A stretch of 64,000 bases of DNA from positions 1 through 64,000 of the forward strand of contig MQRK01222231.1 in NCBI GenBank assembly GCA_001938485.1, written 5' to 3'. The notes beneath the pieces are model-generated. The model was not told the origin of the DNA. It was given only the letters and a program-made list of their open reading frames with translations, and made no database searches. The stretch comes from Girardia tigrina (Eukaryota). The number at the start of each line of letters is the position of its first letter. The first letter of the stretch is position 1. Positions 1-64,000 of this stretch are shown here, one piece after another. The position numbers were made by a program, and so were the translations under genes.

Positions 1-470
1 GTTAAAGCATATGCACTAACTCCTTAGTTATTCTCTGGAATTGCTTCACTGCAATTCCATTTTAACGCCGCTGTCTACTAGCGGTCATACATTTTGACAA
101 AAATCTGCTTTCTTCATAACGCTCTTTGCTGCTTAATGCTCCTCACTGGACACGAATGTACCTCAAGCTATATGATTCTATGCATACTGAAAATTATATC
201 TACCCTCAACCAGGCAACTTCCAGCATTACGATAACACTGTGTCGCACTAGATTAACCAGGTCTCCGTACACTGAATACCCGCCTCCGTTCCATCCATCA
301 ACTACACTGTTTCTTCTACTTGCTCTAACTATACAGACAGAACCAACGTCTTCGCTATGATCTATGGTGAAAAAACCTGAGTCGACTATTGTCCTCAATA
401 GCATCTTGGATACATTCGTCAAAATAATTGCCTGTTAAGTGTCGTCACATACATGACCCCACTCGCGAAA
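1..470 (-). mobile_element. Degenerate Gypsy-type gag/aspartic protease remnant
   Basis: Minus-strand translation has LRTIVDSG (retropepsin active-site-like) and a later VDIIFSM..I motif, similar to the protease at 61720-62205; contains stops. Confidence 0.4.
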
Positions 471-693
471 TAGTTCGAAATTGTTTATTGTTTCTTAAAG
501 GTTTTATTTTCCTTCTATCGTATTAAAATAATTCACTAAAATACTTTATTGTTATTACAAAACTGATTCAAAACTCGATCACAAGAAGTAATAATAAAAT
601 TTAAGTTACAAAATTTATGTGATACTAAAAATTATTTGATTAGTTATCTTTCTTGACAAACAGATATATCTAGTAACTATTCTTTTAATTTAG

Positions 694-957
694 ATATACC
701 TATAAGTCTTGCGATTCATCCAGACAATACAAAGATTTATATTAATGCGAAACTAATGAATGTTTCTTGCGAAGTTAATCCAAATGAAATAATAAGTCAA
801 AAATTAATTACAAATATTGAGTTCATATTCAATAATTCGACATCAACTTCCATGCATCCACGACTTGTGACAATTTCAGGAACAGATAGAAGCACTATCT
901 GCTTTAAATGCGGAAGTGATCTGGTTCGCCCTGTTATGAAATGTTATGAATTTTTCG
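694..957 (+). CDS. Exon A1 of multi-Ig-like-domain gene (phase 1-1, 264 bp)
   Basis: tttag|AT acceptor, G|gtaaaa donor; stop-free (D)IPISLAIHPDNTKIY...VSC...TICFKCG..CYEFFG; about 45% identical to exon A2 by manual ungapped alignment. Confidence 0.8.
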
Positions 958-1656
958 GTAAAATAATTTTAATTGTTTTGTTTTTTTGGGTTTTTTAGTA
1001 TTTTAAGTTGAATGTATTCTTAATTTTCTACAAGAATTTAAGTACTTTAAATCTAATTTTAAAAACTTTTTATTCAGAATTTAATTTTAACAGCGTCAAA
1101 AGTATTTTTGAAACATTTATTAGTATTAAAATTAGAATCGTCTTCCCAGCAATTCTTAACACCACATTTATTTATTGACATTCTTCGTTGATTAATAAAT
1201 CTCTACTTAATATCTGAATACAAATGGGAAATTACAAAATTATTGAATCAAATACAATATTATTTGTCCGAATTACATGTAATTTAAAATAACTAGTAAA
1301 TCAAAGAAATATTTTTATATCCATTATGTAGAGAGAGCTCTACTTTGTCAACAAAATTTTAATTAAAAAATTATTTAAAAAAAACAATAAAAAATGAAAA
1401 AAAATCTGTTGGCCAAGCATATTTCCGCCTGCATAAAGCATGGATATATAAAAATATTTTTTTGATTAACTAGATAGACTTTAAATCGTTTTACTAGACT
1501 TTATTTTTTGAGTAATATGAACTACTTATAAATCTGGAACTCCAATGGGACCGTTTTTACCAAATTCTGAGACCTTAAAAATTTTTTGATCAAAATTTTA
1601 CATTATCATTTATTGTCATCGAAAATGAGTAAGTGTGCTAAGTTTGGAGAAAATTT

Positions 1657-1768
1657 ATTATATAAAGAAAGCTTTAATCAAATTCTATTTTCAAAATACA
1701 CACATATATATATATATATGTGTGTGTATTTTGAAAATATAATTTGATTAAAGCTTTCTTTATATAAT
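1657..1768. repeat. ~110-bp near-perfect palindrome centred on a (TA)n tract
   Basis: Arms 1657-1706 and 1717-1768 are reverse complements, with 1 mismatch and 1 extra CA unit. Confidence 0.85.
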
Positions 1769-2029
1769 TATTATCATGTTTCGGTGTTTATAAATATCAT
1801 CATCAGCAATATTTGGAAATTTAGCATTTTAATATTTAAATAGTTCAATATTATAATTTTTCTTAATAATTCAATTTTAAAAGGTATATTAAGTTTAAAT
1901 GGAATAATTTTAAAATTATATTATAATTGATCAAAGTATTATTGGGTATTAAGGGCAAAATTATTTTAATTAAAAATTTTAAGTATTGAAATAACCTTAC
2001 TTACCCATTTTGAATGTTAATTGATGGGT

Positions 2030-3200
2030 TGCAGTGTCTTATTAGTAGAGATTCACAAAACTGTGCTTGGTAAGACATGTGATTTAGCGAAGCGCATCCA
2101 AGATAAAATGATCACCAATACTATGATAGCTATTCACTGTCATACACACCGACTAGCATTAGCTGCAGCAGATTCAACATTTTTTTCAGAAATAGGACAG
2201 CTTTTGTATTATTGCCTCTTTTGTCTTTTCAGATAAGAGTGTCCATCATTATGGATAAATCACTCAGCAATTCGATAAAATTAAAGTGGAGACCGTAATA
2301 TTTTGGGAAGCTATATTTGTCTTTATTTTTCAAATGTACTCGAAGAGCGACAATGGGCACTTTAGGGTTAACCGCTATGTCATCTTGTGAGTGTTTGATA
2401 GTTGCACTATGAGGTTTTTTACTGGATCCAATCTACGGACAGCAAAACTTGCTAAATATTAAATGCTGCTGAGCATCTCTGTAACTAAAATTTAATGAAC
2501 TTGTAAAATGAGATGGTTGAGCTGCAAAGCATCTGTAGATGCAGCACTCAGTGAACTGAATCCCTTACTTCAGTGTCTGGACTACTTCGCTAAAAATTGA
2601 TAGGAGTCCACTGTGGCTAGTTTATTTCGAAAATTGATGAAGATTGAATTCTCGTGTCCACTCCATGATTTGGGAGTTTCTCTGCCACTGTCAATTCTCT
2701 TAAAAAAGAGGACCTCAATTTCGCACAAATTGATCCATCTATGCAGATATGTATTGACAATTTTCGAAAAATGGTGCTGGAACAAAGACAATGACAAAAT
2801 ATGCGAGAATGTTGGCCTAAATACAAAGTGTTTATTCACAACCTTCCAGATACCAATCATGATGAAGAGGAGAGAATGCATACATTAACAACTGCTTACG
2901 CAGAAGTCATGATACAGCAAATTCACAAACGCCTTCCAGAATCTGAGTTATTATGTTCATTCAAAGTCTTTGACCAAGATATAGTCCCGCCTGATGCGAT
3001 TCAGCAAAAGCGATATGAAGAACATGAAATTTTGCACCTTAGTGACAAGTTTGGTTCGTTCCTCCCAGCGATATCAACTGTACAAGCTGAATCGTTTCTC
3101 CTGAGAGAACGTTTACTCATGTCTGAGTTCAAACAGTTTCAAGGTACAGATGATGTATGTCGACAGATCATTCGAAGAAAGATTCATTTATTAGAGAAAG
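2030..3200 (+). mobile_element. Degenerate hAT transposase (ZNF862-like) remnant
   Basis: IHCHTHRLALAAAD and RWLSCKASV motifs; multiple stops and frameshifts. Confidence 0.75.
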
Positions 3201-3329
3201 GAAAAAATAATTTTTTCATTTCTAGTGTACACCTGTGACCCCCGTATTTAAAAATAAAAAAAACTCACTAGTTACTTTTTACCCTACGTTACTGCCAATA
3301 AAAAGGCCAAATTATCATTTTTGCTTGAA

Positions 3330-5280
3330 AAATGAAAGGATTTGTATTTACTTAGTAAATAAAACTCGGTTGCAAGCCATGTAGAAAAGTTGGATATCTT
3401 GGAGTCAAAGCAAAAAAACTGGAATGAATATTAGCAAGGAATAAGTCACTAATGAAATAACATATTCCGGAAAATATAGAAGATAACAGTGTGCGTCACT
3501 TCGAAAAAAATCTTACAACCATAAAGAATCTGCTACACATAAAGCAACAATTAAATTTATTTCTGGAAGATACAAAAAATCTATTGAAAATTTTTTAAGT
3601 CTTTATCAAATGAAAAAAAACAATTACGGAACAGGTTTTTCGCACTGCGTACAATATAGCAAAAGACAATTAATCATTTTATCATTTTGAAGCAGAAATT
3701 GATTTACAGGAACTCAACGGAATCAAAATGTGTCATATTCGATACTCAACAAGTGGGTGTTTTAACATCGTGAATCATAGAAGTGACGACATGAGAAAAA
3801 CTGTCGACGCAAAATTGTTGAATCAAAGAATAAATTTTCTTTAATAAGAGACGAATCAACGACAATAAGTAAAAAAAGTACCCTCATCGTAAATTTCCGA
3901 TGTTACGTCAAATGTGTTGAAATGAATTCACTGATAAATATGTTTTTGGACTTAGTAGAACTTGAAAAAGTACCGGTAGAAGTAGTATTTGATTCCTTAC
4001 CTCAATGTCCTCACTCTTATGGAATAAGAGAAAATTATTTAACCAAATATTTGTTTTCTCTGGCATGAAACGATGCAGCTGTGATGTTAGGTTGTAACAA
4101 TGGAGTCAAAAATTGCAATCTGAATGATTTCCTTCAATTATAGTTTGGTATTGAACTAATCACCGATTAGAATTATCAGTAAATGTTGTTAAGAAAACAT
4201 GATAGATTCAAATCATTTATTGATAAACGTTACGTAATGTATCATACTTCAGCAAAGAATAATAGAGAATTGCATTCTTGTGCAGAATTATTGGGAAATC
4301 AGCTGCTAAAAGTGGAAAGAATATTGAGTACCCGATGGGTTTCATCTAGTTTGCTGAAATTATTGTAGTATGGAATAATTTTTCATCCCTTGTACTTCAC
4401 TTTCTAGAAATTATGAACGACCCTACTAGAGACAAAAATGAGAAATGTACATATGATGGCATGAAAGTAAAAATTACATCCACAGAATTTTTACCGCATT
4501 TATAATTGATGTGTGACACACTCGACGATTTATCAGAACTAAGCTTGGAACTACATGACCGAAGGATGGATCTTTACAGGGCAAATAATAAAATTAAAAG
4601 ACTAGTACAAATTTTTGAAGACAGAAAACATACTCATGGGTTCTATCATATATGCGCTACTGATGTTGTACGTGTTCGCTTTCGTGGAGTAACACTTTAT
4701 GGAAAGCGATCAAGAAAGGATTCTGCCATAGATCCAAGTAAATTTTATACAAAATAGAAAGATTCATTAGAAAGAAGATTGCTTGATAGCAAATTAGATG
4801 AGTTGACGAATGGGTCTCGAGTACGTCGGCATAAAAATATTGATACCCAACTTACATTCGCAGAAGAAGAAATTCGAAACTTTTCACTTAGATTGCAACT
4901 CAATGAAATGAAATGATTCAAGGATATTGTGAATACATCCTCGAAAAGGCATATCCAGGAACACTACTGTATTTGGTAACTACTTTGAATACCATTCCAA
5001 AATCTTCCAGTGAATGCAAACGCTGGTTTTCGCAAATGAATATAATTGCACCCCGCCAAGAACTTCGTTAACGACTAAAACAATATCAGCACTTTTATTC
5101 ATCAAACTTGTCGGACCATATGAGTCTTTGGGCCTTTGAGTCTTTTCGATCCATCAAAATAAGTTGATCTCTGGATATTTAGATGACATCATGTGGCCTC
5201 AGATATGAACAGTAAAAAGAAGAAGTTGAGACGATATATCAGACGAAAATTGGACGAAATTGTGGAATATATTAGTACAA
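3330..5280 (+). mobile_element. Degenerate hAT transposase remnant
   Basis: DESTT, ILSTRWVSSS and SSSECKRWFSQMN (hATC dimerisation-like) motifs, interrupted by stops. Confidence 0.75.
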
Positions 5281-5449
5281 AAACTTGTTTTACTTTTATA
5301 TATGATTATTAATAAATATATTGTGATATATTTTTAATGTATTTTTATTATGAGATGACCATATATATATATATATATTGTACTTTTCGAGACTTATAAT
5401 AAATGAACTACATTTATAAGAAATCTCTATTTTAAAACTGCATTTAAAG

Positions 5450-5587
5450 CGAGGCTGCGGAGTCGGAGTAAAATTGTCCCATTCTGACTCCGACTCAAAC
5501 TCCTATAGTTTTAAAATGTTTAACTCCAACTCCGACTCCGGTTTCTCCAAAAATACCTAAACTCAGACTCCGAACTCCGTAGCCCTG
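5450..5587. mobile_element. hAT-type MITE with GGAGTC/ACTCCG subterminal repeats
   Basis: Termini cgaggctgcggagtcggagt / actccgaactccgtagccctg are imperfect inverted repeats; 8-bp flanks atttaaag and gtttaatg. Confidence 0.6.
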
Positions 5588-5694
5588 GTTTAATGTGCTG
5601 GTTATAAAAAATTTTCATTTGGCTTGACAAAAATATATTATATTAATTTTTTAAAATTAATTTTAAATTTTTTATGTTTATAGTTTTTTTTAAG

Positions 5695-5958
5695 CTTTAC
5701 AAATAATACTAGACATATTTCCAAGGGACACAAAGATCTACTCCCATAATCGCATAATGAACATTACTTGTGTTGTTATACCTGATGTGGTTATAGCTAA
5801 TAATTTAATTACGAATGTTACATTTATTAAAAATAATTCCACAATTACTCCAATATCAGAAAGAGTCATTATTTACGATGGTGTAAATAGAGGTACAATC
5901 TGTTTCACATGTGGTCATCACTTAATTAATCCATTTGAAAGATGTTATGAATTTTATG
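5695..5958 (+). CDS. Exon A2 of multi-Ig-like-domain gene (phase 1-1, 264 bp)
   Basis: ttttttaag|CT acceptor, G|gtaaaa donor; (A)LQIILDIFPRDTKIY...ITC...TICFTCG..CYEFYG; collinear with A1. Confidence 0.8.
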
Positions 5959-6789
5959 GTAAAAGTTTTTACATTTAGCAGAAAAAATGAAGTACTTTAA
6001 TTGATGTTTTGAGTTTTATTTAAGAACTTTAAAACCAATTAAAATTGTTTAATAAAAATAAAATTTATGAAAAATTATAAAAAATTTGTTTTTGAAAGCA
6101 AACATTTAATCCCAGATTATTTCAAATTTTTGCTAATATATGATTATACCATGGATTACAAAATAATCTCTTTGTTTTTATGTAATTTGACAATATGGAA
6201 ATTATCTAAAGATCTCGAAATCACTCAGATATACAATAACAATGATTTAAAGCATTTAGGCGAAGGGATTTGTGTAGCATATATAATTTGTATCAACGAA
6301 CTCGGATTCAGATCGATAATATACGCTACTCGAACTCAGGCTGTAAGGACCAGAAACAATTATTTTTATTCCCCTCTTCCATTGGTATAGTTAAAAAGAA
6401 ATAGTAGAAATAGGTATATAACAACTGTTTGGCAGTCCTAGTGTTAAATTTACGAAATTACGAAAAGATGCGAAATCATTCTAATATCAAAAATTATAAT
6501 ATAAATAATCGTTAAGAACTCTTTTTATTTTCTTTCCTTAAAAAGAAAATAAAGTTTTGCTGTGTCCATTAATCGCTTTGCTGATTTTTTTTAGATATTT
6601 GAAAAGATTTCTCCAAAGAATATCTTTCTGGGATATTCGTGGAAATTCTGTGTGTCGTCATCTTTTTTTCAATATTGTTGTTAACGTTATGTATTTACTA
6701 AGCGGATAGGTAATGGCAAAATATATTTCTTTTAACATATGCCTCTTTCCATTGTCCACTTACAAAAAAAACGTGACTACATCAACAAT

Positions 6790-9600
6790 TCAAAAACATC
6801 ATCGATCTCTTTAATTAAGTTTCAAATTTCCCAGACTATTTAAAAAAATAATCATAACACATTTCGCTAAGAAAACCACATTCATATTCGGAATACTTAT
6901 CGTTATCCTCAGATAACAGGCGAGCGCTCCTAACTAGAGTCGCTCGTTGGAGTGCATTACTCGTATCTTCTTTCTATTCTGCTGCTGACGTATCTGCCGC
7001 AATCGTTGCATTTGACGTGAGGAGCTTCCACTGGCCTGTTCCATGGCAATGTACAAAACTTGACATTGGAAACAATACACATGCGTCTCGGATTTTTTGT
7101 TATTGTCTCTAAAAGTTTTAATGATTTGAGTATTGTTTTGTTTTTACTCACCGAGGAACTCAAGCAACGCACCACAATTGTACATTGTCGAACTTTCCAT
7201 TCTTTGTGTTGCTTTTTGGCCTCCCCTTTCAGCTTTTTATATTTCGTCTCATTGTCTTTTCTTGCTTTCTTTAGAGTTTAGAGTAATCATCAGACTATTT
7301 CTTTTACAGAGACACAAGACATGTATCTGTGTCTCTGTACCTTTGCCGTACTCTTAGCAGATTGTTTCGTTGCTCGATTTTCTCGGTTTGAAATTAGTTG
7401 GGAGACTATTTCTTAGTGCCTAGTGAAGGAATAGCCCTTCTTCGTTTGTAATGTTGTCAATGTACATGACAACAACACTGACCTTGTTATCTGTAATCGC
7501 ACCTTCACAGATTCCAGCCATCGTTTGCTTGCTCTACTATGTGAATTTTAGTTTTACATACAGAAGATGGAACTGGAAGGAGATTGAGTGGATGTGAGTT
7601 TTAGAATTCAAAACCACCTTCGTATCAGTGTTGATCTTTAAGCCTCTTCCACGTTCATTCGTGGTGAATCTGGCTCACAATCAAATAGAATCGAGATATT
7701 TAATTGAGTTGCGAATCTTTGTCCACCAAGATTTGTATTCGTTCTCTCTGTCGCCTTGATTTAACCACTTTAGGCAATTAGAGTGTCCAGTCTCTATCTG
7801 TTTTGTGGTACTTATCTATAGTTTTGGCTAAATTAATTAATGTTAAGTCCTGATATGTCGAGTCCAAACAATTGAGATTTTGAATATCAATTGCATTTTA
7901 TATTCGTCTCTCACTGACACAAGTTCAAGTCCTCCAAGATCCTTATCTACATACAAGCATTTGTTTGAGGAGTTCTGGAATGTGTCACATATTTGTTTCA
8001 ATAGTCATCGGAGTTCTACATAAAGGCCGCTCTTAAAAATTGACTTTTTCTGTACGTAATGCCGTCATCTTTATCCATTGAAATGTTGGTGTCATAAATA
8101 TTGATGTTCTCAATTGAAGGAGGTACATATAGAATACGTACTTACTATGGTTGAACTTCATCGAAGTCCAAGAGACAATCTCCTTTCCATTGTCGACCAT
8201 TGCTTGTAAGCAATCAGTCGTTTTTTAATCAATGCAAAATCGTAGGCTTAGGCAAGAAAATTTATGTGTCCTGTATCAGTCTCATTACCGAATTTTTCAT
8301 TCTCTTGAAGTGTTTTCAGAACAAGATCGATTTCTATAGTGAATAAAAACATCAAAAAGGGACACCCCTGTCGAAACTCCCGTGTGAATTCTATGTTCTT
8401 AGTTGGGCATTCATTGAATATATACACTGACGTAAAATCTGAGTATAAATTACGTTAAATGGAGCATGAAAATTCGTCAACTCCTTTATGTGACAGTGAG
8501 CCAAATGTGTGTTCAATTGGTATACTTCCAAATTTATCGTCAAATCTAAAAATGCAATGTGGTGATCGTTGTTGTCCTCCAATTGGATGCGCATAACATT
8601 TTTGTGTTCTGCACACCCGTCAGATGGACTAGTCCCCCTTTGGAAAGGATGTTGTTTGTAGTCAGGCGATGTTCAATAGCACCACAAAGACATGAATTAA
8701 TTAGCTTTGCTAAACATTCCATCGAAGCAATCGGTCTCCATGAGCCGATTTCTTTATATTAACCATTTTTGCCTTATTTAGGGATCATCACTGTGAGAAA
8801 TTTATTCCATTCCTTTAGAATAATTCTTCTAGTGGTGATCTTATTTACCAGGTATTCCGTGAACTGGCAGCCCGGGTTGCAGTAATTAATATCCAAATAA
8901 TTTATATTAAAAATTCCTGGACTGGTTTTTTTGTTTCCTTGAGAATTGCAGCCACTTATTCTGGAGATATTTGCCTAAATCTAAAAAATGATCTTGAGTT
9001 AATATTTGGAGATCTGGGCCAATCATTTATTGGTGGGTCTCCAGATTTCAATTCAGCGTATTTAGTTAAATTTTCGATAGATATTTCACCATCCACGTTT
9101 GCATCATTTAATATAAGTTATATAGCTTTTTTGGTTTGATTTTGTAATATTCTCTGAAATTTTTATCTTTCTTATTCCTAATTTTATTAAGTTTTTTACC
9201 AGCGTGAACGTTTTTCGAAGTTTTTGTTCTACTTTTTAGTACATTCTGCTTTTTTGTATATTCTGTGATCTTATGTTCTAATTCCTCAGAACTCAGAAAT
9301 TTGCTTTTTTCAATTAGTTTTGTTATATTATCAAATCTTTGAGTTCTGTCTTCTTTTATTTTGATTTGTTTCTCTCTATTTTTTTATTTTTTATTTGTTT
9401 ATTTGATTTTCTTTTTTTAATATTATACATGAGTTCTCTCACATCAGATTTTGGAGTGCAAATATGATACATATGTCGTATAGCGTTTGCAATCCAGTAT
9501 CCACTCTTTGTGAATTGGTTGGAAGTTGGAAAATCATTTATTTCCATCAATACCGAAAGAGGAAAGTAGACTTTTGTTCAGATTGTCAATTACAATCTTC
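6790..9600 (-). mobile_element. Degenerate non-LTR retrotransposon (L1/Tx1-like endonuclease-RT)
   Basis: Minus-strand FRQGCP RT motif near 8355-8380 followed by a decayed YADD-like motif; endonuclease-like fragments near 8600-8900; many stops. Confidence 0.6.
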
Positions 9601-9659
9601 TGCTCTTTTTTAAGAGCATTCGTCAGATTGTATAAAGTGGTTGTTTCGTTATTTGTTGG

Positions 9660-10240
9660 TACGTGACGTTTGGACGCAGAAATGTTTGGACGCTTGGAAA
9701 TTTTGAAGCGGATATTATATTATTATCAGAAGCTGATATGTTAATTAAAAAATAATTATTTTTGTTTGGATTTTTTCTTAGGAAGAAGGCTTAACAAATT
9801 GAAAGCCTAATCTTTGGTATACATTGTTTATGACTAATTTCACAGAATAATTGACTCACTCTAGCTCATATCAGGCTGTTTCACCACCTGAGTCTCAAAT
9901 AAATGCTCGGATTTGTCATCCATGCTTTTAAAAACAAAATTCACTAGATTTCATTGTATCATTGATTCTTGGTCTGCAATAGTATCTAGATTAAGCTGTA
10001 ACAACCTTTCTTTTACTTCAAAAAAGCTCACCAGTTTTTTGCTCATGTAGCTGATAACCATTCTGCTTCAAATAATGCATTTCCTATCATCATCCGATAT
10101 TTATGATGGTGGATTGATAGGAACTGTGCGGAGACTAGTGTGCTTTATCATTATCAACTTAGGTTGTGTAATACCTGAAAATGATGGACCTTGCCGGTTG
10201 TCTTCAATGTTTGTCACCTCCTAGAACTCATTTTATGCTA
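9660..10240 (-). mobile_element. Possible MULE remnant
   Basis: Repeated ttggacgc units typical of MULE TIRs at 9660-9710, plus decayed transposase-like sequence. Confidence 0.3.
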
Positions 10241-10532
10241 AGACGTTGGTAATGTACAAACAAAATGAGAATTTTAAAAAGTAAGATTTATGAATCAATT
10301 TCATTTCCAAACATTTTATTTCAAAAGATTTTATTAATTGTAATTGTACTACCAAGGTTTAACATACATTCTGGAATTAGCCTCTGTAAGAACCATTTAA
10401 TCAACAAAGTTTTCAACAACCAAATTAACGAAATTAGAATCTGGAATTACAATTGAATTTTTAATGTTGTCATTCAGTTTATAAAGGTTACTTAGAGGTG
10501 TTTCTTCCCATATCCAAATAACCAGTAATCAC

Positions 10533-12660
10533 TGTGAGGAATATTTTAAATTGTTTGCATGTATTGATGCTGTATGTTGATGTGAGTATGTTGAACATAG
10601 AATGGTGATTCTCCAACCCAGATGGAAATTGGTATTTTTTGTAATTACAATGATTTATTTTTCGGACATAATTAAAATAATAATTTGATAAATTTTTAAA
10701 ATTAACAATTAAAATTACGTTTAATATTTTTTAGAAAAGAAAAACATTTAATTGGATATTAAAAAAATTAATAGAATTTAAATTAAAATCATTTTTAACA
10801 ATTTGATAACATTTTTATTATTTTGAGTTTTTATTAAGAAATTGTAAAAAATTATTATTTTTAATTGATATTTTTAGAAATGAAATATTTTTAAAAGATT
10901 TAGAAAAATTGTAAGAATAATAATGATTAAAAATAGAAATAAGAAAATCAATTAGAACGATGTCAAACGGTGAACGATCTTCCGAGATTTGTAATGACTC
11001 TAAATATGATAATAATAAATATTCAAATGAAAATTGTCTCAATGTTTTTAACACGGTGTCATGCGACCACGCGACACCAATTATCAGAGGACCGGAGACA
11101 TTGGATGGGTCAGATGCAAAATTAGAAGAATTTCTAATAAGCTTTGAGAGATATTCAAAAAATTTTGGATTTTAGGAAAAAAGAACAGCGACATTATTTA
11201 CAGCATTCATGACCTCAGAGGCGATAAGCATATATGAGGAAACATAAAGAGACAAATGGGAGATAAGAATGGGAAGGGCATTCTCTAAAGAGAAAAATAT
11301 CTTGGAGATTATGAAGGAATTTGTAGAGATTAGAATCGGGGAAAAATCCATCAGAAGTATTCAAAAAGATAGAGGAACTAGTGGAGAAACTAGTAGAAAA
11401 AAAACTGGGAAAAAGATTTTTCAGATCTAGAGTACGCTAACGCTATCGAAGATAGATACGTAAAAAGACAAATGACTCTCAGAAATGTCACAAAAGCAGA
11501 AGATATAAAGAATACTCAAGAGAAAAATTTCGAATTTGAGCTGAAAGACAGGAATTTAAGAGCGAATGGAAAATACGCGACAATGGAAAATAAAAAATGG
11601 AAAAATGTAGAATATAGAATTAGAAAACCGAAACAAAGAAACGAAGAGGGAAAGATCGAAGAACCAAGAAGAAATTTTAAAGCGAGAAGGATCACATGTT
11701 GGGCCTGCCATGAGGAAGGCCATGTGAGAGGGAAATGCCAAAATGTTAAATGCAACCATTGTAATAAGAAAGGGCATGTGATAACACAATGTTATGAAAA
11801 TCCAAACAGATTCAGAGAGCGTGAACAATCTGAAAGAGAAGAAACAAGAAATATAAGAAATGACTGAAGAGAACACACAAATACAAGGTACAGAGGTCAG
11901 ATGGGATATATGAATAGAAGAGACCAGGTAGAAAAATTAGAAGACTACGATGAAAAGTGCGAAAAATCTCGGACAGATCAAATAAAAGATGAAGTCTGAC
12001 AAGAAGAGAAAATATTACAAACAAGAGAAATTTCAGAGACGAACATAGAAACGAAGATGCACGAACACAAGAAGAAGTGATCAATGCTCTTCACTAAGAA
12101 ACGAATGTATGTGTATGGTTGACTGTATGAATGATTGTATTTATGATGACGTATGTTGTGTATGGGATGCTGTTGAAAATATTCCTCATGAATTATGTAT
12201 ATTAGATCATGAAAACGAAATACCCAATGAGAAATGTGACTGTATGATCCCAAGAAAAGATGAAGAATTTGATATATATAATGAAAATATCAAAGTTTAA
12301 AATAGAATACCAAGAACTGAAATGAAGACCTAGTGTAGAATTTCAATTAAAGAATATAAAAATACGATGTCTATTCGATGCGGGAGCACGGGTCAACGTA
12401 ATTAAATTACACATACTCAAAATATTAAATATGTCAAAATAAAGAAGGCAAAAGATGTGCACACTGTGCTAACGAAACTTGTAAACTACGGAATAGTACA
12501 ACTAAAGATTAAGATTGAAAGAATACAGAAAACAGTGGACTTTTTCGTGGTAAAAGATTTGCAACCCGAAATGTTTGCAGGAATGGATTTACTAAAAAAA
12601 TCCGCATAAAACTAAAGAAAGAACCAAGATACAAAGAAGGAGTGTTAATAATGCGCGATA
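10533..12660 (+). mobile_element. Truncated Gypsy-type element: LTR start, gag with two CCHC knuckles, protease
   Basis: TGTGAGGAATATTT LTR start shared with 60694; CWACHEEGHVRGKC and CNHCNKKGHVITQC; CLFDAGA protease-like motif; stops. Confidence 0.7.
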
Positions 12661-12923
12661 ATTTAACTGACGGTGATAATATACCCGGGTACCTAATAAC
12701 CGACATTTTGTATTTGGTTTGGTAAAAATTATTCTTTTTTATTTTCATTTAGATTAATATAACTTATAATATCATATCTTCATGACACCAAGGAAGGACA
12801 TGGGTAGAACTGTAGAAGTTTCTTCTCTCGAAAGATAAATTTGTATATAATTTTATAGATAATTACATAAAATTATTTAAATTTTTGTTATATGTTTATT
12901 ATTTTTAAAAATAATTTTCTAAG

Positions 12924-13190
12924 ATAAACAAGTGAGTATTCATATTATTCCAAGTGATACATCGATATACTTCGTGGAAAACAATTTAACAGTATTATGT
13001 GAGTTTTATCCATCTGATGTAATTAGAAGAAATTTAATTAGCGAAATTTTATTTGAATCTAATTACTCTTATTCTCGTGTTTCCCTATTACATATCTTTA
13101 TTGATAAAATAAATCCTCCTTATCCAACAATTTGTGTAACTTGTGGTCATCGAATGTTTTCATATGTCAAAAAATGTTATAAACCCTTTG
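12924..13190 (+). CDS. Exon A3 of multi-Ig-like-domain gene (phase 1-1, 267 bp)
   Basis: ttttctaag|AT acceptor, canonical G|gtgagt donor; (D)KQVSIHIIPSDTSIY...VLC...TICVTCG..CYKPFG. Confidence 0.85.
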
Positions 13191-13754
13191 GTGAGTCAAA
13201 ATTACAGTACATACACAATAATATTGTATGTATTATTAACAATATTTTCTTTTTAGAAATTTGATTTAAGAAGATATTTATAAATTTTTATGACATTAAA
13301 AGTATAAACTCTTCACTCTTATTGATAGATTTTCTTTTGTAAGTTATAATATATAATGTATAAATTCAACTCTCAGAGAGTTTATTTAAATTTGCGATGA
13401 TTTATGTGAATTACTTTCGAAAGAAAATATTTCAAATAACAAATTCATAATATTGATTTCAAGAATTAAAATTTCCAAACTGATTTCTCAGGGTTTTAGA
13501 TCTCGTCAATTGAAATAGGAATTGTATTTTATTTTCTTATCCGAAATCGATAATTAAAATTTTTAATGATTTCCAAATTGAGAGATTTTTTCATTAAAGT
13601 TCTAATCGGAGACGTGTGTGATTTGTCGCAAAATAATGTCGATAGTGATAATCAATATTCCATTCTCTATCTGGATCAATTCAAATTGAATAATTATAAC
13701 AGAAATATGAATTCAATAACTTTCAATTCAAAATTCGATATTTTGTTTTAATAG

Positions 13755-15520
13755 CCGTCATGAAAAAGCAAAGATATGTTTTGCAAAATTAATCAAAAGC
13801 TCCATTGCCTTTATTGAGATAATGGGATACTCTTCCCTCACAGAAATCCAGAACTGTGTTAAAGGCATTGATTTAAAATTTGTTTCCTAGGTGCAGTCAG
13901 TCGATAATTCAATGAGATTTTCCTTCTCTTTTGGTGTAGGTTTCATGAAATTAATGTATACTTTAAATGGATCACAAATCCAAACGTTGCAAGTGCAAGG
14001 ATCTACATCTTCATGATAATATTCGTCCAAATATTTAACCAATGCCAGCAGATGCTGACTTACTACACTGCAAATAACTGTTCGGTTCAAGTCAGTAGAC
14101 ATCAAATAGTCATCCAAAAAGGTAAGCATCGACAATTCTGCTTCCACATTATCAGTTTATTTTTTAATGCTTCCACCTTATTACAAAGAGTGAAAATATT
14201 CGTCATCCATCCTAGGAGAGACAAGTTGAAACTTTTGAGAATTGAGAATATATCAGCTAAGTAACCTTTGCAATCCATTCCTTATTTTCTAGACGGACCT
14301 TTGAACGTGTAGAAATTCTTTTATTTCTTCTCTCAATTCAAAGAATCTTGCCTCGTGACAACCACCTCACTTCAGAATGTAATATGAGTTACTGGTGCTC
14401 AGCATCCACATTCTCACACGGCATCTGAAACAGTAGAGAATTCAAAGATCAACTTTGAATTTCATTCACAATCTTCCCCATCTCATTCAGTATCATATTT
14501 AAGTCAGAAGACGACCTTTTTGCTGCTAGTTGTTCTCGATGGATTATACAAAGAGTAAACAACATGTCTGGATGAGCCCCTCTCTTCAATTTTGCTACTG
14601 TACCTGAATGCAATGCACGCATACTAGCAGCACCATCTGTGCATACTCTAACACACTTTCTTAAATCTAGGTTGTGTTCTTCAAAATAAACTGATAAAGC
14701 ACCAAATATCTCTGAGCTGGTTGTGCGTCCAGGCAAGTCAATGACACACAGAAGCTCTTCTTTGATGTCTCTTTCATCTTCTTACTGGACGAAACAGAGA
14801 AGAATGGCATAGTTGCTGATGTCTGTAGATTCATCCAACTGGATAACAAAGAATGGGGAGCTTTTAATTCTTCGATCACATTCTCTTTCACATCTGCAGT
14901 CATTTCTTTTATTCTTCTTTAAATTGTGTTACCATGAAGAGGAATCATCTTCAGTTTGTAAGCAGCTTGAGAGCCCAGAATTTCAGTTGCAACCTCGATG
15001 AGACACGGTTTTATTAAGTTTTCAACAATTGTGAATGCTTCTTTTACATTTTTCAATGTTTAAAGCAACATAAAACGATGCTTTCAGGAGAGATTTATCA
15101 GCAGTCTTCGCTTTCATCAAAGATTTTGACTAATTATCCAAATCTTTACGGAGTCGCTCAAAAATGGCAGTGGTTTCATTGCAAGATCTCAGAGCTTCGT
15201 ATTCAAATATCGACCAAGCTTTGATGGCTCCATGGCATTGGAAAACATCTCAGAACAAATGTCGCAAAGTGGTCGAGGTAAAATCTCACTTCCTGGTGCA
15301 ATAATGAAACCAAACTTATAGCACTCATTATCATAATGTCGAACAAAACTTTGTCTCAGCTTCTTTCATGTATGAATTTCACTACCATCATTTTCTGATT
15401 GCTTCGTCACCTGAACATCAGAAGCCAATGAATAGGCATTCAGCACTGGTATCAGTACTACGTAATTCCTCTTGACGAAGCCCGTACTTCAAAAAGCTTT
15501 CAATATTTTGCTGTTTCATT
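13755..15520 (-). mobile_element. Degenerate hAT/Charlie (SCAND3/ZBED5-like) transposase
   Basis: QLDESTDI, CTDGAASM, CIIHREQLA and SEVRWLSR motifs on the minus strand, with frameshifts. Confidence 0.85.
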
Positions 15521-16090
15521 CTGTAACACTTTCAACCCATAGATTTGAAAATGTAAAAATAAACAATTTAAATTCTTAATTAATTACATTGAATCAAACA
15601 ATTGTCCATAAAACTTATAAATTTTATAATTATAGGCTTTTCACTTTAAATTGAAAATTTTTCATTTTAAAATGAGGTATTTTCATTTTAAATTGAGACT
15701 TCTTGAATTTGAATTGATTTTTTATTTTGAAACTATTCTTTTTTACTTTCAGTTGAGATTTATTATTTTGAAATGATTTTTCTATTTATAATTGAATTCT
15801 TGTCTTCAGTTATAATTTTACCAACTATAATTATAATTTTATAATTTAACCACCCGCACTCAGAATCCCCTCGCAACACACGAAACCAGTACTTGATCTC
15901 CCCAAGAAGCATCAAAGAGAAAGAGGATGCCCCAAAATTGATATTTTTAAAAATAATATAATTATTATATATACAATATTTATTTTTAATATATATAATA
16001 ATAATACATTGCAAGAATAATAATAATAATAATAATAATAACACAAAAAAAATCAAAATCAAATGTAATCTCTGAAGCAGGCAACCGGGA

Positions 16091-16100
16091 TCTGCTACCA
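16091..16100 (-). promoter_or_regulatory. Putative LTR-retroelement primer-binding site (tRNA-iMet-like TGGTAGCAGA)
   Basis: Minus-strand ...caacattc TGGTAGCAGAtcccgg; same 10-mer as the longer PBS at 42398-42418. Confidence 0.45.
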
Positions 16101-16119
16101 GAATGTTGTTGCATTTTTT

Positions 16120-16826
16120 GTATAATTTTATTATGCATTTCGTTTCGAAATTTTCTTTGAATAAATCATAATTTTCCGGTTCGAAAATCGCCTCCATCTT
16201 TAAATCGTGCTCTTGCACCTCTGAGAAAATATTTTCACAATAACTCAATAATTCTCCTTTGATTGATTTAATTTATTTTGGGTCGCAATAATGTTGACAG
16301 ATAAAAGAGCGATCTATATCGGAACATTCAATTTCTTTATGAACATTCGAATAACGTTGAGAGATTGTTTTTTTGCGGATTTATTCGGTTTCAAATTGAT
16401 GTGCCAATCATGAATCATTTTTTTTATCACACCCGGTGGAAAACATAATTTTGTACTCGGATTCAACGTTTTACTAGTCAGAATTTTTGCGACATCATTA
16501 ATTAAATTATCCATCACAAATTGTCTATTTTTTCCGTCAATTGGAGCTCTCATTTCTCCAATATAATTTTACAAATCTCCATAATATTCGTCGTTTGAAA
16601 ATCGTCTTTCGAATGGTCTTTGCTCGCTATTTCCGCTTTCGACACATTCGTATAAATCAGCTCATTTTGCAGAGCTTGGATTTGAAAGTTTTTATCGCCA
16701 AGCGATCATTTTATTCGGAAAATACGCTATTTCAAATTGACAACGTTTTCTATCGGTTTTTACGATTAGTTTCACATCGGAAACATTTGTCAATTGCTTT
16801 TGATTAGTCGGAGAAAATAATGCCAC
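16120..16826 (-). pseudogene. SBDS: Intronless SBDS (Shwachman-Bodian-Diamond ribosome maturation factor) pseudogene
   Basis: Stitched minus-strand translation (V)ALFSPTNQKQLTNVSDVKL..FEIAYFPNKMIAWR*..IYTNVSKAEIASK..EICKIILEK*ELQLTEK..INDVAKILTSKTLNPSTK..IHDWHINLKPNKSAKKQSLNVI follows the SBDS N-terminal and middle domains; start is GTG; stops and frameshifts. Confidence 0.85.
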
Positions 16827-17091
16827 CAGAAAATGCTAATTTTAAGTACTAATTATATTTAAAAATTGAAAACTCGAAATTCAATCACAACTGTTTATTT
16901 TTAATCGACATTCAAAATTTTTTAATTTACCATCATATTATTTAAACAAATCATTAATTATTTTTTCCAGTAATTCACATAATTACAATTAAAAACTTTT
17001 TAACAAACAAATACAATAAATTTTATAAATATATATATAAATATAAAATCTATATATATAAATAGATTTTTTTTACTTTTAATAAAAAAAT

Positions 17092-17094
<3 letters not shown>

Positions 17095-17126
<32 letters not shown>
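17095..17126. repeat. (TA)n microsatellite
   Basis: Direct reading of the sequence. Confidence 0.9.
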
Positions 17127-17129
<3 letters not shown>

Positions 17130-17618
17130 CAATTCGTTACACTCATGACGATCTTCCGTTGATGTCACACCGAAGCACAGGGGGATTCTGGTGGTTCCCT
17201 CAATATCGGTCGTTTGTGGGGCCGCCCACGCGATATTGAATTGATCCTTGTTGATTGAATTCGCTAAGCTCGTCCTAGGAGTCCCCAACCAGCGAGGGTC
17301 TTTGATTACCACCGACCTGGCCACCAGTTTAGACAAAGACTCCATCGTCGAACACAACGATAAGATAAATTCGTGCAGCAGCTGGGATGAGCTCTGTGAC
17401 AAGGTTTCTCACAAGAGAGTAGTTCGGCTCTTAGCGAAAGGGAGCACTAAACCAGAACAATGTATTTCACAAAATAATTCTACTCTAGAATCTTTATCGA
17501 ATCTTAGATTTAAGCATTATACTTGATCATCCTGAACGAGACCACATTATTGATATTTGAAGCTTGAGTTTTATTTAAATATATATTAAATTCTTTGAAA
17601 ATAATTATTTCAATTTAG

Positions 17619-17879
17619 GAAATTATAGTCTCACAATAAAACCAAATGTATCCATTTACTTGACAAAATATCCCATGTATGTTTTTTGCCAGTTATTTCC
17701 AGTTATTCTAGATACTTTAGTACTTAATATTGATCTTTCTACTTCTCAAGTTCCGTATCAAAGACTGGGTGTCAGAAATATATCATTTGGCCCAATTATC
17801 GGATCTGTAACACAAACTGTTTGTGTTACATGTGGCCATCGAATTATGACAAATGTTACTCATTGTTATCAACCTTATG
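17619..17879 (+). CDS. Exon A4 of multi-Ig-like-domain gene (phase 1-1, 261 bp)
   Basis: tttag|GA acceptor, G|gtatac donor; (G)NYSLTIKPNVSIY...VFC...TVCVTCG..CYQPYG. Confidence 0.8.
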
Positions 17880-18159
17880 GTATACCTTTCAATTTATTAA
17901 TAATACTGCTTAAATGTGGTCATTAATCATAACTGTTTACATGTCATAAAACTGCAGACTAAAATCTACTTCATAATGTTATAAATATCTATATATAAGC
18001 TTAATTAACAATAACCATATTCATAAAACATATTGCAGTTATAATTTTTTAGTTTTCTATAGTAAAATGTTTTTGTTCCAATAATTTGTATAGTTTATAA
18101 CTAATGTTTTAAAACTTATAAGAAAAACTATGATAAAATTGTTGTACATTATTTATTTA

Positions 18160-18496
18160 CTACCGTCTTACTTCGAAAAAAAACAGGTAGGCGTTGTATT
18201 TGAGATAAACAAAAAATCATTATTTATAAAAGATAAAAAAATTTTCTGGTTTATTTATAAAAAATAAAAAAAAATTTCTCACATTTTTGAACCAAATTTT
18301 AAATTGATTAAATATGTTTTTATTAAAATTAATTGTAAAAAATTGTTTTTTTATCATTTACTCTACAAAATTTTTTTTGATAAATATTTGAGCTTCTCTC
18401 GAATATTACGCTTTGAGCACTTTATTCGAATTGTGCCCCAAGTATGTGTACCATTCAAACACAAAGGCTAGGCATTTTTTTAAGGTAAGGCGGTAG
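18160..18496. mobile_element. Tc1/mariner/pogo-type MITE
   Basis: TA-flanked inverted termini CTACCGTCTTAC... / ...GTAAGGCGGTAG; no coding capacity. Confidence 0.7.
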
Positions 18497-18650
18497 TAAT
18501 TAATCACATATTAACGCACAAAAAATAATTATATATACATTATCCGATCCTTAATATGACAAGTGCCAAAAATAATTTTTTCACATATTAAGCGAAAAGA
18601 TATACTAAACGGCAACTTGTTAAAAATAAATAAAAAATAATGAAATTAAA

Positions 18651-20647
18651 GGGTATGTATTGTTTTGACTCCGACCGTTTTGACCCCGTTCGTCTTGACC
18701 AGGTTTGTTCTGACCCGAGTTTTAATTTAATTGAATTATTTTTTTTTATTTTTGATTGTTTTAAACCCATTTTTTTAGTTAAAGTTAATTACATTTTTCT
18801 TTTGGACGGTTTTGACCCAATTTCAAATATATATATATATATATATATATATTTTTTTTGAGCGGTTTTGACCCCATTTTTTAAAATGTAATTTTTGGAA
18901 TATTTTTATTTTAGACTGTGTCGACTCCATTTTTTAAATTTTTTAGTTTTTAAATTTAACTAAATTACTTTTTTATTTTAGATGGTTTTTTTCTTAACTT
19001 TATTATTGTTGTTTAAGTGAAGACTTTACGGTAATATTTTTACTTAATTTAATTTAACTAGTATGCTTTATTATTTTTCAAGAATATGACTTTTTTAAAA
19101 AAAGAGAAAAAAGAATGTACCCAAATAAATGGTATTTGTACTCATTCGCAAAGTGTGTTGCTGACAACAGTCAAATTTCTTGGCGTTGCAATCAAACGCA
19201 GAATTTCAACAAAGGTAGGAAATGGTGACCTTTTAACTATTGTAACAGTTCATTGCCACGACTCTTGTGCAGCAAGCCTAGATGTAGCTCGACGAATTAC
19301 AAATATTAAAGAACGTGCTGTTGCAAATAAAGAAATTCATCCAAAATTATTATTAATTGTTCACAAAACATTCCACAGTCAGTGCAAGGGATTTTTCGAA
19401 GGCAAAATGTAAACCGCCAAGTGATCCAGTGCACCAAAAATGCCTATAACGTGGTTCCGATTCAGCCGATTAATCGAGAATCCATTGAATTACCCGAATC
19501 TATGCTGACGGAACTTTTAAATTGACGCCACATATGTTTTCCCAAGTGTTTGTTATTTTGGCTGAACGTGGAGAGTTTTTTACCTATTATATATTCTCTT
19601 TTGCCAAGTAAAACTACTGAAACGTATGGATGAATGATACAATTAATTTGCAGGAGATTTCCACATTTTAATCCTTAGATTATTTCAACGGATTTTGAAC
19701 TCACTATCATGTGTGCATTTTCTACCCAATTTCCCCTATCTGTTGTTCATGGCTGCTTTTATCATTTAATTAAAAATATAAAACGAAAAGTATCCGAAGA
19801 AGGTCTAATGAGAAATTATAATAGTGACCCAGATTTGGCACTGATAATATTGAGGTTGCAATCGATTGTTTATCAGAGCTAGAAACGTTTCCCGAGAATT
19901 TACTTCCTACCTTGAATTATTTCGAAGATACTTATGTTGGAAGAATGCAGAGAAACAACCGATATTCACTCTAGATATATGATCCGTCTATCATCGAACA
20001 TTTGATGGTGAGTCACGAACAAACAACTTTGCAGAATCCTCTCATTCACGTTTTTAAGTTAAATTCGCGGTAGACCATCCAATTTTATGGAAATTTATTA
20101 ATGGAATTAAAAATGTCCAAAGATCTATAGACATAGTTCATGAGGACTTTGTTAGAAGAGACAGTGCAACATCTAAAAGTGAAAAATTATGATGTCCGTA
20201 TTCTGAAAATTGTTCAAAGTTTCGATAATCGTGAAATTTCTAAATAATTACGTGGAATTGCAAACAATTTTTATATGGAATAATTTAATATTTGGCTGCA
20301 ATAGTTGTTGGTATTCACTTGACTTGAGTTCTTATGAATATATATATTTAAAATGACATTGTATGTTTTTATAGTATAATAATGAAGTTGTGGCAAATAA
20401 TTTAATAAAATATTTACTTAAAAAAATTTAAAATTAAATAACAAATATGAATATATAAAAAATAATAAAATTTAACTAAAAATGTGTTCAAAACTGTCTA
20501 AAATAAAAATATTCAAAAAAATTACATTTTAAAAAATGGGGTCAAACCGTCTAAAATCCAAATATTCATTAAAGTAATTAAATTAAACTAAAACTCGGGT
20601 CAAAAGAAATCGTGGTTAAAACGGTCGGGTCAAAACAAACTGTTTTC
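18651..20647 (+). mobile_element. Mutator-like (MULE) DNA transposon, degenerate
   Basis: Long repeat-rich TIRs (ttttgaccc / gggtcaaaa); 9-bp TSD gaaattaaa/gaaattaat; transposase motifs DGTFK, STDFE, HGCFYH and RTNNFAE. Confidence 0.85.
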
Positions 20648-21853
20648 GAAATTAATAGTTCAAAGGAAAAACAATAAAATATTAATCTTATATCTTATTA
20701 TTTTTATTTATTAATTAAGTGTCATGTAACGCCATAATTTTGAACAACTTTATTTTGGCAACAATCGCATTATGTACAAATCATTTGTTGACTTTTCCTA
20801 AACAATCTGCAAACATATCAAACTTTATTTATTAGATTTGTTAAATTTTCATATAAATAAGGAGAAAAACAGAATTTTATCTTTGTTAAATTTTTAATCT
20901 AATTTATCATCTTCAATTTCTTCTACATCATTTTAAAAGAGTATTCAAGTCATAAGATTGATGTTTTTTATTTCACATGCAATTTTATATTGCTATATTT
21001 AATCCATGGGAAAATCATTTTTGAACTATACCAGAAATTAAACCATATCTAATTATCATACAGGATCTATCATTTGTTAAAAAAATCGGCCTCCGATATC
21101 TTTAAAGAATGGTATTGAGCCTATATGCTCTTTAGATGGTTAACCAATACCAAATTAGTCTATAAGCCCCCGACAGGCCTCCTACGGAGACATCAGCCTT
21201 TTGCTTTCGTGCACGCTTCGGGAATCCAATGAAAAACAACTAATCATGTGTAGTGGTCCCATGATTTTGTATCCCTTTCACTATGTACATGGACTTCACC
21301 CATCCACAAAACTGGTATCTGCATGTAATTCTCACAGTTAGATCTGTAATGCGGTAGTCAAAATTGTTTTCTAAAGGACTCGCTTCTAACTGTACTGTCG
21401 AAGCAATCATGGGAGTGATGATTGGTACTTGAGTTGCGTTTTCTTTTGGTATCGTTTTCAGTGGTTGATTCATTTCTTCTGATTGCCTAGACTAATAGTT
21501 GTTTAATTTTAAGAATTGTTCGAGATTAAGATCAAGATTCATGACTAAATTTTTATTTACTACAACTTTCATTATACAAACAAATTTATGAGGAATATTT
21601 TTTCAGTTTGCATAAACCAGATTTTAAAATTCTAAATATAAATATAAATATCTCTATATATAATTTTTAATTTGGTAAGTTTTGTATAAATTATATTTTA
21701 TTTTTTTACAATTTTTATTTAACCTAAATATGATTTTTAAACCTTTAACTATAAAATATTTTTAATGGGATTCTAATGAAAAATTTATTTCATAAAATAT
21801 TTATTTTCATTTTAATTTTTAAAAACACTATTATAAAAATATTTTAACAAAAA

Positions 21854-22380
21854 ATGCCAAAAAGACTTCTAATAGCTCTGCATCCAAGTTTTTTGAAATT
21901 AGTTGATCAGTCATCATTGACTCGAGGAAACAAGAAAAACAATTGTAAGATGAGACCAAACTACTTCATCAGACAGGAAAGTAGTATTGAATGTGCCTGT
22001 GTGTTGAACGAAGGAAACTAACTTCAACAAAAATCGAAGAGGAATTATTTGCGTGATATGAGGAAGAATATATTAAGAAGAAAGTCTAGATTTCTCCAGG
22101 AGGTTTAGTGGATAAAGCCAGAGCAATCTATAACCGTGAAACAGCGATAGGTGAGAAGCTGAAAATGAAGTTTTCAAAAAGCTGGTTGAAAAAATTCATT
22201 GCGCGACACATTATCGTACATAGTCGTACCACAACTGTTTGCAAAAAAGCCACCAAAGGATTACATTGAAAAGCTTGTGTCATTTATTCTCTTTATTTCC
22301 CAGAAGCAACAGCAGGAAAACTATGAACGGGAGATGATTTATAATATAATAACTAGAATTCAAATTCCGAACGCCAGCAT
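21854..22380 (+). mobile_element. pogo/Tigger transposase N-terminal (CENP-B HTH) remnant
   Basis: KFSKSWLKKF..R....RTTTVC motif; truncated by the adjacent Tc1 element. Confidence 0.55.
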
Positions 22381-22570
22381 GTGAAAAACTATTTAAATAA
22401 TTATAGCGACATGTTCCTTTTAAATTAGATGGTTGGTAAATATTATAAAATTATATTATGAAATTCAATTTTTATTCCACAAAAGAAGTTTCAAAAAGTT
22501 TCTAATTTGTGTTTTATAACTAAAACATGATAATGAACAAAATTAACATTAGATTCTCCATTTTATGATA

Positions 22571-24060
22571 TACTGAGCGACAAATTTACACTTACGCTTT
22601 AGTTTATATCGTAATGATATGTAAAAATATTAAAATTTTTATGTGTTATTTTTAATTTTAAGGTTTATAAAAAGTAAATAAAAATTTGTCACTAATGAAA
22701 TTGCATTTGTGCTAAAAAATTTATTGAAAATTTAATTTCATGCATAGTTAAAAACGACAAATTTTAAAACAGTAACATTTATTCTAGGACATTAAAATGT
22801 AGTACAGATTTCCATTCACTTTTAATATCTTGTACAGTCGATTTCTTATTCACCTATACAATTCGATAACAATATGTCTTCTAGATGAATTAATCAAGTG
22901 TATGGCATTTTTGATTGATAACCATAATTCTGACTTATTTTTATACTGAGTGCCATCGTAAACAATGTCGGATATTTTCTTCCACATGTCCTCAGTAATA
23001 TTTAAATATGGACTTTTCGCAGGCCAATTAAGTACAGAAATTTCACTTTTTTTCATAAAGTCCTTTATAAGTTTTCTTTTATGAACCGGACTATTGTCTT
23101 CCTAGAAGTAGAAATTATAACCACAGTTAAGTTTTATGATAGGAATAGCATTATGTATTATAATTGCTTATAATCTTTATATCCGAATTTTCCTTCTATG
23201 ATTTTGTGTGAAAGAAGTCCGTTAGGCAGAACCATCATCCAGACCATAACACTACACCCTTTACACTGACGCTTTGGACGAGTATATTTTCGATTTTTTG
23301 AATTTATGTTCTCCAATCATCTGGCCTATCCAATGTGAATCTTTTCTCATCCGTAAATATTGTCGTTTCCCAACTGTGGTTTTCGCTAATCCATCTAGAA
23401 ATATGATCAATTCTATCATTCTTCTATTTCCTTGATAACGATATTTCTGCATTAATTTTTTGATATTTGTAACCTACAGCTTTCAGATGTCTTTTTACTG
23501 TCCGAATTGAACAATTTAAATCGCATTCTGCAATCAATTTAGAAGAATTAATTTTTTGAAAATTTGACTGCAAATGTTCTATCGTCCTCTTAATTGATAA
23601 CTTCCTATGTTTTGTTAATTTTTGTCGCAGTCCTTTTTTCTTGAGACATCTTTTCTTATTATATCGACAAAGATTAATTGCCGAATTTCTAGAAATCTCT
23701 GAATAACTCAACCCTTCCGTTTTCCACTTCCTTACCAAATGTCTTTCAAAATTACTTCTCATTTCTGTCTAGAATTTAAGACAATATCTGTATATTTATA
23801 AATAATATCAATTAAACTTGGTAAATCATTTAATAATATAAAAAATCTTACTGTTTCAAAAAATATGTCGACTTAGAATTTTTACGTAATAAATAAATTT
23901 AAATGATTTATTTAAACAAAATGCTTTATCCATTTCTATTTATACTAAACGTAACACTTGACAAAATTATTTGATTCACTACATTCATTACTCAAAATAA
24001 TGTTTATTTTCTTTTATTTATTAAATAATACAAGTATTTTAAAAAATTTGTCGCTCAGTA
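22571..24060 (-). mobile_element. Tc1-like element with intact TIRs and decayed transposase
   Basis: TIR tactgagcgacaaattt at both ends with TA flanks; HTH (23424-23762) and WPAKSPYLNITEDMW (22850-23056). Confidence 0.85.
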
Positions 24061-24061
24061 T

Positions 24062-25317
24062 ATATTTCATGATGGCCATTGAAAAAGAATCATGATGTTA
24101 AAACTGTTAATTTTATGATATCTATAAATAGAATCATGAGTCAGTGTTACGTGATTCTGTGAGTATTGCGTAGGGTAAGACTCTGTTTGGCAAGCAATCA
24201 GAATGCCTTTTGAAACTTTTATATGCCATATATGTATATACGTATTTGATTTTCTGCATTACTTTGAAGTCTATTATAATAAGGAGTATTCACAATACAT
24301 CATCCACTAAATAAGCAAAGATAGTGGCGCTGCGTTACAAAGATTTATCAAAACGTGCTATTGTAACATGGCGTGGTGATAATTTGTCGGTTGTGTCTTA
24401 GTTTATAATGGAGCTGTTTTGCTAAGCAATATCCTAGAAAACGACGAATGACAGTACCAAGAACGGACATAATAAAAAGATAGCTGAAAAATTATTTTGG
24501 CTTGCGTGCGTATCGCCCTGCATATGCACCGCGCATGTCGAAAAAGACTATTTCCGACAGATTTATTTTAGTTGGGTAAATACAATGATTTTACTACTGA
24601 GGTGTATCCTACCATTATGTTTTCTGATGAGACAGTCATCAAACAGTGTTATATTCATTCAGCTCACATATTCACTGACCATAGTGAAAACGCTATATTT
24701 TCAAGTACAATATCCCCAAGATGAAGATGTCTCCTTTAACAATACTATGGAGTTATATTTCAATTAATGACACAGGCCTACGTGGTTCTTACCCAAAATA
24801 GGACGAAAATCGCTACCGTGTACTATAATATATTGAAAAACAATTTATGCATCTTCATGCAACGTTAAGAAAGCACAGTCTTCCAACATAATACAACACT
24901 TACCCACACAGATAAATGCGAGAAATCCTGGCGATCTGAGCAGGGTATTACTCGACTGTCACCATGACGGAGCGGATCTTCATATCATAATCCGATTGAA
25001 AACTGTTAGACTATCACTAAGACAAAAATTACAACCCTCAAGCCAATGTCGGCCGCTGACCTGTGTGACAAAATAAAGTTGAAGTAGTTAGCAGAAATTA
25101 CACTTGATTACTGCAAGTGGCTGATTGATTTAATGACCCGCATAATTGTATCTGTAATTTAACCCATAGGCTAAGCACTAGTGGAAACTATCGTCTGTAA
25201 TACTCTTCTGTAAATAAAACGCATATTTCTGGTGTAACTAAAAAAGATAAAAGCGTGATACTTTGTGATATTTATAAATTCATATAGTGATTCCATTTCA
25301 ATCGCCAGAATGGTATA
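24062..25317 (+). mobile_element. Degenerate Tc1-like element
   Basis: Imperfect TIRs (tggccattgaaaaagaatca / tgattccatttcaatcgcca); FSDETV, HDGA and NPIEN-like motif remnants. Confidence 0.6.
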
Positions 25318-25498
25318 ATACTCTAAATGAAAATCAGAAATTAAATTATGTTAAAGTTTATAAATAAATTAAAACCAAAATATATTTTTAGTTTGAAAAG
25401 AAAATATTGTGCAAATAATTGATGATTTGTGCCATGTCATTTTTCTGTGTATAAATGCAAATATCATGCAATTATATAAATATATTTAAAACATTTAG

Positions 25499-25765
25499 TG
25501 GGTGACGTTCAAATTTCTATTAAACCAGATATGGAATTTATTTACAGAAGATATCAACATTTAATAACATGTGAGTATGTACCTTATTATATTGAAAAAC
25601 AAAGTGTATATTTCAAATTGTTTAATATACCAAATATTTTCGTTGGAGAAAATAATAAATTAGAAAAATGGTTATTAGGAACTTTACCATATACATTTAC
25701 AATCGCCTGTTTGGTATGCGGAAATACTCACATTATGAATACCAGTAGATGCTATAAACTTTCAG
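25499..25765 (+). CDS. Exon A5 of multi-Ig-like-domain gene (phase 1-1, 267 bp)
   Basis: tttag|TG acceptor, CAG|gtaatt donor; (V)GDVQISIKPDMEFIY...ITC...IACLVCG..CYKLSG. Confidence 0.8.
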
Positions 25766-25793
25766 GTAATTAAATAAAATACAAACGTTATTA

Positions 25794-27151
25794 CGAGGGG
25801 TGTCCCAAAAGTTCGTGGACTGATAAGTAAAAACAAATTCAAAAACTTTATTCCAGTTAATAAAATTGATTAATCCTCATCAGAATGACTATCGAACTTT
25901 TCAATATAATCACCATTCAGTTTCACACACTTTTCCCATCTTTATGTCAACTTCCTACTACCATTATCGAAGAAAATGCGCGGTGTCTCCGCAATACACG
26001 CATTGACTGCTGTTTTCATTTCATCCAAATTCGCGAAATGATGTCATCGAAAGGGTTTCTTCAATATCGAGAACAGGTGATAATCACTCGGCGCGATATC
26101 CGGTGAATATGGGGAGTGAGGCTAAAGTGTCCAGCGAATCGTTGCACGGTACTGACAGTCAACTTCGCTGTATGTGGACGTGCGTTGTCCTGATGCAATA
26201 ATGTGATGGATGACAACTTTCTCCACTGTTAGTTCTTGAGAGCTTTGTACAGATCTTTGTCGAGCAGGTTCGTGTAGTATGAACTGTTGATGGTGGCCCC
26301 CTTTAGCAGCTAATCAATGTGAATTATCCCATCACAGTCCCAAAAGACTGTAACCATTATCTTCCCGTCTGAAGGGACGGTCTGTCACCTGGGCGGCACC
26401 ATTGATGGGACTGCTCCTTAGTTTCAGGAAGATAAAACGGGAGGCACGTTTCGTCCACTGTCACAATCCGTAACCAGAACGCTTCACCCGAGATCATGAA
26501 CCAGTTGCAGCAGTTCTTGACAAACAGACTTTCGATTAGCCTTCTGATCGTTGTTGAGGAGGCGCGGAACCCAGCTGGCAGTCAGTTTCCTCATATGCAG
26601 CACCTCTGACATGATGCGGTGCACCTGACTTTTAGAAACGCCTGTAATAGCTGCTATCTCGAGGATAGTGAGACATCTGTCACCAAGAATGACTTCTTCA
26701 ATAACTTTCACATTTTCTTGACATCCGGACGTTGTTGGTCGTCCACTGCCTTCATTATCCTCCAATGATTGACGCCCTGCCGGGAATCGTTGCACCCACT
26801 TAACGGCAGCCGTTATTCCCATAGCGGCATCACCAAAGACGCTTTAATGTTGTGCAAACGGTGTAAACGGTGCACAATATCTGCAGTGGGGGTGTCGTCC
26901 TTCCAGAGGAAATAGATGATTACTCGTAGAGATTTCACTGCCTCTTCCATACTAACTACAAGGGAAAAAAATGACAAAATCATCCATTCGTATGTCACAC
27001 ACATGCCGACGGGCAGCTAATGAGAGTTCACCTCAATTACAATTGATGGGTTCCCCCCTCATGTCATCGTACACACACCGCGCGTTACATTGACACACAC
27101 ACGTGACCACACAATATTCTCTCAGTCCGTGAACTTTTGGGACACCCCTCG
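25794..27151 (-). mobile_element. Full-length mariner element with inactivated transposase
   Basis: ~30-bp TIRs cgaggggtgtcccaaaagttc(g/a)(t/c)ggactga with TA TSD; WVPRLL, VTVDET and HQDNARPH motifs; frameshifts. Confidence 0.9.
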
Positions 27152-27159
27152 TAATAAGA

Positions 27160-28900
27160 ACATCAATATGACTTTTAACATTTTTATTATTACAACAAGT
27201 TTGATTGTGCTCAGGACAATCTTTGGTAAAGCGTTCCTAATTTTGCATCAGTCTATTAATTAATGATTTTAATCTTATTATCTAAGCAAATGGATAAATA
27301 AATAATTTGTTAAAATATTTACTCAAAACTTATTGGATAAAAATTAAAATTATTATTAATTAATAATTATAATTATTTGAAAAATATTAATTTAATCTAT
27401 TTATTGTAAAATTCTAAATAAAATTAAAAGACTTATTTTAAATTTTACAATTATTTTAAATTAGAAATAAATCTAAACATTACACATTTTCAGATAATAA
27501 GAATTAAAATTTTGATAGCCATCTGGGAAGAAGAGACACAATTCCAAATCCACATACAACATTCAAACAAAAAATATCATACATTCAAAATATTTTCACA
27601 TCCCCCTCGATTTAAATGGCTTTCAACATTTCTAATAAAAGTTCTTTCATCTTTAAGCTGTAACTCGTAGCTTCTGTCATGATTTCTTTTCACCACTGTT
27701 GCGGGACCCATGTAACGGTCATCTTCTTTTGAGATATTTTCCTTCTTAATCAATACTCGGTCTCCAACTTCAAAAATTCTTCTTGACTCTACTTCTTGTT
27801 CAAAATCTTTCAAATTTTCGTTATCTTCGTGATTGTTTTTCCATAAATGTCTCAATTTTCTTCCAAATACTATCTCGGCCGGTGACATACCTGTCGTAGC
27901 TTATACAGTACTATTTAACACAAACTCGATTTCTGATAAAACTTCTGTCCAATCTTTATGATCTGCATCCTTCATTCTAATATTCAAAACATCTCTGATC
28001 GTGCGAAATTGCCTTTCCACGATTCCATTCGTATTATGATGATATTGACTCGAATAGGATATCTCGACTTTGAACTTTTTCGCCATGTCCTTGAACAAAG
28101 CTGATTCAAGTGTTTTTCCTCTATCTACATGTATTTCAATTTCTGGTCCAAATTTCCATATCCATCTACCCAACAACAATTTTCCAACTATTTTTTCATC
28201 TTGACTAGTCACTGCATTCAGGCTTATATATCTACTGAACTGGTCAATTGTTACCTGTATATATTGACATCCATTTATATTTCTTTTGAATGTTTCACAA
28301 AAATCAATATATATTTTAAAGAAATGTTCATCCGCTAATTGCTTTATATGCTTTTTTTGTTTTGGTTGATAATTATTTATCAATTATTTTCTTAAATTAT
28401 TTATCACTCCGAAATTGACTCTGTTCTATCGCACTGCGCTTGGATCTATTGACAAGCAGTGGTTACATTTCTTATCTACCTTTTCCACCAACTCCTTGTC
28501 AACAGTTCTGTAAATCTTGCGGACTGAAAAAAAACTATTCTATCTATACCACAAAGGTAAGTATTGTGAATTGCTTTTACATCGTCAAAATTTTGTGTCA
28601 TTTTTGCTTTTTCTGTCAGCAAACATATTTGAAACTCCAATTATTTTCAAAGAACTTCGGTCAAATTATCAGATTTATTCACCAATGAAATCGTCACAGC
28701 CACGTCACATTTACTGACCAGTTCCTCCAACAAGAACTGCTGCTTCAAAATCGCTTCTGACAGTCGATGTACCTGAACTCGTTAGTCTTCTTCTATAACC
28801 GATCTCATCCCTGAAAAAATAGTGCCGTAGTTGCACATTATTTCGACCTCTTTTAGTCCCCATTTCAGCGCTTTGTTAACTAGGTTTATGAATTATTTTC
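27160..28900 (-). mobile_element. 3' part of a Gypsy element: RNase H/integrase, PPT and 3' LTR
   Basis: Integrase motifs IDQFSRY, HVDRG and NGIVERQFRT; PPT aatcgaggggga directly before LTR start TGTGAAAATATTTTG at 27600. Confidence 0.8.
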
Positions 28901-29064
28901 AACCGATGCTCCTCTATTATATGTTGATGAAGGTTTACCTAAAAAGCATAATATAAACTATTATTTGCATATATTTGATATTCATTTTGATATAGGTACT
29001 ACTATGTATTCAAATGTATTGATAATATCATAGTCATGTAATACAATAAATTTTCAATCTAACA

Positions 29065-29760
29065 ATTACTCAAACCTTGCTCCTGCTCTTGCTTGTTGCA
29101 TAGGAAGAATCGGAGAGGCAATTTATATTTATTTTTGCATGATAAATAAATTTCCTCAATTACTTAGATTACACGCTCTTTGCATTGATTTATTCTGGGT
29201 ATTTGTAGTATGGATGGCTCTGGTTTCCAGTTGTTTTTCTAAAAGCTTAAAGCCTTTTTGCATGGATTCTGTACTTCAACCAAGTTATTAAAGTTGTTTT
29301 TGTTGTGCAGTTGATCTGAAAACCAATGGTCTATCCAGACTTACGATATAAATTGACATACTCTCTACAGAATTGTTAAGGGATTAAAATGAAGGCCAGG
29401 ATTGCTAGTATAACTCTGGAATTCCGCCTGGCATTGCTGATGTTAGGTATTTTCTGAAACCTGATCAATGAAAAATATCTCTTTTACACAAAAAATAGGA
29501 ACATCCGAGTGAGATGAAACAAAAATTTCATATCATCTCTCCAGCCCGATGTTTCAAGAATTTCTTTTGTTCCGTTATCAAACTCAGTTTGCAAGAAATA
29601 AGATACAAATGGATATTCAATGTTTGACGATTGTGTTTTACTTCCAATTTCTTCATTCATCCCCAAAATGAGGGTTATAGTGTCTTATAAATAATAATTC
29701 ACAGAGCTGTCTCTCAATATCTGAATTATAATATCACACATTTTCCTCATCAAAGTTACT
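29065..29760 (-). mobile_element. Degenerate DDE DNA-transposase C-terminal remnant (superfamily uncertain, Sola-like)
   Basis: NARRNSRVILAILAFILIP and IPRINQCKERVI*VIEE motifs in different frames. Confidence 0.4.
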
Positions 29761-31866
29761 AATATTTCGTTAAATAAAGTTTCTGACGGAAAAGCTACTT
29801 TCTATCAATGCACTTGTTGGCTTCACTTTCTGTTAGTGTTTGTTCTAAAAAAACATTTTTATTCTGTAACAAAACCAATAAAACTAAAGAAAATTAAGTT
29901 AACATTACAAGTAAAATTATATATAAAAACACAAAATACTTTCGTTCTCACATGTCTGACTTAAAATATTTCAATAAAAATATCTTTATAAACACACAAA
30001 TTAATCACATTAAAAACTGCATTTGATTAGTTCATAGTTGTGAATAATTATACGTATAAAAAGTGCTTTTCATATTACCACGTTTTTTTCGCTTTTGTTT
30101 CTTTATTTTTGCACTGCTTAAAATTTTTATAATCAATTTTTTCCACTATATTGTCCTTAAAATTTCAGTTTTCTAATTTAAAATATTTAATCACTCTATT
30201 TTCACTAAACAAACACAAAATACACAAATTTTTACGAAATATTTAAATAATTTAGATATCAAATGTTTACATAAACTATTAAAATCCCTTTACTTTCAAC
30301 AACGCCATTTATCGATGTCCTTCTTCAATTCCTATATATTTAAATTGACCGGTATTAGCGTTAACTAGAATTAATAAAATAAAAATGATGAATTAAAATT
30401 AATTTATATCGTAAGATTTGAGGTTAGATAAATTTTAAGATTTAATTTATCTGATTTGAGCTATTAATAATTATTAACAACAACGGAGATTCAAATTTGA
30501 TCAAAACAAAGATTCAAATCATTTTATTATACAAAATTTACCCATATAAATTGTCTCCATACAAACTGTTTTTTGCCAAAAAGACAACTTAGACATGTCC
30601 GATCAGCATGAAATATTTTTTTCATGCTTTGTCTTCGGGTTTTGTTCTACTCTGAAAATTTCAGCCCGATAGCTAGTCGGGTCAAATTTGAGTTAAAAGA
30701 TTTTTCTCGGACAGAATTACAGAAAATATTTATTTTGGTTTCTTTTATTTAGATGCAATTTAATTCCGACAAATTATATTTTTTTTATTTAATTTTTAAA
30801 AATATAGATCGATATATTATTAAGTTTTAGAAATATTTGAGTAACTTACTCCCCAAGACATCAATAATTTTCAACTATTTACTGGTTCGCTTGCTCTGAG
30901 ATATGTTCTTTAATTTATGAGATTAATACACGTTAAGCATTTCGATGTAGCGTAACATTTCCCAAATCGCCCCCTCCAACCTCGTCATACTTCGTCACAA
31001 AATTCAGCAAATTAAATAGCATATAGGTTTCCCCAATATTGGTTACTTATCTTGTTTGCCAAGTAAATGCTAGTCCCACAAACAGGCTCTTTTTTTGTTT
31101 TTTATTTTTTCTTGACTTTATTTCATTTATTTATTATCCTAAAACAAAATTCATTACAGTAAATACAAAGACATTACAAACAAATCAAATTTTATTTCAA
31201 AACACCAAAAAAACAGTATTTAAAGTAACAAGTAAGTATTAAATATCTTTAAAATAATAAAAAATGGTCATAATTAAAAAATGGACAAAATGAAATGTTA
31301 TGGTGATGAAATACTATAATGATGAATTGATATAATGTTGAAATGTGCAATGATGAAATTTCTCGAATGAAGAGGTGTCTGGTCACCCTCACAATGAAAT
31401 GCATGCAGACAAAAGCCTTTTGCATACAAACTTGCATGTAATTTTTCGATTTTGACCGGCGTTTAACGATATCACATAAAATCCGGTAGGTGTACACACA
31501 TAAAATTGAAATACTGTAAATATCTCTCTCTTACACACACTCACACCTTATCGCTCGTGCTTCAGCAACCAGAATCTCTCTGTTAATATTACTCATGTGT
31601 GTCTGCTGCCGTGTTCGGCAGCAATATAATATTGTTTCAGGGACAACACATTAGTATTTGCCGATTAATCACCACAGCAGTATTAGCATGTCGTACATAC
31701 ACTCTTGCATGCTGTCAGGCTATACTTAAATGACAGCGACTGTATTATTAAATGCTTTAAAAACATATTGATGTTGCTTGTTTTTAGAATAGAAAGTTGT
31801 AGTAATATAATATCGTTTTTATAAAGTTGATCTTGAATGAAAATTTTTATATTCGTTTCATAAAGA

Positions 31867-32450
31867 AGTAGCGGGGAAAATGGGGGTTCTCCCCCCGGGG
31901 GAGAAGGTAGCCCGTTGTCATGGCAACGGTTAGCATAGCAACGGTTCCGGCTCACTTGGAAACGCTTCTGATTGGTTTTTGGTACCCTAGCAACGGTTCC
32001 GATCACCCTAGCCTAGGCAGTAACGATCGCGATCACCCTAGTAACGGTCCCGGTTCACTTGGTAACGGTAACCAAGGGACGTTTTCATTAGCAACGGATG
32101 CAGTGATTCAAAGCGGTTGTAACTATAGTAACGGTTACCGTATCCATGGCAACAGTTACCCTTTCCATTGCAACCATAGAAAAAAGTGCTAATCGATCAC
32201 TGTACTGTGCCCAGATGTGCTAATCGATATTTTTAAAGTGATAATTGATAGTGAAAATTTGGCGCACATTTCTAATGTACTAGCACAGTGCTTTTCAAGC
32301 TGCACCTGTGCAAAAGTGAAAAATCAATACATAAAATTTTTTAAAAGTGCTAGTGTCAAAAATCGATATTATGTGTTTGATGCACATTTTGATTCTCTAA
32401 CTAAATGGGCAATTAGAATTTTCATATATTGATTAGTTTTCCCTATATTT
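31867..32450 (+). repeat. Left Polinton TIR
   Basis: Reverse complement of 39470-40009; rich in gcaacgg/gtaacgg subrepeats. Confidence 0.85.
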
Positions 32451-32566
32451 AACATAATTGTCAAATTTACATTTACCTACATGGTGAAAGTTCATTACAT
32501 TCAATTTTTATATATATTTAAAGTGATACATTAAAAGAAACAATAAATTCTAAATTTAATAAACAT

Positions 32567-33094
32567 TTATTTCATTGAAATATAATTTTGAGACAACGCT
32601 AAACACCTTTTATAAGCACAGTGTGAACCATGTTCACGATATATACAAGTAATGTTTTTTGGTATCGTTTTTAGTTTGTCATATTTATATGTGCATATTC
32701 TCAGATCAGGAAATAAGGACTATCAACTTTTCTTTTCGTCCATCATCATTATCCTTGACATAGAACAATGCTTCAGCTAAATTACATCGTGATCGAATGT
32801 CTCGCATTGAAAAATCCTGACAAAACTTGATCTTGTGTTCTTCCAACGTCTTTTTATGATGATATAATGTTAAATAAGCATTTGTTCTTTGTGCTTTGTT
32901 TGAACAGCAATGCATTTTAGGTCTAGAAATTGCACCCACATATTATATTACATTTGCAACACTAATTTAACTTACTGAAATACATAATGTAATGGATTAA
33001 ACATATTGTCAACATACATTATACACAACTCTTTAATCATGTACTCATCATTATTATCCACAAATCTCTCAAAATAAATAAAGAAGATAGACAT
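32567..33094 (-). pseudogene. Polinton accessory exonuclease-like small protein, disrupted
   Basis: MSIFFIYFERF...IKELCI, RTNAYLTLYHH and C-terminal C..EH..HCA motifs; stops and frameshifts. Confidence 0.4.
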
Positions 33095-33338
33095 TTTTCA
33101 ACAATAAAAATTCATTAACGTGGCAACTTTGTTTATAACTATAAAAGAATAAAGTCTTAGATTGTGGAATTAATCCTTTATTCCTTTATATTATAAAAAT
33201 AATCCTAACCAGATTAATCCCAAATATGTAATTATTGGATGAATCTGTTTAAGATGGTTTTTAAAAAAAATAAACCAATACAACGAATATAAACAAATAA
33301 ATGTGAATCTTTATTTTTTTAACAATTAACCTTTAAAT

Positions 33339-34226
33339 CAGTGTTCTGGCCTTCCAATGAGAATGCTTGTTGTTTACCAGCTTAATGTCACGTGTGTTGT
33401 ATGATTCACGATTCTAGAAAACTATGTATAATGGTGTTTATATGCGTCGGGTTTTACTCATTATTGTCTTCCCAATGTCTTATGTGAATTTTATTTTTGA
33501 TGAATGTGTTCAGTCGGTGATTGACGATAGAACGACATAACAGCCGTCCTACTCGCATACAAAACACAAAAATGGCTATTTTTGGCGTTATGTAATTATG
33601 CAATGCCCCCTTAGTAATAAATATGGATATAATTGACAATACAAGTCATAAATTTCAAAGAAAATTCACTGATTTTGATACATATCAAGTTAAAATAACC
33701 ACCGAGTTACTAGAAGAATTGCAAAATTGTCAAAATCTCGATGAGATCACTTTAGATATCAAAAATCTTCCAATAGGAATAATCATCACGCATCAAGTTT
33801 TATATCTTCAATTTTCACTGCTTTGAAATTACAGGAATGTTCCATCTATCGAGTCTAAGAGAAGCTGTTAAATCTTTCTTTTCATTTACTTTATCTTTGA
33901 GAGGAGTCTCTCTTGTCTTTTCGAGTTTTACTGTTGGTGGAATAAAGTTCTTATTGATACTAAAGTTAGGAACGCATTTTTTTGCTTGATATTAATTGTG
34001 TTTTGTATGCGAGTAGGACGGCTGTTATGTCGTTCTATCGTCAATCACCGACTGAACACATTCATCAAAAATAAAATTCACATAAGACATTGGGAAGACA
34101 ATAATGAGTAAAACCCGACGCATACAAACACCATTATACATAGTTTTCTAGAATCGTGAATCATACAACACACGTGACATTAAGCTGGTAAACAACAAGC
34201 ATTCTCATTGGAAGGCCAGAACACTG
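33339..34226. repeat. 231-bp internal inverted repeat (33339-33569 / 33996-34226)
   Basis: Arms are reverse complements with one mismatch seen. Confidence 0.9.
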
Positions 34227-34828
34227 TTTGTGGTATTTTAATTTGTATGAAGGCGTTGCTGTAAAATTAAATGTATGAGATTGTTATATTGTTTGTTTTG
34301 ACTAAGTGAGTGGTTGTTTGGTTATTTGTGAAGTGGAGTTCTTTACTTGTTCTGACACCAATGTAAAATAGCTAACTGAAAACGTGTTTCAGTGAACTCT
34401 TTTAATGTAACAAAAAAATAAAGATAAATATATATAGAAATTTTATTTTTATACAATATAAATAAACATATAACAAAAAAATCACATACGAGAGAATGGC
34501 ACGGATAAATTTCGGTTTTGATTAGTGTTTATTGTTCTAAGGTTTCAAAGGAACAATCTTCTGTTGTAACAATGTCGGTGGAAACGTCAGATAATCATTT
34601 GGTTGCACAACGAGATTTTGAGGAAACAGATTATGTGGAAAGACGCACTTTCAGGGGAAATAATAATCCATCAACGACAGAACGATTCTTCGGTAAAGTG
34701 AATATCGACACTGGACGCTCGTTCTATCGCAATTACTGATTTCGTGAATTTCCGATCGGTTTATGAGAAATCCGTACAGAAAATTCCGGATAATATTAAT
34801 ACAGATAATTAATATTAATATTGATTTA

Positions 34829-34830
34829 TT

Positions 34831-34884
<54 letters not shown>

Positions 34885-34947
34885 NNNNNNNNNNNNNNNN
34901 NNNNNNNNNNNNNNNNNNNNNNNNNNNNNNNNNNTATATATATATAT

Positions 34948-34980
<33 letters not shown>
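34829..34980. repeat. (TA)n microsatellite containing a 50-N assembly gap (34885-34934)
   Basis: Direct reading of the sequence. Confidence 0.95.
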
Positions 34981-34987
<7 letters not shown>

Positions 34988-35019
34988 TATATAATATAAA
35001 TATATATGTCTCTGGGTCA

Positions 35020-35360
35020 CTATAATAACAATTGGCGTTTAAGCCAGTCTGTACAATAATTTCCACAAAGAAATGTTAGTGGATTTTGATACATTACATA
35101 ATTATATATGTCAGGTTGTTGCAATCGTTCCAATTTTGTTACCAATGTTGATGGGTAATACATCCCAAGTGGATCGAATACTCGAATAAGGTCTGAAGTC
35201 ACATGTTCTGCAATCCAGTGTTCTCCTGGTAAATCAGGAGTCTGAGTATTAATTACATATCCTCCATCGAGTAGATAATCTGGAACTTTATCCAACGAAT
35301 ATACTCCACGGAATTGAGGATATCCTTTCAGTACTTTTTCAATCTGATATGTACTTTATA
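35020..35360 (-). CDS. Polinton adenain-type (C5) cysteine maturation protease
   Basis: INTQTPDLPGEHW, VFDPLG and YQNPLTFLCGNYC give the catalytic H/D/Q/C pattern; true start uncertain. Confidence 0.85.
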
Positions 35361-35442
35361 TGTAAATATAAAAGGTTTTGGTACAACTTACTTCATTTAT
35401 TATTTCTGTTCGTAATTGCTGTTTACAGTTCTAAGACTGTGT

Positions 35443-36686
35443 TTATACAATAACTGTACCATCTTTTCGTATTTGTATCTCACTATCAAATACTCCATAT
35501 ACATAAAATATAATTGCTTTATCTAATGCCTTATGGAATCTTAAATCCAATTTTAAATTGCCTGTTCCTGGCATTTTTATTTGATCAACATCAAAATTAT
35601 GTGCCAAAACAAATGTAAAGTAGGGGTGTTTTGTTTTGAAATCATCCATAGTGATTCCATTATTCATATTTTTATTCACGAGTACCATGCTTAATATTAT
35701 AGACTTGTAGTAAATAAATCAGTAAAATCATTCTTTTCAAAGTTAATTTTATATGAATCTCTGTAATCATTTTCTCGAGATAGGGTAAGAGAACTAATAT
35801 TACAGTTGTCAAATGCTGAGCAACAGGATGCGTAATCTCCGCAAACTTTGTTACTATCTTTAAATGTTACCAATACAAATTTTGTTAAACGTTCATCACT
35901 AAACAGGTTTTCCTTGTATTCACCATGTGATCCTTTAGGAATTGAAAACTGAACAATTTTTGCTTTTCGAATGGGATATATATCACTTTGATTATCAAGA
36001 CCCATAATATGAACCAATCTTACTGATTCTGTTGTACGAACACGTCGTATTAATAACTTTGCACTCTCAATATATATTTGAGGCTTAATCTCTGTTTCAG
36101 TACCAGTCTTTTCATATTGAAAGATAACTTTACTTTCATTTCGATGAATCTTGATTGTTATATTGACATTTGGTATGAGATATTTTGGCTACTCAAAAAA
36201 TTCCAGATTTAACGGTTCGCATAATGTCATCAAGGCTGATTTCCGCATCCATTTGACTCTTTCAGTTGCCTCACCATACCCCATGGACTTGAAAAACGTA
36301 TTCTTTGTATCTGAAACTAAATTTAATGTAGTCTCAATGATAGCCTTTGGATAATAACTATCATTAGTGTCTTCAATCTTAGTATTATTGAGAAAGAAGG
36401 TCATATCTTTAAATAAGCAATGAAAGAGGTAATTATTCGGTATAAATTTTGTAATGTCGATAGTAATGTCTTTTCCTGATTCATCAACTTCTTTTATTTT
36501 AATGGTAAACATTATATCTTTCATATCAATGTATTCATCTTCACTACCGATAATATCAATCTCTATATGAGATGTATTATACCCATTAATACTATGTTTG
36601 GGGTAAATATCTTCAAAAGCATATGAATCTATAACAACTTGTGGTGGAGCTGGACTAAATATGTCCAATTCCGATTTAGTACTCAT
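35443..36686 (-). pseudogene. Polinton major capsid protein (double jelly-roll), frameshifted
   Basis: N-terminal KSELDIFSPAPPQVVI and C-terminal GNLKLDLRFHKAL...VYGVFDSEIQI; split across ORFs 36189-36686, 35697-36017 and 35443-35688. Confidence 0.85.
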
Positions 36687-36970
36687 TCTGAGAATATAGT
36701 TTTCATACGTTTTGTTTCTTTGTTTATATCTAAACCTTTCCTTTTTCTTCCTCCACCACCTTGATCCATTACTGAAACGGTCTCACAAAGCGATAAGCAC
36801 CTCCTCGTCGGGAATCTCTTTAATAATGGTTTGTTGAGACTGTATGACAACTGATGTTTCAACCACTTGTCTGCCTCCATCTTGCTGGTCTTTGATGCCT
36901 TTGCCATTTTTAATACGCTTCCGAAACCAGCTGGGTCTTCGGGGTTGAAGCATATCTTTTCCATCAACAC
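36683..36970 (-). pseudogene. Polinton integrase N-terminal fragment fused by deletion to the C-terminus of the gene upstream of MCP
   Basis: NPEDPAGFGSV..ADKWLKHQLSYSLNKP..KRFPTR is a Maverick integrase N-terminus; no DDE core follows; ends GGGGRKRK..TIFSE. Confidence 0.7.
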
Positions 36971-37055
36971 AACAGTTGCACTTAATATTCAATGATAGAT
37001 TAGGAAATGAAGACCATAATGAACTTTTATATAATAATTCAATTACCGTTTATAT

Positions 37056-37556
37056 TTATTTTTTAATATTAGCATCATTTTCAATGACATCTAATGCCTT
37101 TTTCGTACCATATGATATAGATCCACTCACAACTTCTGGAACAATAAAACTGGCAAGCCATTGAAAGAATGGTATTAAAGCAGCCCATACGAAACCATCG
37201 CCGTCTGGATTTCTTTGCTGATATTTTTTCTTTTTCTTTATTTCATGTAATACTTTTGCACCAAAATAATTTGTATTTGATTTTGTAGGTGGTGTAGTAA
37301 ATCTTTGATTAAGAGTATGTAGTTTTGTTTTTAATGCCCTTGCCTTGAACATTTTTAGCAATGTATCTTGATACTTCTTCAAAGATCTTTTGTAGTTGCC
37401 AATTTTTACATTGCCAGTCATAATATTCATCAGAACCTCAAGGAAATCATTCTGTACAAATGCTGGGAACTTATATAATAGATCCCATCTATTTGTTCCG
37501 CTTTTTAATAATGTTTCAAAATATGGAATACTTCTAGTAATGTGCATCATCATCAA
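37056..37556 (-). CDS. Polinton hypothetical protein with basic tract and GxGF-amphipathic motif
   Basis: Open 166-aa ORF containing KKKKKYQQRNPDGDGFVWAALIPFFQWLASF. Confidence 0.5.
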   Translation of the reverse strand: MMMMHITRSIPYFETLLKSGTNRWDLLYKFPAFVQNDFLEVLMNIMTGNVKIGNYKRSLKKYQDTLLKMFKARALKTKLHTLNQRFTTPPTKSNTNYFGAKVLHEIKKKKKYQQRNPDGDGFVWAALIPFFQWLASFIVPEVVSGSISYGTKKALDVIENDANIKK

Positions 37557-37840
37557 ACAAATCTAACTGTCATATATACTGTTTATAGTAGTCTCCATGT
37601 CTGTGGTATTTTATCAAAGTATTTTCGTGCAGCCATTACTTTTGCTATAGTTCCATAGATAGACCTTTGATTATTTGGTTGCTCTAAAGAATATTTATTT
37701 GATTTCTTTACATTTAACTCCTTCGATGTCGTTTCAGAAACCCTTTTTGGTTTGATTTTTACATATACTTTGGTAAAATTTATAATTAATATATTCACAT
37801 CAACACCAGCGTAACATCATTCACACACATTCAACACAAC

Positions 37841-38089
37841 ATGATAACCTCAACTATTAATGATCACATAACCATCACATTACAGGGTTCATCTGGGGAA
37901 TCTCACTTACAAATTGCACCCATCTCACGAATCAACGACGTCATAACAATTTTATCACATACTCACGGTCGCCGACTCTGGTTATCTTGAAACACCAAAC
38001 TCATGCGTCCCCAGCTCACATGAATCGAGTACGGTATCCCCAACCAGGCACACATAACTGTCAATGACATTTTACCTGGGGGGGGGTGA
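37841..38089 (+). pseudogene. Ubiquitin-like domain ORF inside the Polinton (two in-frame TGA)
   Basis: MITSTINDHITITLQGSSGESHLQIAPISRINDVITIL...RLWLS*NTKLMRPQLT*IEYGIPNQAHITVNDILPGGG*. Confidence 0.5.
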
Positions 38090-39469
38090 ATGACACCCCG
38101 ACACAAGGGCAAGATATCAACGCTATTTCATTGCCACCCATACTGCCGCCATATTTTTTGGACAAAGGTGGAACACCACAGGGTTGGTTAAGAATTGAAA
38201 ATAAGAAAAAATTGAAACGTGCCCACCTCTAATTTTCCACACATTGTACATGTTTTAACATAAATTATTTATAACATCAATAACATGTAAAACTATTTAT
38301 TAACGTACAAATCTTGATAATAATATTACAAGTGAGCCTGTTAGAATGCTACTCACAAGTAAAACATTCCTCTGTTTATTTCTCAATTCAGTTTTAATGT
38401 CTTTAATGCATATGGTTCGCACAAGATGTTCTATGTAATCTTCTTTGGTCAAAGGTTGATAACGTCATATTTCATTAAGGAATTGTATGCAATCAATTTT
38501 ACCATTACATATTTCATTAGTAAGACATTTAATTTCTGCTTCTAAGTCAATTTTAACCTAAAGATTATTCTGTGTTTGTTTATAAAGTTAAAACTAATTT
38601 AGAACAAGATTTATTAACACAAAATACAATTTTTATCAACAACTTTTAATAATCCTCAAGTTTCCTAATATCATCTTCATTGTCTAAATTCAAAAATCGC
38701 CTAATATCTTCCTTTGTAAACACCTCATCAAGATAATTGCACACACAAGGACCTTTTTTGTTTGAATCGTCCTTTTGTTCAATTTCATTCTCTGAAATAG
38801 CTTAAAATCTATTTATTTGTTCTCTTTCATCCTCATTGTCTGAATTCAAGAGTGGTGTAACTTATTCACGTTTTGCTACCTCATCAAGATAATCGCATAC
38901 ACAAAGCCCTTCTTGAATTGAAGTGTATATTTGCTCACTTTCATCCTCATTTTCTTTAATAATCGTGTCTATTCGTGGTTCAACCACAAAAATTGTAGTA
39001 TTGTCCATAGTTTAAAGGACTGTATATCACGATTTTGTTTATATTATTGTTGTTAACATATTGTAAATACTATAAAAATAAAAACAAGGTGTACAATTTG
39101 GAAGTTATGAGGTTACGGTAACCAAGGTTCTTTTGATGGTTGATGCCTAGGCTGGGGAGCATTAAGCGATTCATTAGGTATTGTTTGATGATAAACAACA
39201 TACTTATATCACAGGGGTTTCATATATATACGAAAAAAAGGCACTAGGCACCGATTTTTTAGCACTTTTTTGAGAATTTCAGAAATGTTCGAAACAATTG
39301 ATTTATCAGCCCTTTTTCGAAAATTTTGATGTGGAATCTGAAGGTACGTGTATGGGTTTCTTCCTAGGGTTTCAAGTGCATCAGTACTTTTTTGATATTC
39401 TGCTTCCTTGTACTTCTGCCTAGGCCTAAAATCGATGGGTATTTTGTGTAAATTTACACATTATTTGAA

Positions 39470-40009
39470 TTATATGGAAAAGTGATCAATATATGAAATT
39501 TCTACTAGTAATTGCATATTAAGACAGAGAATAAATATGTGCATCAAACACATGATATCGATTTTTGACACTAGTACTTTTAAAAAATTTATTGTTTTGA
39601 TTTTTGCACTTTTGAAAATGTGCAGCTTGAAAACCACTGTGCTGCAAAATGTGCACTATCGATTATCACTTTAAAAATATCGATGAGCACATCTGAGCAC
39701 TGTGCAGCGATCGATTAGCACGTTTTTCTACGGTTGCTATAGAAATGGTTACTGTGGCCATGGATACGGTAACCGTTACCATGGTTACAACCGCCTTGAA
39801 TCACTGCATCCGTTGCTAATGAAAAACTTCCCTTGGTTACCGTTGTTATGGTAGCTAAGACCTTGGTTACCATTACCAAGTGAACCGGAACCGTTACTAG
39901 GGTGATCACGACCGTTGCTACCTAGGCTAGGATGATCGGAACGGTTGCCATGGCAACGGGCTATCCCACCCCCTCCGGGGGGTGGAGTAAATTCGCATTT
40001 CCCCCTACT
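39470..40009 (-). repeat. Right Polinton TIR
   Basis: Reverse complement of the left TIR. Confidence 0.85.
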
Positions 40010-40187
40010 TAAAGACCTTGAAATCTGAATTTTATTAATAAGGTTATTAGGGATTTTTATTTCTTTATCAATGAAAATAAATTGATTTCTTCAATACTTA
40101 TTTAACCATGCTTGTAGCAATACATGTTTATAATAACCACACTTTTGACTTTTATATTTTTTATTCTTAATTTTAGTTTTATTGCAG

Positions 40188-40457
40188 TTGAAACAGTACA
40201 TACAGTCGTTGAACCAGATGTTGATATATTTTTGACTTATGAAAGTAAAAGAGATATTTGGTGTACAACAGATCCTAAAGAAGCAGAAAACCAATTTCCA
40301 AATTTAGCTTTTGCGGGTGTTTCTGAACCTTATTACGTTCAGATAACTAATAGGCATATGCAAATATGTAAAGATGAAAGTATTTGCGTAAGAGCTATAT
40401 GTTTTGGTTGTTCAGATCCACAATTAACATTTACTCGGAAATGTTATTTGCCTCATC
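40188..40457 (+). CDS. Exon A6 of multi-Ig-like-domain gene (phase 1-1, 270 bp; may instead start at ATG 40124 with a signal peptide)
   Basis: ttgcag|TT acceptor, C|gtaaaa donor; (V)ETVHTVVEPDVDIF...IWC...AICFGCS..CYLPH, with two extra Cys. Confidence 0.8.
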
Positions 40458-40508
40458 GTAAAAATATTTTGCAACACTAAAAACTAATTTATTTATTAAA
40501 CATTCAAG

Positions 40509-40781
40509 CATATCCAATTCAAGTCAATATAGTACCTCATGACACAACTTTATTTTACATGAATCCACATACAATACAATGTTTCTATGACCCCTACTTT
40601 GCTACACATCAAGAGATTGAATATGTAATACCTTCTTTGACTGAAAATTTTCATTATACCAAAGGTCCAAATTTAACAATTCAAATTGTTCATTCGATCT
40701 ATTTACTGAATTACAGCGTTTGTGTATACTGTGGATATAATTATAAATACATGAATGTATCAATGTGTTATCAATTAACAG
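40509..40781 (+). CDS. Exon A7 of multi-Ig-like-domain gene (phase 1-1, 273 bp)
   Basis: Follows a 51-nt intron with ACTAA branch-like motif and caag| acceptor; CAG|gtatga donor; (P)YPIQVNIVPHDTTLF...IQC...SVCVYCG..CYQLTG. Confidence 0.8.
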
Positions 40782-41816
40782 GTATGAAGATAAACTTTAG
40801 AATGGTGTTAAACCAAATATTTGTACAAAGTTATGATGTTATCTGAATAATCCTTCTCTTACGAGAAGTTATTACCCGAACGCTCGTTCCGCTTATTACG
40901 TTTAAAGGAGCTCATTAAGGACTACCATCTGTATTTACTACCATAAACAATCGTTTGATACGATTCATTTTTTTCCTATGATAAAGACATTATCTAATGT
41001 ATAACCATTGAGTCGAAAAATATTTAGTTTTAATGTATAACATATTATCTCAATTACGCTAGTCTTCTTCGGTGTAATGTTCAAGCTAGTCAGAATATTT
41101 GTATTGTATTTAGATCAATTGCTTATACAACCTAACTGCACAGTTTAATTGTACATGACCTGGCTTTTCAACAGGTTGTCTTAGCATTTCTGTGAACCAT
41201 GTACGATTTGTATAATAATAGCATTCGACGTCAATCTATTCAATAACTTTTTTCAGATTTTTTTCATCCTTTATCGATAGTGGCACGCTGTTGCTCCTTT
41301 ACGACAACGGCTGAAATTCGTCTGTGCTTGCAATCCGCATTATAAATTAGTAAAACAGTAATTAGTTGATGAGAAATTTACAAATGCTATGAAATGTCAT
41401 GGAGCACAACGTGAACTTTTATAAGAACTAATGAAAGTTCATTAGAATGGTTAATCTCTAAGACCAGTTTCATCAATGATAAGTACTGCTCAATATATAT
41501 TTGTCTAATACAGTTAGTCTAATATAGTTTTTCTAATACTATTTTGTCTACTTTGCTTCTGGAGGGTTCAAAGATTCTCTTTTCAGATTTCCCAGTTCTT
41601 CTCCAACTGAGATCAATTTTTCAAATTTTGCCATTACACTGTCGAATTCAGCCTCGTACTCTTCACAATTTGTCCTTACTTTGTCTGTCACCTGCAGTTC
41701 TTTTAACGCTTGATTCCGCTTTCGAGTCAGTGCTCTCTTCCAAATAACATTTTTTTTTATTTTCCATCATCCCACTGATACTCCGAGTTATCTTTTTCAG
41801 CAACGCCCTGGTCGCT

Positions 41817-42042
41817 CCCACGACTCAACCTTAAAAGTAGATGGAGAGTGTATCCGTTGTTAAGATTTCAATCGCTAAGAGATCTACCGTCTTCCAACTA
41901 TTTCCCCTCGAAGATGACTTTTTGTTGGCCTGGTGGAATGCCTTCTTTACTCCGGATCTTCTCCATGACGTCATCGATGGTGTCGTTTGAGTTCACATCC
42001 AACGTGATTGTTTTCCATGAGTGTCTTAAGGAAAATTTGGAG
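41817..42042 (-). pseudogene. Divergent ubiquitin domain, disrupted, reading on into a Gag-like coiled-coil
   Basis: [71 protein letters not shown]; 1 frameshift and 2 stops. Confidence 0.85.
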
Positions 42043-42397
42043 GGAAAGAACTTCGCTCGGATTGGCAAAATGATACCAACAAGACAATCCTCAGCCAAAC
42101 TAACACATCATTCATCGAACCCTGAGGGGCGAGTCGCTCTGGGTGCTGGGCCGATTCTTTGAACGGGGTCACCTGTCACTCAATACTCACGAATATTTTT
42201 TATATTACTGATAAACACGACCCTAAACCTCGATTAGGGAAAAAATTCTTAAATTAAATTCTTTTTCCCACAAAAATTTAAATAATCAATATCAGTCATG
42301 ATAATAATCATTCTTACAAAATTCACAATCAGGGGGAGGATATTTCTCAAAACATCATACCTATGATTCTGAAGCCCGTCCACCAACACCAGAGCAC

Positions 42398-42418
42398 CGA
42401 AACCACGCTCTGCTACCA
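42398..42418 (-). promoter_or_regulatory. Primer-binding site complementary to the initiator tRNA-Met 3' end
   Basis: Minus-strand TGGTAGCAGAGCGTGGTTTCG. Confidence 0.7.
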
Positions 42419-45117
42419 GGAGGTTATAATCAGAGAAAGTAACTTGGATATTTAACCCTTTCGGAACGTCACACACGAATATTTGGAATACTTTCAGTTT
42501 ACAGAACACCAAAAGTCGGAATGTTGCAGTTTCACTCAAAATGTCTTCTACACAGTCTTTTTGAGAATGTTTCATGACATCCAAATTTTTATTCATTCTA
42601 CAGCAAAAAACATTTGACGCATTAGAAATTCGTCGATATAATTCCGATTGAAGAATTGATTGAAAGAAAGGAGCTGTCAATTCAAAGAACTTAATAATAC
42701 AATCCTCAGTGCGTTTCATTTAACAACAGCTGGATACGAAATTCTAACCTTAAAAAAATTGGTTGAATATAATTATCCAATGAAATAATAGTAGAAGATC
42801 TTTTAACAATAACATTTACTATAGGAATTTAAGTTACATACACTCATACAGGCATATACACACAAATACACACATATATACATACATACAAACATCAAAA
42901 CACACATCATTTTATGCTCATTTAACAATTTAAGGCTCTTTTAACAACAGCATCTCAGAAAAGTTAAAAAAATGAATTATGAATTGGAAAGCATTTCTTC
43001 GGCGTCGGATAATAATACTGACCCAGCAATGGATGTTTCTCATGACATTCATGCTAAAAAGAAACGAAAATCGTAAGATGTTTAAACTTTTTACTTGATT
43101 TATTTCCTCATTTTTCAGTTTCTAAGAATGACAAAGATAGAATTGTATCGGCGTACAATAAAGGACAAGATTATATTCTCTTGGCTGATCAAATGAATAT
43201 TACCAAGTCAACAACCAGGGCTATAATCTACAGATATAAAAAAATATGGTCATGCAACAGTCGGAAAGCATGGCGGTCATAAAAAGCATTTAATGTCCCC
43301 GGAGGTCGGTAAGATAATCCTCACTTTCTCCAGTCTGTGATTTGACATTTTGGTCAAAGAATCAAATAGAATTCTCCATAGAACTGCTTTCAGGAAATGT
43401 CAATTTGTAAAATTTTTCATATTCAGTTTCAAACAAAGAATCCATTTGAAATTTAGATATTTACTATTTTCCGATCAAAATTCAATGCACACAAAATTTT
43501 CTTTTTTTTCAAATATCCAAAATATCATCAATAAAAAGATCCAATCACGCATAACACTCCATCAATTCAAAATAGATATACTTTCATGTAATTATAATTA
43601 TTTTCCAAAAATTCGCCAAGCATTCGACATCGAAAAAAAACTGAATTTAAAAATCGATTCAAAACCACCAAGAAAATTAATCTATTTTGATCCGACTAAA
43701 CAATCGATTTAAAAAACAAATTCATTCGATATTCACACAAAGGCATAAACTATCAAATTTCGCCAAACATCAAATTTTTCTTTCTTTGCGTTCAATTATT
43801 TAATTTATTTTTTTTCAAAAACATACAATTATATCAAATATCATAGTGATTGAAAACGTAAAGTTTCATTCCGACTTTTGGATTTATTTTTCGAAATGTT
43901 TTTATTGTTTTGAAATTGAACTAAAGATATCGAATTTGAGTGTTTAAAATCAAAACCTTTAGATACATCAATTGATAAATTATTATGAGATCACAACAAT
44001 TATGAGTTAAAAACATTTGGATGATTGAATTAGTCTGGTTAATTTGAGATAAATGATTGAATAGATTTTGAGGAATCGGATATGGCTGAGGAAATGTCAT
44101 CATCATTTTCGTCATCGAAAATAACTACTACATAACTTGAATTGTTTGGAATCGTTGCCATGGAAGTAACATTAGTTATTTTTAATTTCAGGACCGTTCT
44201 CATTTCGAAATGTTTTTTTTCTTGAGCATTGATTTCATTATTGCAAGTTTTTTAAATTCCGGTCAGACAAAATCTGGTTTGCATTTTTTATATCTCAAAA
44301 AGTAAAATTTATCGCAAAACATCGCGAAACAAGTATATTTATCGGTAATTGATTGTGGGCCCAGTCGAAGTGCAATTTATTAGGCAGGAAAAAATGAAGG
44401 AGTTGACAACGAACAAGAAGCGCAAATCAACAATAGAAATTCTGGTCAACAACGATGAACTTTTATATGTAACAGATTTAAAGAATTTTGTAGAAAACAG
44501 AGTGTAAAAATAAATCATCAATGTACGCTGTTAGGAATTAAAAATGCTATGAAAATTTTTCAAAGAATGTTATAATAAATATGTACAAATTAAACCGTTT
44601 ACATAATGAAATATGTAACGTTTGAAAAGATAAAATTACTAAAATTATGAAAATCAATTAAATTGCTAATAATAAATTTTTTTTGAGAGTTTTTAATATA
44701 ATATAAAAAGTAAAATGTATAATTTTTATGTAAAACAATTTTAAAAAAATTAATAAAATTAAATGAAACGATTAAATATTTTAAAATGTTATCATAATTT
44801 AAAATTGATTTATAAAAGTAATGAAAAAATCAAATATGAATATTTATAAGTATTTTTATTTATATCGGTTTAAGATATATAAAACAAATTGTTTCTCAAA
44901 AAAATAATAAGTTTGTTTAAATATTAGATTTAAACATTTTTTGTGTGGTATAATAAAAGTTTTGATATCAGAAATATCTCATCGTAATAATTCCGACGAT
45001 GTCCTAGAATCTCTAATATACGTATAGACCATATACGAACGGCACTGTTGAGCGTAGTCATATAACAATAGTGGACAGAAAAAAAATGAGAAACTGACAA
45101 AAAATGTCGTTACAATG

Positions 45118-48100
45118 CAGGGCCTTTTTTAACATATTGACAGGGGGCACGTGCTCCCCCACTGATCAAAAATGCCCCCCCAGTTCAAAGCAAAAGTGAT
45201 AGATTGGGATGGGCAATTTTTTTAAAATCAATTTTTAAAACTACCTTTATGTTGCTTTGTGATCATAACCTGATGCTTTTGCAACAGCAGAAGATTTAAA
45301 CTTCGCTGTTCTAGCAAAAGACTGAATCACATTACATTCATTGGACCCTTCGCAACAGAAGAATCCATTATCAGCACTTCTCACAATACTATGGAATGGT
45401 ACAAGCACAGAAAAGTGAATGTTAAATGGTAAGTAAAAAATAGAAGGGACTGCTTGGAAGTATTTATGTTTGCACCTGCTGAAAGGAAGCGTAAAACACA
45501 TTATATGAAATATAGAGTGTGTGAAAAGTTTATGAACGTAGCTTGTAAGTTTGCTCTCAATTGCACTGTTTACTTGGCTTATGTCTGCCGTGCAGATGCA
45601 ACTGTAAAAGTGAAGGCTGTAACAGATCATCTTGAATCAATCTTCCAAAAGGCAGCAGTGCGACATGTAGATTGAAAATTGCAGTGGAAAACTCATTCCT
45701 CTCATCACCTTTGGCTGAAACGTTAGCAAAGGTACCGTGTAGAAGTTGTGGAGTTTCTTATCTCACTCGCCGTGGACGTTTATAATGACAGTCTGATAAG
45801 TACTCTTTCTGCAAACAGCTTGCCCTTAAGGCAGTGGTTTTCAACCTTTTTGTACCGGTGCCCCCCTTTTAAAAAAATTGGTGCGCCCCCTTTAAAAAGC
45901 AATTTTTGGATTTATTTTTTGTGACACCTATTCGATTTTTTTTGGTTTGTATTCGAAAATGATATTTTGGAAACTTCTGCCTTAAGGTATTTAACTCAAG
46001 TTCACAGGTCCAAAATTATTAACAGTCTTCTCGAAAATGAAGTTATATCGGGTTGGGTTTTGTGTGTAACCACGTCCGCAATACTTTTGACTTGATCAAG
46101 TTTGACGCGTTCGTTAGTGACCGGATGACCGGCACCTATATCGTACAACCAATTACACGATAAAATTTGATGTTCAGTCTGATTCGTCCAAGATGGAATT
46201 TTAATCACGTTACAGTCGATTTATTTGATCGCTCCGTCTTGACAGTCTTGTCTGTGATATTTAATGAGAATGAGAATTTTCGATAAACGTTTATTTATAA
46301 ACAATGTAATATCAAATTGATCCACTATGTTCCACACTAAACAGATTGGTTTCGTAATTAGAATGTGTGCATTTTGTTAATTTTTTAATTTTTACAGTAA
46401 AACAAATTCTTTAAGTTTGAATTTTTATGTTTTTTATGAATCTTGAATTTCATGAATTTTAATTTAATTTTGAATTTTTATTTTATTAATTGTTAATGTA
46501 GTTTCTGGATTTTTATTAATTTGTTAATTTAGTTCTTGAATTTTAAATATTTTTTTAATGTTATGGAGTTGGCGTATACAACAGAAATGAATTCTCCATT
46601 GGAGGAATTTCAACCTCGCTCGTCGATATTACATTACAGAGACCCAAACTGCTATCAAGAAATGCTACTCATAGTTGCTGGATAAGTTCCGAAGGAACTC
46701 CCTCGTGAGCTACAGGATTTTGTTGCTTACGCAACGCAAGTTGATAGCTCCGTCAATCTGAAAGTGGTGGATTATAAGTAAGTCTCTACGAGAATAGTAA
46801 CAGAAGAGCATGAAGTAAAGAACGCATTCAAAACCTTCAACGATTTTCAACATATTGGAGTCTTTGGACTGCAGTAAGCCACTCAGCATGCCCTTTAGAC
46901 GAAGTCCGCACCAACTTCCAAACTGATTATTGTTACTGATTTTTGTTACTTGAGATGACAAAAGCGCTAATACAGATACAACAAGGAAGTTTGGGAAGCT
47001 TATAAAGAACTGGTTGCACCTTGATCTATTGACGTTCTGGTGTGCTGTTCACAGAATTGACACAGTTTTTAAAAGCATTGAAGAAGGCGTTTTAGAGCTG
47101 AGCATCTGGATTAAAAATGCCTCTAGCTACCTTCTTCAGGATGTCTAAAAAGACAACGAAACTCCTATATCGATTTCAACCAACGGCGAATCATTTCTCT
47201 ACTCCTTACGAAGTTCAATTTGCTGAGCATATAGTCAACCTTTTAACGGTCATTCTTCATACGTTTTACGACTGCATTGAAGTTTTTAGAAGTGAAAGGC
47301 GAATTGAAAAAAGAGTGAGCAACAGCACGGAGATATTTGAAGACCTGGACATGTGAATCGCATCAAGTTTGGTTTAACGGTCTAATAGTTGCTATTTTGA
47401 AAATATTTCAGGATTTGCAAAAGCAACTACAGCGTGACAACCTGATTCTACCTGAGATAATAAAAAATAGAGATTCGGCACTACAACTCCAGGAAACAGA
47501 GACTCATTTTAAGAGCTGTTAACAGTAATATGCCAACTACAAGAAATAAGGATGCAGTGAGCCTCGAAATTGTATAGTCAATATAGAATTATCTTGGAGA
47601 GCGGTTTGATGTGGAACAAGAAGTAGTCGAAGACATATTAACTCTTTTGCATACAGCAAAACTCAAAACTTTTATTAATGCAGGAGTCAAAATAACATTA
47701 CATCTGTTTTCAGAAGAAATCCAGCGCTTTGTAGATGACTATGCTGAGCAATGGCCAAGAAATACTTTACCCTAATTAAAGTTTAAGTACTTCCTACAGC
47801 GCTACAGCTGCGTACTTTTGAAAGTAATATCGTCTTCAGTAACACTCACTCCTCATAGCATGCTTCCTGAGAGGCATTATTCTTTTTAAAACCTGAATGT
47901 TTCAGCGATCAGCTGAGACATCCAATGAATTGAAATGAACAGCATGAATGAATTGAAAAGGGACCTACAAGGTTGATCCTCACAGTGCTGTGGTAGAATT
48001 CTTGTGGGTGAAAGAAATACAAGAAAGAAACTCAACCTTGATACTTATTCAGAAAGAGACTTTGTTACCAATTCTTTTTTTAAAAGTAACATGTATTGAA

Positions 48101-48345
48101 GTGTTATATAATATAACTCGTATTGGACTGTTTATAAAATGTTATGGGTCGGGTGACTCGTGTATTTTCTTCATTTAAATCTGAGAACACTTGATAAAAA
48201 AACTGTTTTAAGCAGGAAAATCCACTATAAAAAAACAAGGAAAAATAACTATTTTCACCCGAGATTAAAAGTTACCGAATTTCGGCACATGACCATTTCA
48301 TATTGCTTGTGCACCCCCATTGAAAATTTCTTGAAAAAGGCCCTG
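45118..48345 (+). mobile_element. hAT element with TIRs and decayed transposase; contains a nested Charlie-like end at 45832
   Basis: CAGGGCCTTTTT...AAAAAGGCCCTG termini; 8-bp TSD ttacaatg/gtacaatg; WCAVHR and YEVQFAEH motifs; nested cagtggttttcaacctttt. Confidence 0.85.
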
Positions 48346-49669
48346 GTACAATGTGTAAAGTTTCTGAAAAAGTGTTTGTTAAGACGAGTCAACATTTCAG
48401 GTGTACAACAGAAAAAACTACAGCAAAAATCAGTCAGAACAAATATGAAGTAGACAGTATCCTAAAACTCGCTCATGATATTAGAAAACGATTCGATGAT
48501 CAGGTTGCTTCAAAGAATGATTTTACCAATAAATGAGAAACTATCAAAAATGAAATTAATGTTGATGATTCTGAGACTATGGACGAAGAAAATCTTTAAG
48601 AGCTATGTAGAATGGGTAAAATTTTAAATATTTAATTTTTTTTCACTTAAAAATAAGGAAAACCAATATATTAATTAAAGTTTATTAAAAATAAAATACT
48701 TATTCAGTTCAAATTAGAAATCAAATAATATTTTTTTAAATTTATAAATTGGAAAATGTAGCACAAAATTCATTTACTGAAATGTCTTCAAATGTTTTAC
48801 GTAAATGTTTTGCAAGAATTCAAGGATTGTTGCCATGTGTAATAAACCTTTATGCTATTCGAAATTATTTTAAAATAAAGATATTGAAATTTTTGAATTC
48901 AAATTTCAATATTTTTAAAATTTTAAATACCATTTGTGAGATATTATTCTCATTTGTTTTAATTCACCGAAACCGGTGTCAGTGTATCTTTTAAATATAA
49001 CTTTTCCGTTGTCTGCCGCTTGTTTATTACACCATTATAATAAACTTTATAATATGAAATGCTTCTGATAAATTGCAAAATTATCATTTCAAAGTATTTC
49101 TGACAATTTACAAAATGAATAAAACTCCTGTAAAGTTTCTGACCATTTTCGAAATGAATAAAATTTTTACGAATTATTTAGATAAAAGCGCAGTTGAACC
49201 TGAAATTGTATAGTAGATAATTCCTATTAAACAGTATTTCGCAACCTCAAACCGACAATAGTTTTGCAAAACAGTTAGAAATACCTAATATGATTCAAGA
49301 TTAAATTTCTTTTATTGACTTTTGATTTTAAATTTTATTTCATTATACTTTTACTCATACTTGTGAATATAAAAATATATAAGAAGCAAAAAAGAAAAAA
49401 AAACATTGTAATATAATTTTAGTGTGAATTTATCGAAAATCTCTCAAATACATCGTTACGTTTGTGACTTGTTTGTCAAAACATTTTTTAATGAAACAAT
49501 TAAGCATTTTAGGTCAAAAGATCCTTTCAATAAAATGCATTCAAATATTGCATATGATGAGGAATTAGTTAAATCGTAGTTGGCTAATCAAAATTTTAAT
49601 AATTTTTTTTAAGTATAATTTTTTGAGTTTTTATGTTATATTTTAAAATTAATTTTTGTAAAAAATAAT

Positions 49670-50397
49670 TAAAAAGCGTCAAAGAAATTTGGAATGGAAG
49701 TCAACATACAAAAAAGCAAAATAATGGTTTCAGGAAACCGTAACAACGAGGTTAAACTGGAGATCTACATTCAAGGGGAAAAGCTGGAGTAAGTTAAGAG
49801 TTTACAAATACTTAAGGTTTACTATCACAGAAGAAAGCGAAGAAATCATAAACCGCATTGGTATTGCAACAAGCGCAATGATTAAGCTTAGTACAGTTTT
49901 TAACCTCAAAGAACTCCATTTCAAGAGCAGAATAAGGATCACTAAGGCTATTGTATGGGCAACATTTCTCTATGGATGTGAGAGTAGGACAATAAATCAG
50001 AAGAGCTTGGATAGACTTAAAGCATTTGAAATGAAGTGATACTTAAAAAAAAGAAAAGAAGACAAATGACTTTGCCTGGAGTAGAGTTACAGAAATACTA
50101 GGTAAAAGACCGGAATCAATAGAAGAGACCATCAAGAGAAGGAAGTTGAAATTTTACGGACATCAAATAAGAATACAAGCTCTAGCAGAGGCTATGATTG
50201 AAGGACCTGTGGAAGGAGAAAGACCAAAAAGAAGACCAAAGATGTCATGAAGAAGCGATTTAAAAGAATGGAATGGATTGAGTATGAAATACCTGAGAAA
50301 AGAGGTTACAAATAGAGAGATGTCGAGAAGGCTTGTGCATAACTAGGTGCACCCACGGCTCAAGGGCTAAGGTCAAAAAGAAGAATAAGAAGAAGGA
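49670..50397 (+). mobile_element. 5'-truncated RTE-like LINE
   Basis: KFGMEVNIQKSKIM, LYGCES, LKAFEM, RRKLKFYGH and IEGPVEGERPKRRP motifs; (AAG)n tail. Confidence 0.8.
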
Positions 50398-50779
50398 AAT
50401 TGGAATAAAATAATTTTAATATAATATAAATAAATAATTTACGATAAAGTATTGTGACTAGTTGAGGATAAATGTTCTTAATATCTTAAAAGTGCGTAGT
50501 ACGTTCAATATGTCCTCAGTTTAAGATAGAAAAAAATAGGATATTTATTTTTTCGTATATTTACATAAATTTTTATATGTTAAAAAATCAATATTAATTC
50601 TAATAAATTACTATTGTTAATATTTGTAAATCCAAATGTAAAGATGAACGAAATTCTCTTTTATAATGCTGTTGATTCGTCATTATATCAGTGTGAACAG
50701 CCTTTGTACAATAATAAAAGATTTAAGTATTTAAAAAATCTGTTCAAAATTTGTACGTGTGTATTTTGACTGGCGAAAT

Positions 50780-51468
50780 GGTGAATCTTCGAATAGAGTG
50801 CTGTGTTGAAATTTCAGAATTTTTTTAACAATGCGGTTACCATTTTTAAATAAGAATGCAGTGACTGAGGAAACAACTCTTTCTATCTATTTGCCGAAAT
50901 GTACTCGTAAATCATAAGAATGGAAACTTCCAAATGAGCAGCCGTCAAACAAACTGAGATCAGGAAGAATATATAAAAAAATACAATAATGATAATTTGT
51001 AGACAGAAATAGTGTAATCAAGTTTGATTTCACTGAAATTGGCTGAATTATCAATGTAGCATAACCAAATAACCTTGTAACAACTGATAGAGTAGACACG
51101 AAGCTCTAAATATACGTTATGGCTATTGCAAGTCAATTTGTTATCAAATAAATGGTACAAGACAGACAATTTTAGAGATAGTTTCTTTTTATTGGCTAAT
51201 CCATCTTATAGCCCAGACATAGTACATAGTAATTTCTTTAAGAAGCATTTCAAAGGCATTAAGTTTTACAGTAGTTAATAAATCGGGAATTTTTTATTAA
51301 AAAAGAGCCTGATTTCTTTGAAAAAGGCTTTCCAGTAGCTAAAAATCCTCTGAAAATGTGTTCACAATATTGAGTCCTATTTCAAAAAATAAACTAGTAG
51401 ATTTTAAATATATTTGATTACTTTCTTTTTTAAATCTTAGCCTGGGGACTTCTTGAATGAGTCACGTA
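50780..51468 (+). mobile_element. Decayed mariner remnant
   Basis: PSYSPDI-like motif and PDFFEKGF; mariner-like end ...gagtcacgta. Confidence 0.5.
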
Positions 51469-51770
51469 AATATTTTATAGATTAAGATTAAATAAAAAAT
51501 GGACGAAATACTCTTTTTAATTATGAGTTAAAAATATAATAATTTTTCAATTTTAAAAATTAATCAGGATTCAAAAATTAAGGTATTAGTAGTTTAAATT
51601 AGTAAGAAAAGTAAAAATTTTGTTTGACTGTATTTAGAACAAAAATTATTAATTGTACATTTATGAATTTAAATATTTATAGAACTAAATAATATTTTGA
51701 AGAACTTGATATGGAAACATGACTCACACAGCTTTATTGAAGCACTTTTCCACAGCTTATCAACAAAACG

Positions 51771-53272
51771 ATTGTAGGACGTTTCAACCAATCATCTAAT
51801 TCAACCCATGTACATTATCAACATCGGCCCTTTCAACCCATGTACATTTTAAACCCCGACATTTTCAATCCGTGTACATTTTCAAACCGGCCCTTTCAAC
51901 CATATACATTTAAAACCACGGTCGTTTCAACCAATATTTCAGTATAATTAAAAAAATAAAAGTGTAAGAGAGTGTCGTTGTTAATTTTTTAATTTTCGGA
52001 AAAAAGAATTTTGGTTTTTAAAAATTTCGAATTATAATAGAAATTAAAAAAATAATGGAAAATATAATTAAAAAAAGAAAATAAAAAAATGAAAATTTGT
52101 TTAAATAACAAATTTAACCTGTTGTAGATTTGCAAGTCTTAATTTCTTTTTGATTTAGAATGGAAGATAATTCCCTACTTAACATGGTGGCAACGCTAGC
52201 GGATACAATCACGAACCGACTGATTCCCGACATGTCCAGATCGGAGAAGACCTTGAGAAATTTATTTCTCGCTGCAGAAGATATTTTGAAGCAGCGGAAA
52301 TTAATCAAAAGAAATGGCAAACATGTATTTACTCAATGATACATTAAGACCTCTTGGAAGCATATGAGAACACAGCTGATAATTTTGAGGATCGGCTAAG
52401 ACTAGCGTTTGAGAAGCCGAGAGCAGCCGCGACGGATTGAGAAAAACTGTTGAGTTATCGCAAAGGTGCTGATAACGCATAGACCTTTTTCAAAAAAGTA
52501 GACCAGTTGGTAAAAAATGCGTTGTCGCGTAGACTCGAGGAAGAAGAGCTAAAAGCTCAAATGTTAATTCATTGCATTGATGATGAAGATGTTGTTCGTG
52601 AAATTAAATTGCGGAAACTAAAGAGTGCCAAGGAAATATCGTTGCACTCGTAGACGAAATAAACTACGAAAAGTAGAGCAGGATCAATGCTGTCCGAAGT
52701 TATCGAGATGTTGTTCAAAACAGCAGGGCTCCTGAGGTAACTAAAAAATGGGTTAATCAGACTCAGCCGAGAAAACAACTCTCAAGAGAGGAATCAACCG
52801 AGTCCAAATGCCATACTTGTCAGTAACCAGGGCATTTCAGCAGAAATTGCCAACAAATAAGACCTGTACAGTGTTGGAATTGTAAAGAGACTGGGTATAT
52901 GTCGAAACTGTCCTAACAGACAGCCATTGGCTTGTTTCTTGTGCGGAAAAAAGGGACATAGGTTTACTCAATGTCCAGAGATACGCTGTGAAAAATGTGG
53001 CCGGAATGGGCATCTAGCAGCGGCATGTTTAGTGAACTCTGGCAGACAGAATAATGGTTACGACAATGGAAGATTGAGAATGCAGTACAATGATCAGAAA
53101 TTTTTAAAAAATAATATTTTTGATGGCTGTACATTAGTTTAAGAAATAGTATATAATAATTTACTATGGGTTGGAAATGTGTATCTGTGGAGAGTGTCGT
53201 TGTTGAAAATGTAAATGGGTTGAAAATGTACAAGGATTGAACTAGGTCATGGGTTGAAAGGGCCGACTACCA
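51771..53272 (+). mobile_element. MULE-type TIR element carrying a decayed retrotransposon gag with four CCHC knuckles
   Basis: Perfect 9-bp TSD AACAAAACG (51762-70 and 53273-81); ttcaaccc/gggttgaa repeat-rich TIRs; CHTC..GHFSRNC, CWNC..., CFLCGKKGHRFTQC and CEKCGRNGHLAAAC. Confidence 0.75.
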
Positions 53273-54472
53273 AACAAAACGCAGATGTACTTCAAGCTTC
53301 ATAGAATAAATCTTTGCTAAGGGTTTAGAAAAAAAACAGCACACTTTTTAAGAAGTCATAATTTTACGAATAGAAAAAGGACTACTATAATTAATGTCAG
53401 CACAGTTATTATCCAAAAAAAATCTTTTAGTAATTATTTTTGGCTAATCGGACGATATGGCCACATGATGATAAATCTCCAACTTCACTCAACAGGAAAT
53501 CGCGCCATGAACCATTTTCATAAAATAGACAAAATAATCTTCATCAGTTTAAAATTTAAGCACACTCAAAAAATTGTCTTTATTAAAACAAACATATGTT
53601 CATATTATTAGTTGTTTTTTATAATTATTCAGTGAAATAATCTTTCAATTACCAGTTCCAAAGAAAACAACGAAATTGTGGATCGTAAAATGATAAGATA
53701 AAATTGGAAGAAAGCATGTGAAATCGGGTTTATTTATTTAAATTTTTCACCATAGAATTATAAGTGTGCACTGCAGTAATATTTCTGAGCAGAGACAAAT
53801 TGAAGAAGGAGCTGTAACCTCGAAGAGTCGTTGTTCAAATAACTGATGAGCACTCAATTTTGAATTCAGTTGAATGAGTCTAGTTTAGAAACTAATGAAG
53901 TTTTGTTAACTACTGAAAAAAAAGAGACCACGGAAAATGGTCAACTTTTTTCCTGATACTTTTTGAAAGTCTCTTTTATCGCAGTCTCTTTTTACTTGTC
54001 TCTTTTGGTATTATTCTACTGGTATCATTAGTACGAAAAATAGATTGATTCTTATGCCTATTTTTTGCAGGTGTTTTTTTAAGAATTTGGAAATTCAATT
54101 TGTTTACAAACAACAATCCATAGTTATTCGCAACAAATAACCAACAATTTACTGACATTTTATGCTACTTGATATTTCGTAAGAGTCCAAATATTCCAAC
54201 CTACTTCAATTTTCAAATAATTTACACGAAGAAGACTGTATGAATCGTACTTATTCATTTGAAAGAAAAATAATATTTTATTATTCTAATCATAATTTTT
54301 ATCAAAATATTATAGAAAACCCTTTTTTTCAAAATTAAATACTTTTTAGATCCACGAAAATAATTAAATTGTTCTCACAGACATATTGCTCTAAGAATGC
54401 GCCATATTACTTTAAAAATTTATTAATAATAATTATTATAAATATTATATATTTTTTTCATATATTTTAAAG

Positions 54473-54727
54473 CAAATATAAGTTTACGGCACGATCCTAA
54501 TCTTTTGGTATATTTGGTTTACTATTTTAATTATACGATAAAAACGTATTTTGAATATCGAAACGTACAGTACGATGCATTTTGTACAAATACAACTCTT
54601 TTCTCTGTGGGATTTGTAAACGGCACTTGGATATACTTAATAAAAACTGCTTTTGGCGGATTATACGTTTTTCGATGTAGATTACTTAATACATCAATCT
54701 ATATGCCATTAGAATTATCGATTTACA
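54473..54727 (+). CDS. Exon A8, divergent Ig-like domain (phase 1-1, 255 bp)
   Basis: ttttaaag|CA acceptor, A|gtaaat donor; (A)NISLRHDPNLLVY...FCTNTT..NGTWI..GGLYVFRCRLLN; five N-x-S/T sequons; stop-free. Confidence 0.6.
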
Positions 54728-54799
54728 GTAAATATTTTATTATGAAATTACAATCAAATAAATCTTACATATTTAAAAAATAAAAATGAGTGGACCTAT

Positions 54800-55270
54800 G
54801 GTACTTATTCATAACAGACAAAATTTGTAATTACCTAAATTATTTGAATGTAAACATTTATTGACAACACAAACAGATTATTCACAACAATTCTTAGTAA
54901 GCATCTTTCTTTGATTGATATAGTTTTTGTTTCTGTATTCAAATCTAAAAAAAACAATCAATGGGTAAATTTTAATAATAACTTTTAATGTCTCATTATT
55001 TTTTTGGATAAAAAGGCATTGCGTTATTTTTAAAATAAACATTAATTTTTAAAATATATTAAATTTAATAAGTTAAAATCGTTTACTAAAAATATTATTA
55101 AAATTCATAATTATAAAACTTTAATTAATTAGTACTAAAACAATTAATATCATTAAATTAATTTCATTAGATTCAAATAATCAATCAATAACATATCAAC
55201 CCCATCTGAGTAGAGAGTCAATCTAAACAGCATACAAACAACAAAATTACAACATTCCAAATTTTCCCTC
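54800..55270 (-). mobile_element. LTR fragment of the CCAGATGG-motif family
   Basis: Minus-strand ctctactcagatggg resembles the motif at 10610, 27520, 60760 and 62468. Confidence 0.4.
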
Positions 55271-55912
55271 AAAATGATTGAATTCAATTTCTCTATATTT
55301 TTCTATTTTTTTATTTTAATTGTTAAGATGTGTCATAGAAGTAAAATATAGAAAGATTGAAGCAACCCTTGCTTTTACGAACATGAGTCTAAATTGACCT
55401 ACATAGAATAATTATCTGATTAACTTTCTTTTTGAATGTTTGACAGCCACTTCTTTCTGAGTATTTAAACTACAGCGGTAGTGCATGAGGGTTTTTTATA
55501 TTGTTGGAATTGAAGTTTTTGCAAAAATTATTCTGCGTAAAGTAAGGGTTAAAAGATTAAGTTAATACTGCAGCACAAATTTTATGGTATTAGAAAGTAC
55601 CAACAATCGACTGATGGTTAAAGGAAACTTGTAATTTGAAGATTAATTTAAATGTGACTTTGCATTTGATGATTAAGATTTAGATAACTTTTTATCGATG
55701 ATTCCATGTACAACATTTTTAGTAATTAATAAAGATTTTCAATTTAAAAATCTTAAAATAGTAAGAAATAGTTGTTGTAATGATCCAATAGTATTTTTAA
55801 GTTAATAGTTATATATTTTAGTTGATATTGCTAAATTTTAATTGCAAATTTAATCAGTATTACAAATTTATATGTATGAAATACAAAATCATCGAAGGTT
55901 TACAATAAAGTT

Positions 55913-58900
55913 TGTAAAATAAGATGATTTTTTCGATTTACAAAAACTATATTATTCAAGCAAATTAGAATTCATCCATTAAATTATACTCCCCCATGAT
56001 TTCCAGATCAAATCACATAATCATCCAGATACTGAGGGGGCTTCCATACCCGCACCGGTTGTTCAACAGAATCTGCAGCTACCTCTTGCGTTGCCGGTCC
56101 ACTCATTTCGTCATCACTGTCTAAAATGCAATCATCGGAATCCCCTAACATTAGTTGTCGATATATCCTGATGTGGGATATATGCCTCGTGATTCCATCG
56201 TCGTCTAGCTCCACCCCAACTGCAGACTTCAACGATGTAATTGCATGTGGCCCCATCCATGGTTCATCGCATTTCTCGCCTACTCTCAAATAAACATCCT
56301 CACCAATGCTTAACGGGTTTTTCTCTGTAGCATCATACTCATCATTCGAAATGCACTCCAAGATGAATTTGCATTCAACCTAACGCTCATCTCAAATCAT
56401 TGGCAGTCGAAACATGGCATGGAATATCAATTCATAGGGCCCCACATCCCGGTGACCCGTCGTACTGTTGTACCAAAACACACATTCGCTGATCGATTTT
56501 GCAGGTCTCATCGCAATTGCATTACTGGTGCTGTGATTTCTCTCTCACATCCAATTCCCTTGATGCAGATAGGCTGCGGTGAGCCTTTGCTCGACTCTCC
56601 ATTTATCTAATAACCGTCTCACTGGGGCATTTCGATAGAGAGCCGCATTATCGGAAAAGAAACGTTTCGGCGGTCCAAATTCAGAGCATACGTTATCTAT
56701 ATGCCAACCTATTTTCTCGGCGGATTCACTACGCAACTTTCTCCAATTACAAAATCTTGTTGCTGAATCTACTATGGTCAGATACGCGACACCATTGAAA
56801 TAAGTCACATCACTATAAAGTTGATATAATAATTTGTCAGTTGACAATTGCCCATGTTGATACTTAATTCGTGGGGCTGGGCAGATCTTTGAACATTCAA
56901 TACATTGATTGATAACTTCCTTAACTTGATCTGACTTTACTGCATTAGTCCCATATTTTTACTTCAACGGTTCACTCGTCCTGACGACTCAAAAGTGACA
57001 GATATCATGAATTTTCTTGATCTCATCAACACTTGGATACTGATTTGCTTCGATCACGTTTTCTTCCACTTTCCTGTTTAGCCATTGTTTGGGAACACTG
57101 GTCAAACAATCTGCTATATCCAATTGAGACTTCACCAATTCCAGTTCCACTTTCAGTTTTTCTTGATCTTTCAACTCTCTCAAGATATCGACTCTTTCGC
57201 GTACCAAATGTTCAGATAATGTGCGGGTTCTTGGGTTCTCTGTCTTCTTGAATACTGCCATGAACCACCCATACACTGTTGCTGAGTCCGTCATCAGCTT
57301 GAACTTATGATAACCCCAGGTTATCACTAAGTTTATTCCACTTATGGCCGCATCCAGTTCACTCATATGAATATGGCTTATATCGTTTTCTTTTCTTAAC
57401 CTAGCAACGTCTTCATCGATATCACCGTTAACACACAATAGTACACCTATTGTTATACTACTTGCATCTGTCCAAATGGCAACATTATTATTTCAATTTA
57501 CCACCCACTTGCCTGTTGCTGGATCTCCATCCCTCCTCAGCCTTTGACAGGTTTCATTAACTTTCTCTTTGATGTCTTTTGGCACTAATTTATCCCAGCC
57601 TATCTGGTATTTTGCGGTTAATCTCTGAATTTAGGCACAAGCAACTCGTAACCTTCCTCCAACTGGTACATGGACTGTCCTGTCCTTCAAGATTCCACGT
57701 AATTCTCTTCTCGTTGCTTACTCAAGCTCCCTAGTTACGACCTCTTGGTCACTTCTCCACTGAAAATTGCTTTTTACATTCAGTCCAAGCACCCTGACAT
57801 TTTTGTCAAAGCCAATCCGTTCTATAGGTTGAGACTCCAATCCGAACCGGCGAAAAATTTCTGCTACATCGTCTGCATTACAAGAACTTTCCGCAATGAA
57901 CACATCATCAATATACCCAAAAGCAGTCATCATATGCTCTTCCTTGCTAATCGTTTCAACTATTTTTTACATGACTTTTAGCGCAATGGATAAACCAAAC
58001 CCTAACCTGATCATCACATACACTTCGCAATTCCACATAACCGCCTGATATTTCCACGAATCTGGAATCACCCTTACTTCTAGTAAGCCTTTTTTTAATC
58101 CATTATTGCGCAAATTTCTCCACTCCCGTAATCGTGACTGGCAACTGGTATAACTGCTGCCCGGATAGCTATGAATTTGTTCGTTCAGTAACCAATAGTC
58201 TAATACTGGTCGTATTTGTGTCGTTTTGCCGTTGACTTGCCACACTCCAATCAATGGTATCATGTTACGAATCTTCTCGTCTCGCTTTTCATCCCACTTT
58301 ATCAGAACACTTTCGCTTATCCACTCATTCACTTAATCTTGAAATGGCTCTTTATCTTCATTGGGAATTTCATAATTTACACATGAGGTTCTCTCAATCG
58401 AATGATCCTCGACAAATCTCTAACGTGTGCTCCAATACCTTCCGTCAAATTAAGCATTAAAATCATCCTCTTTTATCTGCAAGTGTCTTCCACTTTTCAC
58501 TCCAGTTGCTGCAGTAATAACTTCCGATTTCACTCCATTATTCCCAAATTTTATACAAACATCATCACCGTCTACCCGTATTGTCAGTCCACGTTTGAGA
58601 ATAACATCGTTTCCTACTATGATATCGACATCTGCAGGCAGCCTTTCAACCATAATTGCTCAAACAGGCACCAAGTTCGTACCGTCAAATAGTATCTCAT
58701 GCAGTTGCATTCTACCCAGGATATTTACCTGACTACCGTCGACCGCTACCAGGTTCAAGTTTCAAACTCCTTCGATTCTTGACTTTGTGCAACCTCTTCC
58801 ATTAAGAGTGGCACTACTCTAAGTGTCGATCATCACCTTCATCCTTTCCCCGTTGATTAGCGCTTGACGAATCAATAAATTCGGAATAATAGCTGAACAT

Positions 58901-59797
58901 TAATAAATTAATCGCGATTGCAAATTTTTGAGGCGATTCACTGCCGCCTAGTTGACACAGTTGTCCTCGGGGCGCTGTGGCTTTTTATAGACGTAACTAT
59001 TGCCGCTAGTTACATCACCACCCCATCTTACTGTGACATTTGGTCTTATACCATTCACTGGGGAGAGGTTGGACCCGGGACCTCCACCACTCTGTCGTTT
59101 CCGACATGTTAAAGTTTGATTTTATATGGCCGACTTATCTGCATTTAAAGCATTTAACTCTAGAATTCTTCTGCATGTGTGCAAGTCGACTAAAATCAGC
59201 ACATCAAAATTTACTGTTGGTTGCCGCAATCACTTCTTGATGATATTGCCAATTGATGATTTTTGCAAAGTTCACCACACTCATGAATGTGAATTCAACG
59301 TCCAATCTTGGCTGAAGCTCTCTTTTTAATTGATCCGGTAAAACTGTGAATAAATGTAATTGCACAAAACGCATCGATCGGATCCTGGTCCCCAACAACG
59401 GTCCGTATCAGCTGATTGATCTCGACCACCGAAACGTTCAATCTGTCACCCAGGAGAATCTTCTTTTGACCAAGCAACAGCCATGCGTCAAATCTCCCCA
59501 AACCAAACACTCGGTGCAACTCACTTTTGATTTCTTTAGCATTTCTCTGTTGATCCAGCGATAAACCCTTCCACGTATCGAATGCCGGTCCGTCCAACAG
59601 CATGACCAAGTATGAAACTTCTTTTACCATTAGCCCGTCTACCTCGATGGCAAACTCGAATTTGTCGATCCAATGTTCGATGTCCTCTCCACCATCAAAT
59701 TTCTTCAAATTACTGATAGCTTGTAAAATAAGATGATTTTTTCGATTTTCAAAAACTATATTATTCAAACAAATTTGATTTCATCCATTAAATTTCA
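55913..59797 (-). mobile_element. Compact full-length Gypsy element (gag-PR-RT-RH-IN) with 76-bp LTRs
   Basis: Direct repeats 55913-55988 and 59722-59797 (TG/TA...CA); PPT ggggga(g) next to the 3' LTR; RPVLDY, RLGFGL, GYIDDV, WTDAS, ELDA and integrase SDN motifs; frameshifted. Confidence 0.88.
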
Positions 59798-60223
59798 AAA
59801 CTATTTCCTCTTCGCAAAATATTTTCATCTATTTATCAAGCATAACTTATGAAAACAATCTTTTTCGACAAAATAAAATCACTGAATATCAATTCCTCTT
59901 CAACAACATAATTCACCCAATTTTCTAGAATAAACGGCGCTGACAAAAACTTCACATTTTAGTAAACAGCACCCTTGATTAGTCGGCGCCAGCCAATTAG
60001 TAAAATACAATCAATCATAATAATTTTTACAATAAACGGCATTGTATCTCAAAACGATTTTGTTAAAAATTATTTACAACAAAAATTATAATTCTCTTAC
60101 AAACCCAATAATGAATTTTATCAATTCAATTTTTTTCAAAGATTTTTTTATTTTTGTTAATTCAATATTTATAATCATTTTACAAATTGTAATATAACGA
60201 TTTAATTCATTTCTTGAAATCGT

Positions 60224-62300
60224 TGTATTGCGCCAAAGGAAGTTTATTTAAAAATACAGATTTGTGAAGCTTCGTTAATTCTTTTTGATTTAGATTTAAC
60301 ACCACAAGCTATCGCGGCATGAAAAAATTGCAGTATGGATTCAGTGCGTTGGTTTGACGGAACCAGTGATTTCAATGTCTGATGTCGGAAATACGTATCC
60401 GCTACGGCAATCTGCAAGATTGACCAGATATCAGCAATGCCAATGATGTTAGAAGGAAGATCATTCGACCTGTTTGATCGGTTGCCAAAGAAAGACCAGC
60501 AAGATTACGAGAAAGTAAAGATGCTGCTGTCAGAAGTATATAGACCGGATCCTTAAGGGCCTACGAGGAATTTTGCACCCGATGGCTCCGGGAGGGAGAA
60601 TCAGTGGAAGAGTTCTTGGTGACAATACGGTGGCTAGTAGCCATAATATTTGTTGATCAAGACCCACAGGAATGCTTCAACCAACGAGCATTTTGTGAGG
60701 AATATTTTGAATGTTTCATGTTTTGTGTTTGAATGTGTATGTTGATTTGGAAATGTGTCTCTCCTACCCAGATGGATTAATATTTGAATTCTTATTATCT
60801 AAAAATATGTTATGTTTAAATTTATTTTTAATTTCAAATAATTTTACAATTTTAAATAAGTTAATTAGTTTTTACAATTATTAATAAATAAATCAAAGTA
60901 ATATTTTTTAAATAATTAATAATCATTTTGATTTCTATCCAATAAGTTTTTAGTAAATATTTTATAAAAATATTTATTTCCCCATTTGCTAAAAAGTAAT
61001 AAGAATTAATTATTAATTTTATTATTTATTAATTTTTGACTTGTCAATATTTGTTATTTGAAATAAAGTTTCATAAAAGCATTTGTGTTCATTATTCATA
61101 TATTTATGTTGGAAGTCCTTTCTGATTAATTGGAGTCAGATCAAAGATTTCAGATTAAAGATTATTGATTAAAGAATAAAGAATAGAGATTTACGATTAA
61201 AGATTAAGATTTAAGATTTGTGTTTAAAAAGTAAACAATTGAAATTAAAGATAATTTAATACCCAACAAATTGGTGTTCATAATACATTTCTTGTGGGTC
61301 TCCGGAGAATGTGTCAAAACATTTGGCCTCAGAATCGGCTAGAAGGACGGCAAGCCTACCGGAGTTGCTTCCGGTTGCCTGTGCGCTGCTTCGGATTAAT
61401 CAATGGGATGTGCTACCATCAATACCAGTGGCGGCGATCAATGAGAACGGAACCATTAATCCAGTGGTAGCGGTGGCGACGAAGCCCTATCCATAAGTCA
61501 AGATACCACAATGCTACAAATGTAGTCAAGATGGTCACCTCAGACGAGAATGCCTGAGGGGACGAGCCCCGATAAATATTGTTTTGTGTGTGGTAATAAA
61601 AACCATTTATGCTTTGATTGCCCAAGCCGTTATAGATTTTCGGGAAATGGGCAGTAGGCTCTCACTGGTGCGCGACTGGGGAGCTGACACATAATAGTGC
61701 TCAATTACCAATTATTCAAATGCGTGTCGAAGGGTACATTGTAAGGGCCCTGGTGGACAACAGTTGCGCAACTACAATGGGGGAGAGGAGATATATGAAT
61801 TCGAAGAAAGTGGAGCAAATATCAGAGAAGCTGCAGACAGTTCTAGAACCGACAGTAATTAAAAACGGAGCCTGGGCTAAGATCGCAGTAAGTGGGAAAA
61901 CACTGACCTTTGGGGTTCTTTTAGTAGAAAATTTGAGCGAAATCAGCGCAGTGCTATTGTTGGGAATGGACTTGGTGACTCAACTAGGTGACGTTCATAT
62001 CACAGGAACGGACAGGTTGAGACAGAAAATCAGGAATGAAAATACAAGCAGAATCAGCAACATCGGGGCGGGAGGATCAGCATCAGTGGATCGAATTGGG
62101 GCGCCAGCATGCATAGTGAATTTAGATTTTACGGCACAATTCAATGGAAAATACTGGTCGGTGAATTGGAACTGGNNNNGGCACCGCCAGTACTCGAGAA
62201 AGTAGCAGAATATTCGCAGAATATACTGCACGAAGAAGAAATCAATAAAGAATTAGAAGAGTGGAAAAAGAGAAAATGGTTGATAGAATGCGAAACATTA
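60224..62300 (+). mobile_element. Related short-LTR Gypsy element, 5' part (gag, protease), interrupted by a solo LTR
   Basis: Putative 83-bp TG...CA 5' LTR (60224-60306) followed by AGCTATC; gag and ALVDNSC protease-like motif. Confidence 0.7.
60694..61285 (+). mobile_element. Solo LTR (592 bp) inserted in gag
   Basis: 5-bp TSD CATTT (60689-93 and 61286-90); removing it restores the gag frame QRAFLVGL. Confidence 0.8.
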
Positions 62301-62399
62301 TAAATGAACACAATATACACGAGTACTCGCCATTCGCTCTGTATTTTACTCCTCCCCGTTTTTACGATCAAGAAGACGTACTTTCTGACATATTATCTC

Positions 62400-62900
62400 T
62401 GTCAGGAATATTTTAAATTTGATTTGTTGAATTTTGTATGAAAAGTTTAGTCTTTGGAAATTTGTTTCTCCTATCCAGATGGAAATTCAATATTTAGGAT
62501 GTTCACGATGAATAGATATTCGAGCCTAGTATGCATTTTAAATTACAGCATAAGATATTTAAAAACTTTTAAAATATTAAATCTTTTCAAATTTTACAAT
62601 CAAAAATTGAAATAAAGTAAATAACTTTTAACTAATTTTTAAATTGATTAAATTAATGTTTTTTCTTTAAATAAAATCATTTTTAAAATTAAATTAATAT
62701 TGAGATAAAATAATTATCAAAATTATAAAATTGGAACTTTAAAAATAAAATCTGAAAATTATTTAAAATGAAAATTTGTTTGAATAGTTGTTTATTAACA
62801 AGACATTAACAAAAATTTGTCACTTTAACAAGATGTCAAATATACAAAAAACAATTCACATTGTGATAAAATAAATGTGTAAAAACCCATATTGGTGTTT
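62400..62900 (+). mobile_element. LTR copy of the same family
   Basis: tgtcaggaatatttt start and ctcctatccagatgg motif. Confidence 0.5.
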
Positions 62901-62929
62901 TTAATAACCCCAAATAGTCACTTTATTCA

Positions 62930-64000
62930 TATTCCCAATGTCAGTGTGGAACGAATCGAGAGCCAGCAATTCTACCAATCTTTCTCATGACATTCCTGGT
63001 GAGTTTTTGCAAGCCATTAAAGAACATTTAGAAAAACGTACTGTAAAACAAATTAAATCTTTCTCCCACATTGAAATTATGGCTGATAAGGCAACAGATT
63101 CGAGAAGACGAAGTTTTAATAATTTGCATGCACACTTTTCCCCATAAAGTTATTCTAGTGGAGACATTTATTGGACTGAAAGAGTTTTAAAATATCAATG
63201 CGGTGATTGTGACCGGCGGCATTTTGGATGTAATTAAAATGGTGATTAAAAATTACACTAAAAAAGTGGTCTATATTCATTGTCATAGTTATAGTTAGAG
63301 TGCGTTAATGCCAAGCAAATGTATCCGGAAATTAAAAGGATTTTCTCCACCTTAAACAGCCTGGGGTTGCTCTTCTACAACAGTCCGAAGAACCTGAGAA
63401 AATTTAAAGCAATTCAAGACTTTCTTGATGGACTAGAGTCTAGTCACTAGACACGGATATTAACCGATCTGACAAAACTTGGGGGATATTTCACTATCAG
63501 TGCATTGCATTAACAATCAAATGTTTAGAATCAATATTAGTCACCTTCTAAGAAATTTATTCAGATGGTGGGGAATTATCATCAGAATCTGGTGGTCTAT
63601 TGTTGACACTCCAGACATCAAGAGGAATTACTCTACTCTTTGCATTGAATCATATTATCCAACCTCTCTCCGTTTTATCAAAGCATTTGCAGTTTCCCAA
63701 CTCTACTCTTGTGAGAATGCATAAGTTTATATCAACAAGCAAATTCACTTTAAATCAATTAATGAAAAATCCTATTCTTTATCAACTTGAAGCAGAGAAC
63801 TTAATTCAATCAATATCAATAACTCTTGTTAATGAAAATCCGATCGGTCCTGTTTGTGTGAAAAATTGTGAAACCATTTATCATGTCTGATGAAAAGTTT
63901 TGCAGATCGATTTTCTGGTAAAGTTATGGCGATGTGCTCCGCGACTTCATTATTTGATACTTCAACAAATTTTCAAATGAGTACCTTAATGTTATTGAAT
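62930..64000 (+). mobile_element. Degenerate hAT (ZMYM1-like) transposase
   Basis: IMADKATD, YIHCHSY and FYNSPK motifs; stops. Confidence 0.7.

Follow-up and report, generated by a model that had tools for sequence, protein, structure and literature searches.

In Hydractinia, the Alr genes encode clustered single-pass proteins in which every Ig domain and the transmembrane (TM) helix has an exon of its own and in which atypical Ig motifs go with a canonical fold; the proteins carry 1-3 Ig domains and an ECS region and often have ITAM/ITIM tails (PMC9546547). Pancrustacean Dscam1 is a surface receptor with tandemly duplicated Ig-coding exons and with FNIII domains, in which one exon is chosen per cluster (for halves of Ig2 and Ig3 and for all of Ig7) between constant exons (PMC5465998). 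Long multi-Ig rods of the sialoadhesin/hemicentin type concatenate many Ig domains, one exon apiece, and project outward. The domains of these rods are canonical and detectable by Pfam, and the proteins are mostly single-copy.

Here we analyze a stretch of 64,000 nucleotides of Girardia tigrina DNA (contig MQRK01222231.1, positions 1 to 64,000; the window), which lies in a planarian gene family that resembles each of these systems in part. Like Alr, the family appears to consist of clustered single-pass proteins with one exon per Ig domain and TM helix, atypical Ig motifs and a canonical fold; unlike Alr, it has at least 21 predicted domains, another Cys pattern, a putative TILa/VWC-like domain at the N-terminus and, at the opposite end, a tail too short for ITAM/ITIM (about 6 residues). 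No proteins of Alr length were found in a profile search. The window gene has tandemly duplicated Ig-coding exons, as does Dscam1, but these are whole-domain, position-specific and apparently concatenated, with no FNIII exon seen and no long tail. In contrast to the sialoadhesin/hemicentin rods, the family is Pfam-negative, tandemly multiplied and length-variable.

Results

The window contains eight exons of two Ig-like classes:

694-957, + strand: exon A1, class A, one of the repeated N-terminal type; its Ig-like domain is four-Cys and Trp-less
5695-5958, + strand: exon A2, class A, final member of the repeated N-terminal type
12924-13190, + strand: exon A3, class A, opening a position-conserved 12-domain block; groups with C227973:84384 (support 99/99)
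17619-17879, + strand: exon A4, class A; groups with two positional paralogues
25499-25765, + strand: exon A5, class A, faster-evolving type
34885-34934, no strand: assembly gap (N50), unfilled, within the A5-A6 intron
40188-40457, + strand: exon A6, class A, faster-evolving type
40509-40781, + strand: exon A7, class A, separated from A6 by a 51-nt intron
54473-54727, + strand: exon A8, the first class B (two-Cys) Ig-like domain, with G-x-Y-x-x-x-C close to the exon end

A first-pass annotation had placed eight exons at exactly these bounds, and each is indeed 255-273 nt long, a multiple of 3, AG/GT bounded, in phase 1-1 and free of stops; joined, A1-A8 give 2,121 nt with a frame that is stop-free throughout. 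The conserved motif described for A1-A7 also holds, with P9, C25, P29, C69, C72, C83 and Y84 invariant in all seven, and A1 and A2 are 46% identical (estimated before at about 45%). The AG/GT and phase pattern by itself could arise by chance; under loose criteria, scanning for splice sites and phase yields 17 candidates on the + strand and 11 on the - strand, many of them overlapping. That the exon array is real rests on its shared motif, on homology and on an exon order that is conserved, and not on the splice and phase pattern alone. A1 is 70% identical to C227973:74737, and all 50 of the complete class A exons on three contigs are open and in phase 1-1.

A8 does not have the A1-A7 motif, is not detected by the A1-A7 profile and reaches a profile-profile probability against class A of only 0.9%. 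With no motif and no profile match, A8 was considered as a chance exon, an explanation dropped after tblastx surfaced a syntenic paralogue, C227973:9079, in the same position after an A7-type exon. A8 is a real exon, of a second Ig-like class (class B) that retains only G-x-Y-x-x-x-C of the canonical D-x-G-x-Y-x-C Ig motif.

The window exons are the middle of one longer gene. The array had been taken to span 694-54,727; its eight exons do, but the array does not end there. Beyond the window the contig carries six further domain exons and then a TM exon at 82,534-82,634 (contig positions), with 1,267 open codons and 41 N-glycosylation sequons from A1 to the TM-exon stop. The gene thus has at least 14 Ig-like exons and a cytoplasmic tail of about 6 residues, its 5' part being off the contig. 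In each of two contigs, and also in the spliced database model P0013, the TM exon sits 44 nt (44-45 nt) past the final Ig exon; a signal-peptide exon starts the next gene. Signal-peptide and TM exons frame the array. The next gene's first exon encodes a signal peptide and a Cys-rich domain in both contigs; its TILa/VWC identity is a lead only, the match to the TILa model (Pfam PF12714) scoring 18.4 bits (E 0.0024), under the gathering cut-off of 27. Broken pieces of this first exon also turn up at dozens of other, unrelated places.

The A5-A6 intron spans 14.4 kb. The sequences flanking the N50 gap do not overlap each other; since the gap lies inside this intron, the reading frame is unaffected. 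In two paralogous units the introns that connect A5-type to A6-type exons, 339 and 291 nt long, contain no gap, and the A5-A6 order is therefore backed independently of the gapped contig. Some introns between domain exons are just 41-77 nt long.

The genome, whose scan for copy number the first-pass annotation had suggested, contains at least 150 exons of this kind and at least six distinct copies of the A6-A7 pair, although these may include alleles or misjoins, the assembly being fragmented. The order of the pair is conserved, the A6 copies are 34-49% identical to A6 of the window, and the arrangement with a short intron recurs in every copy and on a contig from another sample (L021). By coordinates, exon order is equal on C177119, C244560, C233829, C220125 and C221558, and every exon of the window resembles the same-position exon of another gene copy more closely than it does its neighbors. 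Homologues of matching positional types are present in unrelated samples, and P0012, a database gene model from a related animal, strings together types 7 and 8, class B and the class A domain that comes next. The repeated N-terminal run comprises 8 domains in one gene and 17 in another array, with near-identical duplicated blocks within. Variability lies mainly among gene copies and in the N-terminal repeat number.

AlphaFold predicts an Ig-like sandwich for A1 (pLDDT 89.9) and an all-beta fold for A8 (pLDDT 84.5), the best fold matches of which are Ig-like (Z up to 7.1); a fold other than a beta-sandwich, which would have told against the Ig reading, was not seen for either exon. The top structural match of A1 is ICAM-3 domain 1 (Z 8.9, rmsd 2.4, 78 aligned), followed by ICAM-5 and ICAM-2 (Z 8.6); Z values of 7-9, as for A1 and A8, are middling. 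Domain 1 of ICAM/VCAM also carries two disulfides, but differs from A1 in Cys spacing and shares only 6-9% identity, the likeness being one of fold only. The C-strand Trp is missing from class A (in an alignment of 50 exons, Trp never occurs more than 3 times in a column). Cys25 and Cys72 are lost jointly in 2 of 49 exons and Cys69 and Cys83 jointly in another 2, with no other loss pattern; the disappearance of the cysteines in those pairs points to two putative disulfides, C25-C72 and C69-C83. C25 falls within strand 21-28 and C72 within strand 68-73. A zinc-binding CxxC was considered and rejected: the two CxxC cysteines do not disappear together, each instead going along with a partner farther away, and the domains lie in an extracellular setting. 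Language-model neighbors of P0012 are Ig families (0.88-0.91).

The exons match no Ig model in Pfam, and neither PDB sequences nor word-indexed protein searches nor an Atlas feature search for A1 returned a match, within the length and sensitivity limits of these methods. P0018 and P0020, returned by a profile search, are chance matches. Neither Pfam, PDB sequences nor the literature searched yielded a characterized, invariantly spliced gene to which the exons correspond, nor did the latter describe the family; the tandem multi-Ig family is apparently undescribed.

Between A2 and its positional paralogue dN/dS is 0.35, and for A4 it is 0.28-0.49. Pooled over the window gene and its paralogues, the comparison called for in the first-pass annotation, it is 0.45-0.52, indicating purifying selection; recent duplicates give 0.28, and some domains come near 1.

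Discussion

We consider it fairly likely that the window holds the middle of one gene belonging to a multi-copy, tandemly arranged family that encodes type I membrane glycoproteins, with the gene's exons spliced in order and a likely role of the protein in adhesion or recognition. Such a gene would begin with a signal peptide and a small TILa/VWC-like Cys domain. Next would come a single short Ig-like domain, then similar class A domains in variable number and a fixed 12-domain block (nine class A, three class B), and last a transmembrane helix with a tail of some 6 residues. Consecutive splicing of all exons, the most probable outcome, would produce an N-glycosylated, disulfide-stabilized rod of at least 21 domains and at least about 1,900 residues, reaching far out from the cell. 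The protein would probably serve in adhesion or recognition, its specificity varying by gene copy, and A5-A7 are candidates for the domains that bind; lacking a signalling tail, the protein would require a partner or a C-terminal scaffold. Much of the Ig-superfamily reading first given to the exons stands, namely one Ig-like domain per exon, in a surface protein that is restricted to its lineage and matches nothing named.

As to function, a structural surface-coat or spacer glycoprotein free of specific recognition, its divergence reflecting weak constraint, is a possible though less probable alternative. It would fit the great length, the 3.3 sequons per 100 residues, the missing signalling tail, the dN/dS near 1 in some domains and the absence of a Cys pair from one A7-type copy. 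Against it stands the C227973 paralogue pair, in which A5-A7 differ at 25% of codon positions 1+2 versus 16% of sites in those parts of the flanking introns that can be aligned (Fisher p about 1e-4), an excess that needs the omission of a non-alignable upstream segment (49% different, removed after inspection) and is erased when that segment is included. A4 of the same pair differs by 5%, and A5-A7 contain no stop codons despite their divergence, an outcome reached in 0 of 2,000 neutral simulations. The speed of A5-A7 relative to introns is a hint of diversifying selection, and gene conversion could mimic the excess.

As to splicing, a less probable alternative to the joining of all exons is that the same gene undergoes frequent in-frame exon skipping, mostly in the N-terminal run, giving many isoforms of differing length and domain content. 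Every exon is in phase 1-1 and interchangeable in frame, and the duplicated blocks of the N-terminal run would suit such a scheme; Alr genes are described as altering their domain content through splicing (PMC9546547). Symmetric phase, however, is an expected leftover of exon duplication anyway, exon order is fixed across copies, and the flanks share no common regulatory motif: in a search for docking or selector elements no flank k-mer rose clearly above shuffles, and only AT-rich words in duplicated blocks were found.

More speculative, and rather unlikely on present evidence, is a flatworm-specific polymorphic recognition complex of tandem giant Ig receptors for self/non-self or pathogen recognition, in which diversity would arise through gene duplication, change in N-terminal repeat number, positive selection on A5-A7 and in-frame exon skipping. 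No self/non-self or pathogen-recognition locus of this kind in flatworms appears in the literature searched.

A Dscam-like cassette, with one array exon chosen per transcript, is very improbable. Many similar whole-domain exons do lie in tandem, and introns as short as the 41-77 nt of some pairs hinder splicing in other animals; but the obligatory pre-TM intron is likewise 44-45 nt, so short introns are normal in this family. Since the exons group by position across copies, concatenation is favored over mutually exclusive choice. The two domain classes alternate in a fixed order, kept in at least six copies, no constant exons surround the cluster, P0012 concatenates its domains and no selector-like flank motif is seen; the combinatorial or mutually exclusive cassette that the first-pass annotation had entertained finds no support here as the main reading. 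Finally, the notion of dead exons, transposon-borne fragments or an assembly artefact, to which the TE-rich introns, the scattered first-exon fragments and the near-identity of some duplicated blocks might lend color, is already largely refuted by the intact class A exons, by purifying selection, by homologues from unrelated samples that fall into these positional types and by a Pfam search in which no exon matched a TE domain.

The predicted surface proteins are very large and make up a family of considerable size, one that is invisible to Pfam and nearly missing from protein databases because gene callers register single exons only, and that adds two atypical classes to the known Ig domains. 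Should the speed of A5-A7 not be linked to a ligand, the family would be an unusual member of an ordinary kind of adhesion or coat protein. If it does reflect ligand specificity, the family would offer, for a flatworm that regenerates, a concrete candidate in cell recognition or immunity that is testable by knock-down.

Results

The eight Ig-like exons lie where the first-pass annotation had placed them, on the forward strand of the window, which is the first 64 kb (GC 32%) of contig C222231 (94,843 nt; assembly of 1.43 Gb in 255,254 contigs); each is 255–273 nt long, bounded by AG and GT, in phase 1-1 and stop-free, with a total of 2,121 nt. The array is, however, bigger than those eight exons, and continues with six more domain exons and a transmembrane (TM) exon.

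694–957 (+), A1
5695–5958 (+), A2
12924–13190 (+), A3
17619–17879 (+), A4
25499–25765 (+), A5
40188–40457 (+), A6
40509–40781 (+), A7
54473–54727 (+), A8
C222231:67,533, further domain exon
C222231:68,747, further domain exon
C222231:76,361, further domain exon
C222231:76,661, further domain exon
C222231:76,962, further domain exon
C222231:82,220, last domain exon
C222231, stop at 82,634, TM exon ending in a stop, 44 nt past the last domain exon

Chance candidates also come out of a loose splice-and-phase scan of the window, and the proof of the exons is therefore homology. A1–A7 (class A, four Cys) have P9, C25, P29, C69, C72, C83 and Y84 in common at pairwise identities of 16–46%; A8 lacks this motif, matches the exon at the equal position in a paralogous array and defines a two-Cys class B with 41 matches genome-wide. 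The scan with a class A profile that the first-pass annotation had called for gave at least 150 exon matches in the genome (420 candidates). Six distinct A6-type copies, 34–49% identical to the A6 of the window, and roughly ten copies of the last Ig type were counted, part of which may be alleles.

A run of 50 Ns (34885–34934), from which no frame shift is possible, interrupts the A5–A6 intron, and its left and right flanks do not overlap. Since an A5-type exon leads to an A6-type exon gap-free over 339 and 291 nt in two paralogous units on contig C227973, and the A6–A7–B order recurs on further contigs, the order A1–A8 is sound, as judged from paralogous arrays rather than from sequence through the gap. 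Just left of the gap lie two inverted copies of about 234 nt (33336–33569 and 33996–34229; 99% identical), a putative MITE-like element or fold-back.

From A1 to the TM-exon stop, a local frame check gave 1,267 open codons with 41 N-glycosylation sequons; all searches were made exon by exon rather than with the joined gene model. On C227973 and in the spliced database protein model P0013, this last Ig type is likewise followed by that TM exon. The three tails are of about six residues and all end in E-x-hydrophobic, which we take to be a possible PDZ-binding end. On both contigs a further gene begins some 6–7 kb past the TM exon, and its first exon encodes a signal peptide together with a Cys domain of TILa/VWC-like type (score below the Pfam cut-off); the genes are therefore arranged head-to-tail. 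In the second gene of C227973, the signal exon is followed by one short domain, by eight class A exons similar to each other and then by the A3, A4, A5, A6 and A7 types, and C239057 carries 17 N-terminal-type exons, including recently duplicated blocks. A complete protein would, on this layout, have 21 or more domains. The N-terminal region of the C239057 array seems to differ: an additional open, AG/GT-bounded exon upstream of its first class A exon (C239057:57794–58031, minus strand) resembles the short first Ig type. At their 5′ ends (C222231:88218–88831 and C227973:40960–41576) the two downstream genes share 90% identity over 618 nt, a far closer match than that between the genes directly upstream, which points to gene conversion or to recent recombination where genes start.

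Fragments of the family also occur elsewhere. At about 30 places on many unrelated contigs, for example C172996:2543, C248256:76054 and C169148:99505, the signal-peptide/Cys exon recurs in frameshifted or truncated form (residues 12–73, about 80% identical); these copies probably represent a gene fragment that a mobile element has picked up. A class A exon in truncated form (profile 13–85, 75-codon open frame), possibly the same captured piece, occurs singly on eight contigs:

C104861:1581, truncated class A exon
C182719:723, truncated class A exon
C217150:152314, truncated class A exon
C19052:402, truncated class A exon
C170873:50195, truncated class A exon
C63600:709, truncated class A exon
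C243824:1093, truncated class A exon
C218898:3664, truncated class A exon

Within the A5–A6 intron, broken ORFs (35020–37556, minus strand) have no Pfam match and presumably resemble Polinton/Maverick capsid-type proteins. Degraded LTR-retrotransposon pieces in the window (integrase core, E 1.3e-9; Gag zinc-knuckle-like and protease-like fragments; weak RVT_3) are:

27577–28383 (−), LTR-retrotransposon piece
11472–12600 (+), LTR-retrotransposon piece
52860–53050 (+), LTR-retrotransposon piece
56989–57438 (−), LTR-retrotransposon piece

Discussion

The Ig-like fold proposed for these exons is supported by structure prediction for A1 and A8. The AlphaFold model of A1, made with 47 paralogous exons as input, is a beta-sandwich (pLDDT 89.9) whose closest structures are domain 1 of ICAM-3, ICAM-5 and ICAM-2 (Z 8.9, 8.6 and 8.6), followed by other Ig domains; Foldseek rows were mostly Ig-type, none with E below 0.001. 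The A8 model likewise consists of beta strands throughout (pLDDT 84.5), and its Ig-like matches reach Z 7.1. The canonical Trp is missing. All four Cys are kept in 45 of 49 distinct exons; two have lost C25 and C72 together, and two C69 and C83. This paired loss suggests a B–F disulfide and an additional F–G disulfide, and it speaks against a CxxC that binds metal. Both exons without C25/C72 are positional paralogues of each other, and the disulfide reading therefore rests on about three events.

The headline idea of the first-pass annotation, a combinatorial receptor cassette, is unlikely. In the tree, exons from different arrays cluster with those at the same position, in most cases with strong support, and for 11 of C222231's 12 class A exons the best outside match is at the same or equivalent position; classes A and B alternate in a fixed pattern; the spliced model P0012 joins four successive exon types in one string; and no selector-like motif stands out in a k-mer count of exon flanks. 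Together these fit constitutive concatenation, alongside which exon skipping could still occur. In four runs guessed to be RNA, 7–8% of the words of window positions 600–6,100 are present, about the share expected from A1 plus A2, which a TE fragment could equally give.

The dN/dS comparison between paralogues, also proposed at first pass, gave pooled values of 0.45–0.52 for window exons against positional paralogues and 0.28 for recent duplicates. Between the two C227973 units, dN/dS is 0.28 for A4 and 0.94–1.0 for A5, A6 and A7. At codon positions 1+2, A5–A7 of this pair differ by 25% (A6 alone 30%, A4 5%) versus 16% for alignable introns (p ~1e-4, one non-alignable segment having been dropped post hoc), and the exons stayed free of stops, an outcome of 0 of 2,000 neutral simulations. 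These figures are a hint of diversifying selection on A5–A7, in a single C227973 pair that is not the gene of the window and of which one copy lacks two paired Cys; gene conversion could also produce such an excess.

Beyond this genome, 18 true hits, none to a named protein, came out of a profile search over 1.84 billion representatives. Two of them are spliced UniParc models; the remainder are mostly ORFs of a single exon on short contigs, from samples that are environmental or unlabelled. The hits span the same positional types at 27–59% identity, and thus the architecture is common to related species. The family was judged to be other than Dscam1 (PMC5465998). Among known systems the Hydractinia Alr cluster (PMC9546547) comes closest: its genes are likewise clustered, with one exon for each domain and Ig domains poor in motifs, but size, Cys pattern and tail set the two apart. 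No published description was found in the literature searched; the family is real and apparently undescribed so far. Most likely, its products would be long glycosylated Ig rods held in the membrane by a single helix; they would act in adhesion or recognition, and their specificity would be distributed over gene copies and repeat number, not splice choice. To this picture the window and its contig contribute the membrane anchor, the arrangement of the genes head-to-tail and the domains that evolve fast.
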